In this document: positions 1 through 64,000 of the stretch, piece after piece
How the letters are laid out: every line of letters begins with the position of its first letter
How positions within the stretch are numbered: position 1 is the first letter of the stretch
Virus record (IMG/VR): IMGVR_UViG_3300031555_003522
Coordinates: 96,001-160,000 of that record
From: a virus
Taxonomy: Duplodnaviria > Caudoviricetes
DNA: 64,000 bases
Reading direction: 5' to 3' (one strand)
Position numbers and translations under genes: made by a program
The notes under the pieces: generated by a model
Told to the model about the DNA's origin: nothing
Database searches by the model: none
What the model saw: the letters and a program-made list of their open reading frames with translations, nothing else

Positions 1-236
1 AGTAAAACCGCAAGCTAATGGCGGAAGAAAAATCCGGCTCCTTTATAAAGTCACCCATTTATAAAGGATGAATATATAGTCTATACACTATTGAAAAATA
101 GTGGTACCCTATGGTGACAGAAGGTACTCTTATAAAGTTGCGTTTATAAGAAACTATCAATATCTAACGTAATTTAATCAATATATTCTCTCTAACCTTT
201 CATTAATTCTATATGATGAAAGGAGGTGTAAAACAG

Positions 237-1415
237 ATGGCTCAAAAATGTAAAGCCAATTCTGATAATTTGCGCGGTCATAAAGTTAGAATATATCCTA
301 CTGAAGAGCAAAAGGATAAAATACTATCTTTTATAGATTCATATAGAGCTATTTATAATATAGCTATTGGGTCTCAGATAGATTATTATCGTTCTGGCGG
401 AATATTTATTACATTTAATCAAATGTGTAAGAAATTTGCCGATATGAGAAATAATAATGAGAATTTCAAATGGCTAAATAATATGTCTATAGGAATTATA
501 AGAGAAGCTTTAATAGATGCTGATGTAGCATTTACAAAATTCTTTGCTAAGATTAATAGATTTCCTAAATTTAAGTCTAAGAAAAGATCTAAAAAATCAT
601 TTGGAACTAGATCCGATAGGTGTCATATCGATGGAAGAAATATTTATATATCAGGAGTAGGTTTGGTTGATGCTAAAGATCATCATATTCCAGAAGGGGT
701 TAGAATGTATAAAACCAGAATAACTTACGACGGATATGATAAATTTTGGTTTTCATGTACAACCGAAAAAGATATGGAATTTCTTCCTATTGAAGGATTA
801 GGTAAGCCTATAGGTGTTGATGTGGGTATAAGACACATGATAACAACATCGGATGGCGAAGTTTATGAACTATCAAATTTTTCGAAATTAAACAAAAGAC
901 TTAAACAAAAAACGCGAAGAGCTATGCGCTCTATGAGGAAATATATAAATCAATCAAAACGTACGAAAATCAAGTATGAGGATATACCAAAATCTAAGAA
1001 TCACTATAAACGAATGAAAGAATGGGTTAAGATTAGTAATCGTATAGAGAATAAAAAATCTTATGATACTAATGTGGCTACTAGACGTATAATAGATAAA
1101 CATCCTTCTGCTATTGTAATAGAGGATTTGTGTTTATCTAAAATGCGAAAAAGAAATTGGATGAAGAAATTCGTACCACAAATAGTATTTAGAGATATAC
1201 ACAGACAATTGGAATATAAGGCTGCTGAATTAGGTATACCTGTAATAAAAGCAGATCGATTATACCCATCATCACAATTGTGTAGTAATTGCGGTTCAAT
1301 ACGTAAACTTAATTCTTCCGTTTATAAATGTAAAGTTTGTGGATTACGGATAGATCGTGATCTGAATGCTGCTATAAATCTTAGAAATTTGGCATATAAA
1401 AATGCATATGTTTAG
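237..1415 (+). CDS. tnpB: TnpB RNA-guided endonuclease (IS607/IS605-type)
   Basis: N-terminal HTH (KVRIYPTEEQK), FPKFKSKK, RuvC-I GVDVG, RuvC-II VIEDL, Zn finger CSNC..CKVC, RuvC-III DRDLNAAINL; all three acidic catalytic residues are present. RBS AGGAGGTG at 221-228 favours ATG 237 over 213. Confidence 0.95.
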   Translation: MAQKCKANSDNLRGHKVRIYPTEEQKDKILSFIDSYRAIYNIAIGSQIDYYRSGGIFITFNQMCKKFADMRNNNENFKWLNNMSIGIIREALIDADVAFTKFFAKINRFPKFKSKKRSKKSFGTRSDRCHIDGRNIYISGVGLVDAKDHHIPEGVRMYKTRITYDGYDKFWFSCTTEKDMEFLPIEGLGKPIGVDVGIRHMITTSDGEVYELSNFSKLNKRLKQKTRRAMRSMRKYINQSKRTKIKYEDIPKSKNHYKRMKEWVKISNRIENKKSYDTNVATRRIIDKHPSAIVIEDLCLSKMRKRNWMKKFVPQIVFRDIHRQLEYKAAELGIPVIKADRLYPSSQLCSNCGSIRKLNSSVYKCKVCGLRIDRDLNAAINLRNLAYKNAYV

Positions 1416-1467
1416 TTTGCATATTACCACTTTCGGTGGATAGTGATATAATGTAAAAAGAATATAT

Positions 1468-1638
1468 GTACCGTGCACTATACACGGGAGTTAAAGCCTT
1501 TGGAGAGCCTCGTACCACGAAATTTATCTAAATTTTGTGGCCGACATGTACTCGCGATATATGTTGGAGGGGTTCTGTGAATTAGGAAATCATACTTAAC
1601 ACGTACAATAATTACGTTAGAAGTTGATATATAGAAGG
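1468..1638 (+). ncRNA. TnpB omegaRNA scaffold / transposon right end
   Basis: Immediately 3' of tnpB: hairpins 1471-1487, 1515-1540, 1541-1567, stem 1505-1511/1569-1575, TGAATTAGGAA, terminal hairpin 1590-1628, ending ..AGAAGG. The layout resembles IS607-type right ends. Confidence 0.75.
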
Positions 1639-2632
1639 CAAGTCGAGCACAATGATGAATATCTTATATCAGTTAAAGAAGTATAATCGTGACTATAAAA
1701 CAAAAGACCCGACGAAGAGACCATGTATCGTATTATTGACAATGGAGAATACAGTTATAGAGTCTATTGATCGACTCTTTAATATGGCTACAGGTCATAA
1801 GAGGATGACGGATTACTCTCCTGAGGGAGCAATGAGAATGTTCAGAGAAGAGGGTGAGCTATATCTAACGGATGAATCTCCGATAGATATCATCATCAAA
1901 TTTGAACCTTCTAATTCTGTGGACACAAGTTATCTATATACTCTTACCGAAGATCTTGAAGATCAAGGTATGGAAGTAATAGCACTATTCCAGGATTATA
2001 TTGGCCGTATTCGTTCAACTGAACGGCTCCAAGAAACTCGTTTGGAATATGGTGCAATTGTTGATGAGTTTAAAACATTTGCTGAGATTAAAGATATTCC
2101 TGTAATAACTGCTGCTCAGCTAAACAGAGATGCTTCTAAGCATATAGATGAAGGTCGTAAAGCCAGTAAGTCCGATCTTGTTAGACTTATTGGTAGATCT
2201 AATATTAGTGAGTCTATGTTGATCCTGAACAATATCGATGCAGGATTCCTGATAGCTCCAGAAACTACTCAAACAAATGAAAGATATCTTGGTGTACAAA
2301 GAATAAAAATTAGATATGATGCTGGAGATAGAGAATTTGTATACTTGCCATTTGTCGGCGATACACTAAAGCTAGAGGAAGATTTTGGAAGGGTTGCCGT
2401 ATTTAAGACAACTATGAAAAATGATCCCTTTGGTGGACAAATTGGCACAAATAAATCTCAGTATCAAACTAATACAATTATGGATCTTGGCCAGGTTATG
2501 AGATCTTCCGGAAATGAGAATAATATGTTCTCGGCCAAGGTCATGAGTGGATCTATGGATACTTTAGCAAATAAAAGTTCCATGGTATTCACAGAACTTG
2601 TTGAACCAATTATATTCGATGATGTTGTATAA
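1634..2632 (+). CDS. dnaB: DnaB-like replicative helicase, 3' exon
   Basis: In-frame (E)GKS Walker A remnant just upstream of ATG 1652; LTME, FQDYI (Walker B), ITAAQLNR, ISES motifs. Confidence 0.88.
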   Translation, partial: EGKSSTMMNILYQLKKYNRDYKTKDPTKRPCIVLLTMENTVIESIDRLFNMATGHKRMTDYSPEGAMRMFREEGELYLTDESPIDIIIKFEPSNSVDTSYLYTLTEDLEDQGMEVIALFQDYIGRIRSTERLQETRLEYGAIVDEFKTFAEIKDIPVITAAQLNRDASKHIDEGRKASKSDLVRLIGRSNISESMLILNNIDAGFLIAPETTQTNERYLGVQRIKIRYDAGDREFVYLPFVGDTLKLEEDFGRVAVFKTTMKNDPFGGQIGTNKSQYQTNTIMDLGQVMRSSGNENNMFSAKVMSGSMDTLANKSSMVFTELVEPIIFDDVV

Positions 2633-2635
2633 ATA

Positions 2636-2680
2636 AAATAGGCTAGAGGTTGAATCCTCTAGCCTATTTATTTTTTTTTT
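2636..2680. terminator. Bidirectional intrinsic terminator
   Basis: AAATAGGCTAGAGG-loop-CCTCTAGCCTATTT plus T-run, between convergent genes. Confidence 0.85.
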
Positions 2681-3095
2681 AATCTTTTTTATCATTATAA
2701 AATGATATAGCTTTAGCTTCAGAATTATATATATGGCTTATTAAAGATGACATATGATCTTTTCTAAGCATTTTAAGTCTCGGCTTAGTAAACTCTTTTA
2801 CATCTGCCATATCATTTAAGAGAAGTATTATAAAGTATAGTTCCGGATTACCATAGATATCATAGCATAAGACTTTAGGCTTATAGAAATATGCCCACTG
2901 TTGTGCCTCAGTAAGTTCAACGGTAACACAAGCATTTTTAAGCTCAGCTAAATAATCATTTACAACATTCAATACGGTAACCCAAGTTCCATTACTTATT
3001 TTATCTACAAAAGATAGATCCATATAATCTATACTAACGCTTTTACCAGATTCGATAAATTCCTCTATAGTCGTTGTTTCTTGAGGTAAAGACAT
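2679..3095 (-). CDS. LysM-like baseplate wedge protein (T4 gp53-like)
   Basis: Motif YKPKVLCYDIYGNPELYFIILLLN. Confidence 0.65.
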   Translation of the reverse strand: MSLPQETTTIEEFIESGKSVSIDYMDLSFVDKISNGTWVTVLNVVNDYLAELKNACVTVELTEAQQWAYFYKPKVLCYDIYGNPELYFIILLLNDMADVKEFTKPRLKMLRKDHMSSLISHIYNSEAKAISFYNDKKD

Positions 3096-3231
3096 CTCAA
3101 AGGCCTCGCTTCCTATAATTATTAATCCTATGGGGAACTATTATTTAATTAATAGTTCGGGCTTACTCAATTATATTACAGTTCTTGGGTGTTGTAGCCC
3201 AAGAACTAATTTTATTTAGAGGTATTAAACT

Positions 3232-3699
3232 ATGAATGACTTTGATAAGGAAATCAATCTCAAAATCATGCAGGAACTGGGTTTAGAGCCCAATAGACAC
3301 AGACAATTAATAGATCAAGATTCTGGAATGGCTATTGCTATTAATGGCATGCCAGTAATGGCTCCTGGTTATTATGGTGGTCGCAACTCTATTGAATTTG
3401 ATCCGTATAATAATAAAAAGATGATGAATCAGTTATTCGGTCTTTTCTTAGAAAAATATGCCGATGAAAATGGCGTAAATGTATCTGCTTTCTATAATAT
3501 CGATGGGAAAGATAATTCTGGTCGAGTAGAATGTAAGTTTAGTGATAATCAGACAGTTACATCTGAAAGCTATTCTAGGGATACTTTAAAGTATGTAGAT
3601 ATAGTTATGCAACTTAATGGAGATAGCAGATGTAGCGAAGATCTTCGTAAATATGATATTGTAGAAAAGAAGCAAGCGGTTAGAGCAAAAAGGGGTTAA
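3232..3699 (+). CDS. Hypothetical protein
   Basis: 155-aa ORF with GAGGT RBS. Confidence 0.8.
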   Translation: MNDFDKEINLKIMQELGLEPNRHRQLIDQDSGMAIAINGMPVMAPGYYGGRNSIEFDPYNNKKMMNQLFGLFLEKYADENGVNVSAFYNIDGKDNSGRVECKFSDNQTVTSESYSRDTLKYVDIVMQLNGDSRCSEDLRKYDIVEKKQAVRAKRG

Positions 3700-3702
3700 G
3701 CT

Positions 3703-4911
3703 ATGGGAAATATAGTACTAACCCCAAAGCAGCAATCTATCGTAGATGCTGCTGTAAAATGGTATTATAATTCATCTGAACAGATATTCCAATTTGCCGG
3801 TAATCCTGGTACTGGTAAGTCTGTTGTTATGGATGCAATTATAAAAGCTATCGGAATAGAGCCTATGGCTGTAGCTCCTATGGCATATGTAGGAGCTGCA
3901 TCAATAAATATGAGACTAAAGGGTTTGACAAATGCTAAAACAATTCATTCCTGGATTTATGAAATCGTAGAAGTTCCTGTTAGGGATGAATTAGGACGCA
4001 TTAAGATGAATGAATACTTTAATCGTCCGGAGTTTGTATATAAATATAGACTTAAAGATTTATCTCATATAGATCTTATAGCAATAGATGAGGGTGGAAC
4101 GGTTCCACTTAAAATGAGAAATGATATTTTAAGTCTTGGTAAAAAGGTTCTTGTTGCTGGGGATCTTGATCAATTACCTCCAGTTGTTGATCAACCAGCA
4201 TTTTTGGTGGATGGAGAGATTCACGTATTAGATGAAATCCTTAGGCAGGCTGCAAATTCAGCAATTATATATTTATGCCAAAGGGCTAAGAAAGGACTTC
4301 CTATCCATACTGGAATGTATGGTAATGAAGTTATGGTTATGGAAGAAAAAGATTTCCTTCCTATAGCCCCTCAAATGTTGCTTGCTGCTGGGGTTGTATT
4401 ATGCGCAAAAAATGAAACTAGAGCCAAATATACAGATCTTATTCGTCATGATGTTCTTCATAAGCACAGTATTCTACCAGATCAAGGTGAGAAATTGATC
4501 TGCAAAATGAATGACTGGAGAATGGAAAGTGGCGGAATTAATCTAACAAATGGTCTTACAGGTCGTGTTATAAATCAGCCGGATGTTTCTACATTCGATG
4601 GAAAATGCTTTAGAATTGATTTTATGCCAGATCTAGGCAATGCGCCATTTATGGAACTTCCTGTTGACTATGAATATTTCTCTGCAGATCCTCAAATGAA
4701 GAAGGATATGAAGAATTTTAATTTCCGTAATGGAGAAGCTTTCGAATATGGATACGTTCAAACTGTTCATACTGCTCAAGGATCTCAGTGGACTAATGGT
4801 ATTTATTTTGAAGAATGGCTTCCTCAAAATAATAATCAGCTTCATTATACAGCCTTAAGTAGATTCAGGAGTAAATGTATCTATATTAAGAAAAATAGAA
4901 AGTATTGGTAG
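3703..4911 (+). CDS. SF1B (RecD/Dda-like) DNA helicase
   Basis: GNPGTGKS, TIHS, IDE, GDLDQLPPV, EILRQ, TVHTAQGSQW, YTALSR. Confidence 0.92.
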   Translation: MGNIVLTPKQQSIVDAAVKWYYNSSEQIFQFAGNPGTGKSVVMDAIIKAIGIEPMAVAPMAYVGAASINMRLKGLTNAKTIHSWIYEIVEVPVRDELGRIKMNEYFNRPEFVYKYRLKDLSHIDLIAIDEGGTVPLKMRNDILSLGKKVLVAGDLDQLPPVVDQPAFLVDGEIHVLDEILRQAANSAIIYLCQRAKKGLPIHTGMYGNEVMVMEEKDFLPIAPQMLLAAGVVLCAKNETRAKYTDLIRHDVLHKHSILPDQGEKLICKMNDWRMESGGINLTNGLTGRVINQPDVSTFDGKCFRIDFMPDLGNAPFMELPVDYEYFSADPQMKKDMKNFNFRNGEAFEYGYVQTVHTAQGSQWTNGIYFEEWLPQNNNQLHYTALSRFRSKCIYIKKNRKYW

Positions 4912-4921
4912 GTGGATTTAT

Positions 4922-5509
4922 ATGTCTAATGAAGATAAAAAGCTAGTACAACCTATTATATTTAATGATGAGAATACTAGCAAACAAGACGAAAATGCTA
5001 AACTTATAAGACCAATAATTTTCGATGCCCCGACTAAGGACGTTGAAGAAAAGACGTATATCATTCTATACAATATAGATCCAGAAGATGATATGGATGA
5101 AATATATAGTAGAATTTTCTCTGTATGTATAGGAAGAACAGATGCATATTTCGATATTAAAGAAAAATTAACCTCTGGACTTGGCGTGAATATTTACACA
5201 TCTAAAGTTATTACAGAGACTAAGCAGACTGAAACAGAGAGTGGGGATACGAAGTATTATCTTCTTCCTTATGATGAATGTGTGAATATTTATGCATTCT
5301 GTACTGGTATCCAATCATTTTATGGAGAAGATGGTTTTGATATAAATGATTATGTCAATAATGGTTCTCCCGATGATAAGGATGATATGGAGAATAATAC
5401 ATTCTTTCTAACTCCAGAGCAGAAGGCTTATAGAGCTATGATAGATGAAGCTATGAATATGCGAAGAAGTACTAATAACCCGCAGTCTAATGACAATCCT
5501 ACTGTATAA
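4922..5509 (+). CDS. Acidic hypothetical protein with two N-terminal PIIF motifs
   Basis: 195-aa ORF; VQPIIFND and IRPIIFD. Confidence 0.8.
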   Translation: MSNEDKKLVQPIIFNDENTSKQDENAKLIRPIIFDAPTKDVEEKTYIILYNIDPEDDMDEIYSRIFSVCIGRTDAYFDIKEKLTSGLGVNIYTSKVITETKQTETESGDTKYYLLPYDECVNIYAFCTGIQSFYGEDGFDINDYVNNGSPDDKDDMENNTFFLTPEQKAYRAMIDEAMNMRRSTNNPQSNDNPTV

Positions 5510-5530
5510 AAATAATATAAGATTTGATCA

Positions 5531-5545
5531 TATATTATTTATATG
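5531..5545 (+). promoter_or_regulatory. Putative early promoter TATATTAT-N5-TG (representative copy)
   Basis: Same spacing at 8683, 20090, 23168, 26916, 31060, 35776, 45271, 46930 and on the minus strand near 62730; variants at 7557, 14712, 15931, 18153, 18663. Resembles the phiKZ early TATATTAC. Confidence 0.8.
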
Positions 5546-5598
5546 AAAACTATTAAAGTTTATTATGAATATCAAATACACATAAGGAGAATCAAATT

Positions 5599-6012
5599 AT
5601 GGGAAACAATAATAACAAAAATAAAAAACGTAGTATGCCTAAGAATCCTGATCCATTGTCCAATGCTAAGGTAATGGGCAGAGAGGGCATGAAAATGATT
5701 CGTAATATCGCATTTGGTAATTTCAACTTTTATAACGAGGGACATGTGTTCCGTAATCCTGATTTTGTCAGAAATATCATAATTGAAGTGGATAAGAGAA
5801 TTCTTGATGCTAGTATTCATCTTACTGCTTTAAATTATGCGTATCCTGGAACAAATGAGCCGAGTGTACTTGGTTTGATCCATAGAGATACGAAGACTTA
5901 TGAAGGATACATGCTTGTACGACAGGTTCTTGAAGGTATTCTGAAGACTGGAGACACACGTCTTCTTTATACACTCATGACCAAATTGCCTGAGTATAAG
6001 TACAATATGTAA
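5599..6012 (+). CDS. Hypothetical protein (candidate sRNA target)
   Basis: 137-aa ORF, AAGGAG RBS, own promoter and terminator. Confidence 0.85.
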   Translation: MGNNNNKNKKRSMPKNPDPLSNAKVMGREGMKMIRNIAFGNFNFYNEGHVFRNPDFVRNIIIEVDKRILDASIHLTALNYAYPGTNEPSVLGLIHRDTKTYEGYMLVRQVLEGILKTGDTRLLYTLMTKLPEYKYNM

Positions 6013-6100
6013 CATTTTAATAAGAGCAATGGACATAGGGCTTGGCTCTATGTCCATATTTCTTTATTATAATTATCTTTTTTTATAAGGAGGAAAAATA

Positions 6101-7438
6101 ATGGATGCTAAACAGATCCAACTGTTAAAGGAAACACATATGCAGGAAGTAGAAAAGGAAGATGGTACTAAAACTACTCTTGGTGCATATATGCGTTTCT
6201 GCTTAGATGGCGGTATTGATTTTGTAACATCTAAAGATCTCGTTGTCTTTGATGATGCAAATAATATGCTGCATTGTGTTGCTGTTAATGAAGATGGTAA
6301 ATCTCAGTGCAATTATCCTGTTAAGGTTATTAGCACAGACTATGGTATCGTACAGCAGGTAGAATCTATCTATAGTCAGAAGGACTTCGAAAAGGCTTTG
6401 AATAGTGGATTCCTGAAGGATGTTGTAAGTGAAGAAAAGCGCAATGCTATGTTGGCTTGGTCTCGCAATATTCGTAATCAGGCCATTCAGCCCAGTCGTC
6501 CTACTCCCTACTATACCATCGACCCCACTATTATACCTATGGGTAATACATCTATGCCTCGTGTAGATGGACTTACTGGTACGACTGGTAATTCTGCTCC
6601 TGTAATTCGTTCTGCATCTTCTGCCGCAGAATTGACCAAACTGATGAGTAGCGGTTCTTTGAAATCTGGAGATAGCATTGTTGTTGATGCAGATGTTGTC
6701 TTTGATGAAGATTTCACATTCAAGGGTGATGGTATTACCCTACGTTCCAATGGTGCCACTTTCAATGGTGTATTGACTGCTGAAGGTAAGGATATCAACA
6801 TTACTGGATTTAACTTCGCATGTACAAATGATGAAACAGATGCATATGCGGCAAAGGGCACAGCAATGGTTAAGATCGATGGTACTGCTACTATTACTGG
6901 TTGTACTTTTAAGCCCACTGGTAAGTACTATAATGCTATCAATGCTAATGGTAATCTGACTCTGGAGTCTAATAACTTTGAAGCTTGTGAAGATAACGTA
7001 TACAATCTGATCGAGTTCTCTCAGAGGGAGGACCAGAAGATTGCTAATGTAGAAATCTCTTACAATACGTTTGCTAAGGGTGCTTCTAAAAATAATACAA
7101 TTAGCATGTTCCAGTTCGAGGATGGTGCAACAATCAATATCCTCAATAACATTTGGGATTATGCTGCTAATGCTATTCGTATCAGTAATTATAGTAAGGC
7201 TATTGGTGTCATTATCAACTGCGTGGATAATGAATACAAGGAAACTTCTGAAGATGAATATGCTGGATTCTTGCTTGCTCAAGGTACCGAACAGAATAAG
7301 GATATGTCCGGTATTACGGTTAATCTTATCCGTCTGGTTGGCCCCAATGGTAATACTGTTACCAAAAATGGTACTGGTAATGATCAGGTCTGGTATACCT
7401 ATGGTACAGAGGTTGACCCTGTCGTTAAGTTCCATTAA
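6101..7438 (+). CDS. Protein with C-terminal parallel beta-helix (pectin-lyase-like), possibly virion-associated
   Basis: Repeating ITGFNF/ITGCTF/LESNNF/ISYNTF/ILNNIW strands; strong RBS. Confidence 0.65.
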   Translation: MDAKQIQLLKETHMQEVEKEDGTKTTLGAYMRFCLDGGIDFVTSKDLVVFDDANNMLHCVAVNEDGKSQCNYPVKVISTDYGIVQQVESIYSQKDFEKALNSGFLKDVVSEEKRNAMLAWSRNIRNQAIQPSRPTPYYTIDPTIIPMGNTSMPRVDGLTGTTGNSAPVIRSASSAAELTKLMSSGSLKSGDSIVVDADVVFDEDFTFKGDGITLRSNGATFNGVLTAEGKDINITGFNFACTNDETDAYAAKGTAMVKIDGTATITGCTFKPTGKYYNAINANGNLTLESNNFEACEDNVYNLIEFSQREDQKIANVEISYNTFAKGASKNNTISMFQFEDGATINILNNIWDYAANAIRISNYSKAIGVIINCVDNEYKETSEDEYAGFLLAQGTEQNKDMSGITVNLIRLVGPNGNTVTKNGTGNDQVWYTYGTEVDPVVKFH

Positions 7439-7709
7439 TACTTTACTAGAAAATGAACTAACTAATACATGTAGGGGTTTATGCCCCTACATGTATATAC
7501 TATTTTGCCAATCTATTTATTGTTATATTTTACTAGACTAAACGCAAAAATAACGATATAATATATTGGTGACCTCAGTATAAAGGGCGGATGTTTTCAT
7601 CCACCTTTTCATTATTAAATTATATCCCTAGCAACAAATTTATAATGGAAAAGTGATGTTTATATCTGATCCAAAATAAAATTCAAAATCATTATTAGGA
7701 GGAACAAAC

Positions 7710-8576
7710 ATGAACAACGCACAGTTTTATCCCAACAACGCCTACGCAAATCCTTATGGCGTCAACTACGCTGTCCCCGCTAAGCCCCAGGCGAAGAATG
7801 GCCAGCCTCTGACTCAGGAAGAGATCAATCACCTGAGATCTATGTCTGGTGCTGAAACTCTTGATATCAAGATCAGCACTGATGACGTTCTGATCGCTAA
7901 GTGTACTCACCGTGAGAAGAATGGCACAGATTCCCTGGTTAACCTTGGTGGTGACCGTTGGCGCTGCACGATTTGTGGCCAGGAGTTCAACATGTTCAAT
8001 GGAACCGTCGAAGAAGTCACTAATGCTGTTGGTACCATTATTGATATCCTGCAGACTTCTAAGTCCATCTATCGTGATGCTCCGGATAGCTTGACCGGCC
8101 AGTATTATCAGCTGATTCCTCTGCTGAAGAAGCTGCCCAACGTCTTCCAGGCATCTCTGAACAATTTCTCCAAGTATGAAAATTGGCAGCAGGCTCCCGA
8201 ATTCACTGCTAATGGCTACTATCCCGGCTTTACCGCTATGCATAATCTGTTGACCGGTCAGTTCATGCCCGGCATGGCTCCTGGCTATGGCTATCAGCAG
8301 CCCGCATACGGTTATCAGCAGCCCATGATGCAGCCCATGCAGGGTGGTTATGCACCTAACCCTGTTGTGACTCCTCAGCCCACTGCTGGTTATTATCAGC
8401 AGCCTGTGATGCAGCAGTACGATCCCAGCGGTAATCCTCTGGCTTACGGTGCTCCTGTTGCTCCTGCACCCGTAGCTCCCGCTCCTGGTGCAATTCCCGC
8501 TGCTCCCGTAGCAGCACCTGCAGCTGCTCCCGCTGCTCAGTCTGAGGTTCAGCAGACAGCTGTCTTCAATGTGTAA
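7710..8576 (+). CDS. Zn-ribbon protein with Q/P/Y/A low-complexity tail
   Basis: CTH..CTIC; C-ending-rich codon usage; both promoter motifs upstream (7557, 7633); terminator 8612-8651. Confidence 0.85.
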   Translation: MNNAQFYPNNAYANPYGVNYAVPAKPQAKNGQPLTQEEINHLRSMSGAETLDIKISTDDVLIAKCTHREKNGTDSLVNLGGDRWRCTICGQEFNMFNGTVEEVTNAVGTIIDILQTSKSIYRDAPDSLTGQYYQLIPLLKKLPNVFQASLNNFSKYENWQQAPEFTANGYYPGFTAMHNLLTGQFMPGMAPGYGYQQPAYGYQQPMMQPMQGGYAPNPVVTPQPTAGYYQQPVMQQYDPSGNPLAYGAPVAPAPVAPAPGAIPAAPVAAPAAAPAAQSEVQQTAVFNV

Positions 8577-8724
8577 GATTTAGCTAAATCCTATACAATG
8601 AAATAATACCTAAAGAGGGTAGAAGAGAAATCTTCTACCCTCTTTCTCTTTCATATGTATATTTCATTTTTCCTTTTATTTGTATATTATTAATATGACG
8701 AAAATAAAGGAAGGAGATAACTCC

Positions 8725-9273
8725 ATGCAAAAGATGAAAGTATATAGAATTGAATTGTGTGATAGAGGTAATTCAATAACTTATGAGCCTTATATCCCAA
8801 AGAGTGTTGCGCATTATGAGGATCATCATACTCCTCGTATTCCATGTGCACCTACAATATTAGGATGCTTAAGATCACTTCAGATCACCCAAAATCCCGA
8901 TATAGATAAACATCAACTCGATAATCACTATGTAAACCTATATTTATATGAGGCATATGTAGATGTAGAATTTCTTCATGCGCCTACAGAAACAGAAGTA
9001 TTTGATGCTTTCTTTACAGGAGAGTTATGGATACTAAATACAGATATCACTTTCTTTAAAGTAAGTGAGTATAGAATTAGAAAACATATGGAACTTCCTA
9101 ATTGTGCCTATAATAGATATGCTATTACTAGAGCGGATGGAGATGAGGTTCTTGATATGATAGCCACAGCTGCAGTATACGGAGATGAAACTACTTTTAG
9201 TTATATCGACTTTGATCCTGATCGTGCAGCTTCGGCTAGAGCTTATGCGGAGACTAATCAATTATATCCGTAA
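8725..9273 (+). CDS. Hypothetical phage protein
   Basis: GGAG RBS before ATG 8725; TPRIPCAPTILGCL and FTGELW motifs. Confidence 0.8.
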   Translation: MQKMKVYRIELCDRGNSITYEPYIPKSVAHYEDHHTPRIPCAPTILGCLRSLQITQNPDIDKHQLDNHYVNLYLYEAYVDVEFLHAPTETEVFDAFFTGELWILNTDITFFKVSEYRIRKHMELPNCAYNRYAITRADGDEVLDMIATAAVYGDETTFSYIDFDPDRAASARAYAETNQLYP

Positions 9274-9298
9274 TCTTATAGTCTCCAAATAGCCTAAT

Positions 9299-9310
9299 AA
9301 CAACTAATTA
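9299..9310 (+). promoter_or_regulatory. Putative late promoter AACA-N6-TA (representative copy, before gyrB)
   Basis: Same motif at 7633, 19216, 19781, 23703, 43793, 45145, 49269 and on the minus strand before the sheath and fibre genes. Matches the AR9 nvRNAP consensus AACA-N6-TA/G. Low information content in AT-rich DNA. Confidence 0.7.
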
Positions 9311-9352
9311 AGCGTTGTAAGACGTAAAACTACGAAAGGTGGAAGTATTAGA

Positions 9353-12300
9353 ATGGCTAAGCCTACTAAGAATAATGAAGCCACAAATTTTGAAGAAAGC
9401 ATTCGTAGTTATGGTGATAAGATCGAACACATTGATACCTTTGTAGAAGCTGTGCGCCGATTCCCGGGTATGTATATCGGTGCAAAAAGTGATACTGGTT
9501 GGAAGGCATGTGGTCGAGAAATTTTCCAGAATGCTGTTGATGAGATTATCCGTGTAGAATCTCCTTGTCACTACGTAAAGATGAGTTTTGATGAAAGAAC
9601 TCAAGCTGTGGTAGTAGAAGATACTGGACGCGGTATTCCTCATGGTAAAATTATTGAAATCTATGCTAGTCAGCATACTAGTTCTAACTATTCCAAGAAA
9701 CCCGGTGAGTATACATCTGGTGTTCATGGTGTTGGCTCTGGTGTTGCTATGGCATTATCAAAATCTTTTGATATCTATTCGTACGTGCTTGGTGAAGCTA
9801 GGCATGTACATTTTGATTCTGGTGTATTATGGCCTGAAGGGGAAAAGGTTATTCCTTGTCCTGAGGGCAGACAGGGAACTACTGTTGTCATGACACCAGA
9901 CCTTGATGTATTAGACGAAGTAAATCTTACTTGCGAAGATTTCCTTGATCTAGTATTGAAGGTATATCCTCTTGTCAATGTCGGTGATAGAATAGATTTT
10001 ACCGGTATTGATAGAGATGGTAAAATCAAGTATCAGGAAGAATTAGTGAATAAGGATGGTATTATATCATCTCTTATGGTTAGAACTCAAGCTCCTCTTG
10101 TAACACCAGTACAGTTTAAAGATGATACTGGTTACATGAAAGCTGAGATCGCCTTCACTTATGACTCAAGTGATTTAACGTCTGTAGAAGATATTGTAAG
10201 TTATGCAAACTTTACACCTACAACTGGCGGCACGCACGTTGCTGGTTTTATGGATGGTGTGTGTAACTTCTTCCGAAACTACATGAACAAGATTTATCTT
10301 GGTGAGAAGTCTAAAGTTTCTGTGGTAAATAATGATGTCAAGACAGGTCTTAAAGTCATTATTGCAGCTGCTCATCTGAATCCTGTATTTGCGGGTCAGT
10401 TTAAGGGCATTCTGTCAAATGAAGATATGTATAAATATATCAAAGATCTGACTATGAAATCTTTGGAAGAATGGTCTAAGACGAGTCCTGGTGATTTGCA
10501 AAAGATTTGCAAGTTCATCAAGGAGATTGCTGAGATACGAATGAAGAGTGATGATAGTAAGATCAAGCTATCTAATAACTATGAAGCGAGTTCTCTTACT
10601 GGTAAGCCAAAGAAATATGTCCCACCCTCTGGACATAAAAATCTGGAGTTGATTATTGTAGAGGGTGATTCTGCATTAGGTTCTACTAAGAATAGTAGAG
10701 ATACTGCAACGCAAGGCGTATTCCCTGAAGTGGACGGGGCATTGACTAGTAATAGTCAATCGTAAACTTCCTTAATTGCTGGGATGCTAAGTATTATATG
10801 AAAGCCTTAGAAACTTTTATATAATATATGCTAATCAGCAGCCAAGTAGAAATCGGAAGTGATGCACTATGTATAATCCAATTATCTTTAATAATGAAGA
10901 GTTTAAAGATATAGTAATTCCAAATGTTAAACCGATATATTCTGTAAGCAATTATGGTACTATAATTAATAAAATAACCGGTGAGCAGATTAGCATGCAA
11001 ATTACAAGTGATGGATATTTAAGAGTGGGTTTATCGTGTTTAAATGGTAATACCAAACACTTTCTTGTCCATAGATTAGTATTAATGGCATTTTGTCCAA
11101 TACCTAATCCTGAATCGTTCGAGGGAAATCATCTTAAAGGAATAAAGATAGATAATAGGGTAGAGGAATTAGAGTGGACAACCACGTTAGAGAATAATCA
11201 TCATTCTTTTGATACGGGGTTGAATAATAATATACGAGAAAATCATGCAAAAGCTAAACTCACCAATGATCAAGTTCATTTAATATGTCAATGCTTAGAA
11301 AAAGGAATGACTATTAAAGAGATAGAACCTTTGATTATAGATACAGGATGTATAGATCTTGGAAGAAATATAAGAGCTATACGAGAAAGAAAAGCATGGG
11401 TTACTATAAGTAAGGATTATTCGTTTAGTAGCAGAAACAATAGAGATATGTTTTGTGATGATGAAGTTAGAATTATCTGTAAAATGATAGAAGCAGATGC
11501 CGGATATAAGAATATTTTAATATCATTAGGAATAGATATTTCTACTTTATCTTCAAAAGAGCTAGCAAATTATTGTGATATAATAAGTAATATTAGAGTG
11601 GGTAAATATTACTCAGATATATCTAAGGATTTTGATTTTTCAAAATCAAAGTTATTTAGACATGACCAAACTTTAGATAATGATAAAATAACTAAAGTGT
11701 GCAAATGTTTAGAATCTGGTATGAGTAGTACTGAGATACTAAATAAGCTTAATATATCAAAAGAATCCGTAGGTTATGAGAAATATGATAAAAGTCGACG
11801 GATTATAAATAAAATTAGAGCTAGAAAAGCATTCATTTCAATCTCTAAAGATTATGATTTCTAAAGGTTCAACGACTATCGAAAGGTATCTTATGATGAA
11901 CCGAGTAGAGTAGAACTCAAGCGAGTTTCGAAATGGGAAGGATCCATATAAATGGATCGTGATATAGTCTCATCTGTATGGAAACATACAGCAGTTCATA
12001 AGAGAACGGTATAGAAGTAGCGACTCTATATGAAGATATTGATCCGTGGTAAGTTGCCTAATGCATTTAAAACATCTAAAACATCTTTCTTAGCAAATCA
12101 AGAAATTGCTTCCATTATCACAATTATTGGTTGTGGATATGGTAAGAATTTTGATATAACTAAGTGTAAATTCGATAAGATAATTTTCTTAGCAGATGCG
12201 GATCCGGATAAGGTTGTGAGCTGTCCGGCTTAATAGAAATATTAAGAAAATAACTCTCTTAATTGCTGGAATATCTTAAAAATTGAGACAATCAGCAGCG

Positions 12301-13526
12301 AAGCCTCTTATATGAGGAACGTTCAACGACTAGTCGAAAGACGTAGGGTTCAAGCGAGCTCGAAATGGAGAGCCCTTAACAGGCAATGCTGAAGGTGAAG
12401 ATATAGTCTAACCTACATGGTGACATGTAGCAGTTCATAAGAGAACGGTATAAGTTTAGCGAACTTATATGAATATTAGGGTTCACACATTAATACACTT
12501 CTGCTTAGATTCTTTATCATGTATCTGCCAGAATTGATTACAGCTGGTAGGGTTTATCGTGCTGTTCCTCCTCTGTTTGGTATTAGAGGTAAGGGCAATA
12601 GTATGAAATACTTTACTACAAAGCTTGATTTCACTAAATATGTCCAGAATTTGTTTGCTCACAATCATGTGCTTACAGATATTAATGGGCGTAGACTTAC
12701 TAGCAATGAAACTACAAATTTATTCTTTAAGAATATAGATTATAAAGATCAAATTGAATCTATTGCAAATACTTTTGCGGTAGATCCTGATCTATTAGAA
12801 TCTGTATTATATCATCTCGCAAGATTTGTTGAGATTGGTAATCCTGAAGCTGTCGCCAGTATGGCTGCAAGGGCTAAAGCCGTAAAGGCTACTAGTAAGA
12901 AAGCAGAAAGTGCGACAAAAAAGAAAACAGAGGGTGCTAGTAAGGCAAAGAAGCAGACCTCTAAAAAAGAAGAAGATATTTCTGATGATGGAGATTTTAA
13001 TATAGAAGATATTCCTATCACAGAAACATCTGTATCTGCATCTGTAGCTTATTACATTAAACCTACGTTTAATGCAAAAGCTCTGAGAACAGAACTGAAG
13101 AAGTTATACAGATTCGTTGATATCGTTGAAGATAATGGTGTCATTAGAATTGAAGGACTTGTCAATAGTAGATATCAATATGTATTTATTAATGATAAAT
13201 TTATAGCTTCTTGTATTCCCCTTATCGAGACCATTAAGAATAATACTGACTTGTATTATCGTGTAAATGATGAAGCTGTTAGTTTGTATTCCTTAATGTG
13301 TCAATTCGATAATATGATCCCATCCGGCCTGATTAGATATAAGGGCTTGGGCGAACAGGATCCAGATCAATTGGCTGTATCTGCACTTCATCCCAAGGGT
13401 GATAGAACTCTTATTAGATATACTATTGAGAGCGCTAAAGAAGAAATCGAAAGTCTTAGACGAATCGATTCTAGTATGGCATCCTTGCTTAGAGAAGTTA
13501 AAATTACTAAAGCAGAGATTGAATAA
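9353..13526 (+). CDS. gyrB: DNA gyrase/topo II subunit B in three exons: 9353-10726, 12042-12209, 12480-13526 (862 aa spliced)
   Basis: RRFPGMYIG, EIFQNAVDE, DTGRGIP, GVHGVG, IVEGDSA; splicing restores QGVFP|IRGKLPN and DADPD|GSHINTLLL; C-terminal RYKGLGE. Confidence 0.95.
10727..12041 (+). mobile_element. Group I intron 1 of gyrB with HNH gene
   Basis: P1 CCCU|G..CGGGG with U-G wobble; core TTAATTGCTGGGA, AATCAGCAGCC, GTTCAACGACTA, GATATAGTCT; terminal G at 12041; frame restored. Confidence 0.93.
10869..11864 (+). CDS. Intron-encoded HNH homing endonuclease
   Basis: YSVSNYG, GYLRVGL, VHRLVLMAF, NHLKGIKIDNRVEELEW; three C-terminal repeats ending ISKD(Y/F)xF. Confidence 0.9.
   Translation: MYNPIIFNNEEFKDIVIPNVKPIYSVSNYGTIINKITGEQISMQITSDGYLRVGLSCLNGNTKHFLVHRLVLMAFCPIPNPESFEGNHLKGIKIDNRVEELEWTTTLENNHHSFDTGLNNNIRENHAKAKLTNDQVHLICQCLEKGMTIKEIEPLIIDTGCIDLGRNIRAIRERKAWVTISKDYSFSSRNNRDMFCDDEVRIICKMIEADAGYKNILISLGIDISTLSSKELANYCDIISNIRVGKYYSDISKDFDFSKSKLFRHDQTLDNDKITKVCKCLESGMSSTEILNKLNISKESVGYEKYDKSRRIINKIRARKAFISISKDYDF
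12210..12479 (+). mobile_element. Group I intron 2 of gyrB (270 nt, no ORF)
   Basis: P1 CCGGAU|A..UGUCCGG; P10 GUGAGCU with exon GGUUCAC; AAGATATAGTCT; terminal G at 12479. Confidence 0.95.
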
Positions 13527-13628
13527 TTTAATAGGGATGGAGAATATATTCTCCATCCCATTATTTTTTAATTAGATATTATATCTATAGAATAAGTCTA
13601 AATAATTATTTTTAAGGAGGAAATATAA

Positions 13629-14057
13629 ATGATTTATAAACTAAATGATCAAAATGTTTTAACTGAAGGTACAATATATCTTAGAAATGCTAATATAAAT
13701 AAAATAAGAATGTATAAATTTCATGTACTCGAAGGTGAAACTAATAGACATGGTCCAAGAATTAAGGTCATGCTAAAGGATAATGAAGTTGCGACATATA
13801 GGATTAATATACATAATGGAGATATTTCTCTAATATCTAGTAGTATAAATACAAATCATAGGTCCCATATAGAAGATGTGGTGAGAGAGGTATCGTATGG
13901 CTGTTATAAGCTTATATATGAATTATCTAAAAATAATTCAACTACAAACACTAAAATCATGCAATATTATACAGATCTAATAGTAAGCTCTCCTAGATAT
14001 GATATGCATAAAACAGCAGAAAGGATTAGGATTGAATTAGATGGTAAAATTTATTGA
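13629..14057 (+). CDS. HGPRxK-motif small protein (cassette 1, gene A)
   Basis: Paralog of 14757-15194 (HGPRIKV / HGPRMKI; SYGCY). Confidence 0.85.
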   Translation: MIYKLNDQNVLTEGTIYLRNANINKIRMYKFHVLEGETNRHGPRIKVMLKDNEVATYRINIHNGDISLISSSINTNHRSHIEDVVREVSYGCYKLIYELSKNNSTTNTKIMQYYTDLIVSSPRYDMHKTAERIRIELDGKIY

Positions 14058-14667
14058 CAAAATATATATTCCAAGTGGTACAATATTTTATTATGATTAT
14101 TTTGGATTGAGTAGCCATACTTTAGAAGGCCTTATCGAAATGCTTCCTAAAGAAGAACCTCATAATTGGTATGATATACATGTACTCGAACCAGATAAGA
14201 AAATGGTTCCTTTAGATAGTGAATTAGAATATATGACATCGGATGCTAATGAATTCAGAAGAAAAGTAGAAAATGCTTCCAGATATAGAAGGCTTATACT
14301 ATCTGGTACTCTGGATGAAGTATTTATAGAAATATGTTCCATATTCTTACAAAAATATGGTGCCGAATTAAATTATTCATTTGATATGGGATATATGTAT
14401 GGAAACTATCCAAAATATTCAGATGGAGAACATGTGAAAGTGCCATATAATTCTTGGTGGGAATCAGATGGATATTATGACGATACCGAGCATGCCATAA
14501 TATTAAGAAAATGCGGTTCAGATATCGAATATCCGAGACCAGTATGTAAAGAAGGTTATATTGGTTATGCTGTATCCCCATCAAATAGTAATGGTGATAT
14601 ATTAGGAGATGCATATAATAATCTTATGACATTCCCTACTGCACTATTATCTAAGTTGCAAAAATGA
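14041..14667 (+). CDS. Hypothetical protein (cassette 1, gene B)
   Basis: Overlaps gene A; paralog of 15184-15873. Confidence 0.85.
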   Translation: MVKFIDKIYIPSGTIFYYDYFGLSSHTLEGLIEMLPKEEPHNWYDIHVLEPDKKMVPLDSELEYMTSDANEFRRKVENASRYRRLILSGTLDEVFIEICSIFLQKYGAELNYSFDMGYMYGNYPKYSDGEHVKVPYNSWWESDGYYDDTEHAIILRKCGSDIEYPRPVCKEGYIGYAVSPSNSNGDILGDAYNNLMTFPTALLSKLQK

Positions 14668-14756
14668 TATAAAGCGGTAGTCTTAATGGCTACCGCTTTA
14701 TTTTTTAATTGCATATTATAATCATGAATAAATACCTAATAAGGAGTAAAATAATT

Positions 14757-15194
14757 ATGATTTATAAAAATGAAGTAGATTTAATTCTTAAAGAAAACAA
14801 TTTCAAAATCGAGAATTTTAATGGAAGCGGTAATAGAATAGTAATACATCTGTTATCAGGAAGGGGCAGAAGTTTACCTCATGGACCTAGAATGAAAATT
14901 ATTCTTGGAGGAAGCACTACTGGATATTTTGAAATAAGACAACATACCGGAGAAGTAGTATATGATAAGAAATATTCTGATTTGAGTGCTAGTGAATTAT
15001 CCAATATACTTCCTGTTATAGAAGATATATCATATGGTTGCTATAGGGCTATAACAGCGTATTTCTATTTTGGCTCTTATAAAAGTGATTTGGAAGAGGC
15101 CTTACAAAGAATAGGATCTGCTAATAGATCTGAAAGAAAAAGATTAGCTAAAGAATATAGAGAAAGGTTTAGTAATATATCATATGAAAAATAA
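14757..15194 (+). CDS. HGPRxK-motif small protein (cassette 2, gene A)
   Basis: AAGGAG RBS before ATG 14757; paralog of 13629. Confidence 0.85.
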   Translation: MIYKNEVDLILKENNFKIENFNGSGNRIVIHLLSGRGRSLPHGPRMKIILGGSTTGYFEIRQHTGEVVYDKKYSDLSASELSNILPVIEDISYGCYRAITAYFYFGSYKSDLEEALQRIGSANRSERKRLAKEYRERFSNISYEK

Positions 15195-15873
15195 AAATTT
15201 AATATACATGCCTAAAGGCTGTATTTTTGGATGTAAATATTTTCATGAATACTCTAATAGTTTAGATAATTTGATAGAATATATAAAGAGTAGAGATACT
15301 TTATATTATCTCGGAGTTCCATTTCATGTAATATCTATATTTAATCCTAATCAGTCTGGTATGGTAACGAGATTCGAGTATAATTCTATACACGAATTAA
15401 GAATGAATATATCCGTATTTTGTAGGTATCGTGAATTGATAGTGTCGCCTAAATTTGATGAAGTATACGAAGAAATATGCTATTTTGAATATGAAAAAGA
15501 GCCGACTGTTGGAAGAGAAGAGAATATATCTTCATTTGATTTAGGCTTGATCTACGATCAATATCCTATTCCAGAAACTGGATTGGTCAAATTATGTGGG
15601 TTTGAAAATGCATCTGATTGGCCTATGCCTATGGAGAATAATTTTTACGGAATCGGATATCTATACGGAATATATGGAATGGAAGATCAGACAGGAATTT
15701 ATTCTGGGCTTGATTTAAATATAGGATGTTCTGTATATCCATATTCTATAAATAAAAATATGGAACCTATTTCATTTGAAGAAGCAGCAACTTTTACTAT
15801 TCCAATCGCTTTATTAAACTCAGATCCGGATGAGGTAAAAACACAACAGATTAAAGAATCATGTATTGAATAA
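15184..15873 (+). CDS. Hypothetical protein (cassette 2, gene B)
   Basis: Shares IYxPxGxIF, YRxLIxS..DEV..EIC, SFDxG.xY..YP and T.P.ALL with 14041. Confidence 0.85.
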   Translation: MKNKNLIYMPKGCIFGCKYFHEYSNSLDNLIEYIKSRDTLYYLGVPFHVISIFNPNQSGMVTRFEYNSIHELRMNISVFCRYRELIVSPKFDEVYEEICYFEYEKEPTVGREENISSFDLGLIYDQYPIPETGLVKLCGFENASDWPMPMENNFYGIGYLYGIYGMEDQTGIYSGLDLNIGCSVYPYSINKNMEPISFEEAATFTIPIALLNSDPDEVKTQQIKESCIE

Positions 15874-16004
15874 AGAAGGATGAAATAAAGTGGTAGCTTA
15901 GACATGCTACCACTTTATTTTTTATTTATATAATATAATTATGAATAAGAAATTTCATGTAATAAGACCACAAAAACATGAAAATAATTAGGAGGATGAA
16001 AACT

Positions 16005-16592
16005 ATGGAAAGAAAAACTAAGTTTAGTTGGAAGGATAAGTTTGCATATTTAGGATATTCTGATAAACAGATATCAGAATTACTCAAGTATCCAGTGCAT
16101 ATACTCCAGTATATCCATGAACGTGGTTATGTAAATCCAGATATGAATTGTGGACAAATCAAACAGGTTATACTTGGTATCACGAAAAACCATTTAAGCG
16201 TATTAGTGAAAGATTATGCTAAAAATGAATATTCTACAGCTCATATGAGAGTATTAAGGCTACTTCTGAATATAGGTATGAATTCTGATTATATTGCTAA
16301 ATATATGGACCCTAAAGTCCTAAATTATAAACAATGCTTTGTACTCGGTATGGTTCTCTTGTCATCTAAAGGAATCGGAGTAGATGCTCATATAGAATTT
16401 GTTAAAAATGCTCATAATCAGGTGAATGCACTTTATGATATCTATAATCGTAAAGTATCGTCAATTCAATATGATTATTTACAAGCAGATTTAGTGGCAA
16501 AGAAACTTATATCTAATTTTGATAAAAATTTCTATGCTGCACAAATAGAATATAATTTGGAATTAGTATCAGGAAAAGGAGATAAACAATGA
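16005..16592 (+). CDS. Hypothetical protein
   Basis: AGGAGG RBS; helical-repeat-like sequence. Confidence 0.8.
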   Translation: MERKTKFSWKDKFAYLGYSDKQISELLKYPVHILQYIHERGYVNPDMNCGQIKQVILGITKNHLSVLVKDYAKNEYSTAHMRVLRLLLNIGMNSDYIAKYMDPKVLNYKQCFVLGMVLLSSKGIGVDAHIEFVKNAHNQVNALYDIYNRKVSSIQYDYLQADLVAKKLISNFDKNFYAAQIEYNLELVSGKGDKQ

Positions 16593-17245
16593 TTTTTAAT
16601 AGTAATCTATTGAGTGACAATTTCGATACTGAACAGGTAATGGAGCTTAGAGATATTTATGAAAATGGATATATAAATCTATTTACATTTCTATCTGATC
16701 ATCCAGAGATAAATTCTGATTGTCTTTTTGAAATAAATCAAATAATCAGAAATAGAGAAACAACAACAGAAGAGACAATAAATACTATTATCTCCGTGCT
16801 TGATGTTTATACAATGCATATTTTAGAAAGTGGGGAGAAATGTTCATTTGATAGAATAAAGTATGGAATGTATGCCATTAAATCTGGTATGCAATATCCA
16901 TATATAGTATATCTCATGTGTACCAGTACTATTCCAGAAAGTAATATTGTGGATGTCTATGAGTGCTTTAAGAATAATATTACTTTAGCTCGTATCACCG
17001 AGACAATACGTATTTATTCTATATATACCAGTGATCAGATACGTCAAATATGCGGATGTCTTACCGATGTGAATAGTGGTAAATATGATTCTAAATTTAT
17101 AAGGATAATAAAAGATCCTTTAAATAGCGCAGATGATATGTATACTTTACGTAAAGAGACCGAAAAATTAGCTATATCATTACGTAGTATAAACACAATA
17201 TCCAAAAATTTATATTTGGATGTTTCTATAGAAGAAATAGTGTAG
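16589..17245 (+). CDS. Hypothetical protein
   Basis: ATGA overlap with upstream gene. Confidence 0.8.
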   Translation: MIFNSNLLSDNFDTEQVMELRDIYENGYINLFTFLSDHPEINSDCLFEINQIIRNRETTTEETINTIISVLDVYTMHILESGEKCSFDRIKYGMYAIKSGMQYPYIVYLMCTSTIPESNIVDVYECFKNNITLARITETIRIYSIYTSDQIRQICGCLTDVNSGKYDSKFIRIIKDPLNSADDMYTLRKETEKLAISLRSINTISKNLYLDVSIEEIV

Positions 17246-17320
17246 AATTATCCCCTATGGTTGACATCAACCATAGGGGCTACATTTTAATAAGAGTATT
17301 TATTTTTGGAGGAATTAAAT

Positions 17321-17995
17321 ATGATAGATAAAATTCTGAAAAGGATGAATTTATGTCGCGCAGAGGAACTAGAGGATGCTAATAATTTAATTAGTGTTTA
17401 TAAAAATGAATTTGCTAATTTTAATAGAAGGATTATAGAAATAGGTAATAATACAGACTTTTTAAGGAAGCAGCTAAATGCTGTACTTGGTAAAGAACAA
17501 GAATTACGTAGCGATCTAGCTGTTAGGGATGAAAAAATTGCCAAACTCGAACAAGAACTTCTTAATGAACTCAATCGTTCTACGGGTTATGAGACTAAAC
17601 TAAAATTTTATGAAGATGCTGATAGAGCTGGACTATTGATCAAGGCCCCTTGCTTGCCAGGCACTACCGTATATTGGGTTTCTGGAGGTTTCGATGAAAC
17701 TATAAAGCCTTATGCTATAGAATTCAGTGAAAAATTTGGATTTGCTATCATTGAGTTAACTGTAAGTACTATTATTAAAAATGATAAAGGATGTGTAGTA
17801 CTTATGGATACAACTTTTTGTATTAACAATATACCTTCTTTTCATATTGATGATTTTGATAGATTTATATTTACTAATCTTGATGATGCTAAATCTCTTT
17901 TTCATAAAATAATAGAAAATAGTACCCCTATGGAAAAATATCATACTAGTGGATATACACAAGCAATAAATGGAATGGATATAAAATTCTTATAA
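17321..17995 (+). CDS. Hypothetical protein with N-terminal coiled coil
   Basis: GGAGG RBS; GLLIKAPCLPGTTVYWV motif. Confidence 0.8.
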   Translation: MIDKILKRMNLCRAEELEDANNLISVYKNEFANFNRRIIEIGNNTDFLRKQLNAVLGKEQELRSDLAVRDEKIAKLEQELLNELNRSTGYETKLKFYEDADRAGLLIKAPCLPGTTVYWVSGGFDETIKPYAIEFSEKFGFAIIELTVSTIIKNDKGCVVLMDTTFCINNIPSFHIDDFDRFIFTNLDDAKSLFHKIIENSTPMEKYHTSGYTQAINGMDIKFL

Positions 17996-18218
17996 TAGAA
18001 TCTGAGAGTTCTAAAGTGGTTATCAGTTCTTAAGCCAATAGATATTTCAACATTCTGTATAAAGGATACTTATTTCTATTAAAATAGATGATGAATAGAG
18101 TATGGTAAATTACCATACTCTATTATTTTCGTATTTTCATACTTTTTTATTATATAGTATAATTATGAATATGAGATAGAAATATCTCATAAAATATACT
18201 TATGAGGAGATAATAATT

Positions 18219-18602
18219 ATGAAGATTCGTATCGAAATGGAACACAAGGAACTGTACAGCTATGCCGAGCTGGCGTCCGAAGTGGACAGCGACATCAACG
18301 TTCATGAATTCGTTGGTGAAGCATCCAAGAACATGAGAGCTACATCCAAGATGGTTTCCCTTACCAATACGCGCAACGATACCAACAATTCTGTTGTAAC
18401 AGAAATGACCATCGAAGCAGATTTGATCATAAAGATCATACGTAAGATGATGCCTATCATCAGCGCCTGCAAGATGATCGTAAGCATGATCACAAACTTC
18501 TTCGAAGATATCACTGATGATATCGGCGAGTCCAATGTCTGGATTGAGGGAGAAGACGATGAAGAAGAATCCAACGAGGATGAAACTGCCCACAATGAGT
18601 AA
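18219..18602 (+). CDS. Acidic hypothetical protein
   Basis: Own promoter and terminator; paralog of 18729. Confidence 0.85.
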   Translation: MKIRIEMEHKELYSYAELASEVDSDINVHEFVGEASKNMRATSKMVSLTNTRNDTNNSVVTEMTIEADLIIKIIRKMMPIISACKMIVSMITNFFEDITDDIGESNVWIEGEDDEEESNEDETAHNE

Positions 18603-18728
18603 TAAATATGGGGATCTTGATGATCCCCATTATTTTTTTGTTAAAGTTGTTTGTATTAATTGTATAATATTCGGGTGATAAACAAAGTTGTTTATCTAAA
18701 TAACATAAATTTCAAAGGAGAATTACGT

Positions 18729-19133
18729 ATGGAAGTTTTAATTAAATGCGATCATAGGGAAGAGGCCGAACTCTACGGTATGGTATCTAAATTATGTCCA
18801 GATCTAAAGGATATATTTTGTGAAGATGTGGAAATAAGGTCATTGGATGTTAAATTCCATAAAGTAAATGATGAAATTGAATTATATATTTCTGAGGATG
18901 TATCTAGAATGATTATAAAAAAGATATCTTCTGCTGGAAGTGTATTCAAAATTATATGGACTATTATGAATAATTCCATTAATGATATCATTGATGAGAT
19001 GGGAGAATTTGACGTTCTGGTTAATGGAAAATTAATGAATACAGACTATAGTGGAGATGATGAAAATGAGGACTTTGGTTTCACATTTAGTGATAAAGAT
19101 CATATTCCGACTATGCAATTTGAAGGTGTGTAA
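18729..19133 (+). CDS. Acidic hypothetical protein
   Basis: AAGGAG RBS; paralog of 18219. Confidence 0.8.
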   Translation: MEVLIKCDHREEAELYGMVSKLCPDLKDIFCEDVEIRSLDVKFHKVNDEIELYISEDVSRMIIKKISSAGSVFKIIWTIMNNSINDIIDEMGEFDVLVNGKLMNTDYSGDDENEDFGFTFSDKDHIPTMQFEGV

Positions 19134-19291
19134 TTAATGGGGGTCAATAGACCCCCATTATTTTTTAATAAATAACTCTAATATAACTTCAAATTAATGA
19201 GATTTAGTATTATTTAACATATTAATGGCATTACGTAATATTAAATCTAAAAATCGCGCCACATAATTATTTTATAAAGGAGAAGAAAACA

Positions 19292-19720
19292 ATGTATAAG
19301 AACAACAACCCCAAGGGTAATAACAACTTCAAGCCCGCAAAGCCTGTAACTAAGGTCATCCCTCTGGTAGCTACTGGCGATGCTGGCCATGGTAAGCAGT
19401 ATGATACCAATACTCTTCGCGATCTGCTTATCGATCTGACCAATTCTGAAGCTTTTAACAAGCTGTCCATCATGGCCACCATGCCTAAGGCTCTGGTTTT
19501 CGATAAGCCCGATGCTCGCGGCACCATTGGTGTTGCTCGTGTTAATGGCTATGATAAGACTAAGGATGAAATTACTGTAACCTTCTTCGGTAAGAATCTT
19601 CCTTATGCCGATAAGATCGATGATTCTATGGTAATTACCATCAAGGTTCATGCTGATCGTTCCGGTGTTGTAGATAGCCTACTGTCTTTCGATATCGTTA
19701 ATGCTAATGATGCAGAATGA
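19292..19720 (+). CDS. Hypothetical protein, probably highly expressed
   Basis: Strong RBS, C-ending codons, three late-type motifs upstream, terminator 19729-19768. Confidence 0.85.
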   Translation: MYKNNNPKGNNNFKPAKPVTKVIPLVATGDAGHGKQYDTNTLRDLLIDLTNSEAFNKLSIMATMPKALVFDKPDARGTIGVARVNGYDKTKDEITVTFFGKNLPYADKIDDSMVITIKVHADRSGVVDSLLSFDIVNANDAE

Positions 19721-19791
19721 TTAATTACATAATCTCGTGTGTTAAATAAACACACGAGATTATTTTTTATTAAATACATAAACAATATAAT

Positions 19792-20084
19792 AAGTCATAG
19801 GTTGCGTTGAGAAAGATATAATGTTTTATCTTATACAATATCAACTGAAGCGAAGATCTATAAAGTAATTTGATTACATGTGCAGATGGTCTTCTTCATA
19901 CATGATAACACTCCTTATCTTCCATATTCCATATTTCACATTCCAACAATCAATACTATATAGGGAGCCAGTGATAATTGTAACCCGGCGATAATTCTAT
20001 ATATTCTTCTCACTGACCACGCAATAAATGACCTCCTGTAATTAGGGTGCTAGACTTTAATCGTCTAGCACCTTATCTCTTTTT
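19792..20084 (+). ncRNA. Candidate structured ncRNA A (~290 nt)
   Basis: AACA-N6-TA at 19781; ends pair (GTCAT/ATGAC, TTGCGT/ACGCAA, TGAGAAAGATATA/TATATTCTTCTCA); terminator 20044-20084; no ORF. Confidence 0.7.
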
Positions 20085-20140
20085 GATCGTATATTATAGA
20101 TCTGCAAACTCTATAGTAATATAAAAAGGAGTGATTAGAA

Positions 20141-22513
20141 TTGGCTGAAAAGATCTTAGAATCTACATCTAGTAATCAGTTTAAAACAGACTATATTAGA
20201 TATGGTGTTTATATCTTATTCCGTCGAGTATTATCTGATTATAGGGATGGACTTAAACCCGTTCAACGTCGAATCTTATGGGCCATGTTTAAAAATACAA
20301 AGGCTATGGGAAGTAAGGTTAAATCTGCAGCTATTGTAGGAGATGTGATGAAGTATTATCATCCTCATGGAGATGCTGCTATTTATGGAACTATGATTCC
20401 TATGGCTAACTGGTTTGAAACAAAAGTTCCTTTAATTGATCCGGGCGGAAATTTTGGTACGTTTCAGGGAGATCCTTATGCTGCCGCACGTTATACCGAA
20501 TGTCGCTTATCTAAATTTGCAATTGAAAATGTTCTTGGCGATATAATGGATACACCGGAATCTGTCGATTGGAGCTCGACTTATAGCGGTGCTACCATTG
20601 AACCAGATTATTTGCCTGTCAAATTGCCTTTACTACTTGTAAATGGTAGTTTTGGTATAGGCCTAGGAATGAGAGCCGAAATTCCTACCCATAATCTTGC
20701 TGAAGTAATAGATGCAACTTTGTATCTCATGGATCATCCTGATGGCGAAATTACATTAATTCCCGATCACTGTATGGCATGTGAGATAATTAATACAGAC
20801 TTTGATAAGATCTGTAAAGCTGGATTTGGCCATTATAGAATTCGTGGTAAGGTTACCGTTGAGGATTATAAGAATAGAAAAGCTCTTATAATCAATTCAG
20901 TGCCTAATTTGACCAGTCTTAATAGTATAACGGAAAAAATTGAAGATCTGATTAAGAAGAAGAAAATTATTCAGATTGATACTTGTTTTGATGAATCTAA
21001 TGGAGAAGTAATGAGATTTGTAATATTGCTTAAACCTGGTTCTGATCCTAACTTTGTAAAAGAGGTTATTTATAAGAATACTGGTCTTGAGCAAACTCTT
21101 AGAATTAACTTCGAAACCCTTAATGGATTAAATCCTCTTAGAATGTCTTATAAGTCTTATTTATTAAGCTTTATAGACTTTAGAAGGATGACCAAGTTTA
21201 GAGTTTATTCTAATAAACTTCAAGCAATTCAAACAAAGATTCATGAAAGAGAAGCATATATTAGAGTACTCGAATCCGGAGAAATTGATAATATCATTGC
21301 TATGATAAAGAAGCAGAAGACTGTGGATGATGAGTATCTTATCGAGTATTTGATTAAAAAGCTCAAAATCACTGATCTTCAAGCTAAATATATCATAAGT
21401 GCAGATTTAAAGAAGCTGTCTTATGGCTATCTATCCAAATATAAGCAAGAAGCTATGGAGCTTGAGCAAGCTAAATCTATATTAATGGGCAAAATTATGA
21501 GCGATAGAGCAATAGAAGATGATATAAAATCTGAATTGCTTGAAATCAAGGCTAAGTATGGAAAGCCTCGTTGCTGCGCAATTATAGATTCCGCTGAAGC
21601 TAATGATATTCCTAAAGGCGAAATGGTCGTATCTATTACTGAAAAGAATTTCATCAGAAAAACACCGGCTGGTGGCCCTGTTGGAAATATAAAAGGTGAT
21701 AGTATAAAGACAATGATCAAAATAGATAATACTGATAGTATTATTATATTTGATGAAATGGGTAAAGTATTTAAACTTCCTGTTCATAAGATTCCTCTTA
21801 CTGATAAAGGCGGTGCTGGTACTGATATTCGTTTCCTGATCAAAACTCTTACAGCAAATATTAATACAATCATACCAGAAAGTGTTATTAAAATGCTGTC
21901 TGAAAAAGGCCATCATAATAATAAGCATTATCTTGTTACCTTATCCAATGCCGGACTGATTAAGCGTATGGACTTAGATGATTTTACTACAGTTCCTCCG
22001 TCTGGTATTTTGTATGCAAAGGTAGATAAGGGCGATTTTATTAAAGATATAGTAATTGCTCATAGCAATTTTGATCTTATAATTTATGCTCATAGAAAGG
22101 CTGTTATTATTCATCTGAATGATATTCCTTATCTGAAGAGAAATACTAAAGGATCAAAAGCCATGTCTGGTGTTGATTGTGTGGATGGTATGTGCATCAT
22201 TCATAATAATTGCACTGACATAGTAGTAATTACAGAATCTGGACGTGCTAATAGAATTAATTTAATTCATGGCATGCCTAATAATGGCCGTGGCAAATCT
22301 GGCTCTAATCTTATCAAACTTTCATCTGGAGATAGGATTGTAGGAGTAGTCAGTGGTAATGAAAAAGATTTAATCCACATTAAGTGTACTGATACTGATT
22401 CGGTTATTCCAATTGCAAATCTTCAAATTGGAAGTTCTATAAGCACCGGAGATAAGGTCTTGACGACACGTGGAAACAAAATCATTCATTGCTATATTGA
22501 AAAACAGATGTAA
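20141..22513 (+). CDS. gyrA: DNA gyrase/topo II subunit A
   Basis: DGLKPVQRRIL, YHPHGD, AAARYTE, LLVNGSFGIG; C-terminal pinwheel-like repeats; TTG start. Confidence 0.95.
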   Translation: MAEKILESTSSNQFKTDYIRYGVYILFRRVLSDYRDGLKPVQRRILWAMFKNTKAMGSKVKSAAIVGDVMKYYHPHGDAAIYGTMIPMANWFETKVPLIDPGGNFGTFQGDPYAAARYTECRLSKFAIENVLGDIMDTPESVDWSSTYSGATIEPDYLPVKLPLLLVNGSFGIGLGMRAEIPTHNLAEVIDATLYLMDHPDGEITLIPDHCMACEIINTDFDKICKAGFGHYRIRGKVTVEDYKNRKALIINSVPNLTSLNSITEKIEDLIKKKKIIQIDTCFDESNGEVMRFVILLKPGSDPNFVKEVIYKNTGLEQTLRINFETLNGLNPLRMSYKSYLLSFIDFRRMTKFRVYSNKLQAIQTKIHEREAYIRVLESGEIDNIIAMIKKQKTVDDEYLIEYLIKKLKITDLQAKYIISADLKKLSYGYLSKYKQEAMELEQAKSILMGKIMSDRAIEDDIKSELLEIKAKYGKPRCCAIIDSAEANDIPKGEMVVSITEKNFIRKTPAGGPVGNIKGDSIKTMIKIDNTDSIIIFDEMGKVFKLPVHKIPLTDKGGAGTDIRFLIKTLTANINTIIPESVIKMLSEKGHHNNKHYLVTLSNAGLIKRMDLDDFTTVPPSGILYAKVDKGDFIKDIVIAHSNFDLIIYAHRKAVIIHLNDIPYLKRNTKGSKAMSGVDCVDGMCIIHNNCTDIVVITESGRANRINLIHGMPNNGRGKSGSNLIKLSSGDRIVGVVSGNEKDLIHIKCTDTDSVIPIANLQIGSSISTGDKVLTTRGNKIIHCYIEKQM

Positions 22514-22573
22514 TTATATGGGAGGGTTCTGCATGATCCCTCCCATTATTTTTTATAAAGGAGAGTAATTTTT

Positions 22574-23164
22574 ATGTCTAATGAAAAGAAAATATTTGAA
22601 ACTAGAGATGATTCTATTATAGAATATTCTAAATATGTAAATGATCATATTGCTCATATACATATGGCATTTACAGAATTTGGACCTAAATTATGTAAAG
22701 ATATAGAGGAAATGATTAATCTTCATGAAGATTTATATCTTTTAGTAAGGCCTAGAATATTAAAACATGACGAATCTAAATTTACTGAAGAAGAGTTTAT
22801 GCCGTATGCACAAAAATTCTATGCATGGAAAGGCATGGATAAATCTCAAGAGGAAGTAGAGGAAGAATTCAATAAAGCTTGGGATCATCATTATAAAAAT
22901 AATGATCATCATCCTGAGTATTGGGTAAAGGATAATATTCCAACCAATATGTATCCTTCTGCTATTGCAGAAATGTTAATAGACTGGATAGCTATGAGTA
23001 TGGCAAGAAATCAGAATATGTATGAATGGTGGACAAATGATAAGGGTGGTAAGGATGAGAAATCTAAATTAATGACCAAAACAGATTTTGATATAGTAAA
23101 TCGATGGATGGAAATGAGTAAAAATTTTATAGATTTCTCTAAGCGTAATAATGATAATGAATAA
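22574..23164 (+). CDS. HD-like metal-binding protein (DUF5662-like)
   Basis: HI.H, HDESK, WDHHYKNNDHHPEYW, EMLIDW. Confidence 0.75.
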   Translation: MSNEKKIFETRDDSIIEYSKYVNDHIAHIHMAFTEFGPKLCKDIEEMINLHEDLYLLVRPRILKHDESKFTEEEFMPYAQKFYAWKGMDKSQEEVEEEFNKAWDHHYKNNDHHPEYWVKDNIPTNMYPSAIAEMLIDWIAMSMARNQNMYEWWTNDKGGKDEKSKLMTKTDFDIVNRWMEMSKNFIDFSKRNNDNE

Positions 23165-23252
23165 AAATATATTATATAGATGAGTACGATCCACATAAGT
23201 ACTCAGAAAACCACATTTTACCACAAGACAAAAACAAAGAGGAGAATGAATT

Positions 23253-23609
23253 ATGAAAATGCACCAGAGCGATGCTATCGATGGAAGCACTGTGAGGCCT
23301 TTAGCCAGTACAGCATCGAGAGCAAAGAAACCCATGTCCAAAAGCAAAAAACAGAAAATTCGTAAACAGAGAATGAGACTCCTTTGGATTGCCACAAAGA
23401 TCATCTGCAAGAGATTGCTGATGTTCATCGGACTCCTTTTCGCATATGCTTGTACCTTTGGCGGTATGTTAGGCCTAATCGTTCTAATGGTACAGCCTGA
23501 AAATCCTTGGGCATATGCGATTCTTGGGGTATCCATTGGGTATATGTTTCTGGTATGCAACTGCAGAATTTTTGAGTACATTGGAGAGAAAAAGTGGTGG
23601 AAGAAATAA
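23253..23609 (+). CDS. Small membrane protein
   Basis: Basic N-terminus followed by two hydrophobic segments; GAGGAG RBS. Confidence 0.75.
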   Translation: MKMHQSDAIDGSTVRPLASTASRAKKPMSKSKKQKIRKQRMRLLWIATKIICKRLLMFIGLLFAYACTFGGMLGLIVLMVQPENPWAYAILGVSIGYMFLVCNCRIFEYIGEKKWWKK

Positions 23610-23740
23610 TCACCATACTCTGATGTGCTAAAAAAGATATAAGAGGGGCTCCGGCCCCTCTTTTCTTTTTTTTTTTATATTTTGGCGTGTTTTCAATATC
23701 TCAACATCTGAATAAATGAATTAAGGAGGTAATCATAGAT

Positions 23741-24976
23741 ATGTCTATTTATGATATTACATCTGAAGATAGAGTGATTTTAAAAGAAGCTGCAATGAAA
23801 TTAGATGCAGATACTGATGCTATAAAAAGAAAAATATATCCTAAGGTTGAAGAGGTATTACAATCTTCTTCTATAGTAAATGCTTATAAACGAGTAGTAA
23901 ATGATTTTGTATCATATAGGTATGAAGAGCTATACGATTCTCTTCCGTGTGCTAGAATGGTGTGTTCTGATGCAGAAATGGATAAAACCTTTACTGCTCT
24001 TAAAATAGATAAAACTTTTGTAAAGAAAGTTATTATTGATGAGACCTATTATGGAAAGATAGAGCACTTTTCTCCTCTTGCTGCTAAACATGAATTTACT
24101 ATTCTTATGCTAAATATTATTAGATATTTTTCTAATAAGAAGATGAATAAGGAAGCTGAATTGGCTCTTATACATCTTGCATTTTCTGGTAAATTTTATC
24201 CTTCTCTTCATTATAGATCTTATCCAATAGTACCAGCAAGATATGTAATGGAGTATGTTGTAAATAATAGACTTAGTAAAAAATTCGATCTTGCTACATA
24301 TGGTAGTGTAATTGGAGCGGTTAAGTCTGTTAGTAAAACTTGGTTAGAAAGATATCAAGATAAATTTAAATCTTTTACCGATGATGATATTAAATATCTG
24401 ATTGATCAGTTATATTCTAGAATCGGATCTTTTATAAAAAATGTAGCTACAGAGTACTACGATGTATATAATAATAAGGATGCTTATTTTGCATACTATT
24501 CTGATTCTACAGATCCTGATGATTATCATATAGCCGATAACGACATGTATAAAATTTCTCGCTATACAGAAAAAGCTGTAAATTATATAAATATTAATGG
24601 TATAGATTATAAGACATGTAAGGTCTGTTCAAATTCTGATATAACTCCAAATGAGTGTAAAGCTGTTATAGAAAGTATTATTTCTACTAAAGAAAATATT
24701 ACTACTATAAAAGAATTAATTTCTCTTATGATAGCTTTATATTTCTCTACCGGAGAAAATGATCTTACCAATATAAATTTCATTACATATACTATTTCTC
24801 CCAAACCTAATGCAAAACAGAAAGAAATAGTTCGAATGAAAGAAATTATTGAAGAATGGTTATGCGAATCTGGTACAGCATATATGAGACGTCGTTCTAG
24901 AGTTGCTACAAGAAATGCTTATGAACGAGCTGTTCGTATGTACTTTGCTCTTACTATTCATAAAGCTAATAGATAA
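23741..24976 (+). CDS. Hypothetical protein (late-type promoter)
   Basis: 411-aa ORF, AAGGAGGT RBS. Confidence 0.85.
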   Translation: MSIYDITSEDRVILKEAAMKLDADTDAIKRKIYPKVEEVLQSSSIVNAYKRVVNDFVSYRYEELYDSLPCARMVCSDAEMDKTFTALKIDKTFVKKVIIDETYYGKIEHFSPLAAKHEFTILMLNIIRYFSNKKMNKEAELALIHLAFSGKFYPSLHYRSYPIVPARYVMEYVVNNRLSKKFDLATYGSVIGAVKSVSKTWLERYQDKFKSFTDDDIKYLIDQLYSRIGSFIKNVATEYYDVYNNKDAYFAYYSDSTDPDDYHIADNDMYKISRYTEKAVNYININGIDYKTCKVCSNSDITPNECKAVIESIISTKENITTIKELISLMIALYFSTGENDLTNINFITYTISPKPNAKQKEIVRMKEIIEEWLCESGTAYMRRRSRVATRNAYERAVRMYFALTIHKANR

Positions 24977-25149
24977 AAGAATAATCCCCATGCCAAATAT
25001 AGGCATGGGGATTATCTTGTGTACAATTGTTATAAAGAAAGAAGAAACAAGACATGGAACTTTTTCTTTTATAAAAAACTGAAGTGGAATGATGAAAAGT
25101 ATTAAAATGGCGAATTTTAAAATACCTTCCACCCTCATCCACCAGCTTT
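24971..25149 (-). ncRNA. Candidate sRNA B (~175 nt), antisense to the RNAP beta translation start
   Basis: Minus-strand AACT-N6-TA at 25160-25149; 5' hairpin domain; segment 25062-25025 complementary to 31101-31132; terminator 25016-24971. Confidence 0.7.
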
Positions 25150-25284
25150 ATTCTAAAGTTCGTTAACTTTTTAATCTTTACATTTTACTTCTTTATTTTC
25201 TTATTTTTTTTTAATTTTTAGTTATAAAAAAATATTTTTCTATATTTAAATATCATAGGTATAATATAATCACTAGATAATTAT

Positions 25285-25377
25285 ATTAAAAACGGGAAAC
25301 AGAATTAAAAACGGGAAACAGAATTAAAAACGGGAAACAGAATTAAAAACGGGAAACAGAATTAAAAACGGGAAACA
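25285..25377 (+). repeat. Tandem 19-bp repeat ATTAAAAACGGGAAACAGA, 4 full copies plus 17 bp
   Basis: Exact copies start at 25285, 25304, 25323, 25342 and 25361; the last runs into a 13-bp inverted repeat (25373-25404). Confidence 0.97.
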
Positions 25378-25439
25378 TGGAAAACTCTAATGTTTTCCAT
25401 GTTTATTTCTAGAATATAAAATATATTTAACTAATAGAT

Positions 25440-26110
25440 AAAAGAATATATAAGAAAATATATCTATTATATATTTTGTAGCATTCACTTCTATATTATT
25501 ACCTTCTCTTTATCAAGAGATAAATAATTTTATTTATAATCCTACAATTTAATATTCAATATTATATTAGTGTATCATCTTTCACGAAACACGGTGGACT
25601 GTCTTTCCAAATGATATAATAATATAACAAACTCCAAGCTCTAGACGATTCTGCATGTCTATACTTACACTCACTTCTTATCTCTTTTTCTTATAAATAA
25701 AATTATTATTTAATTTTAATAAAAATGAAGGTTTGGTCTATAAATATATTATTTATAGATATATTCTATTATAGTATTCTTTGTCATGTATGCTATACCA
25801 ATATGCGCGACATTTTTAAAAAGCCGAAGTAAAAACTATTCAATACTATCTATCTAACTACCTTGGCAAGAGCGAGAGGCAAATAATGCATCTGCCAGAA
25901 AAGAGATATAAACATATTTCATTATCTCTTTTATATTAAACCTTAATAAATTTTATTGGTTTAATATAAATATTAGTATCGAGTATCATCAAAGGCTAAG
26001 AGCTATACTTTTTAGGTAATCGCTTGATTTCGTTTTTTCTAATCTATGCTATATTTCTCTCTATAACATTACCCTCTAGATCTATATAGATCTAGAGGGT
26101 ATTTTCTTCT
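25440..26110 (+). ncRNA. Candidate long structured ncRNA C (~670 nt)
   Basis: AACT-N6-TA at 25429; no ORF of 60 aa or more; several nested stems; terminator 26070-26111. Confidence 0.45.
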
Positions 26111-26169
26111 TCTAAAATACTGGACATATAATTAAACATAATTCTTTATTTTAGGAGGTTCATAAAATA

Positions 26170-26901
26170 ATGAATGCTCAACGTGAAAAAGCAGAAGCTT
26201 TGATATATAGTGTATTTGATAAATTAGATAGTAAGCAATATAATTCATCTTACTATAAAAATCTATTTTCTAAAATGAGTGATACTCAATTCTTTGAGTT
26301 TTGTAAAAGAAGATTACCTTTTAGGTTTCATACTAAACCTTTTATAGTTGAACCTAAGATGTTTGATATAGAAGAAGCATTAAAAGTATTAGGCGTTCCT
26401 CTTCTTGAAAAAGTAGCTTTACCTTATCTTTATATAAATAAAGATGGAGAACCTGTTTGGTCTAAAGAAGCTATGGTAATATATATTCATATTAAGAAGA
26501 TGAAACAGTTTATTACTAAAAAGAACTCTACACCTACATCTATAAGTAATCGAGATATGAAAACTGGTCATCTTGTATCCTTTGATAAAGGTGGAAAGAC
26601 CAGCGACAGGGAAATGGAATCTCTTGCTGTTATGGGTCTTGATCATACTATGGATGAATTCTCTACTTGGAGAGCAGATTATATGGATGCTAAAGCAACA
26701 GCATACCAGACAATCAGTACTTTAGGTACGATATCAAAATCCGATATTCCGATTGATCCTATGGATTCCATATCTAAAAATACATTAAACGTATATATGA
26801 CAGCATCATTAATTAATTCTAATATGCTTAATCAAGATTATATGCTTCCTAAAACTATAGCAGATAGACATGCTAAAGTTGAAAGAGAAACTGAAAATTA
26901 A
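26170..26901 (+). CDS. RNA polymerase beta, extreme C-terminal fragment (probably virion RNAP)
   Basis: YIHIKKMKQFITKKNS..RDMKTG..DKGGKTSDREMESL aligns to the beta YxxKLxH..DK..GGQRFGEME region. Confidence 0.75.
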   Translation: MNAQREKAEALIYSVFDKLDSKQYNSSYYKNLFSKMSDTQFFEFCKRRLPFRFHTKPFIVEPKMFDIEEALKVLGVPLLEKVALPYLYINKDGEPVWSKEAMVIYIHIKKMKQFITKKNSTPTSISNRDMKTGHLVSFDKGGKTSDREMESLAVMGLDHTMDEFSTWRADYMDAKATAYQTISTLGTISKSDIPIDPMDSISKNTLNVYMTASLINSNMLNQDYMLPKTIADRHAKVERETEN

Positions 26902-26970
26902 TATTACTTTAAGTATATATTATACTTATGAGTGGTAAACCTATAAATATAAAATGGAGGATAAATAACT

Positions 26971-27117
26971 ATGATGAATAATACCACTAAACCCGAGTAT
27001 GGCGTAATCAATGAACAGGGATTTGTAGCAGGCAATGGTCTTGGCTTTAATCCCTTCGATGAAGCTGAATTGGATCCCAATAAGAATGAAAATTCTGAGG
27101 ATGAAGATAATAAGTAA
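26971..27117 (+). CDS. 48-aa acidic peptide (not in the ORF track)
   Basis: Early-type promoter 26916, GGAGG RBS, MMNNTTKPEYGVINEQGFVAGNGLGFNPFDE.., followed by a hairpin. Confidence 0.75.
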   Translation: MMNNTTKPEYGVINEQGFVAGNGLGFNPFDEAELDPNKNENSEDEDNK

Positions 27118-27219
27118 CTAACTACCTTATAAATCAAATGAGAGCAGAGACCCACATCTCTGCTCTCATTTGTTTAAATATATAAAAAAAAAACAAATTT
27201 TAAAAGGAGAATATTTTTC

Positions 27220-28197
27220 ATGAAGAGTTATTTCCAGAGACTACTTAAAAAGGAGAACGGTAAAGCCAAGACAGTATTTCTGTTCTGTAATATTGTTCTT
27301 CTTGTAGCAGTTATGGTAGGTGTATGGGGAGTATATAATCCTGTTACAGGCCAGATCATTCTGCCGCCTCCTGCAGCAGATAAGATCATCGAAACCACTT
27401 CTCCCAGCACTGAAGAGACAATTCCTACTGAAAGCACAACCACTCCGACAGATACAACAGTACCTATCGAAACTACAACCCCTAAGGAGGATGAGACTAC
27501 TACAACTGTACCTGAGACTACAGTACCCGAAACCACAGTTCCTCCTACTACAGTTGTAGATACTTATCCTATTGAGCATATCGTTCAACCTGGTGAATCC
27601 TGGTATAGTATTTGCAGAAGTTATTTTGATAATTACGAATACGTAAATGCTATCGCCTATACGAATAAGAGTCAGCTCAATGATTGCATTTTTGTAGACC
27701 AGATCATCATCATTGAAGATGAAGAAACTCTTAAAGAGACCAATGAATATATTAATTCTATTCAAAATGGCTCTAATAATCTTATTACTTTCTTTAAAGG
27801 CGAATATGGTTATTCATATGGAACAAGACCTAATCCTGCAATTGATATTACTGTAAGCGAGAATAGCTTAGGTAGGAATTATACTGGAGAAGTCGATGTT
27901 TCTGAATTTGAGTTCGTTGGTGAACATTTTATTACAGCATATGATCCTTACTGCACACATTGTTGCAGTGGAACTGGGTTAATGGCATCTGGTGTTTATG
28001 CGGTTAATGGTTATTCCGTAGCAGCAGGAGCCTATCCTCTCGGTACCACTCTCTATATCGAAGGATATGGATTTTATGTTGTTGAAGATAGAGGTGTTGA
28101 GGGTAAGCATATTGACATTGCTGCACCTAGCCATGAAGCCTGTTATGATCTTACCGCTAAAAATATACGCGTTTATATTGTACCCAACAATAATTAA
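27220..28197 (+). CDS. Membrane-anchored LysM + 3D-domain cell-wall protein
   Basis: N-terminal TM, Thr/Pro/Glu linker, LysM (HIVQPGESWYSI), 3D domain (ITAY..VEDRG..HIDI). Confidence 0.88.
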   Translation: MKSYFQRLLKKENGKAKTVFLFCNIVLLVAVMVGVWGVYNPVTGQIILPPPAADKIIETTSPSTEETIPTESTTTPTDTTVPIETTTPKEDETTTTVPETTVPETTVPPTTVVDTYPIEHIVQPGESWYSICRSYFDNYEYVNAIAYTNKSQLNDCIFVDQIIIIEDEETLKETNEYINSIQNGSNNLITFFKGEYGYSYGTRPNPAIDITVSENSLGRNYTGEVDVSEFEFVGEHFITAYDPYCTHCCSGTGLMASGVYAVNGYSVAAGAYPLGTTLYIEGYGFYVVEDRGVEGKHIDIAAPSHEACYDLTAKNIRVYIVPNNN

Positions 28198-28274
28198 TAA
28201 GAGGTAAGTTTTACATACACCCAGGGAACTTATCCCTGGGTGTTATTTATTTTTCTTATGAAAGGAGAAGAACA

Positions 28275-29171
28275 ATGTATAACCAAAACCCGCACTATAT
28301 CGTTCCTTTTCAAGATCTTATGCAACAGACACAGCAACATCCTGCTCCTCAGTCAACACTTATTCAGCCCAGCCTTGATGAGCTTAATAAAACTTTTTTC
28401 AAGAATAAGTTAGCCAGCAATCAGCTTAATGAGTATGAATTGGCTAGTCTTATTAAGAATAATATCGAGACTATGGCTGATGATATTCTTGGCGGCGATC
28501 AGTTCTATAGCCCCTATCTCATGAATCCTTCTTTTGTTAAGGCATTCATTAGAGCAATTTCTTCTATCCCTATTGGATATAAGGAGAGATTGCTCTGTAA
28601 TAAAATAGTCTATGACTACTTTACGTTTGATAATCCTGATAGATCTCTTAAAGAGCAATACTTGTCTATGGCAAGAATTGTAAATCAGGACATCATTCAT
28701 AGGCTCCAGAGTATTGGGGTTGATGAAAATACCGCATGTAATCTCGCTCTTGCAAGATATTCTTCTAAGAACGAAAAGACAAATGTTAAGCGCCTAAACT
28801 TCGTTATCTATCATAAGGATCCTGAAATTATGACAGAGCAGCGTGTTGTATGGATTTATGAGAAGCTTTTCGCTCCTCATATGAATGATCTATTTCAAGC
28901 AACAATGTTTGAGGTATATCCGCCTATCCAGCAGCAAGAGTTTGGTGAAAACTTTATGGAAGTCTATGGTGTAGTCGGACTTGCAGTTCTTTGTATTCTG
29001 AACAATATGAAGTCCGATGATATTCGTAGAATTCTTATTGGATATCATTCCGAATGGGAATATAAAGGACATCCGGAAGTGAGATTTGGCCTACGATCCT
29101 TGAGTGAGGATTATTCCAGAATTGCAAGAATGGTTGAAATGCTTCATCAGCAGGGTATTGATATCCCCTAA
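28275..29171 (+). CDS. Hypothetical protein
   Basis: 298-aa ORF with RBS and terminator. Confidence 0.85.
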   Translation: MYNQNPHYIVPFQDLMQQTQQHPAPQSTLIQPSLDELNKTFFKNKLASNQLNEYELASLIKNNIETMADDILGGDQFYSPYLMNPSFVKAFIRAISSIPIGYKERLLCNKIVYDYFTFDNPDRSLKEQYLSMARIVNQDIIHRLQSIGVDENTACNLALARYSSKNEKTNVKRLNFVIYHKDPEIMTEQRVVWIYEKLFAPHMNDLFQATMFEVYPPIQQQEFGENFMEVYGVVGLAVLCILNNMKSDDIRRILIGYHSEWEYKGHPEVRFGLRSLSEDYSRIARMVEMLHQQGIDIP

Positions 29172-29299
29172 ACAGATAAGAATGGGTACAATTAGTACCC
29201 ATTCTTTTTTTTTTACTTTTTATACCACAGACAACTTTTTAATAAATAATTAATAGGTATTGGTAACCTATTAAAATTTTATTTGGAGGTCGAGTAATT

Positions 29300-29767
29300 A
29301 TGGTAAATTTAGCATATGTAACCCCCGAGCAAAAGCCCTTTACTATTGGTGAAGAATCCAATTATCAATTTATCTATACTAAATATGATGATTCCATAGA
29401 TTCTTTTGGTATAGATAGAAAAGTAATTGAACTTGCGAAATGTGCATACAATGGATCTTTTAGACACCATTTGATTTTTGAAATGCACAATCCTATTATG
29501 GGATTGATTAAGGAAACTAATTTGGATAATGTGGATATAGATTCTACGGTAGACAAAGTTTCTTCAATCATCAAAAAGTTAATCGAATATGATTATAGAA
29601 TGTTTATCGATGCTATGACAATTTTAGCTGCAATGCTAGAATCTGCAGATTCTGAACAACGTGTTGGCTATTTAGAGTTTGTAATCGATAGCTTATTCCC
29701 CAATGATTTAGAACCTGCAGATGGCCCTCAAGAATCTGCAGGAGAAGTGAATGCATCCAATGAATAA
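29300..29767 (+). CDS. Hypothetical protein
   Basis: GGAGG RBS. Confidence 0.8.
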   Translation: MVNLAYVTPEQKPFTIGEESNYQFIYTKYDDSIDSFGIDRKVIELAKCAYNGSFRHHLIFEMHNPIMGLIKETNLDNVDIDSTVDKVSSIIKKLIEYDYRMFIDAMTILAAMLESADSEQRVGYLEFVIDSLFPNDLEPADGPQESAGEVNASNE

Positions 29768-29793
29768 AAAATATTAAAATATAGGTGATAAAA

Positions 29794-31041
29794 ATGGCAG
29801 GAATTTTATCTCAACAATTTAGATCCGTTGCATCTAAGCATAAAGATTTTCGTATGAAAGACGAATCTTCTGCTGGTGTTGGCTATTCTACTGGATTTTT
29901 AAATTTTGATTTTATGAACGGAACGGTTGTTCACGTTCGTTCTGAGCAGAGAAATCACAATTACTACTCTGTAGGCATTCAGGATGGTAGTCTTGTTATG
30001 CTTATTGGTAGATCTGGCTGTGGTAAGACCACTTGGGCTGTTCAGACTGCTTCTAATATTATAAGACCTTTTGCTACTGCATGTATTTTTCATGATGATA
30101 TCGAAGGTGGTCTTACAGAATATCGTAAAGAGCTTCTTAGTGGTTTCCATGGAGAGGAACTCAAAAATAGATATATCTCTCGTAATACAGGTATTACAGC
30201 AGAAAACTTCTATGAAAGAGTTAAGATGATTCATGATCTTAAGCTTAATAACAGAGAAGAATATGAATACGATACTGGTTGTTTCGATAGCCGCGGAGAA
30301 AGAATGTTTAAGCTAGAACCCACAGTGTATATTCTAGATTCCGTAGCATTGTTAATGCCTGAAAAATATACAGATGAAGAAGAACTTTCTGGTTCTATGT
30401 CTTCTACTGCTGCTGCTAAGACCAATTCTATGAGTTTTAAGCGTATCGTTCCAATGCTTAAAGCTGCAAATATTATCCTTCTGATGATTAATCACATCAA
30501 TAAAGCAATTTCCATTAATCCTATGATGAAGCAAAAAGCACAGGTATCCTATCTGAAGCAGGATGAATCTCTTCCTGGTGGTAATACTATCGTGTATTTA
30601 ACCAATCTTCTTCTGAGATTTGATGATAATTCTAAGTTTAAGGAAGATGAAGCATTCGGCATTCCTGGAAACTTGGTTGATATCACTCTTGTTAAATCTA
30701 GAAATAATCGTGCTGGTAAAACATGTACACTCGTCTTCGACCAGAATAGAGGATTCGATCCTGAGTTGTCTCTATTCGTTATGCTGAAGAATGAAAAGAG
30801 AATTAATGGCGCTGGAGCATATCTCTATATTGGAGATCGTTCTGATATTAAATTCTCTCAGAAAGCATTTAAATCCAAGCTCAAAGAAAATCCTGAATTA
30901 AGACAGATTTTCATTAAAGAAGTAATGGATGTGCTGAAAGCCGATCTAGATAGATATGATACTGAAGATAATACAGAGTCTTTTGACTATAGCCTTGGTT
31001 CTGATATCATGTCTCAGATTAATTCAGATCTATCTGTGTGA
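29794..31041 (+). CDS. recA: RecA/UvsX-like recombinase
   Basis: STGFLNFDF, GRSGCGKT, ILDSVA, MINHI, PGG, LVKSR. Confidence 0.9.
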   Translation: MAGILSQQFRSVASKHKDFRMKDESSAGVGYSTGFLNFDFMNGTVVHVRSEQRNHNYYSVGIQDGSLVMLIGRSGCGKTTWAVQTASNIIRPFATACIFHDDIEGGLTEYRKELLSGFHGEELKNRYISRNTGITAENFYERVKMIHDLKLNNREEYEYDTGCFDSRGERMFKLEPTVYILDSVALLMPEKYTDEEELSGSMSSTAAAKTNSMSFKRIVPMLKAANIILLMINHINKAISINPMMKQKAQVSYLKQDESLPGGNTIVYLTNLLLRFDDNSKFKEDEAFGIPGNLVDITLVKSRNNRAGKTCTLVFDQNRGFDPELSLFVMLKNEKRINGAGAYLYIGDRSDIKFSQKAFKSKLKENPELRQIFIKEVMDVLKADLDRYDTEDNTESFDYSLGSDIMSQINSDLSV

Positions 31042-31125
31042 TAAAATCTAGATTGAGAATATATTATAGATCTGATGAGAATCATACTCTCATCAGATCT
31101 AATTATTCAGAAGGAGAAACTTGAT

Positions 31126-33333
31126 ATGGCTTCTATGGATTTAATGAATCAGATCCGCCGAGTTAGTGTTCAGAAAGAAGATCATATGCTCGGTAAGGGT
31201 CTTCAAATGCCATTTGCGGCATCAAACTCCGGTAGTAGAAAACTGATGTTTGGAACACAGCTTGAACACAGACTTCCTCTTTTAAATCCGGAGGTTCCGT
31301 TTATTCAAACTGGTTACGAAATGGAGTTCGGTAAATACTCCTCTTCTTATATTACCGCCAAAGAAGATATGACTGTTGTGGGAATTGTTTCAAAATTCTC
31401 TTGGAAGCCTCAGCATCACTATTATATCTTCTGTATTGGAAATGAGACCAAAACTCTGTATATGTTTGAACGTAGAACGTATAAGCATATCACAGAAAAC
31501 TATGGATACCTTTTCAACAATAATGTTATGGATAGCATGACTATTGGGCAGAAGGTATCTAAAGAACAAGTCATTCAGAGCAGTACATCATTTGACGAAT
31601 ATGGAAATAGAATGGATGGCTGCAATCTTCTCACTCTATATACTGCCTGTGAAGAGACTATGGAAGATGCTATCGTTATATCTGAAAGTGCTTCCAAAAA
31701 ATTAGCTTCTCCTCTTGTTAAGAAAGTGAATATTGTTATTAATGATAACGATATTCCGCTTAATTTGTATGGTACTGCTGATTTCTACAAAGCATTCCCT
31801 GATATTGGAGAGGAAAGTGTTCATAGTACTCTTTGCGGTCTTCGGAGAGAAAAGAAAGAAGAATGTTTGTTCTCTCAGTCTTATGCAAGATTAAGAGAAC
31901 TTACTATTTCTGATGAAAAATATACAGTATCTGGTAGAGTTGTAGACATTAATGTCTATTGTAACTCACCCGATAGACTTGGTGAATATGAATATAATTC
32001 TCAGCTTAAGAAATATTATGATGAGAATCTCAGATTCAGCCAGGAAGTTATTAATGTACTCCATCCATATCTCGATCAGGGATATGCTCCCGAATACGAG
32101 TTACAAAGATTGATATCTATTTGTAATGGAGCACTTAATGGTAAACAATATTTTTCTGAAAGAGTATTCTCGAATATTGTATTAGAAGTTACTCTTATTG
32201 AAGAAATTCCTGTTCTTCGTGGTGATAAACTGTCTAATAGATATGGTGGTAAAGGCATTACCTCCAGAATCAAACCAGATAAGTTTATGCCTAAAACAAA
32301 AGATGGACAAACTGTAGATGTTATTCTCAATATGTGTGGTGTTTATGGACGTGAAAATGCTGGTCAGTTGTTTGAGATTACAGTAAGTTATGTATGTATC
32401 AAACTGCTTGAGTTTATTCAGACAAATACTCTAGACGTCGGAGAATGTATAAATCTATATTTAACGCTTTTGAAAATAGTGGCGCCATCTATGGTTTCTT
32501 ATATGGAAAATATGTTCTCATCTATGGATGAAGATGAGTGTATTAGATATATTGGAAATATTTTGTCTAGCGAGAAATCTATTTATCTTGTCATTGAACC
32601 TATGACAGAAAATATGACTATCGATAAAGTAGCAGAACTTTATGAAGCATTTAGCTGGATAAATCAGGAAAAGATGTTGATGCCTATCGTAGACTCTATG
32701 GGAGAAGTAAATTATATTCCGTCTAGACGTCCTATGGTTTATGGATATCAATATATCTATAGATTGAAACAGTATGCAGAGGAAAAGTTCTCCGTTACCT
32801 CACTATCTGCAACCAATATTAGAAATGAGAATAGTAAATCAAAGAGTTCTAATAACTATAAAGCTCTATATTCCCGCACTCCTATTAGATTCGGCGACAT
32901 GGAAACGGGAAATTTAATCCATCTTGGAGCTGAGCTAGTTGTTCAGATGCTTATGCTTTATTCTACATCTCCTAATGCAAGACGTCTTACAGCAGAAATG
33001 CTTACAGGAGATCCTTTCAATATTGATGTAAAACTCGATGATAATTCTACAAATAGAAATGTAGAAATCCTTAATGTGTATCTGAAGACAATGGGTCTAA
33101 AGATTACATTTAAGAAGATTCCCAAAGAAATTAATCATCCTATTCTTATTCAACCAATCACCTTTACCGATCCTAAAGAACACTATGGATCACCTATCAT
33201 ATTCCAGCATCCTGATGAGAAATTCTCTATAGAAGCTGAAGTAGAACGTTTGGTTAATGAGGAAAATGCACCCAAGCATCCTATAGAAATCATTCCCATT
33301 GATTTCCTTAGTGATCTTGAGCCATTTGAATAA
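31126..33333 (+). CDS. rpoB: RNA polymerase beta, C-terminal half (probably non-virion RNAP)
   Basis: SRKLMF, TGYE, MEDAIVISES, GDKLSNRYGGKG, VILN..R.N.GQ, YRLKQ, RFGDME; AAGGAG RBS before ATG 31126. Confidence 0.93.
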   Translation: MASMDLMNQIRRVSVQKEDHMLGKGLQMPFAASNSGSRKLMFGTQLEHRLPLLNPEVPFIQTGYEMEFGKYSSSYITAKEDMTVVGIVSKFSWKPQHHYYIFCIGNETKTLYMFERRTYKHITENYGYLFNNNVMDSMTIGQKVSKEQVIQSSTSFDEYGNRMDGCNLLTLYTACEETMEDAIVISESASKKLASPLVKKVNIVINDNDIPLNLYGTADFYKAFPDIGEESVHSTLCGLRREKKEECLFSQSYARLRELTISDEKYTVSGRVVDINVYCNSPDRLGEYEYNSQLKKYYDENLRFSQEVINVLHPYLDQGYAPEYELQRLISICNGALNGKQYFSERVFSNIVLEVTLIEEIPVLRGDKLSNRYGGKGITSRIKPDKFMPKTKDGQTVDVILNMCGVYGRENAGQLFEITVSYVCIKLLEFIQTNTLDVGECINLYLTLLKIVAPSMVSYMENMFSSMDEDECIRYIGNILSSEKSIYLVIEPMTENMTIDKVAELYEAFSWINQEKMLMPIVDSMGEVNYIPSRRPMVYGYQYIYRLKQYAEEKFSVTSLSATNIRNENSKSKSSNNYKALYSRTPIRFGDMETGNLIHLGAELVVQMLMLYSTSPNARRLTAEMLTGDPFNIDVKLDDNSTNRNVEILNVYLKTMGLKITFKKIPKEINHPILIQPITFTDPKEHYGSPIIFQHPDEKFSIEAEVERLVNEENAPKHPIEIIPIDFLSDLEPFE

Positions 33334-33437
33334 AAATATTATGGGTATAGAGAAAATCTCTATACCCATAATTTCTTAAAAAATCTTAATTTCTTTTTAG
33401 AATATATATTATTTTTATAGAAAGGAGTTAGATCAAA

Positions 33438-35735
33438 ATGCTTAATAAATTAAAAACAATTCTTAATTCCCTTTTAGAAGGAAGCCTAGAATATCTGACT
33501 GTTGATAATATTACACAAGTATCTCAAGAAGCAGTTAGAATTATTCAAAAGCCCGAGCCATTAGATCAGTATGATGTAATGTGTATGGGTATTATAATTT
33601 CTATTAGTCAGATCGTCTATAATAATACAGATAGATCTATATTATTCTTAGATGATGGCGTTTATGACCTACTGCTTGAAAGATATCGTGTATATAATGA
33701 AAACTTTCAAGTTGGAGCACCGGTTATAAACTTCAATCAAAACGGAGAAGAAACAAAAGAAATCGAATATTCTGAACCTATTAGTTTCATCTCGGATGAT
33801 CCTCAAAAGTTTATAGATAATAGTCTATATTATAATGACTTATCTAAACATCCGCCACTGGACTTGAGGCTATTTCCTCAAATCGATAGAAATTCTGGAG
33901 TATTAATATCAAAGAAGAATGTGAGTGTTCCTCACATGTATCCTAAGCTTGTTGGATCTTTAGATAAATGCAAGTTCACTTTGGATAATGAAGCTATTGA
34001 ACGCGGAGTGTATAATGATCCTTCTGTAAAGATCTTTGAACGAGATTTTCTTGCAAAGCATCTTAGAATGGGTCTTATTGATATGGCTACCCCATTTGAA
34101 TTAATAGCTGAATTAAAGTACGATGGCGTATCTGTAGAGGCTGATGTTACTCATGAAATATTGAGTGCAAGATCCAGAGGAGACGCCAATAATGATCTTG
34201 CAGCAGATATGTCTGAAATCTTTAGAGGATATCGTTTCCCTTATGCAGAGGTATTGCCTAAAGAAGAAGCTTTTGGCATGAAGTTTGAGGCCATCATGTC
34301 TTATGCGGATTTAAATGTAATGGCCGAGCTTAGAGGTAAAGACTACAAGAATAGTCGTAATGGTATCATTGGATTACTCGGTGCATCTGATGCATATAAT
34401 TTCAGAGATCTTATAACTCTTGTACCTCTTGCTACTTCATTTGAAGGTATTGATAGAGTTACAGAAATAGAATTTCTTAATAAGTATTACCATTCTGGAG
34501 AATATCTCAGATATTCTATTCTGCGTGGAACTTATGTAGATATCCTGTATCAAGTATATCAGTTTGTTAAAGAAGCTGAGACTATGAGATCATCTTTACC
34601 TTTTATGTATGATGGAGTAGTTATCTCTTATAGAGATCCGAAGATTATAGAGGCTTTGGGTAGAGAGAATTCTATCAATAAATATAGTATGGCTATCAAG
34701 TTTAATCCATTGGTTAAAGAAACTACCTTTATTGGATACAGCTATACTGTTGGTCAGGATGGAGTAATTACTCCTATGATTCATTATAATGCTGTAGAAT
34801 TCTATGGAACTATTCACACAAAATCTAGCGGTCATTCTTATAAGAGATTTATGGATCTTGGATTGGCTAAGGGCGATGTCATCCAGGTAGAGTATACTAA
34901 TGATGTAATGCCTTATGTAACAAAACCTAGGGTATCTAAAAACTTCATTAATAGAAATCCTCCTATTCCATTCCCGGAGTTCTGTCCTTATTGCAACACC
35001 AAGATTATCATTCATGAATCTGGAAGATCTGCCACATGTCCCAATATGAATTGTCCAGATAGAGTGGTATCTAGAGTTGCTAATATGGCTGCTAAATTAG
35101 GTCTTAAGGATTTTGGAGAAGAGACTTTTAGACGCCTTGGAACCAGATCTCTGACAGAGATGTTCAATTACACCTATGACGATCTTGCAATACTTGGGCC
35201 TTTAAACGCCGAAAAGCTACTGAGTAGAATAAATGAGCTCAAAACAACACCAATATATGATTTTAAAGCCATCGGTGCTATTGGATTTACAAGTGTTGCT
35301 ATTGAAACATGGAAGAAGATCCTCAATGTATTACCGTTTGCAAGAATTATTACAGATTCTGATGCAGATCTTTATGATGATCTTGTATCTATTAAGGGTA
35401 TTGGCCCAAAGATTGCTGAGACAATAGTAAATGAAAGAGTCTATTTAAAGGACGACATTAATTCTATTTTCTCTATGCCGAATATTGTATCCTCCCTTGG
35501 AATGAAAGCAAGTAAAGTTATAAGATTCACTGGCTGTAGACCAGATGACGACTTGTATAACTATCTTTGTTCAAGAGGCTGTGATGCAAATAAGGACGGA
35601 AGTGTGACTAAGAATACAGACGTTCTTGTTGTTCCCTATATTGGGTTTACTTCATCTAAAACAAGTAAAGTTGGTTTAGGTACAAGAGTTGTAGACATGG
35701 TCGCATTCAGAGCAAATCCTGACATGTATTTATAG
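33438..35735 (+). CDS. ligA: NAD-dependent DNA ligase
   Basis: ELKYDG, SRGD, YDGVV, AIKF, TVGQDGVITP, CPYC..CPNMNC, HhH, BRCT-like end. Confidence 0.93.
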   Translation: MLNKLKTILNSLLEGSLEYLTVDNITQVSQEAVRIIQKPEPLDQYDVMCMGIIISISQIVYNNTDRSILFLDDGVYDLLLERYRVYNENFQVGAPVINFNQNGEETKEIEYSEPISFISDDPQKFIDNSLYYNDLSKHPPLDLRLFPQIDRNSGVLISKKNVSVPHMYPKLVGSLDKCKFTLDNEAIERGVYNDPSVKIFERDFLAKHLRMGLIDMATPFELIAELKYDGVSVEADVTHEILSARSRGDANNDLAADMSEIFRGYRFPYAEVLPKEEAFGMKFEAIMSYADLNVMAELRGKDYKNSRNGIIGLLGASDAYNFRDLITLVPLATSFEGIDRVTEIEFLNKYYHSGEYLRYSILRGTYVDILYQVYQFVKEAETMRSSLPFMYDGVVISYRDPKIIEALGRENSINKYSMAIKFNPLVKETTFIGYSYTVGQDGVITPMIHYNAVEFYGTIHTKSSGHSYKRFMDLGLAKGDVIQVEYTNDVMPYVTKPRVSKNFINRNPPIPFPEFCPYCNTKIIIHESGRSATCPNMNCPDRVVSRVANMAAKLGLKDFGEETFRRLGTRSLTEMFNYTYDDLAILGPLNAEKLLSRINELKTTPIYDFKAIGAIGFTSVAIETWKKILNVLPFARIITDSDADLYDDLVSIKGIGPKIAETIVNERVYLKDDINSIFSMPNIVSSLGMKASKVIRFTGCRPDDDLYNYLCSRGCDANKDGSVTKNTDVLVVPYIGFTSSKTSKVGLGTRVVDMVAFRANPDMYL

Positions 35736-35851
35736 TCTGTAAAATCTTACAAAATTATAAACTGATTATTAAACGTATATTATAAGTTTGATCTGAGCCT
35801 CTCGGGTAGACTCGAGAGGCTTTAATCATAATACAAGGAGGACAAAAAGTC

Positions 35852-36466
35852 ATGAGCAAACAATTCGAACTCGGTAATACCTCTATCCCCAGTCAGTTTA
35901 GCGTAAATTTGAAAAATAATTACGGTCTGATCTGGCTGGAAGCTAGAACCGCGGACTTCTATCGTGTAGTCCTTGGAACTTTTGCAGATTGCTGCAGACT
36001 GTATCAGTCTAAGGCAAATTCTCGTATCGGCCTGTCCCTTAAGGATGATAAGGGCAATTTTATCTTTGGCACTATTCTGTCTTTCCAGAAGCCTGAGGAA
36101 GAGTCTGAAGATGATTCCGGTAACTGGTATCTGGAATTCACTATGGATGAGGCCGACATGATTGATCTCGATATTGATATTGACAATCATAGCCGTGAAT
36201 TCATCCAGACTGCTATTCTGAAATGCAATTCTGTTATGAATGGTCGTTTCAAGAATACAGAAGTTCTGTATCATATGTTTATCGAAGCAATTAATACACT
36301 CACCACCTTCCTTGATGTAAACGCTACCGAAGGTGAGGAAGTTGAAGTTGTTTTGCGTGCAGTATTTACTGCTACTGTTGCATACGATGATGAAGGAAAG
36401 AAAATCTTCTCCATCATTCCTGGTGAATATATTAAGCAGCTCATTAAGAACGATGCTGCTCTGTGA
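35852..36466 (+). CDS. Acidic hypothetical protein, first gene of the RNAP beta-N operon (candidate sRNA target)
   Basis: AAGGAGG RBS; early-type promoter 35776 and 5' hairpin. Confidence 0.88.
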   Translation: MSKQFELGNTSIPSQFSVNLKNNYGLIWLEARTADFYRVVLGTFADCCRLYQSKANSRIGLSLKDDKGNFIFGTILSFQKPEEESEDDSGNWYLEFTMDEADMIDLDIDIDNHSREFIQTAILKCNSVMNGRFKNTEVLYHMFIEAINTLTTFLDVNATEGEEVEVVLRAVFTATVAYDDEGKKIFSIIPGEYIKQLIKNDAAL

Positions 36467-36540
36467 TTTAAATCACGATGACCGGATGGGGTCTTCCCAT
36501 CCGGTTTATTTTTAATCTTCTAGAAAGGGGTTATAAACCT

Positions 36541-37203
36541 ATGTCTTTAGTAAAGGCTAAAATAGGTGAAACCATCTATGATGTAGTCAGCTACGAAGAA
36601 TATTATAGAAATATGTCACTATATCCAGCAGCATATACTGCTATTAGATATGGTGATGGGTATATATATCCCATTAGACCTCTGTCTGACTATAGACCTG
36701 GCGCATATATGACAGGATGTTTGGATGTTTTTAAACCTCCTACGACTGCTACAGAATGCGCTATGTATAGTGAACAGAATATCATAGATTTCACTAAGGC
36801 TGAAGGTATGAGAGATCTCATAACCTGTAGCCAGATGCTCAATGCCGCAGAGAGATCTATTCTTACAAATATAGACAACCTATTTATTCCCGATATTGGT
36901 GAGAATGATACTCCTGAAATGCAGGCTCTTAAACAGGCGATTATTGCAAAGCATATAGATCTCGATAAGTATGAACCTCGGTTTGGCCCTAATTATAATA
37001 ATGATAAGAGACTTCTGAGGAAGGATAGAATCACATTTGATAAATTCCGTACAATTGGTGAATGTTTGGATATTAAGGCAACTTTAACCATTGAAGATGC
37101 TAACCCTGATGTTCCTAATCCTATTGGACGAGCTATTAGTGTAGAAATTACTGGCCGTCCTATGTCTATCGATGGCGATGGTGAAGTGGAGGTACAGGAA
37201 TGA
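36541..37203 (+). CDS. Hypothetical protein
   Basis: Probable start ATG 36541; ATGA-coupled to the next gene. Confidence 0.8.
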   Translation: MSLVKAKIGETIYDVVSYEEYYRNMSLYPAAYTAIRYGDGYIYPIRPLSDYRPGAYMTGCLDVFKPPTTATECAMYSEQNIIDFTKAEGMRDLITCSQMLNAAERSILTNIDNLFIPDIGENDTPEMQALKQAIIAKHIDLDKYEPRFGPNYNNDKRLLRKDRITFDKFRTIGECLDIKATLTIEDANPDVPNPIGRAISVEITGRPMSIDGDGEVEVQE

Positions 37204-38975
37204 ATCAACGTGAAGCCATTGCTGGTTTTATAAATGAAAACCGAGCAAAATTTAATCCGTTATTCTTTCAAAGAGATGAAGATGAAATCATCAAAGAATT
37301 GATGAATGTAATTAAATCTTGTGAAAGAGATAATAAGTATTTTACTATTAAAGTACAATCATATAGAATCATTGATGATTATGATGAAATCAATCAGATT
37401 CTCTTTGATTATTATGAGAGTACTACAAAAAATAAATCCAAGGCTAAGAAACGAGACAATCAATATGGATTTATTAATCTTAATGAGTCTTATATTAGAC
37501 TCTTGATTGTGACTTATTATGTCAAGGATAGTAAAGAGGATGGTACAATTGATGTTGTGATCGCTGTACCTAGAATTATTGATAGATACTATTTCAAGAT
37601 TAATGGAATTATGAGATCCACTCTGTTCCAGATAGTCGATGGTAGTACCTATAATAATGGTACTTCTAATGCTAAAACTCCTAGTATTACTCTTAAGATT
37701 ATCTTTATGGCAACAAGAGTTACAAGATATTTCTTAAGTGTAAAAACAACTGAAGGAGACGAATTAAAGCTTACACATTATTACTCTCGTATCTTTAGTA
37801 AGGGTGTGAGCGCTGCAAAATATATATTTGCAAAGTTTGGCTTCTTAGGAGGATTAGATTTCTTCGGTCTTGCAAATGGATCTATCTTTATTACCAAAAA
37901 TGATCCTTGTGATACTAGCCTATATACCATTCAGTTACAGAATGAATGTTATATAAATAGTCCTAAAATGATTCTTGATAATAATGTGCTTGTACAATCT
38001 GTTATAGCAACACTATATCAAAATATCATTCCTTCTATGGATTATGAGACTATCTTTGATCCTGTTTTCTGGGTAAGAAGCCTTGGAGTAGAATTTAGTG
38101 GTGGCGGAGCCGAAAGACTTGCTGCTATTATGGATCCTGAAGATGATACCGTTACAGATACCTACGATAAAGGTTGTAGCATTCTTGATTCTTTCGAATC
38201 TATATATGATATCAGTACAAGAGAGTCTATTAAGCTCCCTGAAGAAGATAAAGCTACCACTTATCATATTCTTAGATGGATTATGAGAGAATTTAATGCC
38301 CTCAGAGTAAAGGATAATCTTGACATTAGTTGTAAGAAAATTCGATTCGCTGAGTATATTGCATCTCTCTATGCGTTTAAGATCGCTAAGGGTATATATC
38401 GTGTATCTGATATGAATAAGAAGGCTAGTATATTAAGCATTCGTAAAGCTATTAGAACCGATCCGAATTTCCTTTTAGCCGCTATAACCAAATCTAAAAT
38501 GGTATCTTATCGTAATATGGTTAGCGATATGGATTCTATGCAAGCCCTTAAATTCACATATAAAGGTGTATCTGGACTTGGAGAGAATTCTAATCAGTCT
38601 ATTCCTGATATTTATCGTTCTATTCATCCTAGTCATATAGGAAGAGTAGACCTTGATGCGTCTTCTGATGGTAATCCTGGTATTACTGGAACAATCTGTC
38701 CTTTCGCATCTATCTATGACGGCTTCTTTGAAGATTATCAGGAGCCTAATAGCTGGGAACAGGATTTTATGTCTGTAATGGATGACTATAAGAAAGCTAC
38801 CAATTTGAAAGATGCTATGATCTTTGAAGAAAAAATTCTTGGTACGGATAGACATGAAGATATAGAAGCTACCTCTGAAGTCATCGCTACGATGCAACAA
38901 ATCATTAAACCTGTTCTTTTTGCAGATCAGGGAGAGATTGTTTCATTGGAGGATGTTTATAATGGCAGCTATTAA
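37200..38975 (+). CDS. rpoB: RNA polymerase beta, N-terminal half
   Basis: YFKING..FQIVD and RSIHPSHIGRVDLDASSDGNPGITG (beta RDVHPTHYGRVC..EGPNIG). Confidence 0.85.
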   Translation: MNQREAIAGFINENRAKFNPLFFQRDEDEIIKELMNVIKSCERDNKYFTIKVQSYRIIDDYDEINQILFDYYESTTKNKSKAKKRDNQYGFINLNESYIRLLIVTYYVKDSKEDGTIDVVIAVPRIIDRYYFKINGIMRSTLFQIVDGSTYNNGTSNAKTPSITLKIIFMATRVTRYFLSVKTTEGDELKLTHYYSRIFSKGVSAAKYIFAKFGFLGGLDFFGLANGSIFITKNDPCDTSLYTIQLQNECYINSPKMILDNNVLVQSVIATLYQNIIPSMDYETIFDPVFWVRSLGVEFSGGGAERLAAIMDPEDDTVTDTYDKGCSILDSFESIYDISTRESIKLPEEDKATTYHILRWIMREFNALRVKDNLDISCKKIRFAEYIASLYAFKIAKGIYRVSDMNKKASILSIRKAIRTDPNFLLAAITKSKMVSYRNMVSDMDSMQALKFTYKGVSGLGENSNQSIPDIYRSIHPSHIGRVDLDASSDGNPGITGTICPFASIYDGFFEDYQEPNSWEQDFMSVMDDYKKATNLKDAMIFEEKILGTDRHEDIEATSEVIATMQQIIKPVLFADQGEIVSLEDVYNGSY

Positions 38976-39189
38976 ATACTTCCTGTATTCCTCTGAGCAA
39001 CTTAAACTTAGAAAGTCTGTAGAATCTAAGATGGGAAGAGTTTTTAGAACTGGTACAGTTATTGTGAATGGAAAGAGAAAGCCATTTACAGAACTGTCAT
39101 CTAAGCCTACATCTAGATTCTCAGATGCTATAGTTGTTGCTTCTGGGGATCCTACCTTGATGAACTATACACTGCCTGAAGGAGGCTAA
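38962..39189 (+). CDS. Small basic hypothetical protein
   Basis: GGAGG RBS before ATG 38962. Confidence 0.75.
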   Translation: MAAIKYFLYSSEQLKLRKSVESKMGRVFRTGTVIVNGKRKPFTELSSKPTSRFSDAIVVASGDPTLMNYTLPEGG

Positions 39190-39190
39190 T

Positions 39191-39466
39191 ATGTCATCAA
39201 AGAAGTTTAAGAATAAGCTTAAAGGTAAAAACAATAAAACAGCTTATTCTGTACCCGAGTATAATCACTATACTCAGTTTAAAGAAATCCATTTGGCATC
39301 AGATGGAATACTTACCATATGTAAAGCTATAACCATAGATGGTGTAGAAGAATTTTACGTATGGGATAACCCTAAACATCGTGAATTAGTTCGAAAGAAT
39401 TGTATCAAAGATGTAAAAATTATAGAAGGCCCTAATTTGGGTAAGGGGTGGAATTATGGAATCTAA
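39191..39466 (+). CDS. Hypothetical protein
   Basis: AGGAGG RBS, operonic. Confidence 0.75.
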   Translation: MSSKKFKNKLKGKNNKTAYSVPEYNHYTQFKEIHLASDGILTICKAITIDGVEEFYVWDNPKHRELVRKNCIKDVKIIEGPNLGKGWNYGI

Positions 39467-39794
39467 TAAAGAAATCCAAATAGAGCCTATAGAGATTTAT
39501 GGAGCAGGCGGATGTCCAAATTGTTCCTCAACTCTATATGTTGCTGATTCCGAATTAACTCTAATGGAAGTTAATAGAGATGGGATTCCTATCTCAGAAA
39601 CAACCACAATAACCTGTAAAGCCATATGCCCTAATTGTGGAACAAGAATACCTATGATGAGATACAATGGAGCATATGTTCCTTATAGTATTGATGCAGA
39701 GATTTGGAACGAAATTCAAAGAAAAGATAGAGCTGAGGCTCGTCTTAAGCAATTGAATGGTAATTCAAACCCTCTGGTAAATGAAGATACATGA
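39456..39794 (+). CDS. Zn-ribbon protein
   Basis: CPNC..CPNC. Confidence 0.8.
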   Translation: MESNKEIQIEPIEIYGAGGCPNCSSTLYVADSELTLMEVNRDGIPISETTTITCKAICPNCGTRIPMMRYNGAYVPYSIDAEIWNEIQRKDRAEARLKQLNGNSNPLVNEDT

Positions 39795-39828
39795 GGATAT
39801 TTAATAAAATTATTAAGGAGGAAGAAAG

Positions 39829-40515
39829 ATGAAAACCGCATATGCCAGCTTAAAGACTCATTTTGATACTATGATAATGGGTGGTAGACGTAGATATAGA
39901 CCTGATGGTTATGAATCTCTGCGCGATACCTATGAAATTGCATATGATATCAAGATTCCTTTGTTCGATATTTATAGGGAAAAACTCGATTGTAATACGA
40001 ACCCTATTGGTTATATCGCAACTCTTATGGGCCCCGAAGCAAAGGTTGATGATATTCCCTTTGGAATTATGGTAGATGGGGATAATATTGTTTATAGCCA
40101 TGCTATAAATGAAGATTACAGAAGCATAATTACAGATAAGCAGATATCTATATATATCTGTGAAGTATATTCTGCCATTAGAGGCATTATTAAGCAGGAT
40201 AAGTTCTATCTTGGCGATAAAGAAGCTAGAACTAATATGCTTGTAGCTGTAACTCGTGCTCTCCCCTTCTATTTAACCTTCTTCCACTTTAAGGCTATCC
40301 TTTCGAATGGATCTATTAGCGGAGACCCCAAGATTATTGGAGAAAAAGCATCAGAAGCATTTGTGATGATTCTTGAGAAGTATATCACAAATACAGAAGA
40401 AGATGCTAAAGCTCTTTTGGAATTCCTTCTGAATAAGAATAATACATTCAGCGATGATATATCCATTATTTACCGTCAGATGACGTTTAATAATAAGATT
40501 GAACTGTTTGTATAA
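39829..40515 (+). CDS. Hypothetical protein
   Basis: AAGGAGG RBS; terminator about 40525-40564. Confidence 0.8.
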   Translation: MKTAYASLKTHFDTMIMGGRRRYRPDGYESLRDTYEIAYDIKIPLFDIYREKLDCNTNPIGYIATLMGPEAKVDDIPFGIMVDGDNIVYSHAINEDYRSIITDKQISIYICEVYSAIRGIIKQDKFYLGDKEARTNMLVAVTRALPFYLTFFHFKAILSNGSISGDPKIIGEKASEAFVMILEKYITNTEEDAKALLEFLLNKNNTFSDDISIIYRQMTFNNKIELFV

Positions 40516-40581
40516 CTTATAAAATAAATGCGGGCGAGATTACATCAAACCCGCATTCTTTTTTGAAAGGAGAATCGATTT

Positions 40582-40926
40582 ATGGCTGCAAATAAACCAT
40601 ATGACATAACTCCGATTCCTCAAGAACCTATAGAAGAAGGACTTATAAATCCTATTATCTTTAATAGACCCGATATGTGCCCAAATTGTAAATCGCAAAA
40701 GGTAGAGCTTATGAGCTTTAATAACTATCCTCAAGGATATAATGGAGCCGTAGATGCTTTTCTATCTGGTTACTTGGTAACATTCGATAAATATGAGATA
40801 AGAAGTATGAGATGTAAGTCCTGTACTAAAGAATTTGTTATCGATTGGGCTGAGGGATTCCCAAAACCCTTAAGAGACACAGATAAAAGTAATATTTTCT
40901 TTATGGAATTTCTTGCAGGTATATGA
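40582..40926 (+). CDS. Zn-ribbon protein
   Basis: CPNC..CKSC; NPIIFN motif. Confidence 0.8.
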   Translation: MAANKPYDITPIPQEPIEEGLINPIIFNRPDMCPNCKSQKVELMSFNNYPQGYNGAVDAFLSGYLVTFDKYEIRSMRCKSCTKEFVIDWAEGFPKPLRDTDKSNIFFMEFLAGI

Positions 40927-41019
40927 CCACTATCGTTTATAAACGATAGTGGTTAGTTATTTTTATCACAATACCTGTCCTATAACTACCTAATAAGGTG
41001 CATTTAGGAGGCAACAAAA

Positions 41020-43731
41020 ATGAAATTCACATCATTACACCTTACCAATTACATTGGTATATATAATGGTATGGGATTATATGATATCCATATAGATATG
41101 ACAAAATCCCAAAATAGAATAATGATTATACGAGGAGATAATGGTAGTGGAAAATCAACTCTTGCAAAAGCAATGAGTGTATTTCCAGATCCCAATGATT
41201 CCTTTATTCCAGGTATGCCCGCCAGAAAAGAAATAGTTCTTGCAGATGGCCCAACTTTTTATCGACTTCTTTTTATTCATGGAGTAAAAGCAAATGGAGA
41301 TAGAGAGGTAACAAAGGCATATATAACTAAGACATTTGGAAACACAGCCATTGAATTGAATGAGAATGGTAATGTTTCTTCATATAAAGATATCTTATAT
41401 TCCGAGCTTGGATTGGATGCTAATTTTGTTGCATTATCTCAATTGAGCAATGACGATAGAGGATTGGCGGATAAGAAGCCAGCAGAAAGAAAGAGATTTG
41501 TTAATTCTATAATATCTTCACTTGAGACCTATAATAGTATTTATAAGACATTAACAAAAAGATCTACTAATCTAAAATCTATGATTAGTTCCATTGCAGC
41601 AAAACTTGGAGTTCTTGGAGATCAGCAAACCGTAGATGCAAATTTACAATCCGTTGAAGACAGAATAAACACTCTTCAGGATCTAAAAGATAAAGCTGTT
41701 ACAGAGATGGCAAAAGACCAGTCTCTTATATCTATACTAGATCCAGATGGATCTATTCAATTGAATAATACAAAAATATCTACAGATCTTGCAATTGCTA
41801 AAAAAGATGTAGAGAAAATTCAAGCTAAAATTCTTGCTATTAGACAAGAGAATTCTATACCAGATGGAGATTCTCATAATTTAAGAAGAATAGTATCTGA
41901 TAAAAAGGGATCTCTTATGGTAGCTAATCAGCTTGCTAGAAACAAACTAGAGAATTTATTAAATAGACAAGAAAATGAAGCTAAACTCTTAGGAGATAAG
42001 ACGAGAAGATTGGAGTCTCTTAAGAGTGAATATGATTATGGTATACTTGTAGACAAAATAGCTATTTATACACAAGATATTGCAGATATAGAGAATACTC
42101 TAGGAGCAATAGGAATACGAGATATAATGTCTATAAGTAAAGCTGAATATATATTGGCTCTCGAAACCCTTAGAGACTTATCGGAATATATTCTGAGATT
42201 TAAAGCTTCTACTGATTTGAAAATAATAGAAAGCATTATTGATGAGTATATGCCTACTGGAAAAATACCGGCAAGACAAAGTTCAGATGAAGATGCCAAG
42301 ATAGTTGAAGAAAGCAAATTCAAGATGGTTTCTATAGAAAAAGATGTTGATCTTTTGGAATCTAGACTTGGATTATTAGATAAACTTCAACTAAGACCAG
42401 ATGACTGTACCGATGATTCTTGTCCATTTATTAAAGAAGCTCTAGAATTTTCTAGAACTAATCCTCATAATGAAATAGATAGACTTGATGCATTGGTTTA
42501 TTCGTGCCAAGCTTTAATAGACCACCATTCTAAAGAAATAATTAGAAAAGATGATTATAATAATGCAGTAAACACATTTGCTATTATAGTAAGAGAGATA
42601 GATAAGAACGGAGCTATACTATCTAAAATGCCTAATGGTGAAATGTTTGCAGATAAAAAGCTATTCTTTTCTAGATTATTATCTGGATATAGTTTCGAGT
42701 ATATGGCAGAAATATATAAATATATTGAGTATGCCAATCTATTTGATACCTATAGACAGACTAAGCCAGTTCTTGCCGAGTATCAAGCAGAGCTTAAGGT
42801 TTATGAAAGCAAATCTGAGATTATAGAATCACTAATGAGCGATATACAATCTATAAGTATTGTATTAGACGAAATAATGAGATCTATAGACCCGATAAAT
42901 AAAGAAATTAGTGATAGAGAATTAGAAATATTATCATTACAAGAACTTGAAGGTATATACGATACCATCATTTCTTATGAAGATAAAATGAAACCACTAA
43001 TTCAAAGTATTTCTGAGCTTGAAACTATGCTGAGCAACAATCAGAAAAAAATGATAGATATTACAGAAGCATTAACTAGAATTTCTTCTCATAGAGAATC
43101 TATAGGTAGGTATACATTTGATTTGTCTCCTCTTATGCGAGAAAGAGATAAACTTGTGCATACCTTACAGATGATGAAAGATTATGAGAAAGAACGCGAT
43201 GAGCTTCAGTCGACCTATGATTTTATAGAGACTATTAAATATTACTCATCACCGACTACTGGAATTCAGTTGGTTTTCATGGAACTTTATATGGGTAAAA
43301 TAATAGCTTTAGCTAATAAATTATTGAGCCTATTATTTGGAGGTCAGTTTGTTATACAGCCGTTTGTAATAAATGAGAGTGAATTTAGAATTCCTTGTTT
43401 AGGAAATGGATATATAAATGATGATATATCTTCTATGAGTAGTTCTCAGATTGGAATGATATCGATGATTTTAAGTTTTGCATTATTGTATCATTCTAGT
43501 ACTAAGTATAATATTATTAAACTTGATGAGATCGATGGACCGTTAGATCAAAATAATAGACTATTTTTCTCAGATGTATTAAATAATATTATGGATATTA
43601 TGGGCACAGAACAGTGTATTATGATATCTCATAACTCTGAGCTTCAAGTAGATAATGCTGATGTAATTCTATTAAAGCATGATATAAACAATACTGAATA
43701 TAGAAGAGGAAATATAATTTGGAGTTATTAA
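41020..43731 (+). CDS. sbcC: SbcC/Rad50 ATPase
   Basis: GDNGSGKST, coiled coils, CTDDSCPF hook, SMSSSQ, KLDEIDGPLD, ISH. Confidence 0.93.
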   Translation: MKFTSLHLTNYIGIYNGMGLYDIHIDMTKSQNRIMIIRGDNGSGKSTLAKAMSVFPDPNDSFIPGMPARKEIVLADGPTFYRLLFIHGVKANGDREVTKAYITKTFGNTAIELNENGNVSSYKDILYSELGLDANFVALSQLSNDDRGLADKKPAERKRFVNSIISSLETYNSIYKTLTKRSTNLKSMISSIAAKLGVLGDQQTVDANLQSVEDRINTLQDLKDKAVTEMAKDQSLISILDPDGSIQLNNTKISTDLAIAKKDVEKIQAKILAIRQENSIPDGDSHNLRRIVSDKKGSLMVANQLARNKLENLLNRQENEAKLLGDKTRRLESLKSEYDYGILVDKIAIYTQDIADIENTLGAIGIRDIMSISKAEYILALETLRDLSEYILRFKASTDLKIIESIIDEYMPTGKIPARQSSDEDAKIVEESKFKMVSIEKDVDLLESRLGLLDKLQLRPDDCTDDSCPFIKEALEFSRTNPHNEIDRLDALVYSCQALIDHHSKEIIRKDDYNNAVNTFAIIVREIDKNGAILSKMPNGEMFADKKLFFSRLLSGYSFEYMAEIYKYIEYANLFDTYRQTKPVLAEYQAELKVYESKSEIIESLMSDIQSISIVLDEIMRSIDPINKEISDRELEILSLQELEGIYDTIISYEDKMKPLIQSISELETMLSNNQKKMIDITEALTRISSHRESIGRYTFDLSPLMRERDKLVHTLQMMKDYEKERDELQSTYDFIETIKYYSSPTTGIQLVFMELYMGKIIALANKLLSLLFGGQFVIQPFVINESEFRIPCLGNGYINDDISSMSSSQIGMISMILSFALLYHSSTKYNIIKLDEIDGPLDQNNRLFFSDVLNNIMDIMGTEQCIMISHNSELQVDNADVILLKHDINNTEYRRGNIIWSY

Positions 43732-43803
43732 ATAATAGAGGAAGGAGATAATCCTTCCTCTATTATTTTTTTTAATATTTTACATAATCTGTAACATTAT
43801 TAT

Positions 43804-44120
43804 GAGGAGAAGCTGCGTCCGCCCATATAAAATAACGCCTTTGGAATTACCCCACCTCAGCATGTTTTGGCAGAGGTTGATTTCCATTTGAGTTTTACAC
43901 TCTAACGCCGTATTTTATACGCACCTTCTTCTGACATAGCGGCTCGGGTCCTATACGATATATTTGCCACTTTATATTATCGGTAGGATCGAGCATGTGC
44001 TGGTTTCTCAATTGTCCATATGGCGATCTCCTATGTATGTTACCTTCGTGATGCTTGCGGTAAAATAAAAGTGGCAAAAGTATCCCCCGGCGTAAATGGC
44101 GCCGGGGGATATTCTTTTTT
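43804..44120 (+). ncRNA. Candidate structured ncRNA D (~315 nt) with pseudoknot
   Basis: AACA-N6-TG at 43793; GC-rich; stems 43807-43818/43919-43930, 43826-43833/43911-43918, 43942-43953/43983-43994; loop TTTGCCACTTT (43963-73) pairs with AAAGTGGCAAA (44068-78); terminator 44081-44120. Confidence 0.8.
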
Positions 44121-45078
44121 AATATTCATTCATTATATTATTTCCGTCTAATACAAGAGGCCATACCTGATTGATATTTCTATTTCTTGCTATCTGAGTA
44201 TGAATATCAATTGTAGTATCCTCTAATAAGAAATTATCTGGTCTAGGATAATTAGGAATACTAGCACCAGTAGTCGTATCGATTACGTCAAAACAACGCT
44301 GACCAGTAGCCTGATTATATCTAACTACAGTCTGTACATTAGGATTAGATTCCATACGCATTCTAGCCTGTTCCGGACTCAGTCCATTAGGAGTAATTCC
44401 ATTATTGGCAACCATCTCTACACCAGAAACGCCAGCGGCAGGATTATTTACACCAAGAGTGATATCCTGAATACTAGGAGCAGGAGGTGTATAAACGCCA
44501 ACAGGAGTATTTACAAATGCAGAATAGATATCCATCATCTTCATATCATCATTAGCTTCACTCTTATCCATTTTGAGAGTCTTAAATCTATTAAGATTAA
44601 GATTATGGGCCTGAGTAATAGTGCTGTTAAGTTCTTTAATAGCAGAGATCTTGGTGGATAATAAAGCACTAGCAGATGCTGTTAAATTAGTAAGGTAAGT
44701 GTATTTACCTTTAATAGTTTTGCTAGCGCGAATCTCATCAATATCTCCTTTAATAGCTGCACTCATTTCGTCAGCCTGGACTATAGCACCGCGTAAAAGA
44801 TTATTGGTTTCAGAGTACGAAGTGTGATAGTTTGTCTCTGCTATATCTGCACCGGGTACAGGATTTATCATTCCATTTATACCCAATTGATCTTCAGGAA
44901 TAACTGTGACACTAGCTTTCTTCTTTTTCTTGGATTTGGGATCAGGATCTACTGGTAAAGATGATGCTTCTTCAGAAGTAAAGAAACTAAAATCAACACC
45001 AATACTATCATTATCATTATTGGCTTCCGGTATGCTTTGTGCAATCATACCACCAAATAAAGAAGAGATCTGTTCCAT
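44119..45078 (-). CDS. Hypothetical protein
   Basis: GGAGG RBS before ATG 45078; late-type promoter upstream. Confidence 0.85.
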   Translation of the reverse strand: MEQISSLFGGMIAQSIPEANNDNDSIGVDFSFFTSEEASSLPVDPDPKSKKKKKASVTVIPEDQLGINGMINPVPGADIAETNYHTSYSETNNLLRGAIVQADEMSAAIKGDIDEIRASKTIKGKYTYLTNLTASASALLSTKISAIKELNSTITQAHNLNLNRFKTLKMDKSEANDDMKMMDIYSAFVNTPVGVYTPPAPSIQDITLGVNNPAAGVSGVEMVANNGITPNGLSPEQARMRMESNPNVQTVVRYNQATGQRCFDVIDTTTGASIPNYPRPDNFLLEDTTIDIHTQIARNRNINQVWPLVLDGNNIMNEY

Positions 45079-45155
45079 TATATAAACCTCCATTATTTTT
45101 TTTTAATTATTAAGATGTTTAAGGTAATACTTTACGACATCACAAACATTATTTT

Positions 45156-45256
45156 AATCCTTAAAGGATTAGAAATCGCTCATAACGACTTTTTGATCTG
45201 CCCTGTGTATTTGAAAATATAGCCACGCTTCTGCCGGAGCGTGGCTATATTCTTTT
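45156..45256 (+). ncRNA. Candidate sRNA E (~100 nt), antisense to the translation start of gene 35852
   Basis: AACA-N6-TA at 45145; 5' hairpin 45155-45171; linker 45178-45214 complementary to 35826-35857; terminator 45216-45256. Confidence 0.78.
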
Positions 45257-45348
45257 ATCATGGACAATTGTATATTATAATAGTGCAAAAAACTATTTAT
45301 TAATATCCTAAACGTACGCAATTCTATCGAATTAGGAAGGTGACTCTA

Positions 45349-48300
45349 ATGATTAAAGGTAGAAATCCTGGAGACAATATAACATTGATGAATACAATGT
45401 TTGTTCAAGGGACTGATCCATCTGATGGTAAATTCCATCAAACGATGACATTGGTTTATAAAGATCTTGATAGTGGTCTTAAGCATGTAGAGGAGATCGA
45501 CGATCCTGATTATGAATATTTTATGATTCACCCAGATAAGAGGGTGGATTATAATAGATTATTTGTATCTAAAGACGATGTAGAACGTATTGTAGTTCCA
45601 TATGGATCTTTGGAAAAAGATATAGCTTTGAGGCTTGGATTTAAAGAATTCTATTACGATAATATTCGTACTGGTAATAAAGGTGAGAATAGAAAACTTC
45701 ATATCCATCCTGATCTATTTAATAGTGATATGAATATAGAGGATCACTATAAATTCAGATTTGACAAGATGTATAGAAATGAAACTTGCCCTATAACAAA
45801 AGCATTTTTTGATATTGAGGTTGATAGTATTAATATGATGGGAGACTTCCCAGAACCTGGTGAATGTCCTGTTAATGCTATAACTCTTATTTGCCAAGAT
45901 GTTCATCAAGTATATACATTCTTGTTGAGAACTAAATCCAATCCTCAGATTATTGAATTTGAAAAGCAAGTTAATGACGGCTCTATATTTCCAGAATTAA
46001 CTAATTTCGTTATAGAGGCCGTTGGTGGTCCTCAAGTAGCAGCATCATATGAGATTAATTTTAATTACAATTTCTTATTCTATGATGAAGAAGATGAGAT
46101 TAATCTTATTAAGGATTTATTTGTAGCCATTAATATTCATAAACCAGATTTTGCACTGGCATGGAATATGGGCTTCGACGTTCCGTATATTATTCAGAGA
46201 ATAATAAATCTTGGATATGATCCTTGTGACATAATGTGCCATCAGGATTTTAAACGCAAGATTGTAAAATATATGGTAGATGAGAGAATGAAAAATGAAT
46301 TGGCTGAACGAGGAGATTATGCGGCAATATCTTCTTATACTGTATATCTCGATCAGATGATCCAATTTGCGTCTCGACGTAAAGGACAAAGTAAGTTTTT
46401 ATCATTCTCATTGGATTACATCGGTGAGCATATTGCTGGTGTAAGAAAGCTTGACTATAAAGCTATAACCACGAATATTGCAGAGCTTCCTTATAAATCT
46501 TATAAGACCTTTGTATTCTATAATATAATCGACACCATAGTTCAGTATTGTATTGAGATGAAGACAAAGGATATAGATTATGTATTTGGTAAGGCTCTTT
46601 TAAATAATACAAGATATTCTAAAACCCATAGACAGACTGTTTATTTGACTAATAGAGCTGCTAAAGTTTTTGATGCACAGGGATTTATTATTGGTAATAA
46701 TGCTAATAAGTTTAATAGCAAACCGGATGAAAAATTCCCTGGAGCGTTTGTAGCAGATCCTGAAAAAGTTAATAATACTTCTCGAATGCAAATTTATGGG
46801 TTATTTATAAACTTATTTGACAATTGTGTGGATTTCGATTAAGCAATAGTCGCTTAATTCAGTAATGGATTAAGAAAACTCCCTTAATTGCTGGAAACTC
46901 TAGCAGAAGTGATATAATTGCTTCATCCATATATTATAAATATGGTGCTAGACAATCAGCAGCCAAGAAAAATTGTAAAGGAGACTTTTATCGTGAGAAG
47001 ATATGAGTTCGAAATCCCTATAGATATAATAGATCCATCTATTCTATTGAATGGGGAAAGATTTGAATATATAACAGAAGATATTGTTCCTGGGGTATAT
47101 CCATATTATATGGTATCGAATTGTGGCAGAGTATATCACAGGTATCTTCAATGTATAATGAAACAGGGTTTAGAAACGAGTGGTTATCTATTTATAACTT
47201 TAGCTACTTGTAATGGGCCAAAGATAATTCAAATGAATAGACTAGTCTTAATGACATTTGACCCTAATCCAAATTGCCATGAACTACAAGCAAACCATAA
47301 AGATGGTAATAAGCTTAACAATTATCTCTATAATTTAGAATGGGTAACAAGATCTGAAAATATTATTCATGCATATGAAACTAAACTTCATATACCAAAG
47401 AGCAGTATTTCAGAAGATCAAGCTATTCAAATAGTAGAATTACTAAAAACCAATCAATATCAGTGTAAAGAAATAGCTATTATGATGGGTATTAATGAAA
47501 ATATAGTAAATTCTATTAAGAAAAAAGAATCTTGGAAAAGATTAACTAGAGATTGCAATTTTGATGCTAGACAAGGAAAGTTATATACGGATAATGATGT
47601 TCGTATTTTATGCGAATATTTTCAAAATAATCCAAAATTAGAAGGTCTAGAATCTAAAGCTTATGTACTAGAAGCTTTGATATCTTGTGGATTTGATAAC
47701 CCACAAGATAAAGTAGATACGGCAAGAAAGATCTATTCTAAAAAACATTATACTAGAATTTCTAAAGATTACAATTTTTAAGGTTCAACGACTATCGAAA
47801 GGATAATATGAGAGAAATACTCATATGAATAACCGAGTAGAGTAGAGTTCTAGTGAACTCGAAATGGGGAGCGTCCTATAAACGGTAACAGAATATAGGA
47901 TGATGATATAGTCTAATCTATATGGTGACATATAGCAGCTTACAAGCGGTATAAGATTAACGACCTTATATGAATAAAAATGTTTGCTTCGCTATACCCA
48001 TCTTTGATCCGTCAGTTTAATATAGCAGCTAATACTATTATTGGTAAGCTGATGATTAATGACAAAGTTCATGACAAAGAAAATATTTCTGATATGGATA
48101 ACTGGACTAGAGCTGGTGCATTTATGGAAGATATTCAGTCTCAGCAGTGGCTAGAGTTTACTTCCAGATGGTTTGGACTGCCAGATTATACTGTTCTGTA
48201 TCATGAAGTAGAGAGATTCTTTACGCAGATTGCTAATGCGTATCTCGGTCTTAGGGTCTACGAAAGAGATGGAACTATAGAGCCTATCACATTTGATAAA

Positions 48301-48441
48301 GATGGTCTTATGTGTGAGCCTATTGTATTTGAAGATAACGAAAGAAGAGAGGTTATAGATACCTATATCCCTCAGAATCTAAATAAATGGATGGAGTGGA
48401 GAAATCATGCAATTATGTATCCGAACCAGCAATTTAAATAG
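45349..48441 (+). CDS. polB: Family B DNA polymerase, N-terminal (exonuclease + motif A) subunit; exons 45349-46839 and 47983-48441
   Basis: FFDIEVD (ExoI), AWNMGFD (ExoII), YNIID (ExoIII), FPGAFV; splicing restores DFD|FASLYPS; motifs B and C are absent. Confidence 0.92.
46840..47982 (+). mobile_element. Group I intron of polB with HNH gene
   Basis: P1 CGAU|UA..UAGUCG; P10 AAGCAA with exon UUGCUU; 3' end closely resembles T4 td (GATATAGTCT..ATGGTGACAT..TAAGATTAACGACCTTAT.TGAA..AATG). Confidence 0.95.
46993..47781 (+). CDS. Intron-encoded HNH homing endonuclease
   Basis: YMVSNCGRV, GYL, NRLVLMTF, ANHKDGNKLNNYLYNLEWVTRSEN; AAGGAG RBS before GTG 46993. Confidence 0.9.
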   Translation: MRRYEFEIPIDIIDPSILLNGERFEYITEDIVPGVYPYYMVSNCGRVYHRYLQCIMKQGLETSGYLFITLATCNGPKIIQMNRLVLMTFDPNPNCHELQANHKDGNKLNNYLYNLEWVTRSENIIHAYETKLHIPKSSISEDQAIQIVELLKTNQYQCKEIAIMMGINENIVNSIKKKESWKRLTRDCNFDARQGKLYTDNDVRILCEYFQNNPKLEGLESKAYVLEALISCGFDNPQDKVDTARKIYSKKHYTRISKDYNF

Positions 48442-49207
48442 TGGAATGATTCCTATAGCAGATTTCAAATATCTCTATGAATTAGCAAAATGCAGTAAAT
48501 GTCAAATGTTTATATTAAAGGATAATGTATTATATGGAGCAAGTGATGAATGTGCTTCTATTCATGAAATACCTGTTCCATATCAGACTAATACTGATTT
48601 AATGTTTAGAGTGGATATGGTACCCAAAGATATGCTAGATCAATATGATACATTCTTTATTCCATCTGATTTTGATTGGGTTATTTTGCCATCATATTAT
48701 TGGAATATGTATATCGCTGGTGATCTTGAAGCTCTATACTCTCCAGAAATTGATCAGTATGTGGTTCTAGATAAAACTACGAAAATGCCTATACAGCAGA
48801 TATTTATAAATAAATATAGATCTGTAGACGACTTTGCGAGAAAAAGAATGATAACCCAATTAGATGCATACTTTAATAGAACTAAAACATTATTACCGAG
48901 ATATGAATTTAGAGACATTCATACAAATCCAGCAATTCAATATATCTTTGAATCTAAAACTATAGCTGGAGAATCTTTAGTTCATCTATCCGATGGAAAT
49001 AAAAATGTAGCTTTCTATTTGTTCAAAGGAATGTTTACGTTAGGTAAATCTGATGTACTCCATGTAGATATAAGATTTGATGCATTCGATTCTAATCTAT
49101 TTGTAGCTAGTTTTAAACCGGTAAAAAAGAAGAATCCTATGACACTCAAAACATATGGAGTTCCATTCAGTGAACAAATACATTGTATGTATATAAATTT
49201 GGTATAA
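48407..49207 (+). CDS. Hypothetical protein coupled to polB
   Basis: 266-aa ORF overlapping the polB stop; start uncertain. Confidence 0.75.
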   Translation: MQLCIRTSNLNSGMIPIADFKYLYELAKCSKCQMFILKDNVLYGASDECASIHEIPVPYQTNTDLMFRVDMVPKDMLDQYDTFFIPSDFDWVILPSYYWNMYIAGDLEALYSPEIDQYVVLDKTTKMPIQQIFINKYRSVDDFARKRMITQLDAYFNRTKTLLPRYEFRDIHTNPAIQYIFESKTIAGESLVHLSDGNKNVAFYLFKGMFTLGKSDVLHVDIRFDAFDSNLFVASFKPVKKKNPMTLKTYGVPFSEQIHCMYINLV

Positions 49208-49305
49208 TAATTAAACCCTGGAGGCTTATACTCCAGGGTTTATTTTTTTTTTATACCATTATACCTTCAACATTTATATAAATTCAAGTTTTGAGGTGAC
49301 TGAAT

Positions 49306-51717
49306 ATGGCTAGAAATGAAAGAGCTGCATCAGAAGCCAGTAAGAGACTACAGTCTATAGGTCAGGGTATTGCGTCTAATATGGATGCTCTATATAGAAG
49401 CACTTATATGACAACAACCACCCAGAGTAAAGACCTTCAGGATCTTACTGATAGAATTAATGATAATATTGATCAAATAGTTGCTAGAAATAATGATGCT
49501 CATGGTATTCCTAGTGTTAGTACGCTGTATACCAGAATTGCCAGAAATAACTCAAAAGATCAGAAGAGTTCTGATTTTATAAATGGCTTAGAAAATATGT
49601 TTGATAATGGTATGGTTACAGATGATCTATATGACCTATTCATGAGTAATAGATATTTGAGAGAATTGGATAACGAAATAGATACCATTTGTAAATATAT
49701 GCCTGATCTTGAAGAAGCATTGGCAGTTATGAAAGACTGTGTGCTTTCTGCAGATCACTTCTCCAAAGATTTTCTTAGCCTTACAACTACTTCATCTGGA
49801 GTTCAAGCAACTGTATTTTCCGAAAGGGTTAAAGACCTCAAGAAGAGATATAAACTTCTCCCTCTTGTAGAAGAGATATATGAAAATATGTCTAAATATG
49901 GTGAACAGTTTATCTATCGTGTACCTTATAAAGATGCTATAGGTAGACTATTATCTACAAAACCAGATACTTCTCTTGTTATGCCTCATAGAGGATTGCA
50001 TGAAAGTACTCAGGAAGAAGATAAAAACTCTCTGTTTATGCTTAGTATGAATAATGAATCCTGTACCATTATTGGCATGGATAATCATGAATATTTAAAT
50101 GAGTCTGCGACTATTATTACAGAAGGTACAACTCATGTGTCTAATGGAGAGGATGTTACTACTCCTATGCAGACAAGTATTCTTGATAAGAAAGAATCTT
50201 TCAATATAGGTATAGAAATATGTAGGTCTGGTGTCATAGAGAGTGTTATTTCTGGCTATAGAGATGCTATTGCTAAGAAAACAAAATACACAAATGAATC
50301 TATGATGAAAGCATATGCAGAATCTTCTAAGAAAAATATAGAAGCTAGTGGAAATATAACACTTCCCAAAGATAAGACAGATGGTAGGATACTTACCAAT
50401 GATGGTCTTATCGGAGGAAGTAGACCTGAACCTGTAAAAGTTGATCTTCCTGGTTGTGTTGTTAAAAAGCTTCGCAGAGATCATGTATATCCTATTTATA
50501 TTGAAGATATATGTATGGGATATTATTACTTTGAACTCAGACAGACTGATGAAGCCGATGCTTTTATGGGCTTTAAGAATATATTGGGAGACGTAACCAC
50601 TAATATGAGGAATAGTGGTAACGATGGTCGTACTCCCTTCAATGCTGTAGATAGCCAAAGACAGGATAATACTATTAAGTATGTAGCTGCTCAGCTATCT
50701 AAATTTATTGATAAGCAGTTTGTAAATGCAAATCAGGATATTGGTAAAGAAATTTATATGATACTGAAGTATAATGATCTTTTCAATACTCCTTCTATTG
50801 ATTCTATCAAAGTTACGTTTATTCCTCCTGAAGATATCGTACATTTCTTCTTTAGACAGGATCCGATAACCCATAGAGGTATTTCTGATCTTGAGAAATC
50901 TATGGTTCCTGCAAAGGTATATACTAGTTTGTATATCACATCTGCTATCGGTAATCTGACTAGAGGTTATGATAAGCGAGTATATTATGTAAAGCAAACT
51001 GTAGATACTAATATTGCTAAGAATCTACTCACAACTATATCTCAGATTAAACAGTCTAATTTTGGTATTAGACAATTCCAGAATATTAATCATATTCTAA
51101 ATATTACTGGTAGATTCAATGATTTGGTTATTCCCACCAATGCTTCTGGAGATCCTCCTATTCAGTTTGAGATTATGCCTGGACAAAATATAGAGGTTCC
51201 TACTGAGCTTATGGAAGAACTGAAGTCTAGTGCTGTTAGTAGTACTGGTATTCCTATTGAAATTATTCAGGCTAGACAGTCTATAGACTATGCAATGCAG
51301 TTGACAATGTCTAGCTCCAAAGTTCTTAGACTTTGCTATAAGAGACAGGAGCTGTATGAAGAACAACTTGCTACATTAATAGCACCTATCTATAATTATC
51401 AATATGATGAAAATATTTCTATCAATATTGAACTTCCCCCTCCGACATTTATCAATGTGACGAATACCAATCAGCTTGTAGATAATACTAAGAATTTGGT
51501 ACAATCTTTTGTTGATGTAGATCTTGCTGGAGTGAATGATGATGCATTGAGACAGAAATATAGTAAAGAGTTGTTCAAGCACTATATTGGTACTCATATG
51601 GACATCTCCAGACATCAGGATATTCTTGAAAGATGTAAAATAGAATTAGCAAAAGATAATGATGAATCTCATAGTGATAATGCTGGAAATGAAAATACTG
51701 GAGACGACTATTATTAA
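49306..51717 (+). CDS. Portal protein (phiKZ/AR9-like)
   Basis: 803 aa next to the sheath/tube genes; KYGEQF, RGYDKRVYYV, PIQFEIMPGQ, TGIP features. Confidence 0.7.
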   Translation: MARNERAASEASKRLQSIGQGIASNMDALYRSTYMTTTTQSKDLQDLTDRINDNIDQIVARNNDAHGIPSVSTLYTRIARNNSKDQKSSDFINGLENMFDNGMVTDDLYDLFMSNRYLRELDNEIDTICKYMPDLEEALAVMKDCVLSADHFSKDFLSLTTTSSGVQATVFSERVKDLKKRYKLLPLVEEIYENMSKYGEQFIYRVPYKDAIGRLLSTKPDTSLVMPHRGLHESTQEEDKNSLFMLSMNNESCTIIGMDNHEYLNESATIITEGTTHVSNGEDVTTPMQTSILDKKESFNIGIEICRSGVIESVISGYRDAIAKKTKYTNESMMKAYAESSKKNIEASGNITLPKDKTDGRILTNDGLIGGSRPEPVKVDLPGCVVKKLRRDHVYPIYIEDICMGYYYFELRQTDEADAFMGFKNILGDVTTNMRNSGNDGRTPFNAVDSQRQDNTIKYVAAQLSKFIDKQFVNANQDIGKEIYMILKYNDLFNTPSIDSIKVTFIPPEDIVHFFFRQDPITHRGISDLEKSMVPAKVYTSLYITSAIGNLTRGYDKRVYYVKQTVDTNIAKNLLTTISQIKQSNFGIRQFQNINHILNITGRFNDLVIPTNASGDPPIQFEIMPGQNIEVPTELMEELKSSAVSSTGIPIEIIQARQSIDYAMQLTMSSSKVLRLCYKRQELYEEQLATLIAPIYNYQYDENISINIELPPPTFINVTNTNQLVDNTKNLVQSFVDVDLAGVNDDALRQKYSKELFKHYIGTHMDISRHQDILERCKIELAKDNDESHSDNAGNENTGDDYY

Positions 51718-51763
51718 AAAGAATAATCCCCACTGGATAATTCCAGTGGGGATTTATATTTTA

Positions 51764-52621
51764 TTAGATACTGGTACGAGTAACAGAATCCTGAATCAGC
51801 TTAGTCTGAGCCAGACCACTATGAGCATCGCTAAGAGCAGCATAGTTGTAATCCCAGCTATTACGGTGTACCATCTTGCTATTGGCAGAGGAGTTCATCC
51901 AATCGAGGATCTTCTTTGCACGAGCATTGATAGCGGAACCAGTAATGGGGAATCCACTAAACTCAGCAGAGATTTCCTGGAACTGAACATCACCCTTATT
52001 GCCATTAAAGATAGACAACTGAGCGGTAGTGGGCATACAACCAACAAGGTAGACAGCTCTCTCAACCAGCAGACCAGTATTATCGGTATGCAGGTACAGG
52101 AAGCTAAAGCATTCCTTGTGGAAGCCAGCATCATTTGGCAGAATCTGTCCGTTTTCAAAACCGATCATACCATTATAGGTCTTAAAACCGGTTGCAGGAT
52201 CACGAACAGAACGCAGATACAGTTCATGCATCTTAGTAATAGTTGCACCAGACTTTTCCATGTAGTTCATAGAGAAGTTGGAGCCACCCTGGCCATTAAC
52301 CTTGGTAATGACATTCATAGCCTGGAGACCATTTTCGATAGGAGTAGAATCGGAACTCATATCCTCCAGACCAGAGCCAAATCCACGGAATTCATACTCA
52401 AGAATATGAGTATAGGAATTAACCAGCTGAGCAACCTCAGTATCAGCTTCGGCCATCTTACGCAAGAATTCGGGAATAGAAACCACGATCAGATAAGGAT
52501 AACCACTCTCGTACAGATCAAACTGCTGAAGCTGAGTAAAGTCCGTAGTACCACGGAACAGCGTATAAGCAGTAATATCACGAGGGGTCTTCAGATCGGT
52601 AAACATATTATACTGACCCAT
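51764..52621 (-). CDS. Tail tube protein
   Basis: Directly downstream of the sheath; EKSG..RDPATG, FLYLHTD, GCMPT. Confidence 0.75.
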   Translation of the reverse strand: MGQYNMFTDLKTPRDITAYTLFRGTTDFTQLQQFDLYESGYPYLIVVSIPEFLRKMAEADTEVAQLVNSYTHILEYEFRGFGSGLEDMSSDSTPIENGLQAMNVITKVNGQGGSNFSMNYMEKSGATITKMHELYLRSVRDPATGFKTYNGMIGFENGQILPNDAGFHKECFSFLYLHTDNTGLLVERAVYLVGCMPTTAQLSIFNGNKGDVQFQEISAEFSGFPITGSAINARAKKILDWMNSSANSKMVHRNSWDYNYAALSDAHSGLAQTKLIQDSVTRTSI

Positions 52622-52645
52622 AAGTATTATTCTCCTTTCTTAAGA

Positions 52646-54499
52646 TTAAGATTCGATCTCTTCGGTAGAGAGAGCAACAACCTTAATCATTTCGGTCTGG
52701 ATAAAGTCCTTATATGCGACCTTCAGAACAGCATAGAAGATCTTGTTGACAGAATAAGTTGCATCCTGGACGTACTCCAGAGTCAGAGTATTAAAGTTGC
52801 TACGATAAGCGGCAATGACTTCTTCAACATCAGCCTTATAAGCCTCGAGATCCTCACCCTCAAAGAAGGTATAACGGATAGCAGGGCAACGGGTACGGAT
52901 AGCCTTAACAACTTCCTGAATACCCATGACGTTGTTGACAAAAGACCACTGACTGTACTTCTCCTGAGAGGTGTACAGAGCTTCAATAACCAGACGGTTG
53001 TCGATATAGGAAGCATAGTTTACACGCATATCCTCAAGGATTTCCTTCTGGTTGACAGTGGGACAGATAACAGGAGAGAAGGACAGAGTGCCATAAATGG
53101 CATTGTCAATACTCATGTTATACTTCATACCAGCAGTAGGCAGAATCCGACCATTGTTAATATGCTGGACAAGCTTGATAGCAATGTCGTAGCCAATGGT
53201 GACAGAAATCTGACGCTTGGTATAGGGATCAATGATATCATAAGACTGAGGATAGGTTGCGCAGAACATGCTCTTAGCCTCATCCTTACAATTAGATTCG
53301 ATAGCATTGATAGTGGTAACCTTCAAGCCCTGATCACGGAAGTACATAAAGTCTTCACGGAACATCGCCAGAGCTTCGATGGCACGCTTAACCTTTGCAG
53401 GATAGTTAGCATCGACAATAGCATCAATCTTATACTGATCCATATTGTAGATGACATTATCGAAAGTGCCGTTAAATGCTTCAACAGCCTGATCGGCCCA
53501 AGCATCAACAGCTTCGATGGGGTAGTCACCAAATGCGCCATTGGAACCACCAGACAACATCTGACCATACTCATACTGAAGGTTAATGCCATCAGCATCG
53601 AAAGTAATATTGGGCAGATCGGTACCACGATTGGTGCAGCCAAACAGCACATCGTACTTATACATAGCAGCGGCATCAATAGTGTCGTCGCCAGTAGCAG
53701 CAGCCAGAGCTTCAACATAAGCATCCAGCTGATCGGGGTATTCAATACACTGCAGCTGAGAGGAATTGGTAGAAACCATTCCCTGCAGAGAGATATTGAC
53801 ACCATTAGCAATCAGAGCATGGTTAGCACTGAAGGTCATAGATTCAACCTCAATATTACCTTCAAAGACCTGAAGAGTGTACAGAACATACTCCAGAGAC
53901 TTAGAGACCTTATAGTTGGGGGTGATCTTAATACGCTTCTTGCTAGTACCACGACCATTGTCAGAAATGACATACAGAAGATACTCGCCCTCTGCCAGAT
54001 TTTCGAGAATTGCATCAGCAGCCTCTTTGATAGTTGCGGTATTTTCTGCAGACTTGATGGAATAAGTGACCTTATTCACAGTCTTGGAAACCATATAGGG
54101 AGTCTCAGTAACCTCAACAGTCTGGTTACCCTCGCTGTCAACATACAGCAGAGCGCCAGTTGCATCGGTACCCTGAACTTCGGTTTCCTCCTGAGTGATG
54201 GCGGCAACAATACCCATATTCGCCAGGGTTGCATCTTCAGCTACCAGACGCTTACACAACAGCTCTGCACCAGAGTTGATGGACATAGCGGCCTGCAGCA
54301 GAGGCTGACCATGACGCTTGAAGGAGATACTCTTGCCATACATCTTAAAGAAATCTTCGCCAGAGATACGGGTCCATGCTTCAGTACCCTTATCAGAACT
54401 AAATACAGCACAATACAGAGGCATATTACGGACTTCCGTAATAGGCAATGTAGAAATGCCGCTTTGGTCTTCATATTCAGCAATGAAACCAGGATACAT
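52646..54499 (-). CDS. Contractile tail sheath protein
   Basis: MYPG..YEDQS start, F.KMYG, LSGGSNG, DANYP..VKRAI, PTAG. Confidence 0.85.
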   Translation of the reverse strand: MYPGFIAEYEDQSGISTLPITEVRNMPLYCAVFSSDKGTEAWTRISGEDFFKMYGKSISFKRHGQPLLQAAMSINSGAELLCKRLVAEDATLANMGIVAAITQEETEVQGTDATGALLYVDSEGNQTVEVTETPYMVSKTVNKVTYSIKSAENTATIKEAADAILENLAEGEYLLYVISDNGRGTSKKRIKITPNYKVSKSLEYVLYTLQVFEGNIEVESMTFSANHALIANGVNISLQGMVSTNSSQLQCIEYPDQLDAYVEALAAATGDDTIDAAAMYKYDVLFGCTNRGTDLPNITFDADGINLQYEYGQMLSGGSNGAFGDYPIEAVDAWADQAVEAFNGTFDNVIYNMDQYKIDAIVDANYPAKVKRAIEALAMFREDFMYFRDQGLKVTTINAIESNCKDEAKSMFCATYPQSYDIIDPYTKRQISVTIGYDIAIKLVQHINNGRILPTAGMKYNMSIDNAIYGTLSFSPVICPTVNQKEILEDMRVNYASYIDNRLVIEALYTSQEKYSQWSFVNNVMGIQEVVKAIRTRCPAIRYTFFEGEDLEAYKADVEEVIAAYRSNFNTLTLEYVQDATYSVNKIFYAVLKVAYKDFIQTEMIKVVALSTEEIES

Positions 54500-54597
54500 T
54501 AACGTTTCCTCCTTTATAATATTTATAATTTAAAAAGATCTTTAATGCATAAAATTAGAGCATTACAGCTTTTTATTTTTATGTTATGAATAGCAAA

Positions 54598-55332
54598 TCA
54601 TTCATGAGTACCCATAAGGAGTTTTTCAAGAGGGGAATTAGAATCCGCAGGATTCATAATTGCTCCAACAACGCCCAAATCCCAGTTCTCGCTACTAATA
54701 GAAGCATTGGGAGATATATACTTAGGTAGATCTTTTATACTAATAGCTCTATAAGCCATTTGATCTGTAAACTTAGTATGTCTGAAAGCTACAGAAGGAT
54801 CTGATGCAGATCTAGACATTTCACTAACAACAACACCGAACATCTGCAGACTCATCCCATAAGAAGATCCATTTAATTCAATAGATTCTACAAAGTAATC
54901 CTGCAATTTATTATATGGTATTGTAGTAGGAAGTTTACCGGTAAGAAAGATTCTATAGAAGTCTTCTACGTTTGCAATATTCTGAGGAACCTTGGTAGAT
55001 ACTACAACAGCATCTCCCTTTTCAAATATTAGTAAGCGGTAATCTTGTGCTTCTGTAGCATGCTTTAAACGTAAATTTTTAGATTTCTCGATTCTAGAAG
55101 GCTTACACAAGAAGACTGTGGGAAAGTAAAATCTCTTAAGTCCTATATTAGATCCATCTTCATTAAAGATACTATAGTCTAATATTCCTAAAAGATTTAC
55201 ATATTCGCCCTTAATCTGTGCATCTCCTCTATCGAAGAAAATTTCAGGTACATAAAAAACAAATTGGCCATTTTGATTAAATAAGAGAGAATCTCCATCT
55301 CTCTTTAAAAAGCCAGGTACTTTATATGCCAT
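54598..55332 (-). CDS. Putative RNA polymerase beta-prime C-terminal fragment (virion RNAP)
   Basis: FGVVVSEMSR..ASISSENWDLGVVGA..SPLEKLL resembles the beta-prime C-terminal region; weak similarity. Confidence 0.5.
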   Translation of the reverse strand: MAYKVPGFLKRDGDSLLFNQNGQFVFYVPEIFFDRGDAQIKGEYVNLLGILDYSIFNEDGSNIGLKRFYFPTVFLCKPSRIEKSKNLRLKHATEAQDYRLLIFEKGDAVVVSTKVPQNIANVEDFYRIFLTGKLPTTIPYNKLQDYFVESIELNGSSYGMSLQMFGVVVSEMSRSASDPSVAFRHTKFTDQMAYRAISIKDLPKYISPNASISSENWDLGVVGAIMNPADSNSPLEKLLMGTHE

Positions 55333-55421
55333 ATAAATACCACCTTTTATAAGTATTAATTTAATGTAAAAATAATAAAAAACTAGAAGGGTGAGAATCA
55401 CCCTTCTAATATATAATAGAC

Positions 55422-55907
55422 TTACCAGACTAGTACTCTACCTATAATATTATAAGTAGCTGGGGAGACATTAATTGTTAAAGACCCATTAGTACAGTTC
55501 ACAGAGCAAGATTCAACTAAATCCAAGACAGAAAGATCTGGAATAAATTCTGCGTTAGAACTACCTCTGATCCTAGAATCAGAAATAATTTTTGTTCCAT
55601 TAATTACAAGAATATTATTTAACTCAAATCTATTTCCACTTAAATTTATCCACCCATTTGTTCCGCTATAGATATACAAAGTGCCCGAGTCTAATACAAC
55701 ATAGAGTTTATCAGTAATGGGGGCTAGAATTCTATCTTTTTCATCTTCTGTAGCAATAATTATAGTATCGCTACTCATTTTAATACGCTCACCCTGAGTG
55801 GGACTATCAAAATAAATATTCTTACTATCGACGCAATAATACAAAGCTTCAGACTCATAAGGCTTTGCAGATACGTCATTTTCTGTAAGATCATAATACT
55901 TAATCAA
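55422..55907 (-). CDS. Hypothetical virion-associated protein
   Basis: AAGGAG RBS; in the structural cluster. Confidence 0.7.
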   Translation of the reverse strand: MIKYYDLTENDVSAKPYESEALYYCVDSKNIYFDSPTQGERIKMSSDTIIIATEDEKDRILAPITDKLYVVLDSGTLYIYSGTNGWINLSGNRFELNNILVINGTKIISDSRIRGSSNAEFIPDLSVLDLVESCSVNCTNGSLTINVSPATYNIIGRVLVW

Positions 55908-55993
55908 GTCTATTCAACTCCTTTTTATAGTTTTATTATAATGTGGATAAAATAAGAAGAGAGATCTTTCGATCTCTCTTCTATTTATTTTAA

Positions 55994-57280
55994 TTAGAAG
56001 CTAGTCTTCCAAGTCAGAGCATCAACGACAGCCTTCTCAGAAGTAACCTTCTCGTCAGAAGCAGCATCAGCCTGAGCAGCAAATTCAGCAGAACCGACGA
56101 TATCGGTCTTAGCTACGGCATAGCCCTGGACATAAGCCTGAGCACCAGCCTCGGTAGCCAGTACAGTAGCACCACCGGTCATGGTCTCGCCACCCAGAGT
56201 GTAACCAGAAGCTTCAGCATCGCCTTCAGCAGATGCGCGGATAACCTGGCCAGCAGCGGCAGCGTCGACCTTGTTCATCTTCTTATTGATGGACTCATTC
56301 AGAGCATCACGAACACCAGCAATGTGAGCGGCAACAGCGGCCTCAGTAGCCAGAGTAGTTGCATTGGGAGTCTCAGCCAGAGTAGCAGCACCAGCCTTAA
56401 CACCAGAATCAGCAATGCCACCCTCAGCAGTCAGAGTTGCAACATTACCAGCAGTAGCACCAGCAACCTTATCAACCTTGCCAGACAGATCCTGAGCAGC
56501 AACATACAGACCATTGTCGGTCAGGGTCAGCATATTACCGTCTGCCTCGGAAACAATAGCCTCAGCGGTGAACTCATTACCAGTAACGGTCAGCTGAACA
56601 CCCTTACCGCTCTTAGCAGTGTAGGTATCAACCAGATCGCCAACAGGAATCTCCAGATCTTCAGACTCATCATTGAAGGACAGGATGATCTTCTTAGTCT
56701 CATCATTATAAGTTGCAGATTCTACGAATCTTTCGAGATCCAGGTTAATAGCAGTACCCAGAGCAGTACCCTCAGCGTTCAGAATGGTCAGAGCGCCAGT
56801 AGAAGGATCATATGCCAGGGAAGCTGCAACATTGGTCATGGGCAGATCCTGAGTATTACCATCACCAGTGGTAACCTTCAGAGTATTGGTAGCGGCGGTA
56901 TAAGATACGCCAGTAACAACACTAGCAGAACCAGTAACATTAGCAATCTGCTCGGTGACATAGTCGACAACAGCCTTGCCAGTTACGCCCTGAGTTTCAT
57001 TGGATGCTTCGACAGTATTTGCAACAGGCTTAATGACGGTGGTCCAAGCGGTACCATTCCATATACGGCCTTCCAGAGTTGCAGAGTCGATGTACAGCTT
57101 GCCCATGGCAATGCCAGTGGTGGGAAGCGTAGTATACAGCTCAACAGACTCATTGAACAACTGAGTGCCGCGATACAGTTCGCCAGTATCTTCCAGGAAG
57201 CACAGCATGTCGTTGGTTACTTTGCCAGCCTGGACAGCAGCCTTATATGCGTCACTCTTAATAAAATACCAAGATAACAT
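55994..57280 (-). CDS. Fibre-like structural protein
   Basis: Ala/Thr/Gly-rich; N-terminal half paralogous to 58975-60897, C-terminus to 57386-58957. Confidence 0.75.
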   Translation of the reverse strand: MLSWYFIKSDAYKAAVQAGKVTNDMLCFLEDTGELYRGTQLFNESVELYTTLPTTGIAMGKLYIDSATLEGRIWNGTAWTTVIKPVANTVEASNETQGVTGKAVVDYVTEQIANVTGSASVVTGVSYTAATNTLKVTTGDGNTQDLPMTNVAASLAYDPSTGALTILNAEGTALGTAINLDLERFVESATYNDETKKIILSFNDESEDLEIPVGDLVDTYTAKSGKGVQLTVTGNEFTAEAIVSEADGNMLTLTDNGLYVAAQDLSGKVDKVAGATAGNVATLTAEGGIADSGVKAGAATLAETPNATTLATEAAVAAHIAGVRDALNESINKKMNKVDAAAAGQVIRASAEGDAEASGYTLGGETMTGGATVLATEAGAQAYVQGYAVAKTDIVGSAEFAAQADAASDEKVTSEKAVVDALTWKTSF

Positions 57281-57385
57281 AATTTAGTTTCCTCCTTAAA
57301 TTTAGGTTTAATAAAATGTTTAATTTTTTCCTCATATAGTGATATGTTTTTATATAATGGGGTGGAAAACCACCCCATCAATATA

Positions 57386-58957
57386 TTACATAGTAGTCTT
57401 CCACTGCAACATGCTCAGAAGCAGTTCTTCAGAAACTACCTTACCAGAAGATGCAGCTTCAGCAGACTCTGCAACATTAGCAGAAGTGACAATGTTGGAG
57501 ACCAAAACAGCATTCTCATCAGTGTAAGTCTTTGCGCCAGCAATAGCTTCAGTCTTAACGCCTGCCAGAGTCTCAGTCAGACCAGTGATCTTAGACTGAG
57601 GAACAGCGTTAATAGAAGCAGTACCATTAGCATCGACACCGATAGTAGCACCATCGGGCTTAACACCACCAATGGAATTTACAGTTGCAACAGGAAGCTC
57701 ATAGACCTTGACATCCTGACCGTCAACAGCAATATGACCATTGGTTTCACCAGCAACGACACTCTGTACGGCAGTATCAGCCTTAGCACCCTGCTCAGCA
57801 GTAGCAAAAGCATCAGGATCGTAGGCATCAGTAACAGCCTTTACCTCAGCAATAGCATCAGCAAGCTCCTTTTCCTTGGCCATAGCACGAGTCTCTTCCG
57901 CTTTAACAGCCTCAGCAATGTAGCCAAATACAGTAGTAGCAGTAGCACCCTCGGGCAGAGCACCAACCAGTTCTTCCAGAGCCTTAATAGCAGTAGCATT
58001 GCTATTGATATTTTCATTCATCTTGGTGACATCGGTTGCATGATTCTCAGCCCAATCAACCAGTTCCTTCAGAGTGTCGAGGCCCTCAGAGCCTTCACCA
58101 TCCAGATAAGTACTAATAACCTGAGCAATCTTGTAATCGACGGAACCCTCAGTCTGAGCATTGGCATTCAGAGTCTTAATATCATTTTCGGTCTTAGTAA
58201 CACGATCAGACAGAGCACCTTCAGCATTAGTAGCACGCTCAACCTCTTCGGCCAGCGCCTCATCCTGAGTAGTCTTGTTGTTATCAACCTTAGTGTTGAT
58301 TGCTTCGACTTCCTTCTGCAGGGAAGACATACTGGAAGACAGACCTTCAACGGTAATACGAGAGGGCTCGTACCAAGCCAGCTCATAGCCATTACCGGCA
58401 GCATTAGCAACAGCCTTGGGCTCCAAGCCACCAACCCAGCCCTGGGTCAGTTCATAGTAGCCATTAGTCTGAGGAGTAGTAGTAGCCTGTGCCCAAGCAC
58501 CCTCGAGATACTGATAATAGACATCGCCAATCTTGACATAGTCTCTTTCAGAAGGAGATTCGGGCATAGCATCGGGATAGGTATACTCGCCTTCCAGAAC
58601 GACATCTTCCATGTACTTATAGTACTCGACGCCGAAAGCCTTCAGACCAATAGTGCCACCATCGCCGACAGAAATTGTCTTATCATCACCAACAACACGA
58701 GCACCCAGCTCCTTCAGAGTCTTATCGGGCTCGATAGAGTAATGAGTAACAACACCGTTTTCATAAACGGTGATCTTCTGGCCGATATAATACTTAGTAT
58801 TAGTAGAGCCAGCATTCTCAGCAGTCTGAGCCGCAGCAAAGGCTTCATTATAGCTACCAAACATGCTTCTCACGTCAAGCGGGAATGCACTCTTGGGCTC
58901 AAAGCCAACGGCAAAGCTCAGAATATTAGTTACCTTTTCATAACTATTTGCGCTCAT
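57386..58957 (-). CDS. Fibre-like structural protein
   Basis: AFPLD, LDTLKEL, E..RA..AE coiled-coil repeats, GGVKPDG. Confidence 0.75.
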   Translation of the reverse strand: MSANSYEKVTNILSFAVGFEPKSAFPLDVRSMFGSYNEAFAAAQTAENAGSTNTKYYIGQKITVYENGVVTHYSIEPDKTLKELGARVVGDDKTISVGDGGTIGLKAFGVEYYKYMEDVVLEGEYTYPDAMPESPSERDYVKIGDVYYQYLEGAWAQATTTPQTNGYYELTQGWVGGLEPKAVANAAGNGYELAWYEPSRITVEGLSSSMSSLQKEVEAINTKVDNNKTTQDEALAEEVERATNAEGALSDRVTKTENDIKTLNANAQTEGSVDYKIAQVISTYLDGEGSEGLDTLKELVDWAENHATDVTKMNENINSNATAIKALEELVGALPEGATATTVFGYIAEAVKAEETRAMAKEKELADAIAEVKAVTDAYDPDAFATAEQGAKADTAVQSVVAGETNGHIAVDGQDVKVYELPVATVNSIGGVKPDGATIGVDANGTASINAVPQSKITGLTETLAGVKTEAIAGAKTYTDENAVLVSNIVTSANVAESAEAASSGKVVSEELLLSMLQWKTTM

Positions 58958-58974
58958 TATTCTTTACCTCCTTC

Positions 58975-60897
58975 TTACAGAGTTACAGAGTAGGTGTTTT
59001 CCTTAGTGCTGGGATCAGAAGCATCCTCGTAGAAGACTACATAAGGAACAGCCTGATATCCATTAGCACCCTCGACATTCACCTGTACATTAAGGAAAGC
59101 GGTGTTGATCTGAGCCATCATACCATTGTTATCAATGACAGAAGCCAGAGCAGCAACACCAATAGAAGCGGGAACAGCAATAACAGTTCTCAGAGTACCG
59201 ACAGGAATAGTCATATCAAATGCATGACCAGCAGCAACAGCTGCATCAGACTTACTCAGACCACGAATGACAGCAGAAGTCAGTTCAGTCTTAGCAGTCA
59301 GACAGCCATAGAACATGTTACGATAGCCAGTAATAGCGGAAGAAGTCTTAGACTTGCTGCCACCTTTAATCTGACCTGCAGCATAGGGATTACAAGTATT
59401 GGTAACAGGAATAGCGCCATCACCATAAGTTGCAGTAGCAGAAACAGTATAGTTGGTGTCATCGGTAACAGTAATTCCATCAAAGGAACCATTGTTGCTA
59501 GTAGAGGAACCACCATCGGAGTTAGTTACCTCCCAAGAGGTAGCAGTAACACCAGTAGCGGGGCCATAAGTATACTTACCAGCATTCAGAGATGCAGCAT
59601 AAGTAACATCGACAGAAGTACCAACTTCATACTCGCCAGCCTGATTCAAGGTTATAGAAACAGAGGGCTGAGTAGTACTGGGATTAGCTTCCTTAATATA
59701 GATAGAATTCCAGACATCAATCAGGTTCTTTCCCTTAGCAGGAATAGTAGCCTGACCATTGGTCAACTTAAAGTTGCCAATTGCAGTCGTAGTGCTCAGA
59801 TCTTCAGGGAAGAATACATTAGCAGCACTGTAATTGCCATCCATAGCTTCCCATGCGGTGCCATTGAAGACATATGCAGTATGCTGATACTTACCAGTAC
59901 CCTCACCGATCTCAGTACGAACAATGCAAATATCGTGCTCAACAGGTGTATTGCCAGCAACAGCTTCATCGATAGAAGCACCGATATATACCTTAGAGTT
60001 GGAGCCCAGATCCTCGAAGTTCTTGCCAGAATCAACAGCCTGGCCATCAGCACCCAGAACCAGAATATTGCCCTCAACACCATCGGTAACCTTATCCATC
60101 TTACCAGAGATGTCAATGGGTGCAACATACAGACCATTTTCATCAACAGTAATCAGGTTGTCAGAAGCGGTAGAAATCTTGACAGCACCAGTAATAGTAT
60201 TACCAGTAACAGACAGATCAAGAGTGGTACTACCCTCGGCTTTATAGATATCAACCAGATCTTCAACAGGAATAGTGACAAAGTCAGTCTTCTCAGCATC
60301 GAAATACAGGTAGATAGCCTTTTCATCTACATTATATTCACCAGAGCTAACGAAACGTTCCAGATCGAGCTTAACTGCATTACCCAGAACATTACCACTA
60401 GCATCCAGCATCTTTAACTCACCACTAGCGGCAGTATACTGCAGGCTTACACCGAGACCATCGAATACGATACTTTCGGTGCTATCATCGCCCTTAGTAA
60501 CAGTTAACAGATGCTCAGCACTGTCCCAAGACAGTGCACTAACGCTACCTTCTGCAGTAGCCATCTTAGCCAGTTCACTAGCAACATAGGCCACGACAGC
60601 CTTGCCAGAAACGGGCACCTTTGCCTCGTCGATAACAGAATCAGACACAGCATTAATAACAGTCTTCCAACCATTAACAGCGCCCTGCCAGATCTTACCT
60701 TCGAGAGTTTCAGAATTAATGTACAATCTATTCAGAGCGGGAGACGTCGGCAGAGTTCCAGTATACATGATAACAGACTCTGTAAACGGCTCAGAACCCC
60801 GATAGATTTCTCGAGTGTCACTCAAAAAGTACATATGCCCTTCCTGGGGCGTACCATTGTGAAACATCTCAGATGTGACAAAATGCCAATTAATCAT
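58975..60897 (-). CDS. Fibre-like structural protein with beta-rich (Ig-like) C-terminus
   Basis: AAGGAGG RBS before ATG 60897; paralogous N-terminal half. Confidence 0.75.
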   Translation of the reverse strand: MINWHFVTSEMFHNGTPQEGHMYFLSDTREIYRGSEPFTESVIMYTGTLPTSPALNRLYINSETLEGKIWQGAVNGWKTVINAVSDSVIDEAKVPVSGKAVVAYVASELAKMATAEGSVSALSWDSAEHLLTVTKGDDSTESIVFDGLGVSLQYTAASGELKMLDASGNVLGNAVKLDLERFVSSGEYNVDEKAIYLYFDAEKTDFVTIPVEDLVDIYKAEGSTTLDLSVTGNTITGAVKISTASDNLITVDENGLYVAPIDISGKMDKVTDGVEGNILVLGADGQAVDSGKNFEDLGSNSKVYIGASIDEAVAGNTPVEHDICIVRTEIGEGTGKYQHTAYVFNGTAWEAMDGNYSAANVFFPEDLSTTTAIGNFKLTNGQATIPAKGKNLIDVWNSIYIKEANPSTTQPSVSITLNQAGEYEVGTSVDVTYAASLNAGKYTYGPATGVTATSWEVTNSDGGSSTSNNGSFDGITVTDDTNYTVSATATYGDGAIPVTNTCNPYAAGQIKGGSKSKTSSAITGYRNMFYGCLTAKTELTSAVIRGLSKSDAAVAAGHAFDMTIPVGTLRTVIAVPASIGVAALASVIDNNGMMAQINTAFLNVQVNVEGANGYQAVPYVVFYEDASDPSTKENTYSVTL

Positions 60898-61081
60898 AAG
60901 GTGTTTTTCCTCCTTTATAAAATAATTATAAATCGAAAAATTCATAGTCCCATAAGGAATCTATTACTCAAATGTTCATCATTGTAGGCATCTCTCGACC
61001 TTAGTTTTACCATCTATAAACCAACCAAAAAAAAATAAAATAAAAGATATAGAGGTCTCCACTGGGAGACCTCTATATTAA

Positions 61082-62635
61082 TTACTTTTCACTTTCCCTT
61101 TTCTTACGAATCTTATAGGAGTTAATAAGAGATCTTGCACGACTTGCCTGAACTGCAAAGGCACGAGCAACCCTTTCAACATCTTTGCTCTCAAGAGCAT
61201 CTTTCTGTGTTCTGGTAAGATGGCGGCTCTTACCGAGAATCATTCTGGGATTATAGTGGTTATAGAGCATGCTTAAGAAGAATTCCTTATCTTCATCCAT
61301 GACATTCTCTGGAACAGGCTTGGTACCATGAAGAATATCATAATGATTATTATAGGAATACTTATAAGGCTCGCTCAAACGCATTACGACTGTATAGATA
61401 TAAGAATCTATCACATTCTTACTGCAGGCTCTACCATTTGCAAAAGTATCTTGAAGATCTTCTTCATATGCTCTGTCTCCAAATACAACATAGAGAGGAT
61501 TAAATGCAAGAATTCTATTGATCTTGCCGAGTATACCCTCTGCTGTGGCAAGACTACAGCGCTCATTGATATGGAACTCATTTACATCAGATCTTGCAGC
61601 ATCAATGATGAGTTTCATATTTGCTGTAGATTTTATGGAACTTGTCATAATAATATCCCATTTTACAATAGCAGCTTTATCATCTTTTTCTACTTCCATA
61701 TCCTGATAGTAGCGTCTGATTCTATCTGCAGGGATATTACGATATTTGAAGATGGCGTCATCAAGACTCATGCCAGATTCGTAGATTTCTTTAACCGTGA
61801 TCTCCGGCTTTGTCCTAGTGGTAGGCTCTTTAGGATCAAAAAGTCTCTTAGCATTCTTCAACATCTGACTTGCATCGCTCTTAGATACATTATACTTCTC
61901 AACAATCATAGCGATACTGGAGCAAGCAATGCTGATACATTCTGTCTCGCTAAATAAATGCCTTCTATTTTTTGCAGGAGCTCTATAGGAAGGATTATTA
62001 TTCTTAGTCCTATCGTTTCCTACATTGTTTACAACAGGAGTAGGAAGCAGATCAAAGAATTGCTCGGCAGACTCTGTATTAGAATTATTAGTATAGATAG
62101 GAATTCCTGCTTCTTCTGCTTTACGAAGGATTTCGGAATTTGGAACTTCAAAGTCTACTGAGTCAGCATTCTGTTCAATGATAACTACAGCAGTCTTATC
62201 TTCCTTGGGCATTTCCTTTTTGACAGGAGATTCTACTACCTCCTTAGGAACTTCCTTTTTAGCTTCGGGAATATTAAGGGCTTCCTTATAGGGAACCTTA
62301 TCAATATACTCGAAAGCGGTATCTTCGATAATAATATCTCCGAGATAAAGAGAGGAGATTGCATTGATGATGAGCACATATTGACGTCTGCTGAGCTTCT
62401 TATAAAGCTCATACTTGGTAGTACTCATCTTAGTCCAGGGTACATAGATGATACGATCGATACATACTGTACCCACAGTATCATCAATCTTCAGCTCGGG
62501 GATATTCGCATATACTTCCTGCACATAGTTATCTGTATTGCAGTAAGCAAATGTAGCTCCGAATTTTGTTGTGTTGAAAACAAGCATAAAGCTACCTCTG
62601 CCGTTTCCATAGACATTACCATTTTCAAGTCTCAT
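61082..62635 (-). CDS. Hypothetical early protein
   Basis: 517-aa ORF with TATATTAT-N5-TG upstream and its own terminator. Confidence 0.85.
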   Translation of the reverse strand: MRLENGNVYGNGRGSFMLVFNTTKFGATFAYCNTDNYVQEVYANIPELKIDDTVGTVCIDRIIYVPWTKMSTTKYELYKKLSRRQYVLIINAISSLYLGDIIIEDTAFEYIDKVPYKEALNIPEAKKEVPKEVVESPVKKEMPKEDKTAVVIIEQNADSVDFEVPNSEILRKAEEAGIPIYTNNSNTESAEQFFDLLPTPVVNNVGNDRTKNNNPSYRAPAKNRRHLFSETECISIACSSIAMIVEKYNVSKSDASQMLKNAKRLFDPKEPTTRTKPEITVKEIYESGMSLDDAIFKYRNIPADRIRRYYQDMEVEKDDKAAIVKWDIIMTSSIKSTANMKLIIDAARSDVNEFHINERCSLATAEGILGKINRILAFNPLYVVFGDRAYEEDLQDTFANGRACSKNVIDSYIYTVVMRLSEPYKYSYNNHYDILHGTKPVPENVMDEDKEFFLSMLYNHYNPRMILGKSRHLTRTQKDALESKDVERVARAFAVQASRARSLINSYKIRKKRESEK

Positions 62636-62801
62636 GATTCATTCTCCTTTAATTTGTTTATTTTTATTTGTGTGTGGAGTTGAGTATAGAATTTAATATG
62701 TGTATGTGTGGTTTTGAATTATCCATACTCATAATTATAATATACAAGAAAAATAAATCAAAAATACAAGGGAAGGCTCTATTAAGCCTTCCCTTTATAT
62801 A

Positions 62802-63830
62802 TTACATACCTTCAATAAATCCATTATCTGTAGAAGAATCGCCCATACCATTAGTCCAGCTGATAGCACTTTTAATGGTTGTCACTTCTTCCTTAAGTTC
62901 TGTAACATCCTTCTCAACAACAGTAACATCACCGATTTTGGTTAGCCATTCCTCTTCAGTACCTTCAAACCCATTTTCTTTGGCAACCTCGTATGCAGAT
63001 AAACCTCTAGGTCCACGGATACTTTCGAGCCATTCCTCTTCGGTACCTTCATAACCATGGTCAAGAGCAATCTCATAAGCAGATTTTCCATCTTTACCAT
63101 TTTCTCCACTAGCACCCTTAAGAGACTCGAGCCATTCCTCTTCAGTACCTTCAAATCCATGCTCTACGGCAATTTCATAAGCAGACTTACCATCTGCCCC
63201 AGTACCGCCGCCACCAGCCATGATCATATTGATCCATTCTTCTTCAGTACCTTCATAACCGTATTCTACAGCGATCTCGTAAGCAGACTTACCATCTTTA
63301 CCACGGATACTTTCGAGCCATTCTTCTTCGGTACCTTCATAGCCGTTATTTACTGCAATTTCATAAGCACTATAGCCTCGTTCACCCTTAAGACTTTCGA
63401 GCCACTCTTCTCTAGTACCTTCAAATCCGCAATCTACAGCAATCTCATAGTTATCCTTACCAGGATCACCCTTCAGAGATTCCAGCCAGTCTGTTACAGT
63501 ACCAACGAAACCATGCTCAACAGCAATTCTATAAGCATCATTAGGAGTTACATCCTTTAACAACTGCACCTGATGGAAGTAGATTCTTTCTTTTCTACTA
63601 TTATTATCACAAGACCAGTCGAAAAGAATATAGCTATTCTGAGGCATAGCGCGATTCTGAACCACGTTCAGAATCCTACCAGTACGGTTTACACTCTTAC
63701 CGTCTTTAATATAATATAATTCATAAAGACCATCATCGGTAACAACAACATTCTCGACCATTCCATGACCGAGAGTGACAGTAATTCTATATACCTTTTT
63801 ATCAATAGGATCTGCGGAAATAATTGGCAT
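62802..63830 (-). CDS. Repeat protein with seven SAYEIA..G(F/Y)EGTEEEWL units and short Gly-x-y linkers
   Basis: Repeats are visible in protein and DNA; AAGGAGG RBS. Confidence 0.85.
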   Translation of the reverse strand: MPIISADPIDKKVYRITVTLGHGMVENVVVTDDGLYELYYIKDGKSVNRTGRILNVVQNRAMPQNSYILFDWSCDNNSRKERIYFHQVQLLKDVTPNDAYRIAVEHGFVGTVTDWLESLKGDPGKDNYEIAVDCGFEGTREEWLESLKGERGYSAYEIAVNNGYEGTEEEWLESIRGKDGKSAYEIAVEYGYEGTEEEWINMIMAGGGGTGADGKSAYEIAVEHGFEGTEEEWLESLKGASGENGKDGKSAYEIALDHGYEGTEEEWLESIRGPRGLSAYEVAKENGFEGTEEEWLTKIGDVTVVEKDVTELKEEVTTIKSAISWTNGMGDSSTDNGFIEGM

Positions 63831-64000
63831 TTCCTTAAGCACCTCCTTTAAGATTTTATTAGATAGTTAAGAGTAAGAAGCCCTATACCTAGCCAGGTAT
63901 AGGGCTTTAAATTTTATACACCGAGATAGAACTTTAGAACTTCGCCCAAATCTACATCAAACTTGGATTCTTTACTATTAACCGAAACTTTATCTCCATT

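Follow-up and report, generated by a model that had tools for sequence, protein, structure and literature searches.

Why would a phage carry the RNA-guided nuclease TnpB inside an intron of a replication gene, and of what use could this nuclease be when no transposase accompanies it? Most of the detailed work on IStrons concerns Clostridia, where a transposase moves the element and TnpB re-cuts the vacated site. An intact TnpB together with its guide-RNA scaffold, but without a transposase and placed in an essential phage gene, leaves RNA-guided homing or the killing of competitors as the sole obvious use of the nuclease. We analyzed such a locus in a 64,000-nucleotide stretch of a viral genome (referred to here as the window; all features lie on its plus strand). 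The initial annotation had described an IStron-like, TnpB-bearing group I intron at the beginning of this window; this view is confirmed by our data, and every feature that it had named is present.

A Group I Ribozyme Interrupts the Walker A Motif of a Helicase

The element as a whole extends from window position -241 to position 1634 (1,876 nt), with 241 nt of its length lying before the window start; its first base corresponds to L003 7759 (G000:C1:95759). The 5′ approximately 400 nt form a Twort-like IA2 group I ribozyme, as is evident from a focused 500-nt Rfam scan in which RF00028 was matched with 60.6 bits (cut-off 50; E 5e-15; model positions 1–253; L003 7764–8103). RF00028 was not seen in Rfam scans of window positions 1–3000 and of the 11-kb locus. 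We ascribe this to a filter effect, given the result of the 500-nt scan; the same filter also misses validated Staphylococcus introns and eight related loci when these are scanned together. As IA2 introns like this one and their scaffolds can go unnoticed in Rfam scans run with default settings, elements of this kind are probably under-annotated in phage genomes. The group I intron proposed by the initial annotation is thus verified, though it starts 241 nt upstream of the window, and only the 3′ half of the ribozyme core (1–150) is found within it, P1 to P7 being positioned further upstream. This half comprises P7.2 (9–23), P3′ (34–37), P8 (39–68) and P7′ (77–81), followed by P9 with a GAAA loop (86–103), P9.1 (103–128) and P9.2 (129–150).

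An alignment of 19 related introns, for which sliding the pairing partners served as the control, revealed compensatory changes in 70 of the 84 pairs; 91.7% of the cells were paired, compared with 32–40% in the slid controls. P3 was paired to 93% and the P7 pseudoknot to 100%, the latter with double changes in 9 of the 19 introns. Both the P3–P8 and the P4–P6 domains are supported by covariation, and P7.1 and P7.2 are arranged as in IA2 introns. The ribozyme is approximately 70% identical to Twort-like introns of Staphylococcus phages, one of which resides within a coding sequence annotated as joined. The terminal G of the intron (ωG) is G1634, and it is invariant in all 11 related loci. The canonical U at the end of the 5′ exon is absent; the exon ends with GGYG, its last G pairs with a C of the intron, and the Y preceding this G covaries with an intron R. 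A junction shifted by a single base would supply the exon U, at the price of an intron with A as its last base. A 5′ exon ending in G is a published hallmark of group B IStrons (PMC4227781).

The interrupted gene encodes a divDNAB-type helicase. Exon 1 was found upstream of the window (L003 7005–7758); exon 2 (divDNAB/DnaB_C; Pfam PF20307) spans positions 1635–2632 and begins at codon positions 2–3 of the Walker A glutamate. When joined, the two exons form an open, co-linear coding sequence of 1,752 nt that reads GRCYVYFGLPGEGKSSTMMNILYQ and is the same as that of the intron-less sister phage L191 through Walker A. The insertion hence splits the codon run G-L-P-G|E-G-K-S, which the initial annotation had recognized as a split Walker A, suggesting that exon 1 and intron-less homologues be obtained; with both in hand, the joined exons restore GLPGEGKS. 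The junction reads CCTGGTG, then the intron with its end TATATAG (G1634), then AAGGCAAGTCG. We placed it after G1634 because FGLPGEGKS is the sequence found in more than 100 intron-less homologues and because the DNA of sister phages at this point is GGTG|AAGG. Three other junctions were rejected on the same grounds: GLPGV|GKS, which in addition needs an intron ending in A; GLPG|GKS, which loses one residue; and GLPG|KS, which loses two Walker A residues. The last of these corresponds to the GG at 1637–38 that had previously been taken as the 3′ end; it is off by 3–4 nt from the true end at G1634 and would yield GLPGKS. A query of IMG/VR with exon 1 returned zero relatives.

The tnpB Gene Appears Intact and Lacks a Transposase Partner

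An IS607-like tnpB gene for an RNA-guided nuclease of 392 amino acids is present downstream of the ribozyme core (237–1415). Its reading frame is open from position 213, and the ATG at 237 is the likely start, as a ribosome-binding site (AAAGGAGGTG; 219–228) ends 8 nt before it; its AAGGAGGT portion is kept in most of 10 relatives and GGAGG in all of them, in line with the earlier reading that tnpB possesses a ribosome-binding site of its own. The AACC-N6-TA motif noted upstream of the gene does exist (194–205) and could be regarded as a promoter-like element, and 3 of 10 loci have a similar motif at a distance of 39–43 nt ahead of the ATG. However, AACN-N6-TW was found upstream of tnpB in four of the 10 relatives versus 2.4 expected, a number that 91 of 500 shuffles reached; the motif is thus indistinguishable from chance, and we discarded it as a candidate promoter.

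The TnpB protein matches the Pfam families PF07282, PF12323 and PF01385 (Cas12f1-like_TNB, HTH_OrfB_IS605 and OrfB_IS605) and aligns over its full length to TnpB proteins of known structure, best to 8IAZ (E 3e-34) and then to ISDra2 TnpB (8H1J/8EXA; E 6e-27). The RuvC residues D203, E304 and D383, whose integrity had already been recognized, are invariant across 32 homologues, as is the CxxC...CxxC zinc finger (C357, C360, C373, C376), and each of these homologues has a full-length reading frame. Judged from its sequence, the enzyme looks intact. It is encoded by a single gene copy in this genome. Among 1,545 homologues, the nearest are 50–60% identical; the best bacterial hits reach at most 34%, and the protein belongs to a clade at 40–60% identity. 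The contigs retrieved for nine homologues are all phage-like, most of them larger than 100 kb.

The initial annotation had reported no tnpA between the ribozyme core and tnpB and had asked for a search of the genome. No match to PF00239 or PF01797 was detected in this interval or in the entire 207,861-nt record (estimated to be 84% complete). At none of ten loci inspected does a tnpA gene adjoin tnpB, G000 being the one for which the whole record was searched. The HNH-type introns mentioned earlier find a counterpart in HNH_3-type genes at other positions of this genome.

The Putative Guide-RNA Scaffold and the Intron Share Their Right End

The region following the tnpB stop codon up to the last intron base (1463–1634) resembles the scaffold of an omegaRNA (reRNA), as the initial annotation had noted, and an alignment of 11 loci shows it to be a conserved, covarying RNA. 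It consists of a first stem (1471–1487), the conserved sequence GAGUUNAAGCCUUUGGAGAG (1488–1507), the closing strand of a long-range stem (1569–1575), the sequence UGAAUUAGGAA (1578–1588) and a terminal AU-rich hairpin; 8 of the 14 pairs of the consensus fold carry compensatory changes. A profile built from the scaffold had one match in the genome; in relatives, the scaffold is always located just 3′ of tnpB, and never occurs in ORF-less sister introns. Querying IMG/VR with the scaffold motif yielded one true locus and two chance matches in coding DNA. The scaffold reaches no Rfam family, and RAGATH-18 (RF03064) gave zero matches on window positions 1400–1660 at E values up to 10; a Selenomonas ruminantium scaffold that resembles the present one by eye is assigned to RAGATH-18 (72.7 bits).

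An AU-rich inverted repeat encloses tnpB and the scaffold. Its 5′ arm (154–174) is predicted by RNAduplex to pair with positions 1610–1630 (-24.7 kcal/mol); the 3′ arm and the right end together occupy positions 1610–1634, with G1634 as the terminal base and the 3′ splice site directly after it. An equivalent pairing of 15–25 bp is found in nine of 10 related loci and ends 0–9 nt before the 3′ splice site. A long AU-rich stem around the ORF has been described for group B IStrons (PMC4227781).

Homing-endonuclease genes are often found in a looped-out region such as the one past P9.2 that holds tnpB and the scaffold, and one might hence envisage two independent units, one nested in the other: a group I intron of the ordinary type and, in one of its peripheral loops, a separate tnpB insertion with ends of its own. 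We regard this as highly improbable. Across the 11 loci, scaffold conservation extends up to and including the final base of the intron and ends there; similarity among the loci coincides with the intron, from its first base to its last (11 of 11 at the right end). Moreover, no further segment of the intron follows the scaffold on its 3′ side, and the ORF-less sister introns are scaffold-free. These observations indicate that the right end of the element and the 3′ splice site are the same nucleotide. An organization comprising a group I ribozyme, a looped-out tnpB gene with its scaffold, and a right end that coincides with the 3′ splice site is accordingly supported in silico.

Related Elements Occupy Several Unrelated Phage Genes

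Related loci were found in genes for the helicase, the RNA polymerase β subunit (at two sites), a DNA-polymerase-like protein and others, so that at least six unrelated genes are occupied, each with a precise in-frame junction; at one of the RNA polymerase sites, the gene is uninterrupted in a relative that has no insert. With at least six unrelated host genes, homing into the same site cannot explain the spread of these elements. This aspect of the distribution would be accounted for if the element were a transposon mobilized in trans to new GG sites by a serine-recombinase TnpA of the host or of another element, TnpB then serving the "restorative homing" known from the literature, in which the vacated site is cut again, and not a transfer from phage to phage. 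The ends resemble those of IS607 in their YGG terminus and G-rich target, which conforms to this idea, and the IStron of C. botulinum operates in such a way (bioRxiv 10.1101/2023.11.20.567912). We nevertheless deem it improbable in view of the ten loci described above at which no tnpA adjoins tnpB.

The distribution is patchy as well. The element is present here and at the same site of a helicase that is 70–74% identical, yet it is missing from many helicases that are 76–96% identical. The right end also varies: it reads AUAUAG, hence UAG, in this copy and AYGG in ten relatives. One could think of a stranded passenger, an IStron deprived of its transposase that is inherited vertically with the helicase and tolerated by virtue of splicing, its tnpB gene contributing nothing to mobility or decaying. 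The lack of tnpA in the genome and the departure of the right end from the family consensus at position -2 are in keeping with this, and the TnpB of the same-site relative is only 60% identical, less than the helicase, a difference that co-divergence could produce if tnpB evolves faster than its host gene. Against decay speak the catalytic and zinc-finger residues, all intact, in company with 32 relatives that possess full-length ORFs, and the compensatory pairs that the scaffold retains. Vertical inheritance fits poorly with nearer helicases that are intron-free when a more distant one has the intron at the same base, a pattern that requires either many precise losses or lateral gain. Overall, we view a stranded passenger as unlikely, even though the sampled relatives contain no cleavable empty site, as detailed below.

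The Predicted Guide and Its Empty Target Sites

TnpB takes its guide from the sequence that flanks the right end of the element. With the right end after G1634, exon 2 follows directly, and the predicted guide is therefore AAGGCAAGUCGAGCAC; the corresponding template and target, AAGGCAAGTCGAGCAC, are the first 16 nt of exon 2 (1635–1650). The initial annotation had likewise placed the guide in exon 2, but its predicted sequence is not CAAGUCGAGCACAAUG, since the intron ends at G1634. On this basis, the predicted target is AAGGCAAGTCGAGCACAATG, with TGGTG, of the NGGYG type, as the candidate target motif. The 16 nt past the right end are unrelated between loci residing in different genes, and are similar only for loci in the same gene.

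Ten of the 11 loci have NGGYG in their 5′ flank, and 10 of 11 terminate in YGG (CGG or TGG) at the right end. The flank appears to parallel the motifs of tested IS607 TnpB proteins, namely AGGAG/GAGGG and TGGG (PMC11061315; bioRxiv 10.1101/2023.11.20.567912). It is, however, common to the ORF-less sister introns too, and it pairs with the intron's own guide sequence; it may thus mirror the P1 helix rather than a motif read by TnpB.

Two sister phages, L190 and L191, have an uninterrupted helicase gene (95–96% amino acid identity) in the same gene order; at their empty sites, 6–7 of 16 positions do not match the guide. Among helicase homologues from IMG/VR, Walker A is contiguous in 20 of 21 (none was found in L212), with 6–11 mismatches to the guide. 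ISFba1, a tested IS607 TnpB, does not tolerate single mismatches at positions 1–13 (PMC11061315). With at least 6 mismatches in 16 nt at every empty site that we read, no cleavable target was found. An exact empty site (GGYG followed by the 16 nt) was detected neither in IMG/VR nor in the JGI metagenomes, where nine exact 20-mer matches all fell into unrelated high-GC P-loop genes. The changes in the 16-nt target of the intron-less sisters are purely synonymous, and their density (6–7 of 16) ranks within the top 3–4% of windows; windows as diverged as the target numbered 60 of 1,736 versus L191 and 52 of 1,713 versus L190, a marginal excess.

A Proposal for Splicing and RNA-Guided Homing

Sequence comparison supports the view that the ribozyme would act on the helicase pre-mRNA, remove all 1,876 nt and join CCUGGUG to AAGGCAAG, thereby restoring GLPGEGKS; in this way, the helicase would stay functional. 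The long AU-rich stem would loop out tnpB and the guide-RNA scaffold. The 3′ sequence could take part in either of two pairings, a local one that yields the omegaRNA form and one with the 5′ arm ahead of tnpB that yields the splicing form, and these alternatives would put two RNA fates in competition. Competition between splicing and guide-RNA formation has been shown experimentally for the IStron of C. botulinum (bioRxiv 10.1101/2023.11.20.567912). We propose that TnpB binds the transcripts that have not been spliced and that these are processed to an omegaRNA in which G1634 closes the scaffold and the first 16–20 nt of exon 2 form the guide. The resulting complex may then cut intron-less helicase alleles of co-infecting phages wherever a matching target stands immediately behind the G-rich motif (NGGYG; TGGTG in this locus). 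In a mixed infection, the intron-bearing genome would serve as the repair template, and the element would thereby be copied into the cut allele, amounting to RNA-guided intron homing; failed repair would leave the genome of the competitor damaged.

Both the anatomy of the locus and the 10 related loci speak for the IStron-like, TnpA-less organization with a guide in exon 2. In our assessment, the element is probably a TnpA-less group B (IS607-type) IStron for which guide-RNA processing, cutting and homing may proceed as proposed, and RNA-guided homing is plausible. Intron homing by TnpB-only IStrons has already been proposed in print (PMC13565253). Extending this reading, one may speculate that TnpB-only IStrons constitute a phage-adapted lineage in which TnpB has fully assumed the role of a homing endonuclease and serves as a weapon between co-infecting jumbo phages; we hold this broader idea to be possible but rather doubtful. 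If it were true, the synonymous changes in the targets of the sister phages would represent the footprint of an escape from cutting, and transposase-free spread to new genes might occur via reverse splicing at matches to the very short internal guide of the intron (exon GYG/intron CRC). The locus offers exact splice sites, a predicted guide, a candidate motif, intron-less sister alleles and approximately 10 copies in other core genes.

Comparison with Known Systems

Among TnpB proteins of known structure, the nearest relative is 8IAZ, an entry named in the study of IS607 TnpB proteins with a RAGATH-18-derived reRNA such as ISFba1 (PMC11061315). The motif AGGAG of that system and the NGGYG found here are both G-rich 5-nt sequences with G at positions -4, -3 and -1, and the scaffold motifs of our element (GUACC-stem-GGGA-UUUAAGCC-GGAG) resemble the RAGATH-18 member of S. 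ruminantium, an element that we consider a relative. However, the motif-reading residues N121, N122 and K80 appear to be replaced by S, D and G, as read from the alignment to 8IAZ; elements of the ISFba1 type are plain insertion sequences and not introns, and the present scaffold gives no RAGATH-18 match.

The IA2 introns of Twort orf142, phage K and SEP1 share a homologous core at the approximately 70% identity stated above; they likewise occupy the site of a conserved motif in an essential phage gene and have their ORF looped out from a peripheral helix. They differ in that they carry an HNH or other homing endonuclease, whereas the nuclease here is RNA-guided and would derive its specificity from the exon sequence; furthermore, the 5′ exon of our element ends in G. 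A similar situation is known from gp210 of PhiPA3, an intron endonuclease involved in interference between jumbo phages that infect the same cell (PMC11620839). In both cases, an intron-borne nuclease in a core gene of a jumbo phage could be harmful to an intron-less co-infecting relative; the HNH enzyme gp210 is guided by protein and its activity has been demonstrated, and the activity of the TnpB described here is predicted.

CsISt1 of Clostridium sporogenes and the Δ-ORF-A IStrons have also kept an intact TnpB after the loss of TnpA, and IStrons without ORF-A are an accepted subtype (PMC4227781). This ORF-B-only situation is the one for which intron homing by TnpB was proposed (PMC13565253). 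These elements are bacterial chromosomal or plasmid copies, in contrast to the phage-borne one studied here, and CsISt1 has AG directly before its insertion point and CAG as its terminus.

The closest correspondence is with the group B IStrons (BcISt1, SrISt1, CbISt1–4 and CboIStron, the last of which has been studied by experiment), which have the same IA2 intron at the 5′ end and TnpB plus guide-RNA scaffold at the 3′ end (PMC4227781; bioRxiv 10.1101/2023.11.20.567912). As in our element, their ends are the splice sites, the final G of the 5′ exon pairs with an intron C, and the first intron base is U; also shared are the G-rich 5′ flank (NGGYG here), the long AU-rich inverted repeat around the ORF, the alternative pairings for splicing and guide-RNA formation and, in the relatives of our element, the GG terminus. 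Group B IStrons possess a serine-recombinase TnpA, which the present element lacks; their 5′ flank reads AGGG, TGGG or GAGG instead of NGGYG, and their terminus is CGG instead of the UAG of this copy. IStrons had been characterized in the initial annotation as known from clostridial chromosomes, but they are not restricted to these: a catalogue from 2014 lists ORF-B-only forms as well as phage-borne copies (CbISt3/4 on the C. botulinum phages c-st and D-1873; PMC4227781). Our locus also differs in its host gene, an essential replication gene of an uncultured and apparently lytic jumbo phage. The element is thus a well-formed addition to the known class of IStrons.

A Group I Intron Splits the Walker A Motif of the Helicase Gene

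From the virus record (207,861 nt; G+C content 34%), in which the window occupies G000:C1:96001-160000, 8 kb of sequence upstream of the window were added as L003, in which a position minus 8000 gives the window position. The helicase exon-1 ORF (L003 7005-7766; 253 codons) ends in ...YVYFGLPGVT*, the divDNAB/DnaB_C remainder of the protein is encoded by window ORF 1652-2632, and between these pieces lie, in this order, about 480 nt free of ORFs, tnpB, and about 220 further ORF-free nt. A full HMMER search recovered 649 relatives of exon 2, the best of which are mostly full-length proteins (545-650 aa) whose match begins near residue 245 and whose Walker A motif predominantly reads FGLPGEGKS. 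Uninterrupted relatives read this motif across the junction, as anticipated by the initial annotation, which had the intron split Walker A. An Rfam S15-leader match of 29 bits (threshold 39.5) within the exon 1 coding sequence (L003 7440-7538), outside the window, is most likely due to chance.

Only one junction reproduces FGLPGEGKS: exon 1 ends in ...CCTGGTG (L003 7758) and exon 2 starts with AAGGCAAGTCG (window 1635), dividing the glutamate codon G|AA. The intron therefore comprises L003 7759-9634 (window -241 to 1634; 1,876 nt), with U as its first and G as its last base. A word-based search recovered helicases that lack the intron and share 93-96% identity with exon 2. The gene order found here is shared by two sister phage contigs, L190 (238 kb) and L191, in which the helicase is uninterrupted and reads GRCYVYFGLPGEGKSSTMMNILYQ; the joined helicase coding sequence is open over 1,752 nt and co-linear with both. 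With exon 1 and these intron-less homologues, the splice sites are fixed at L003 7758 and window 1635. The right end first placed at the GG at 1637-38 is 3-4 nt too far 3′ and would yield GLPGKS as opposed to the FGLPGEGKS of the relatives. Because a G is present on both sides, both junctions could formally be moved by one base; in this copy, the intron would then end in A.

The Ribozyme Core and its P1 Helix

Broad Rfam scans gave no intron match; in a focused scan of L003 7740-8240, RF00028 (Intron_gpI) was matched over its full model length with 60.6 bits (gathering score 50; E 5e-15). The core shares about 70% identity with introns of Twort-like Staphylococcus phages, and one of these introns sits within a CDS whose annotation joins two pieces. 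We aligned 19 related cores (eight TnpB-carrying, four ORF-less sister introns, five IMG/VR copies, and two Staphylococcus phage introns), and their consensus fold has the group I layout: P2, P3 around a P4-P6 domain, P7.1/P7.2 as in IA2, then P3′, P8, and P9. P1, P7, and P9 were added by hand, and pairing statistics were computed afterwards. Across the 19 cores, 91.7% of the cells are paired, a share that drops to 32-40% once partners are displaced by 1-3 columns; compensatory change is seen in 70 of the 84 pairs, and none of 500 shuffles reached any of the pairing measures. The P7 pseudoknot is 100% paired, with GAUCA/UGAUC replacing GACUA/UAGUC in nine of the 19 sequences. On the plus strand of the window, P7.2 lies at 9-23, P3′ at 34-37, P8 at 39-68, P7′ at 77-81, P9 at 86-103, P9.1 at 103-128, and P9.2 at 129-150.

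The 5′ flanks of the loci read NGGYG (CTGGTG, CTGGTG, GTGGTG, GTGGCG, GAGGCG, ATGGCG, GCGGCG, TAGGCG, TAGGTG), with GGGGCA as the single deviant; the flank of the related contig L095 is outside this set. The exon-terminal G-Y-G pairs with a C-R-C that lies 16-18 nt downstream in the intron; Y and R covary, being U:A in three loci and C:G in seven. In most loci the intron begins with U. Next come an internal loop and a small hairpin with covariation. The same unusual P1 is known from publications on group B IStrons, in which the 5′ exon ends in a G paired with C, a boundary confirmed in vivo (PMC4227781; PMC13565253). The flank is also similar to tested IS607 motifs, namely AGGAG and GAGGG, with G at -4, -3, and -1, and TGGG (PMC11061315; bioRxiv 10.1101/2023.11.20.567912). 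Since ORF-less introns have the same NGGYG flank, it may reflect a constraint of P1 rather than a TnpB motif.

An Apparently Intact tnpB Gene in a Virus Record Free of Transposase Domains

The single tnpB of the genome (ORF 213-1415) has an RBS (AAAGGAGGTG) at 219-228 and likely starts at ATG 237. Its product matches the Cas12f1-like_TNB, HTH_OrfB_IS605, and OrfB_IS605 domains. The RuvC residues D203, E304, and D383, initially annotated as intact, are invariant in an alignment of 32 homologues, as are four zinc-finger cysteines. Among solved TnpBs, aligned over the full length, 8IAZ is the best match (E 3e-34), followed by ISDra2 TnpB (E 6e-27); a paper in which IS607 TnpBs use RAGATH-18-derived RNAs as guides names 8IAZ (PMC11061315). 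No tnpA lies between ribozyme core and tnpB, in agreement with the initial annotation, and neither serine-recombinase nor Y1 transposase domains were found anywhere in the 207,861-nt record. The AACC-N6-TA motif pointed out earlier is present at 194-205, and AACN-N6-TA recurs 39-43 nt ahead of the tnpB start in three loci (here, L007, and L009, the latter two being contigs of related loci), yet the motif shows no overall enrichment across loci.

A Conserved RNA Scaffold Downstream of tnpB

Eleven loci were aligned from the tnpB stop codon to 16 nt beyond the junction. The proposed omegaRNA-like scaffold emerged as a conserved, covarying region extending up to the last intron base, where conservation ends; the 16 nt that come next show no relation from gene to gene and are alike only among loci in the same gene. 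A hairpin CCGUG...CACGG (1471-1487) is followed by the block GAGUUNAAGCCUUUGGAGAG, a long-range stem GAGNNN/NNNYUC enclosing variable hairpins, UGAAUUAGGAA, and an AU-rich terminal hairpin with the consensus end AYGG, from which the right end of this copy (AUAUAG) is one substitution away. Eight of the 14 pairs in the consensus fold show compensatory change. The scaffold profile has one match in the genome (window 1463-1622), and in relatives it matches only directly 3′ of tnpB and never in ORF-less sister introns; hence, the region goes with tnpB and not with the ribozyme.

The scaffold gave no match to Rfam RAGATH-18. A Selenomonas ruminantium HD4 locus (L115) has RF00028 (36.7 bits; 2033-2297) upstream of tnpB and RAGATH-18 (72.7 bits; 3791-3863) downstream; with its intron core, tnpB, visibly similar scaffold motifs, and terminus ...AGCGG, this element is a useful bridge from the phage scaffold to a curated RNA family.

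In nine of ten loci, a stretch of 15-25 nt ahead of tnpB base-pairs with the terminal hairpin in its 3′ half, stopping 0-9 nt short of the splice site (here 154-174 with 1610-1630); group B IStrons likewise have a long AU-rich inverted repeat around the ORF (PMC4227781). The terminal region could adopt either a splicing fold or a guide-RNA fold, the two being mutually exclusive, as experiments on the C. botulinum IStron have demonstrated (bioRxiv 10.1101/2023.11.20.567912).

Related Elements in Phages and Bacteria

Among 1,545 TnpB homologues, the closest are 40-60% identical and mostly found on metagenome contigs, several of them 100-280 kb long. All nine homologue contigs examined share one layout, in which an upstream gene fragment and an intron core of about 450 nt precede tnpB, followed by 180-220 non-coding nt and then a downstream gene fragment. 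In L007 the element interrupts the helicase at the same site; L009 and L180 carry it in RNA polymerase beta, each at a different site; in L179 it lies in a divergent DNA polymerase, and several unnamed genes are interrupted as well. L009, uninterrupted at the L180 site, has NMCGVYGRENCGQ matching the L180 junction NICG|VYGRENAGQ, and the L009 junction, read from the sequence, restores the universal RGDK...GGKG motif. The best bacterial TnpB matches are at most 34% identical and include Selenomonas and Bacillus cereus-group genomes.

Outside the window, a terminase-like gene of the same virus carries an ORF-less sister intron (G000:C1:179342-179737, minus strand; L002 ~1405-1800) of about 380 nt whose core is 76% identical and which lacks the tnpB-associated scaffold; it is inserted after ...AACGGCG, and the gene would rejoin as IERNG|VASSNKQMGFG. 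In related phages, further ORF-less introns of this family lie within 1-2 kb of the TnpB-carrying copy (L009 6033-6447, L011 2793-3170, L178 831-1205, L179 2236-2504), some in the same gene, and are possibly ORF-deleted derivatives. Three more distant phage tnpB loci from IMG/VR (L055, L040, L045), with a group I core upstream and T-rich 5′ flanks (e.g., ATTAT), look like IS605-type (group A) IStrons.

The genome is intron-rich. An HNH_3 domain ORF (19 bits, below cut-off) and a weak group I core profile match, about 1.1 kb apart (window 11064-11198 and 12290-12332), may represent an HNH-carrying intron of the kind mentioned in the initial annotation. A second HNH_3 match (28.9 bits, above cut-off) lies at window 47293-47361 within a 287-aa open frame. 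Several more distant intron-core profile matches fall outside the window, at G000:C1:54241-57335 and 165230-166655, with an HNH_3 ORF at G000:C1:56091-56222.

Predicted Guide and Target

The guide of a TnpB is the sequence flanking the right end of its element; the guide is thus predicted to be AAGGCAAGUCGAGCAC..., and the target would be the empty site preceded by the 5′-flank motif. The empty sites of the sister phages, CCCGGTG|AAGGTAAATCTTCGAC in L191 and CCCGGAG|AAGGTAAGAGTTCTAC in L190, differ from the 16-nt guide by 6-7 mismatches, all synonymous; 20 IMG/VR helicase homologues have 6-11, and no exact empty site was found in IMG/VR or JGI metagenomes. Given that even one mismatch within positions 1-13 is not tolerated by ISFba1 TnpB (PMC11061315), the sampled sister phages would be immune to TnpB cutting. 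When 16-nt windows are compared between the intron-plus allele and the intron-minus alleles of L191 and L190, which are otherwise 83-87% identical, the target (1635-1650) falls into the most diverged 3-4%; this divergence is suggestive of escape from cutting without reaching significance. Apart from this copy, the intron occurs in a helicase with 70-74% identity, and it is absent from many helicases 76-96% identical, a patchy distribution that points to lateral gain or to repeated precise loss. TnpB may plausibly act in homing or interference.

Relation to Group B IStrons

The anatomy of the element is secure. Apart from the transposase and, for this copy, the next-to-last base at the right end, it has all structural hallmarks of group B IStrons. 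The initial IStron-like reading therefore stands, while its view of IStrons as known from clostridial chromosomes was incomplete: group B IStrons have been described from Selenomonas and Bacillus cereus group taxa, and phage-borne IStrons and ORF-B-only IStrons are already published (PMC4227781). Spread of TnpB-only IStrons by intron homing has likewise been proposed (PMC13565253).

What the first reader, a model, noticed from the sequence alone, without database searches (positions are those of the whole stretch)
155..1634. Mutually exclusive fold: intron-closing helix versus omegaRNA terminal hairpin
1610-1629 (AATTACGTTAGAAGTTGATA) can pair with 155-174 (18 Watson-Crick pairs, one G-U, one mismatch), looping out 1.4 kb and bringing the 3' splice site to the core. 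It can instead pair locally with 1590-1606 (ATCATACTTAACACGTA) to finish the omegaRNA. A transcript from the internal promoter near 205 lacks 155-174 and could form only the guide fold. Inference: promoter choice separates splicing from guide production.
Basis: partly seen in the sequence, partly recalled or inferred. Interest (0 to 1): 0.75.

Follow-up and report, generated by a model that had tools for sequence, protein, structure and literature searches.

The report
Known IStron splice-versus-guide RNA switch
The long-range pairing is real and conserved, but it is the already described "IR stem" of a group B IStron (a self-splicing intron fused to a TnpB guide-RNA element), here splitting a phage helicase gene. 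Its competition with the guide RNA's last hairpin is published, and the proposed internal promoter is not supported.

Summary
Observation confirmed. Window 155-174 and 1610-1629 form a 20-position helix (18 Watson-Crick pairs, 1 G-U, 1 A-A). The 3' arm can instead fold back on 1589-1605 (13 bp, about -8 to -10 kcal/mol).

The element is a 1,876-nt IA2 group I intron that starts 241 nt before the window. It carries TnpB (237-1415) and an omegaRNA-like 3' end. It splits the Walker A motif of a divergent DnaB helicase in a 208-kb uncultured phage.

Twelve related elements have the same long-range helix at the same place with different sequences. Cognate arms average -18.0 kcal/mol against -7.9 for non-cognate arms. 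All also have a weaker local hairpin.

This matches the "IR stem" and "3' DR" of group B (IS607-type) IStrons (Tourasse 2014). These are known from Clostridium botulinum phage c-st, whose copy I compared directly. The splice-versus-guide antagonism through the terminal omegaRNA stem-loop was shown experimentally (Zedaveinyte 2023; Mortman and Sternberg 2026).

No sigma-70-like promoter lies near 205 here or in 8 of 11 elements (the window's included), and published IStrons make guide RNA from the same transcript.

Verdict: a new member of a known kind, of low to moderate interest. First readers of this scan had flagged the same stretch before.

The parts
1..85 (+). 3' part of the ribozyme core; the intron starts 241 nt upstream of the window, at L001:1259. 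It includes the P7 3' strand (76-81) and the two J7/9 bases (84-85) that pair with the two bases before omega-G (P9.0).
   Evidence: The core aligns with 10 related introns, and 46 of 101 predicted pairs show compensatory change. It is about 70% identical to introns of Twort-like Staphylococcus phages. P7 and P9.0 covariation was read.
86..151 (+). P9 (86-103), P9.1 (104-127) and P9.2 (128-151) hairpins of the extended domain 9.
   Evidence: Three consecutive hairpins in the RNAalifold consensus, each with compensatory changes. This is the layout described for IStrons (PMC4227781).
155..174 (+). 5' IR: the 5' arm of the long-range 'IR stem'.
198..209 (+). Spacer segment complementary (10 of 11 positions) to the conserved scaffold motif at 1579-1589. 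It may extend the long-range pairing. Its role is unexplained.
   Evidence: The duplex prediction pairs this segment with the start of the terminal scaffold motif. Analogous but non-identical segments occur in L096 and L098.
222..228 (+). Shine-Dalgarno sequence of tnpB.
   Evidence: The purine-rich motif is conserved 8-10 nt before the ATG in the related elements.
237..1415 (+). tnpB (392 aa from the ATG at 237; the mechanical ORF starts at 213). The RuvC D-E-D residues and the zinc-ribbon cysteines are intact.
   Evidence: Pfam hits Cas12f1-like_TNB, HTH_OrfB_IS605 and OrfB_IS605. The invariant columns of 53 homologues (D203, E304, D381/D383 and the Cys residues) are all present. It is 31% identical to the TnpB of the phage c-st IStron.
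1424..1452 (+). Promoter-like site (10 of 12 hexamer matches, TG before the -10) just after the tnpB stop and upstream of the scaffold. It is not conserved in the relatives.
1466..1634 (+). OmegaRNA-like scaffold: a conserved hairpin, a conserved long-range 3-bp helix, a variable hairpin and a terminal stem-loop.
   Evidence: Thirteen related elements were aligned, and 10 of 15 consensus pairs show compensatory change. The scaffold resembles that of the phage c-st IStron. No Rfam family matches.
1589..1605 (+). 3' DR: the 5' strand of the terminal omegaRNA hairpin. It is a degenerate direct copy of the 5' IR.
1610..1629 (+). 3' IR: the shared arm. It pairs either with 155-174 (intron fold) or with 1589-1605 (guide fold).
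1632..1634 (+). Terminal trinucleotide UAG, ending in omega-G at 1634. The relatives have CGG or UGG.
   Evidence: The two bases before omega-G covary with core positions 84-85.
1635..2632 (+). Helicase exon 2. Its first 16-20 nt or so would be the omegaRNA guide.
   Evidence: The Pfam divDNAB profile stops at position 86 in exon 1 and resumes at position 89 in exon 2. At least 116 of the 120 listed uninterrupted homologues read G-L-P-(G/A)-E-G-K-(S/T) across the junction, and P0121 is 95% identical over exon 2.

Best explanation
The stretch is a transposase-less group B (IS607-type) IStron. It is an IA2 group I ribozyme followed by tnpB and an omegaRNA scaffold, inserted in the Walker A codons of a phage DnaB-like helicase. 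The pairing 155-174/1610-1629 is the family's 'IR stem'. This helix follows P9.2, loops out tnpB and most of the scaffold, and places the last five intron bases at the core. The two bases before omega-G then form P9.0, and exon ligation restores the helicase. The same 3' arm is also the 3' strand of the scaffold's terminal stem-loop, paired with the '3' DR' at 1589-1605. TnpB needs that stem-loop to use the downstream exon as its guide. Each RNA molecule can therefore either splice or mature into a guide. By analogy with the studied IStrons, the choice is set by the relative stability and folding order of the two helices and by TnpB binding, not by a separate promoter. Shown here: both helices exist, their positions are conserved and their sequences covary, the splice junction is fixed, and TnpB looks intact. 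Inferred: actual splicing, actual guide activity, and which factor tips the balance in this phage.
For: The helix is present and far better than shuffled controls. Thirteen elements, with TnpB only 45-60% identical to the window's, carry an IR stem at the same place with different sequences. Cognate arms average -18.0 kcal/mol against -7.9 for non-cognate arms. Each of the seven elements whose arms are clearly distinct in sequence (L001, L096, L107, L109, L110, L236, L240) ranks its own partner first. L096 sits at the same helicase site, yet both of its arms differ from the window's. The stems hold 235 Watson-Crick pairs and 9 G-U pairs against 1 A-C mismatch, which points to selection on the transcribed strand. 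A terminal hairpin built on the same 3' arm is predicted in every element. Blocking the 5' arm switches the fold. The core is a covarying IA2 ribozyme with P7, P7.1/P7.2-like hairpins and P9-P9.2. P9.0 covaries, and the window's unique UA before omega-G is matched by a unique UA in the core. The junction is confirmed by uninterrupted homologues. The c-st phage IStron shows the same layout: a 35-bp IR stem directly before the last bases, a CGG end and a similar scaffold. In the literature, the IR stem, the 3' DR, the GG target and G at exon position -1 are described in PMC4227781. The overlap of SL5 with intron sequences, and stability deciding RNA fate, are in 10.1101/2023.11.20.567912 and PMC13521648.
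Against: There are no expression data for this uncultured phage. Rfam's group I model gives no hit, so the ribozyme assignment rests on homology to phage introns and on covariation. The local hairpin is weak, and its cognate advantage is small (-5.8 against -3.6 kcal/mol). Thermodynamically the IR stem should therefore dominate, and real competition would need kinetics or TnpB binding. The window's copy ends in UAG, whereas any change to the terminal CGG cripples DNA cleavage in the studied CboIStron (PMC13521648). TnpB-guide activity of this particular copy is therefore uncertain. The family label 'IS607-type' cannot be checked through a serine recombinase, because none is present.
Confidence: 0.8

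Rival explanations
1. One reading: two promoters partition the fates. The helicase promoter gives full-length RNA that splices. An internal promoter near 205 gives RNA lacking 155-174 that can only form the guide fold.
For: An RNA starting after 174 could indeed only form the local hairpin (blocked-arm fold). One promoter-like site does exist downstream, at 1424-1452 just before the scaffold. Such a site would have the same effect.
Against: No promoter-like site lies between 152 and 237 in the window, and none in 8 of 11 elements (the window's included) at the same criteria. The region is not conserved apart from the ribosome-binding site. The 1424-1452 site is not conserved, and the recurring hexamer pair in relatives falls on a conserved TnpB peptide. 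In the region scanned, promoter-like sites are no more frequent than in shuffles (8 found against 10.9 expected). In the studied IStron, one transcript yields both the protein and a working guide, and TnpB processes the guide (10.1101/2023.11.20.567912). The phage's own promoter types are unknown, so the scan is not exhaustive.
Confidence: 0.1
2. The inverted and direct repeats are DNA-level features: relic binding or synapsis sites for an IS607 serine recombinase, or substrates for ORF deletion by recombination. On this view they are not functional RNA helices.
For: IS607 ends carry imperfect AT-rich inverted repeats presumed to bind TnpA. In BcISt1 the direct repeats mediate ORF excision in E. 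coli (PMC4227781).
Against: No element of this family carries a recombinase gene next to tnpB. The phage record has no resolvase-domain gene. Complementarity is nevertheless kept while the sequence changes. G-U pairs outnumber A-C mismatches 9 to 1 on the transcribed strand. The helix sits exactly where the ribozyme needs its 3' end, next to a covarying P9.0.
Confidence: 0.07
3. The IR stem is only a passive loop-closing helix, and the terminal hairpin is only a TnpB handle. The two never compete in practice, because guide RNAs come from excised introns or processed fragments, so there is no regulatory switch.
For: The IR stem is 10-13 kcal/mol more stable than the local hairpin, so equilibrium favours splicing.
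Against: Splicing cuts the scaffold from its guide, so an excised intron cannot supply a guide (10.1101/2023.11.20.567912). In two studied IStrons, strengthening the base of the terminal stem-loop abolishes splicing (PMC13521648).
Confidence: 0.1

Closest known systems
Group B (IS607-type) IStrons: BcISt1, CbISt1-4 (including copies in Clostridium botulinum phages c-st and D-1873), CsISt1, CboIStron and CseIStron-1
   Same: An IA2 ribozyme with P9.0-P9.2. The cargo lies directly after P9.2. A long AU-rich IR stem encloses the ORF. A 3' direct repeat is complementary to the 3' IR. The target contains GG, and the exon ends in G paired with C. The scaffold ends in CGG in the relatives. ORF A is often missing. 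The omegaRNA scaffold and core are recognisably similar to the c-st copy (PMC4227781; PMC13565253).
   Different: The target motif here is GG-N-G, where N covaries with the internal guide, rather than TGGG, AGGG or GAGG. The TnpB is only 31% identical to the c-st copy. No member of this family that I fetched has tnpA. The window's copy ends in UAG with a compensating core change. The hosts are large uncultured phages, and the insertion sites are replication and transcription genes.
IS607-family TnpB-omegaRNA (for example CboTnpB, with a TGGG TAM and a scaffold ending UCGG)
   Same: tnpB is followed by a structured scaffold of about 170-220 nt that runs to the element's end. The guide is the flanking sequence, and a G-rich motif lies on the other flank.
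   Different: Activity, TAM and guide length were not tested here. There is no transposase partner, so the nuclease would serve intron homing rather than transposon retention.
Group I introns of Twort-like Staphylococcus phages and related Firmicute phages that carry protein homing endonucleases
   Same: The ribozyme core is homologous, at about 68-72% identity over 230-325 nt, and the introns sit in essential phage genes.
   Different: The cargo here is an RNA-guided nuclease with its guide scaffold. As a result, the intron's 3' end is shared with a second functional RNA.

Membership tests
Group I intron, subgroup IA2 | Conserved core helices P3-P8 with P7.1/P7.2 and an extended domain 9 (P9.0, P9, P9.1, P9.2), supported by covariation. 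| tested here: met
   In an RNAalifold consensus of 11 related cores, 46 of 101 pairs show compensatory change. P7 and P9.0 covariation was read. The core is similar to Twort-like phage introns. The Rfam group I model gave no hit.
Group I intron, subgroup IA2 | Omega-G as the last intron base and precise exon ligation that restores the host ORF. | tested here: met
   G1634 precedes exon 2. The junction restores the Walker A motif seen in at least 116 of the 120 listed uninterrupted homologues. Splicing itself was not observed.
Group I intron, subgroup IA2 | [quoted passage not shown] | tested here: not met
   The exon ends in G, which pairs with C of the internal guide. The base at -2 pairs by Watson-Crick rules and covaries (T-A, C-G, A-T). 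This exception is the documented hallmark of group B IStrons (PMC4227781; PMC13565253).
Group B (IS607-type) IStron | The IS cargo is inserted directly downstream of P9.2. | tested here: met
   The 5' IR starts 3 nt after P9.2 (window 152-155), and the position is the same in all relatives.
Group B (IS607-type) IStron | A long AU-rich IR stem (15-34 bp, more than 80% AU) encloses the ORF. | tested here: met
   The window has 19 bp with 14 A-U pairs and 1 G-U pair. The relatives have 12-23 bp, mostly A-U. The c-st reference copy has 35 bp.
Group B (IS607-type) IStron | A 3' direct repeat of part of the 5' IR lies immediately upstream of the 3' IR and is complementary to it. | tested here: met
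   The repeat is at window 1589-1605. Local hairpins are predicted in all 13 elements.
Group B (IS607-type) IStron | A GG-containing target, an exon that does not end in U, and an element that ends in CGG. | tested here: inconclusive
   Exon ends read by eye or aligned for 9 of the 11 cores are GG-N-G; L240's exon end is unresolved. Of the 13 elements, 9 end in CGG and 3 in UGG. The window's copy ends in UAG, with a compensating change at core positions 84-85.
Group B (IS607-type) IStron | An IS607 serine recombinase (ORF A) or its remnant. | tested here: not met
   There is no ORF between the 5' IR and tnpB, and no resolvase-domain match in the 208-kb record. Copies with ORF B only are accepted members in the literature (CsISt1; PMC4227781).
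TnpB-omegaRNA (OMEGA) nuclease | An intact RuvC catalytic triad and zinc ribbon in TnpB. | tested here: met
   The invariant D203, E304, D381/D383 and Cys columns of 53 homologues are present in the window's protein.
TnpB-omegaRNA (OMEGA) nuclease | RNA-guided cleavage of a TAM-flanked target that matches the flanking guide. | not testable with these tools
   This needs a plasmid-interference or in-vitro cleavage assay.

The most novel reading that the evidence does not exclude
In this transposase-less phage lineage the fold switch may serve intron homing between co-infecting phages. Molecules caught in the hairpin fold arm TnpB against intron-free helicase alleles, which are common (P0121 is 95% identical). 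Molecules in the IR-stem fold restore the helicase. A guide-only transcript from the promoter-like site at 1424-1452 might add a second, transcript-level layer of control. The window's UAG end, compensated in P9.0, would then show that splicing is kept while the nuclease handle drifts.
Probability: 0.15. Interest if true: 0.5.

Novelty: new member of a known kind. Interest (0 to 1): 0.3.

Why it matters
The finding gives independent comparative support for a mechanism so far shown by mutagenesis in two Clostridium elements. Thirteen diverged elements, with both helices kept through sequence turnover, indicate that the IStron 3' end must serve two RNAs. It also shows that transposase-free IStrons of this type are common in large uncultured phages. 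There they sit in helicase, RNA polymerase and DNA polymerase genes, and intron homing by an RNA-guided nuclease is the obvious way for them to spread. It does not open a new question, because the switch itself is published.

Tried and rejected
- **Rfam.** Scans of the window (1-8000) and of the upstream locus gave no group I intron or omegaRNA family. The S15-leader hit in exon 1 (E about 0.001, below its gathering score) was treated as chance.
- **Relative searches from the single TnpB protein.** Searches in viral and genome collections found nothing. A profile search in viral contigs found only distant TnpBs of 37% identity or less, which I did not use.
- **DNA-pattern scans for the scaffold motif.** Two viral contigs matched.
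- **Promoter near 205.** Rejected.
- **Alternative 3' splice site after 1638.** I considered this by analogy with the GG ends of the relatives. I rejected it because it breaks the reading frame and disagrees with L096 and with the uninterrupted homologues.
- **5' splice site one base earlier (after U/C).** Rejected because the window's intron would then end in A.
- **Formal pair counting with the alignment tool.** I used cognate versus non-cognate duplex energies instead.
- **Not attempted.** No structure or complex prediction was run, because none would change the verdict.

Full report
**Where the window lies**

The window is bases 96001-160000 of a 207,861-bp uncultured virus record. I fetched 1.5 kb upstream as L001, so window coordinate = L001 coordinate minus 1500.

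An ORF for the N-terminal part of a divergent DnaB-like helicase ends in L001 at a stop just inside an insertion. A second ORF, at window 1652-2632, carries the rest of the helicase. Between them lie about 450 nt of non-coding sequence, a TnpB gene and about 220 nt of non-coding sequence.

**The observation**

The inverted-repeat search returns arms at window 155-174 and 1610-1629. They are 20 nt long and 90% complementary, and they are the only pair of that quality in 2.2 kb.
- Read by hand, the helix has 18 Watson-Crick pairs, one G-U and one A-A mismatch.
- Its duplex energy is -21.2 kcal/mol. None of 2,000 shuffles of the 3' arm reaches that value.
- The 3' arm can instead pair with 1589-1605. 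The hairpin has 13 bp in three short segments and an energy of -8 to -10 kcal/mol.
- In an in-silico construct without the ORF, the minimum-energy fold uses the long-range helix with pair probabilities near 1. Blocking 155-174 makes the 3' arm fold back locally, at a cost of 6.8 kcal/mol.

**What the element is**

The 5' non-coding part is about 70% identical to group I introns of Twort-like Staphylococcus phages and other Firmicute phages.

TnpB homologues of 45-60% identity are numerous in metagenome assemblies. I fetched the contigs for eleven of them.
- Where the upstream flank was held, the preceding gene mostly ends about 430-480 nt before tnpB (farther in L109 and L238).
- The interrupted genes include the same helicase (L096) and an RNA polymerase subunit. 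In other loci tnpB sits next to a divergent DNA polymerase gene or just upstream of a DNA ligase gene.

Aligning eleven cores gives a consensus fold in which 46 of 101 pairs show compensatory change.
- It has P2, P3, the P4-P6 domain, two hairpins between P7 and P3' (P7.1 and P7.2), P8, and three consecutive hairpins P9, P9.1 and P9.2.
- P7 cannot be drawn by a nested predictor, but it covaries by eye, with three different six-base versions on both strands.
- This is the IA2 architecture.

TnpB keeps the RuvC D-E-D residues and the zinc-ribbon cysteines. Its true start is the ATG at 237, behind a strong ribosome-binding site that is conserved in the relatives.

The 3' non-coding part is a conserved, covarying structured RNA. 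Ten of its 15 consensus pairs show compensatory change.

**Splice junction**

- The Pfam divDNAB profile stops at position 86 in exon 1 and resumes at position 89 in exon 2.
- At least 116 of the 120 listed uninterrupted homologues read G-L-P-(G/A)-E-G-K-(S/T) across the site. One of them, P0121, is 95% identical over exon 2.
- The only junction that yields this sequence and leaves a terminal G on the intron is after L001:1258 and after window 1634.
- The exon therefore ends in G, not U. That G and its two neighbours pair with a three-base internal guide, and the middle pair covaries (T-A, C-G, A-T) across the elements.
- The two bases before the terminal G pair with two bases just after P7 (window 84-85). 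Among the eleven cores this P9.0 pairing is CG with CG in five, UG with CA in three and mismatched at one position in two. It is UA with UA only in the window's copy.
- The window's odd UAG end is thus compensated in the core. This argues that splicing is under selection here.

**The helix in the relatives**

All twelve related elements have a long-range helix that starts a few bases after P9.2 and ends 4-8 bases before the 3' splice site. The sequences differ widely between elements.
- Cognate arm pairs average -18.0 kcal/mol against -7.9 for non-cognate pairs. Each of the seven elements whose arms are clearly distinct in sequence ranks its own partner first.
- L096 occupies the same helicase site as the window's copy, yet it has different arms on both sides.
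- The stems contain 235 Watson-Crick and 9 G-U pairs against one A-C mismatch. This fits selection on the RNA rather than on the DNA duplex.
- Every element also has a weaker terminal hairpin built on the same 3' arm, at -3 to -9 kcal/mol. The bases at the foot of that hairpin change in step with the start of the 5' arm.
- The cognate advantage of the local pairing is small (-5.8 against -3.6 kcal/mol), so support for it is weaker than for the IR stem.

**Comparison with what is known**

Tourasse et al. 2014 (PMC4227781) describe IStrons with these features:
- The IS part lies downstream of P9.2.
- The ORF region is flanked by inverted repeats that form an 'IR stem'. In group B (IS607-type) this stem is 15-34 bp and more than 80% AU.
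- In group B, a direct repeat of part of the 5' IR lies just upstream of the 3' IR and is complementary to it.
- The targets contain GG, and the exon does not end in U.
- Copies often lack ORF A. Members occur in Clostridium botulinum phages c-st and D-1873.

I fetched the c-st copy. It has a 35-bp IR stem directly before its last bases, a CGG end, the same bases after P7, and a scaffold visibly similar to the one here. Its TnpB is 31% identical.

Later work covers the function:
- Zedaveinyte et al. (10.1101/2023.11.20.567912) showed that splicing and guide maturation are mutually exclusive. They also showed that scaffold structure alone and TnpB each repress splicing, and that one transcript supplies both tnpB and a working guide.
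- Mortman and Sternberg 2026 (PMC13521648) showed that the terminal stem-loop is the only scaffold element that overlaps intron sequence. Strengthening its base abolishes splicing while cleavage persists, the last 18 nt suffice for splicing, and the terminal CGG is needed for all functions.
- A 2026 review (PMC13565253) states that IStrons without TnpA could spread by intron homing.

**The promoter inference**

The consensus scan finds no site between P9.2 and the TnpB start. In the region scanned, sites are no more frequent than in shuffles. The same criteria find none in 8 of the 11 elements, the window's included.

A good-looking site lies just after the tnpB stop (1424-1452), but it is not conserved. 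A hexamer pair that recurs in the relatives falls on a conserved TnpB peptide, so coding explains it.

The phage's own promoter types are unknown, so this is absence of support rather than disproof.

**Transposase**

No resolvase-domain gene exists in the record, which is estimated at 84% complete. None lies next to tnpB in any fetched element.

**Verdict**

The element is a new, phage-borne, transposase-less member of the group B IStron kind.

Noticed in passing
window 1632-1634 and 84-85: The element ends in UAG, where all 12 relatives end in CGG or UGG. The two bases before omega-G are matched by a unique UA in the core, so P9.0 is kept. In the studied CboIStron, any change to CGG cripples DNA cleavage. 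This copy may therefore splice yet be a poor nuclease guide.
   Followed up: partly
window 198-209 versus 1579-1589: A spacer segment just before the tnpB ribosome-binding site is complementary (10 of 11 positions) to the conserved scaffold motif that precedes the terminal hairpin. Analogous segments occur in L096 and L098. It could extend the intron fold and unzip more of the scaffold.
   Followed up: partly
window 1424-1452: A promoter-like site (10 of 12 hexamer matches, TG before the -10) lies directly after the tnpB stop and about 10 nt before the conserved scaffold begins. It is not conserved in the relatives.
   Followed up: partly
window about 11864, 12292 and 47780; G000 about 54605, 55219, 56871, 57318, 164736, 165405, 166262, 166527, 166847, 179438-179661: The conserved J6/7-P7 core motif of this intron recurs at a dozen or more places in the phage record. 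A 224-nt paralogous core (72% identity) lies at 179438-179661 on the minus strand. The phage seems to carry many group I introns but only one TnpB.
   Followed up: partly
L096, L098, L103, L106, L107, L109, L110, L236, L238, L240: A family of transposase-less TnpB introns in large uncultured phage contigs (up to about 250 kb). They lie in or beside helicase, RNA polymerase and divergent DNA polymerase genes and other genes. The exons I could read mostly end in GG-N-G, and N covaries with the intron's internal guide.
   Followed up: partly
window 213-236: The mechanical ORF start at 213 is probably wrong. The ribosome-binding site lies at 222-228, and homologues align from the ATG at 237.
   Followed up: yes
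L096 3615-3643, and equivalent sites in L098, L103, L107 and L238: A near-consensus -35/-10 hexamer pair recurs inside the 3' end of tnpB. It coincides with the codons of the conserved RuvC-III peptide, so coding constraint explains it. A second role as a scaffold promoter cannot be excluded.
   Followed up: no

Follow-up and report, generated by a model that had tools for sequence, protein, structure and literature searches.

PCNA and the bacterial beta-clamp are ring-shaped hubs whose many clients, among them polymerase, ligase, nucleases, and helicases, dock via a degenerate motif in their disordered termini (the PIP box, QxxLxxFF, and QL[SD]LF, respectively). The C-terminal tail of SSB (D-D-D-I-P-F) is an interaction hub for genome-maintenance proteins, and in SSB systems it is the hub that bears the peptide and the clients that bear the pockets. 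In phage T4, the clamp gp45 works with short hydrophobic motifs that the polymerase, ligase, and transcription machinery carry on flexible linkers or ends (PMC7892883).

A recurring peptide of comparable character is found in an uncultivated gut jumbo phage, whose 207.9-kb genome contains the 64,000-nucleotide stretch analyzed here (the window). We propose, with a probability of roughly 0.55, that this peptide is a linear docking tag whose receptor is the phage's own sliding clamp, used in tool-belt fashion. Like T4, the phage would encode a two-domain clamp (judged here by predicted fold, with gp45 as the best structural match), the motifs occupy similar places on similar machinery, and replication and transcription could potentially be coupled via the clamp. 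However, the candidate clamp has no sequence similarity to gp45; the motif is [EQ]-P-[IM]-x-F, preceded by hydrophobic and followed by acidic residues, and occupies both N-ends and C-ends; it lies directly on subunits of the phage-encoded multisubunit RNA polymerase, where T4 uses sigma-like adaptors of the host polymerase; and the client list is wider (e.g., helicases, homing nucleases, and an XRE regulator), with no loader found. The resemblance to PIP-box and beta-clamp tool-belts is that of a ring hub serving many clients through a degenerate motif on disordered termini, but the consensus differs and its proline is obligatory; the peptide matches no known clamp-binding consensus, whether the PIP box, the bacterial motif, or the T4 C-terminal hydrophobic motif. 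As with the SSB tail, a short acidic-plus-hydrophobic peptide would organize many genome-maintenance proteins; here, in contrast, it is borne by the clients, with its residues in reverse order and no need for a free C-terminal Phe.

Enrichment and placement of the peptide

Across the whole genome (219 ORFs, 63,353 aa), comparison with 300 within-protein shuffles gave 31 occurrences of PI.F versus 8.0 expected (Poisson P 6e-10), 9 of PIIF versus 0.75, and 15 of [EQN]PI[ITVS]F versus 0.35, while the control patterns F.IP, IP.F, PL.F, PV.F, PI.Y, PI.L, and AI.F occurred at ~1x expectation. Among all XY.Z patterns, scanned without preselection, PI.F ranked second, behind the zinc-finger pattern CP.C. 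The motif is encoded by varying codons (CCA/CCT, ATT/ATC/ATA, TTT/TTC), which points to a protein-level signal and not to a DNA-level repeat. The median distance between a candidate instance and the closer protein end is 14 residues, compared with 67.5 for PI.F of the background and ~51 for randomly placed positions in the carrier proteins (0 of 2000 simulations were as low), and the instances fall outside Pfam and PHROG domains. The extended consensus is hydrophobic-hydrophobic-[E/Q]-P-[I]-x-F-(acidic), as in TELVEPIIFDDVV. The carriers are about a dozen DNA- and RNA-handling proteins with the motif on their floppy ends: DnaB-like and SF2 helicases, NAD-dependent ligase, PolB-N, the non-virion RNA polymerase (nvRNAP) subunits betaC (three copies) and beta'C (one copy), HNH and PD-(D/E)XK nucleases, and an XRE regulator, together with small proteins without annotated function.

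The first-pass annotation had described P-I-x-F as recurring on replication and transcription proteins, mostly at termini or linkers and not in the sheath, tube, or fibres. All of the peptides it listed are present, the frequency exceeds the compositional expectation, the pattern is stronger than claimed, the terminal placement is borne out, and virion proteins lack the motif. The PIQF of the portal region (51157-51168), inside the protein of ORF 49306-51717, is background outside the system. Chance, compositional bias, or descent of a shared domain might be considered because the proteome is I-rich and AT-rich, ~8 PI.F are expected, and ~8-10 instances look like background; this explanation is effectively refuted by the 40-fold excess of the extended pattern over flat controls, by carriers from unrelated families, and by the concerted I-to-M switch described below.

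Tagged sites and their concerted switching in relatives

Three related genomes used for ortholog comparison (G001, G004, and G005; M-type) are enriched for PM.F (observed/expected 16/2.6, 16/3.2, and 12/2.5) without PI.F enrichment, and ~15 orthologous sites switch from I to M together, whereas PI.F within folded domains does not switch (e.g., the portal PIQF, unchanged in G001 and G005). The tagged sites in the window are all on the plus strand. The DnaB-like helicase exon-2 ORF (1652-2632), in which the domain match stops at residue 234 of 326, carries LVEPIIFDD (2606-2617) 4 residues before its C-end, and the G004 ortholog reads LIEPMIFYN at the equivalent site. ORF 4922-5509 (195 aa, without a known family) has an N-terminal pair at 4952-5023, LVQPIIFND (4952-4963) and LIRPIIFDA (5012-5023); its orthologs have two PM.F copies each (LIEPMIFDED and LINPMEFDV in G004, INPMEFF twice in G005). 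The HNH/NUMOD4 homing endonuclease of ORF 10869-11864 bears MYNPIIFNN (10878-10889) at its N-end, before its domains, and an HNH relative in G004 begins MLIQPMIFEEW, an M-type tag at the same end; these data are consistent with the earlier suggestion of tag mimicry by the homing endonuclease. In the nvRNAP betaC subunit (ORF 31075-33333), the domain ends near residue 680 and is followed by a tail (33154-33306) with three copies at residues 694, 707, and 741, namely LIQPITFTD (33154-33165), SPIIFQ (33193-33204), and IIPIDF (33295-33306), all three of which are PM.F in G001. The NAD-dependent DNA ligase (ORF 33438-35735) has YSEPISFIS (33777-33788) in an N-terminal extension preceding the domains, which begin at residue 215, and this site is PM[IV]F in all three relatives.

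Other sites are less secure. NMEPISFEE (15766-15777), near the C-end of ORF 15184-15873 (229 aa, without a family), is a putative instance in a protein without an ortholog in the three relatives. IIKPVLFAD (38910-38921), in the C-tail of the RNAP beta-N subunit (ORF 37200-38975), was listed by the first-pass annotation and is present, but it is degenerate and doubtful, since the site reads PVIN in G001 and G005 (PMIF in G004). The listed peptide LINPIIFNR (40651-40662) in the 114-aa ORF 40582-40926 likewise exists, but the motif is not kept in the M-type relatives, whose orthologs read PVVT, PIIT, and PIKF, and the instance is lineage-specific or doubtful.

What had been called the C-tail of PolB belongs to PolB-N, a separate subunit with an HNH-bearing intron in its gene, although the peptides themselves are present. 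Exon 1 (45340-46842), the family-B exonuclease half (Pfam DNA_pol_B_exo1), covers residues 1-499 of the intron-free 649-aa homolog P0147 by tblastn; the intron HNH endonuclease ORF (46918-47781; Pfam HNH_3/NUMOD4) is missing from the intron-free relatives L054 and L055; and exon 2 (47980-48441) encodes EPITF (48283-48294) and EPIVF (48319-48330) in the C-tail. Both tail copies are conserved in 100+ homologs, and their type (M, I, V, or F) covaries between the two.

A wider family sample comprised 120 RNAP-beta and 120 PolB-N homologs. The betaC lineages use M, I, V, L, and F throughout, some without P in all three copies, and copies within a protein agree in 60% of pairs versus 31% when shuffled (maximum 39% in 1000 shuffles). 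We know of no description of such proteome-wide concerted switching of a key residue (I, M, V, L, F) between close lineages in PIP-box or beta-clamp motifs. That related phages bear the tag at matching sites, with a single letter exchanged throughout, probably reflects a shared docking partner, and covariation of the residue after P within each RNAP-beta and PolB-N homolog indicates, at the level of sequence, a co-evolving common receptor. The motif, placed in tails outside the domains and kept at orthologous positions while its key residue changes in concert, is therefore well supported as a putative docking peptide for one common hub, as the first-pass annotation had suggested; binding is predicted. 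Degrons and cleavage sites, too, are typically exposed, terminal, and flanked by acidic residues, and the peptide could in principle be a processing or turnover signal (a protease site or degron) of early and middle proteins. This is quite improbable, as it would hardly explain three RNAP tail copies at conserved spacing or two polymerase copies, the motif is restricted to DNA-acting proteins, no phage protease is tied to it, and it is missing from virion proteins, on which proteases usually act.

A candidate sliding clamp beside PolB-N

The start of ORF 48407-49207 (plus strand, 266 aa) overlaps the stop of PolB-N, and this order and overlap are kept in 14 of 14 loci examined. The ORF has no Pfam or PHROG match, and sequence comparison does not link it to clamps in Pfam (PCNA and beta-clamp domains included) or in PDB. 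Its AF2 model (pLDDT 91.5, pTM 0.88) shows a two-domain sliding-clamp fold: the best 50 Foldseek matches are all sliding clamps (ASFV PCNA, E 3e-5, probability 1.0), and in an exhaustive VIA search of 48,161 PDB representatives the best 38 are all clamps or processivity factors, followed by matches with Z <= 3.6. The best structural match is T4 gp45 (Z 8.2-8.7; 6drt_A, Z 8.2, rmsd 4.4, 187 residues). By predicted fold, the product appears to be a previously unrecognised divergent gp45/PCNA-like sliding clamp. For a clamp loader, Pfam DNA_pol3_delta2 gave no match and AAA only sub-threshold matches.

At clamp column 255, 8 of 8 I-type and 1 of 13 M-type genomes have S, a weak association that would be lost on correcting for ~266 columns and for phylogeny; S is shared by the sisters L072 (I) and L073 (M). 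The I-type forms at least 2-3 separate lineages of the clamp tree, and divergence of the clamp on the I-type branch shows no excess (I-M identity 46.5%, M-M 47.7%). Phages are known to make use of the host beta-clamp, be it for transcription or inhibition, and the tag might instead dock onto a host protein (beta-clamp, SSB, or RNA polymerase), with the I/M/V/F variants tracking hosts. Lineage-wide switching could follow host switches, and Mu MuC appeared among the search results and PDB 7evp (Gp168-beta-clamp) among the clamp fold matches. Nevertheless, a host receptor is improbable: the motif is unlike Q-L-[SD]-L-F, with hydrophobic residues at 3 and 5 instead of 4 and 5; the phage encodes its own clamp beside its polymerase; and the closely related clamps of L072, L073, L076, and L079, one well-supported clade, are paired with four motif types, which suggests fast phage-internal co-evolution and not conserved host pockets.

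Possible phage-encoded receptors and proposed coupling to transcription

Phage AR9 has no homolog of the candidate clamp, and neither PI.F nor PM.F is enriched in it. Its betaC, beta'C, beta-N, ligase, and SF2 helicase orthologs lack motif tails, betaC (PDB 7s00_C) having no C-terminal tail and the ligase lacking ~84 N-terminal residues. This phyletic argument for the clamp is weak, because 30 of 61 core ORFs share the absence from AR9. AR9-like phages have been described as lying outside Chimalliviridae (PMC13282480). The 29 other core ORFs absent from AR9, several of them in the replication region without annotated function (window 28275-29171; window 44119-45093, minus strand; genome 173598-175472), leave room for a different phage receptor, such as a replisome or transcription scaffold, an SSB-like protein, or a targeting or import receptor concentrating DNA-acting proteins in a replication compartment. 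The co-evolution evidence needs a co-evolving partner, clamp or otherwise, and a targeting signal would explain the tagged XRE regulator and small proteins equally well. The cargo set (DNA polymerase, helicases, ligase, nvRNAP, homing endonucleases), all of it requiring access to phage DNA, is also that of chimallivirus nucleus import (Imp1/PicA), but phmmer searches against phiKZ proteins detected no chimallin, PhuZ, or Imp1 homolog, and no tubulin Pfam match was found, so that the phage-nucleus import hub proposed earlier receives no support. An SSB Pfam match was likewise absent. A receptor of this kind is a serious but distinctly less probable reading, since the clamp is the sole protein of known hub fold found so far and adjoins the motif-bearing polymerase tail.

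The clamp encoded by ORF 48407-49207 is accordingly the best candidate among the hubs named by the first-pass annotation and the most likely receptor, with motif-clamp binding predicted. Under the docking-tag model, the motif would be displayed on disordered N- or C-terminal tails of proteins acting on phage DNA, and the DNA-loaded clamp would tether the polymerase, ligase, two helicases, nucleases including homing endonucleases, and the XRE regulator. It may also recruit, through the motif, the non-virion multisubunit RNA polymerase, with its three betaC copies and one beta'C copy. T4 late transcription is coupled via gp45; if the model is true, transcription in this phage would be coupled to clamp-loaded (replicating) DNA.

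Frequency, position and carriers of the motif

Across the 219 ORFs (63,353 aa) of the whole genome, the short peptide PI.F was observed 31 times compared with 8.0 expected from 300 within-protein shuffles, PIIF nine times compared with 0.75, and the extended form [EQN]PI[ITVS]F 15 times compared with 0.35. The same whole-genome comparison gave no excess for seven control patterns, in which the peptide was reversed or permuted or had one residue substituted, and PI.F ranks second among all XY.Z patterns in an unbiased scan, with only the zinc-finger pattern CP.C higher. The peptides listed in the first-pass annotation as recurring on replication and transcription proteins were all found in their places, and their pattern clearly exceeds the compositional expectation. 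The extended consensus reads hydrophobic-hydrophobic-[E/Q]-P-I-[I/T/S/E]-F-[D/N/E]-[D/E], or hydrophobic-hydrophobic-[EQ]-P-[IM]-x-F-[DNE] when relatives are included. Candidate motifs lie close to protein ends (median distance 14 residues, compared with 67.5 for background PI.F and ~51 for random placement), and none of 2000 random-placement simulations gave a median as low. The codons encoding the motif vary from instance to instance, indicating a signal at the protein level; a DNA-level motif (promoter or repeat) is ruled out by these differences.

Several unrelated proteins, the replicative polymerase among them, carry the motif on disordered linkers or ends. In every annotated carrier it falls outside the Pfam and PHROG domain matches, which end before it or, as in the ligase, begin after it, and the motif-bearing tails have pLDDT values below 50 in both structure-prediction runs. 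The carriers include a DnaB-like helicase (domain ending at residue 234 of 326, motif at 319), an SF2/ResIII helicase (genome position 171993; motif at 499 of 506), a PD-(D/E)XK nuclease (genome position 68879, minus strand; 124 of 128), an XRE HTH regulator (genome position 74921; 12 of 91), an HNH/NUMOD4 endonuclease (residue 4), an NAD-ligase (motif at 114, domains beginning at 215), and several small proteins of unknown function. In the non-virion RNA polymerase (nvRNAP), the betaC subunit carries three copies (at 694, 707, and 741, beyond a domain that ends near residue 680 of 752), and the beta'C subunit (genome position 168482), a homolog of gp153 of the jumbo phage AR9, carries one (at 714 of 739). 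Polymerases, ligases, helicases, and nuclease-type proteins such as these are classical clamp clients. A turnover or cleavage signal, as a different meaning for these short tags, is very unlikely.

Two further copies are found ~40-50 residues before the C-terminal end of PolB-N, a separate exonuclease-half subunit that is 649 aa long in intron-free relatives. The family-B DNA polymerase of this phage is encoded as two separate halves. The PolB-N half (45340-48441) is interrupted by an intron of ~1.1 kb with an HNH ORF (46918-47781), so that ORF 47980-48441 represents its second exon, and the polymerase half lies ~20 kb away on the opposite strand (genome 163.9-167.8 kb) in several pieces.

Concerted switching of the motif between lineages

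The nearest IMG/VR relative (G001, 185 kb; RNAP beta identity 68%) has no excess of PI.F (5 observed, 6.8 expected) and contains PM.F 16 times compared with about 2 expected; PM.F is likewise in excess in two other related genomes, G004 (16 versus 3.2) and G005 (12 versus 2.5). When every PI.F or PV.F of the genome was mapped onto its orthologs in the relatives, the sites divided cleanly into ~15 that switch to PM.F and ~8-10 that are unchanged, the latter being the number expected by chance. The switching sites are those of the XRE regulator, the DnaB end, both copies in ORF 4922, the HNH endonuclease, the three in betaC, the ligase, beta'C, the SF2 helicase, and a 265-aa ORF, and the loci of the relatives together with homologs of the PolB-N tail add the PolB-N pair to this set. 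The unchanged sites lie in folded domains (portal 618, RNAP catalytic 603, gyrB, and the ORFs at genome positions 17773 and 45152). A PM.F tetrapeptide (NNMPMVF) in a 408-aa protein outside the window (genome 31780-33006, minus strand) reads PM throughout the four genomes, even in the I-type one, and serves as an internal control that buried sites ignore the switch. The motif is kept in orthologs at ~15 sites, with its residue changed from I to M. Among the instances proposed by the first-pass annotation, KPVLF of beta-N is only partially conserved in relatives, that of ORF 40582 is not preserved as a motif in the orthologs and is doubtful, and for ORF 15184 no ortholog was found in the relatives.

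The same behavior is observed in the wider family, which in metagenomes numbers 753 betaC homologs (E <= 1e-10) and 1516 PolB-N homologs. In almost all of the best 120 of the 753 betaC homologs, three copies occur at conserved places in the tail. The residue following the proline is M in most lineages and I, V, L, F, or A in others, and it agrees in 60% of pairs of copies within one betaC protein, compared with 31% after shuffling (maximum 39%); within-protein agreement is likewise found in the PolB-N tails. Two betaC lineages lack the otherwise near-invariant proline in all three copies simultaneously (AGMSF, QGFSF, and AGMSF in P0058; NLMTF, DLMSF, and SLMSF in P0067). Judged from these sequences, concerted switching is the behavior expected of a peptide that would be co-evolving with a single receptor pocket, and it rules out simple shared ancestry and chance, the latter being vanishingly improbable as an account of the motif. 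The motif is very probably a functional docking or targeting peptide recognized by one co-evolving partner.

A predicted sliding clamp as the candidate receptor

The preferred candidate for this partner is the 266-aa product of ORF 48407-49207 (plus strand). This protein has no Pfam or PHROG match, its family profile finds no match among PDB sequences, no curated clamp family (gp45-slide_C, DNA_pol3_beta_3, PCNA_N) scores over cut-off anywhere in the genome, and none of 40 members of the family has a Pfam or PHROG match, clamp models included. Its AF2 model, built with 24 homologs (pLDDT 91.5, pTM 0.88), retrieves only sliding clamps among the top 50 Foldseek matches in the PDB. In an exhaustive VIA alignment over 48,161 PDB representatives, T4 gp45 ranked first (Z 8.2, rmsd 4.4 over 187 residues; Z 8.7 in a second-look run), and ranks 1-38, spanning residues ~7-266, were exclusively clamps or herpesvirus processivity factors, with the next match at Z 3.6. 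The predicted fold agrees with that of clamps, whose chains consist of two (or three) beta-alpha-beta-beta-beta repeats; the protein is of the two-domain kind, which would close around DNA as a ring of three chains. At 50% identity, 1.84 billion representatives contain 52 clusters of this family, each ~265 aa long and without annotation.

The clamp is linked to the replicative polymerase by gene overlap with PolB-N. The clamp ORF begins before the PolB-N stop both here and at 14 of 14 related loci fetched, and the overlap (48407-48441) is ~35 nt here and 31-47 nt in nearly all relatives, a degree of conservation suggesting that translation of the clamp is coupled to that of the polymerase subunit. 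A scan of JGI metagenomes yielded three loci. At one related locus (L075:4239-5030), the place expected for the clamp, directly after PolB-N, is taken by an unrelated 263-aa ORF; this ORF could have been inserted there, or the contig could stop short of the clamp.

Binding of the tag to the clamp was probed by structure prediction. A predicted complex of three clamp copies with the RNAP betaC tail (683-752), run without controls, gave ipSAE values of 0.08-0.09 against a mark of 0.32. In a tethered single-chain AF2 model, built with the clamp alignment on a read-through from the PolB-N tail to the clamp frame by way of one four-letter word (GAGT=E, P0146), the clamp part reached a pLDDT of about 90 and the PolB-N tail remained below 50 and paired with itself; fragments of the PolB-N tail were left out of the clamp alignment because they were mis-aligned into the clamp. 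No clamp loader was found in the ~84% complete genome by a DNA_pol3_delta2 search, and an AAA search yielded sub-threshold matches only (in a 776-aa ORF, a PIF1-like helicase, and UvsX). Unannotated P-loop ORFs lie at genome 161019-162257 and 63522-65852.

Comparison with AR9 (NC_031039.1), which shares RNAP, ligase, helicases, and PolB with this phage, provides a phyletic argument. A profile search that detects the clamp in three relatives found no clamp homolog in AR9, neither PI.F nor PM.F is in excess in the AR9 proteome, and the AR9 orthologs are shorter by precisely the motif-bearing tails. It is a weak argument, since 30 of the 61 core ORFs have no counterpart in AR9. The AR9 DnaB-like helicase (NC_031039.1 3583-5268) terminates in ...EKDSGIPF, resembling the bacterial SSB C-terminal tail D-D-D-I-P-F, and AR9 may use another terminal tag where this phage has EPIIF.

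Within the clamp, column 255 (11 residues before the C-terminal end) is Ser in 8 of 8 I-type and 1 of 13 M-type genomes. It was the best column in an association analysis of 22-26 clamps (S versus Q, raw P 4e-4, a value that does not withstand correction for multiple testing and phylogeny), four further clamp/motif pairs agree, and I-type clamps occupy at least two to three separate branches of the clamp tree; it is suggestive only that this column might track motif type. A relative-rate test for proteins with special divergence on the I-type branch gave a clamp ratio of 0.97, the four genomes being roughly equidistant. One clamp clade (L072, L073, L076, and L079; support 99/98) contains motif types I, M, V, and F, and is a compact natural experiment on specificity-determining residues.

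These four types within one tight clade, and the dissimilarity of the motif from the beta-clamp consensus, argue against a hub supplied by the host, which is quite unlikely. A different receptor of the phage itself, a compartment-targeting pathway included, is possible although on balance doubtful: chimallin, PhuZ, Imp1, and SSB were not detected by sequence searches. Searches of the G000 (the genome holding the window) and G001 proteomes with phiKZ gp54, gp39, and gp69 (phmmer) gave best E values of 0.19-0.87, a result that divergent shells can escape, no tubulin Pfam match was present in the genome, and alternative hub candidates (44119-45093, minus strand; 28275-29171) matched unnamed viral clusters or nothing in the ESM Atlas. 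It is a rather unlikely variant that the peptide acts as a linear phage "NLS" that brings DNA-acting proteins to a replication compartment in a jumbo-phage family without recognizable chimallin, or that the three tandem betaC copies engage the three protomers of a clamp trimer so that nvRNAP is driven directly by the clamp without a sigma-like adaptor; the second version is compatible with binding to the clamp. Since the complex predictions were uninformative, no loader was found, the phyletic evidence is weak, and the rate test was uninformative, we place the probability that the tag binds the clamp at roughly 0.55.

Phage setting and implications

A single virus contig of 207,861 bp (GC 34%; estimated completeness 84%) contains the window as its bases 96001-160000. 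The phage is a jumbo phage with split multisubunit RNA polymerases of the AR9 type, its RNAP betaC matching AR9 non-virion RNAP chain 7s00_C at E 1e-82. At 52000-64000 the GC content climbs from ~0.33 to 0.40-0.47, with overlaps between long ORFs of the two strands; one ORF (62802-63842, minus strand) has many tail-fibre and sheath PHROG matches via short repeated stretches, and the interval looks like a repeat-rich and Gly-rich fibre region rather than foreign DNA. The relatives originate from gut metagenomes, with one sample labelled pig gut. In one relative, a 184-aa gene just 3' of the clamp (L074:4847-5401) has a Spo0A_C domain, which hints that endospore-forming Firmicutes may be hosts of at least part of the phage family.

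In T4, a hydrophobic patch on each gp45 protomer accepts the clamp-binding motifs of polymerase, ligase, and two late-transcription factors (PMC7892883). The T4 SCBM, PIP-box, and beta-CBM tool-belt systems have the same working principle as that proposed here. However, the motif matches neither the PIP-box (QxxLxxFF) nor the beta-CBM (QL[SD]LF) consensus, and the putative clamp belongs to an orphan lineage recognized by fold alone. Unlike in those systems, motifs occur directly on phage-encoded multisubunit RNAP subunits (three copies and one), the client list is wider, and the key residue changes in concert across the proteome between lineages, which is not known from PIP-box or beta-clamp motifs. 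The wider list includes homing endonucleases, whose lineage-correct tags suggest that this hub is also used by selfish elements.

Concerted proteome-wide switching (I, M, V, L, F) among closely related lineages amounts to a natural experiment of a rare kind in hub/client co-evolution, and the motif-type variants offer ready-made orthogonal peptide-receptor pairs. If the tag binds the clamp, an orphan protein family would gain a function as a new sliding-clamp lineage, the T4 idea of a replication clamp activating transcription would extend to phages with their own multisubunit RNA polymerase, and sequence alone would reveal the clamp interactome in a large family of uncultivated gut jumbo phages.

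Follow-up and report, generated by a model that had tools for sequence, protein, structure and literature searches.

How early protein synthesis ends in jumbo phages with two RNA polymerases is an open question, since to our knowledge there is no off-switch for the injected vRNAP. The 64-kb window analysed here, which belongs to the 208-kb genome of an uncultured AR9-like phage, contains five intergenic units (A to E, Table 1) that may bear on it. An initial annotation had read them as late RNAs that cover the ribosome-binding sites of early genes. We favour a narrower version: the units encode late anti-RBS sRNAs, of which E represses the early gene 35852, B acts within a limited clade, and A, C and D have targets other than those proposed. 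Transcription, timing and repression are steps that we infer, and we give this joint reading a probability of about 0.6.

Each unit would be a gene for a structured, intrinsically terminated RNA made late by nvRNAP. Most of these RNAs would expose a single-stranded C/U-rich anti-SD segment, often with CAU in register, which by base-pairing would mask the SD and start codon in particular mRNAs, blocking 30S loading, as Gram-positive trans-acting sRNAs do. E would act on the phage's own 35852 mRNA and secondarily on other early leaders, providing late negative feedback on the early unit that encodes nvRNAP beta-N further downstream. B would probably silence the beta-C gene likewise, though just within the closest clade. 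A, C and D would be conserved scaffolds with exchangeable anti-RBS inserts, and their targets may be variable phage or host mRNAs.

Table 1. Features of the 64-kb window
Feature	Position	Strand	Evidence
Early-type promoter and start region of gene 5599; rank-3 (secondary) E match, not D-specific	5531-5603	+	
Unit A: late-type promoter, rod-like 293-nt RNA, central C/U-rich loop, terminator	19781-20084	+	
Kink-turn-like motif in A (19849-58 with 19961-69)	19849-19969	+	
A loop module CAU-N7-CUCC, predicted unpaired (0.98); gyrA-specificity absent	19901-19915	+	
A linker anti-SD ACCUCCUGU	20030-20039	+	
Early-type promoter and start of gyrA; proposed A target, unsupported	20090-20143	+	
Unit B: late-type promoter (25160-25149), 179-nt RNA, terminator	24971-25160	-	
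B segment complementary to the 31126 start region	25038-25057	-	
19-bp tandem array between divergent B and C promoters, origin candidate	25285-25379	.	
Unit C: late-type promoter, conserved 5' scaffold, terminator	25429-26110	+	
Initiation region, with early-type promoter, of the gene for the nvRNAP beta C-terminal half (31126-33333)	31060-31129	+	
Early-type promoter (35776), leader hairpin and translation initiation region (35826-35857) of 35852; predicted E target	35776-35857	+	
Gene 35852, 204 aa, clade-conserved	35852-36466	+	
nvRNAP beta N-terminal half; third gene downstream of the 35776 early promoter	37200-38975	+	7s00_c, E-value 4.8e-36
Unit D: late-type promoter, 317-nt RNA, hypervariable body, terminator	43793-44120	+	
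D module CAU-N8-CUCCU	44016-44032	+	
Unit E: late-type promoter (45145), predicted 101-nt RNA from 45156, invariant-loop terminator	45145-45256	+	promoter/terminator conservation
E pairing core: anti-AUG, anti-spacer, anti-SD; complements the 35852 leader	45178-45214	+	

Late-type promoters, terminators and anti-RBS modules

A motif scan confirmed AAC(A/T)-N6-T(A/G) at 19781+, 25160-, 25429+, 43793+ and 45145+, and each unit closes with the described hairpin and U tract. A start at AACA-N6-TA/G in a genome with nvRNAP genes is the arrangement of AR9-type nvRNAP late units; the B and C promoters read AACT and depart from the AR9 consensus AACA. The late motif occurs about twice per kb per strand in intergenic DNA and is weak alone; what gives it weight is that relatives keep it at the same positions. 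Every unit is more stably folded than its shuffled sequences (z = -5.0 for A, -7.2 for B, -5.8 for C, -3.4 for D and -5.7 for E), part of the signal coming from the terminator itself.

The units had also been described as free of ORFs. On neither strand does an SD-bearing ORF of more than 23 codons begin within them, but B sits in a 92-codon ORF and D has a 60-codon antisense ORF, both without an SD. Promoter and terminator without an ORF form a stand-alone unit of the kind seen in trans-encoded sRNAs. A type I toxin-antitoxin or cis-antisense reading was rejected: antisense SD-bearing ORFs in the five units reach at most 13 codons and are not conserved. At the gathering threshold, Rfam covariance models detected only a group I intron in the window (12208-12430); against the units, the best score among models including c4, RsaE, riboswitches, ribozymes and 6S was 29.6 bits versus 80, below threshold.

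In relatives, the slots, promoters and terminators are conserved and the bodies variable. Because late-type promoter, terminator and covarying helices are kept at the same slots, the five units are, judged from sequence, very probably ncRNA genes. CAU plus anti-SD modules are about threefold enriched across 54 units in related phages (29 versus 10.1 ± 3.1 expected) and about 10-fold over same-strand intergenic controls. They are mostly unpaired, and wherever opposite-strand ORFs close over them these are shorter than 30 codons. For the five window units alone the enrichment is not significant (4 versus 1.5, p = 0.07). Synteny, covarying stems and module enrichment support a reading of the units as late-promoter ncRNA genes with anti-RBS segments.

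All four proposed targets do lie just downstream of TATATTAT-N5-TG (at 5531, 20090, 31060 and 35776), 26 of whose 27 genomic copies are intergenic. The caveat that gyrA and 35852 additionally carry a late-type motif was also correct (20107 and 35760).

Unit E and the leader of gene 35852

Pairing energies were calculated with an IntaRNA-like, accessibility-aware heuristic written for this analysis, because plain duplexfold without accessibility was uninformative. For E, the proposed pairing with 35852 is the best among 3,726 genome windows (-17.9 kcal/mol, versus -13.0 for the next) and ranks first genome-wide and first of the 195 own leaders. Of seven independent lineages, five have a local E that fits the 35852 leader of the same genome (within the top 0.1-3% when set against 898 control leaders) and that mostly does not match those of other lineages (permutation p = 4e-4, or 2.8e-3 without this genome); the percentiles along the diagonal of the E-by-leader matrix are 0.001, 0.007, 0.009, 0.911, 0.275, 0.031 and 0.006. 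The covariation expected of an sRNA and its target is thus lineage-specific here, and it was seen again in L125, a prospective test for which the genome was obtained once the hypothesis had been fixed. The result is unaffected by choice of window and context, and general stickiness of the 35852 leader does not account for it, the median rank of this leader being 55-89 across 43 RNAs.

Relatives keep 94-100% identity in the E core while identity at their 4-fold sites is only 38-54%, and by this measure the core is under strong purifying selection. The terminator stem of E has compensatory changes at four pairs. The seed of E is conserved and accessible, and it complements an RBS encoded elsewhere in the genome. 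It is very improbable, in our view, that the units are intergenic DNA without transcription or function (double terminators, tiny opposite-strand gene remnants, chance AT-rich motifs). Such an account would fit the commonness of the late motif, the AT-richness of C, the non-significance of strict modules in the window units alone, and one automatic candidate in G001 (25367) whose cross-genome hit of -41 kcal proved to be antisense of an uncalled small gene; this and five other doubtful candidates are excluded from the statistics. The conserved promoter positions, the compensatory helices, the constraint on the E core and its covariation with 35852 argue against it.

The pairing fails in G005 and in L118/L120, and it is weak in L091, though the L091 core is nearly unchanged; something else therefore also constrains the core. 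One possibility is that the RNAs are real and act mainly on host mRNAs (e.g. defence, toxin or stress genes) or co-infecting elements, phage-leader matches being a by-product of shared SDs and the turnover of D a reflection of host change. The invariance of the E core where the 35852 leader drifts would then be expected, as would the fact that, with all units pooled, leaders from the same genome pair no better than foreign leaders do (own best in 7/37), and that the D body falls to shuffle-level identity in close relatives, most of which keep the anti-RBS modules. We consider this unlikely as the main function, since a host target alone does not explain the lineage-specific E/35852 diagonal. 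Among 185,579 bacterial genome records, a single one contained an exact complement of the E core, at chance level and not beside an SD (a weak test). The E region had no match in cultured phage records and its core none in IMG/VR.

Because E co-varies with the RBS of a distant early gene across relatives, it probably turns 35852 off. Judged from sequence, the units make up a genuine family of candidate late anti-RBS sRNAs, for which there is one target that co-evolves. The 35852 product was not assigned by Pfam, PHROG, PDB-sequence or Atlas searches; its structure model is confident, its likeness to single-chain IHF/HU is weak (2iif, Z 5.8), and unrelated microtubule and gliding proteins score higher (Z 8-9). 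In the AR9 nvRNAP structure, the 496-aa beta chain is the match for the product of 37200-38975, which by inference corresponds to AR9 gp105, the sole nvRNAP subunit encoded by an early gene (PMC5312081). Between 35852 and 36541 there is a terminator-like hairpin, which makes an effect of E on this subunit gene speculative.

Units A to D: scaffolds and variable inserts

The other proposed pairs fared unevenly when the RNAs were ranked against control leaders. B places its proposed target, 31126 (7s00_C, E-value 1.2e-82), first of the 195 own leaders and first genome-wide. Among relatives this pairing is kept in L121 (top 1%) and lost in L094, L119, G004 and L007, so the claim stands for the closest clade only; a clade-limited action of B on the nvRNAP beta-C gene is plausible. 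Any effect on the nvRNAP level would be a further, putative step. For A, gyrA ranks only 39-128 of 195, and in four genomes 174-697 of 902 control leaders pair better; own-leader rank and orthologs together led us to reject it. D ranks 5599 only 6-25 of 195 and also fails in orthologs. For D, gene 72482 is a high-ranking partner in five genomes, but its leader is generally sticky. The best own target of D (genome position 85133, early type) lies beyond the window.

This genome's nine units, which include two further ones at genome positions 92757 and 185466, favour early genes: these are 6/9 top SD-covering hits (p = 0.002), and an early-promoter gene is the top hit for 5-6 of the nine, versus 4/36 with foreign leaders. 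Such a bias would be expected if the five RNAs formed one coordinated circuit silencing vRNAP-made early mRNAs, as first proposed. It is absent, however, in G001, G004, G005 and G006 (3/28, 3.4 expected), two of the four named pairs fail, no target of C is conserved across relatives and A is missing from several of them. The full circuit is thus distinctly unlikely; a five-RNA circuit is partly supported, and a coordinated early-to-late switch is unproven. Orthologs of the extra units (92757, 185139 and 185466) had no clear conserved target.

In A the best-kept feature is a kink-turn pattern (3-nt bulge, tandem G.A/A.G pairs, two stems), present at the level of sequence and pairing in G000, L094 and L009 (stem probability 0.5-1.0) and, by eye, in L121; the motif resembles Kt-7. 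The ACCUCCUGU anti-SD is at the same position in L094 and shifted into the loop in L121. In B the invariant part is a 27-nt promoter/5' block plus CGCC, with a variable pyrimidine tract. The C scaffold (25479-25770, from single-sequence folds) has nested stems, a long one (25523-39/25691-707) enclosing a variable insert. DNA searches of five distant relatives found no homology to the A or D bodies. The D body is replaced even among close relatives (50-54% identity, versus a shuffle level of 51%); CAU/anti-RBS modules are usually retained, and the closing helix (43963-73/44068-78) covaries in L089, L091 and L092.

Some units may act through the scaffold and not by antisense pairing: B and C would give origin-associated transcripts (primer or R-loop) on either side of an iteron array, and A would bind protein through its kink-turn. 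B and C do diverge from the array, the invariant part of B is its promoter and G-rich 5' end beside the array, not the anti-RBS tract, and the kink-turn outlasts the rest of A. Most relatives have a tandem array at this slot, with a different repeat unit per lineage. The repeats are the only evidence for an origin, however, as GC skew tracks the coding strand, and E and the module enrichment are left unexplained. We regard this as a genuine but minority possibility; it is compatible with anti-RBS action, as an addition to it. A CRISPR array was rejected for 25285-25379, which consists of head-to-tail 19-mers, not repeats with unique spacers.

Relation to known phage and bacterial RNAs

Firmicutes trans-acting sRNAs such as RsaE/RoxS, RNAIII and FsrA occlude the SD with C/U-rich seeds. 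Like them, the predicted RNAs have their own promoter, an intrinsic terminator, an exposed pyrimidine seed, short bulged pairing with SD and AUG, and several targets; unlike them, they belong to a lytic jumbo phage, use a phage-RNAP promoter and have a phage mRNA as best target.

The c4 antisense RNA of P1/P7 controls antirepressor and immunity in temperate phages by pairing around the RBS of a phage mRNA and blocking translation, as predicted here (PMC12197685 for c4). In contrast to c4, several unrelated units are involved, at least 9 kb from the target and tied to two-RNAP timing; Rfam found no similarity to c4. VpdS (VP882), PreS (lambda) and SviR (Vibrio phage-inducible element) are virus-encoded and act in trans on phage or host RNAs, as predicted for these units; they come from temperate phages or satellites of Proteobacteria, and VpdS and PreS depend on Hfq (PMC12197685, PMC10884466). 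Orphan ncRNAs in phiKZ, 201phi2-1 and phiR1-37 and late antisense RNAs in AR9 (PMC10914365, PMC11512511, PMC12197685, PMC5312081) are closer, being ORF-less TSS-to-terminator units in two-RNAP phages, as predicted here, and the AR9 promoter consensus matches. Most of them are 5'UTR-derived or cis-antisense, with no target demonstrated in the parts of these reports available, whereas in the present case there is a trans target that co-varies. What ncRNAs do in lytic phages is, according to PMC10884466, still largely uncharacterised; for jumbo phages, a review from 2026 names them only as possible regulators (PMC13282480).

The E/35852 pair is a specific case of RNA-mRNA co-evolution that is amenable to tests in B. 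subtilis reporters without the phage, and the same RNA layer is predicted to be worth seeking in cultured relatives, e.g. AR9/PBS1. A broader but doubtful generalisation is that AR9-like jumbo phages carry nvRNAP-made scaffold RNAs genome-wide, with fast-exchanged anti-RBS cassettes that would provide reprogrammable silencing, shutting early genes and capping nvRNAP, with D-like members tracking phage or host targets. The hypervariability of D suggests rapid retargeting, which would be unusual for sRNAs.

Candidate late-promoter RNA units and their conservation

The whole virus record comprises 207,861 bases; the window (bases 96001-160000) has 34% GC and strong Shine-Dalgarno (SD) sequences. 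PBS1/AR9 are the nearest cultured records (~31% identity) and, because of SD strength and these cultured relatives, we infer a Firmicute host. Gene 31126 (genes are named by start position) matches the beta C-terminal chain of the AR9 non-virion RNA polymerase (nvRNAP; 7s00_C, E-value: 1.2e-82), whose beta N-terminal chain is matched by gene 37200 (7s00_c, E-value: 4.8e-36). AR9 promoters are AAATATATATTAT-N6-G (early) and AACA-N6-TA/G (late) (PMC5312081). In this genome (G000), TATATTAT-N5-TG occurs 27 times, 26 of them intergenic, and was found, as the initial annotation had claimed, upstream of all four proposed targets.

Each of the five candidate RNA genes A-E starts at a late-type motif, AAC(A/T)-N6-T(A/G), ends in a hairpin and U tract and contains no SD-bearing ORF longer than 23 codons. 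All five fold better than shuffles. Overall, the original observation was largely right. The units belong to no Rfam family at threshold; their proposed working is that of the C/U-seed sRNAs of Firmicutes and P1/P7 c4 RNA. In the accessible parts of the open-access literature, we found no shown targets for published jumbo-phage ncRNAs. An automatic search added four ORF-less late-promoter-to-terminator units in this genome, all beyond the window, and identified ~7-8 in each of four relatives. As late-type motifs often arise by chance (~2 per kb on each strand), the evidence for the units rested on relatives, namely five IMG/VR genomes (G; four independent) and syntenic metagenomic loci (L).

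Features kept at the A-E slots in these relatives favor functional RNAs over spacer DNA. The 35-nt core of E is 94-100% identical, compared with 38-54% at fourfold-degenerate sites of the adjoining gene; its promoter position is kept, four pairs of its terminator stem carry compensatory changes, and the terminator loop is invariant. B keeps a CGCC motif and an invariant 27-nt block spanning its promoter and 5' end; the pyrimidine tract is variable. For C, the loci L094, L096 and L121 retain the late motif, the nested stems and a single long stem enclosing an insert that varies. A folds as a rod that bears, in G000, L094 and L009 (by eye also in L121), a kink-turn-like motif, and its ACCUCCUGU element lies ahead of the terminator in G000 and L094 and within the loop in L121; A is missing at its slot in G004, G005, L007 and L119. 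D retains its promoter and terminator and, in the close clade, also its closing helix, where an A-U pair is replaced by G-C; its body identity is 50-54%, versus 51% for shuffles. Tandem late units at the B and A slots of some relatives suggest that whole RNA cassettes were duplicated or inserted.

Coordinates of predicted RNA units and other features (window positions unless stated)
Feature	Position	Remarks
Unit A	19781-20084+	
Unit B	25160-24971-	
Unit C	25429-26110+	
Unit D	43793-44120+	
Unit E	45145-45256+	
Additional unit	genome 44889-45191	
Additional unit	genome 92757-92859	
Additional units	genome 185139-185565	starts 185139, 185466
D-slot RNA	G004 56849-57255	
D-slot RNA	G001 166174-166585	
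Tandem late units, B/A slots	L009:10580-11144; L094:3300-3790; L121:2690-3280	
A anti-SD loop segment	19903-19920	18-nt exact copy, genome 61952-61969, same strand, unrelated gene; probably chance
Tandem array	25285-25379	12-19-bp units, flanked by an AT-rich tract and a divergent pair of late-type promoters; also L107, L110, L094, L119, L010
Leader hairpin, 31126	31075-31110	
Leader hairpin, 35852	35795-35822	
Terminator-like hairpin	36480-36515	between 35852 and 36541
gyrB	9353-13526	interrupted by group I intron (Rfam match 12208-12430) with HNH endonuclease gene (10869-11864)
Plus-strand long ORFs	51659-54502; 57344-58993; 58948-60417	unlikely to be genuine genes: antisense shadows of structural genes on the minus strand (GC 40-47%)
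Tubulin-family gene	L119:11923-13101	between 27220 and 28275 orthologs; missing in window

Anti-RBS modules

Modules of CAU plus an anti-SD tetramer occurred 29 times in 54 units, some of them homologous and not fully independent, compared with 10.1+-3.1 in dinucleotide shuffles (0/1000). The units had been picked by promoter/terminator or synteny, never by motif. At 3.3 per kb, modules were denser than in intergenic controls from the same strand (0.3 per kb). Most are predicted to be unpaired, and the ORFs opposite them are short. Counted separately, the five units of the window showed no significant excess (4 vs 1.5 expected, p 0.07).

Anti-RBS segments are also present in units 92757 and 185466, with early-type genes (53718, 181304) as top matches, and G001 has a similar tandem pair of units upstream of its 185675 ortholog. 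The D-slot RNAs of G004 and G001 have a common 3' domain in which short boxes (UCUGUCGAUC, GGACGCAG and GGCGUCA) are conserved; the window's D lacks these boxes, and the 5' domain of the G004 RNA contains five consecutive modules.

Predicted pairing with phage leaders

Pairing was scored with a purpose-written IntaRNA-like program (Turner energies plus opening costs) on 195 own and ~700 foreign initiation regions. Both this type of ranking and covariation in relatives had been proposed as checks, and E/35852 was well supported by each. It ranked first (-17.3 vs -14.7 for the best foreign leader), and the 35852 site was the best for E among 3,726 coding-strand windows, with a 5 kcal margin; early-type genes 5599 and 53718 were among the next-best sites. 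When E orthologs were scored against 35852-ortholog leaders from seven lineages with 898 control leaders, the cognate percentiles were 0.001, 0.007, 0.009, 0.911, 0.275, 0.031 and 0.006 (permutation p 4e-4; 2.8e-3 without the discovery genome). Non-cognate combinations were mostly unremarkable, apart from the G004 E with the L122 leader (0.013), and the 35852 leader was not sticky toward other RNAs. In L125, added once the hypothesis was fixed, the cognate pair ranked 4/898. The result is robust to the choice of window and to accessibility computed in sequence context (Fisher p 5e-4 to 1e-3 when the G000 clade is excluded). The pairing fails in G005 and L118/L120, where the best partner of E is a gene lying further along the 35852 cluster (ortholog of 36541 or 39829), an observation that is no more than suggestive. 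L091 keeps the E core yet pairs weakly with 35852, so E is also under constraint from other targets or from a protein.

B/31126 is plausible: it took first place both for own leaders and across the whole genome (-14.2 vs -12.4) and holds in L121, where the other half of this B segment is the part matched by the leader allele, but it is gone in L094, L119, G004 and L007, and four or five foreign leaders equalled the B scores. The other two proposed pairs were rejected, gyrA ranking 39-128 of 195 for A and failing in three orthologous pairs, and 5599 ranking 6-25 among own leaders for D (best own match: genome 85133). The best match of C, genome 167231, is not conserved. Over all units, an own-genome leader came first in 7/37 and own leaders were no better than foreign; most modules are therefore without a demonstrable phage target and may have host or multiple weak targets.

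Hairpins with compensatory changes in relatives open the early leaders of 31126 and 35852, and are possible stability or regulatory elements.

A proposed early-to-late switch and possible nvRNAP feedback

The initial annotation had proposed an early-to-late switch. An early-promoter gene was the best SD-covering match for 6/9 units in this genome, against 1.7 expected (p 0.002) and 4/36 with foreign leaders, a count that includes two pairs picked by eye in that annotation. A general switch is unproven, because of these by-eye pairs and because the other four genomes gave 3/28 units against 3.4 expected.

E would most likely be made late by nvRNAP, and its single-stranded core would cover -26 to +5 of the 35852 mRNA, blocking ribosome loading. 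Gene 35852, encoding a conserved 204-aa protein with a weak and doubtful likeness to single-chain IHF, lies directly downstream of an early promoter, with the beta-N subunit gene two genes further on; in AR9, no nvRNAP subunit other than beta-N comes from an early gene (PMC5312081). Acting on the 35852 transcription unit and the beta-C gene, respectively, E and B would exert negative feedback on nvRNAP. This step is speculative, since a terminator-like hairpin, with no obvious promoter behind it, separates 35852 from 36541, and expression of the beta-N gene may require read-through.

B and C point away from a tandem array; most relatives have an array at this slot, each lineage with its own repeat unit. 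The array is a candidate origin or packaging site, and an origin-related role for B and C is a live addition to antisense pairing. Elsewhere, gyrA and gyrB insertions differ among relatives, and L121 gyrA carries an intein.
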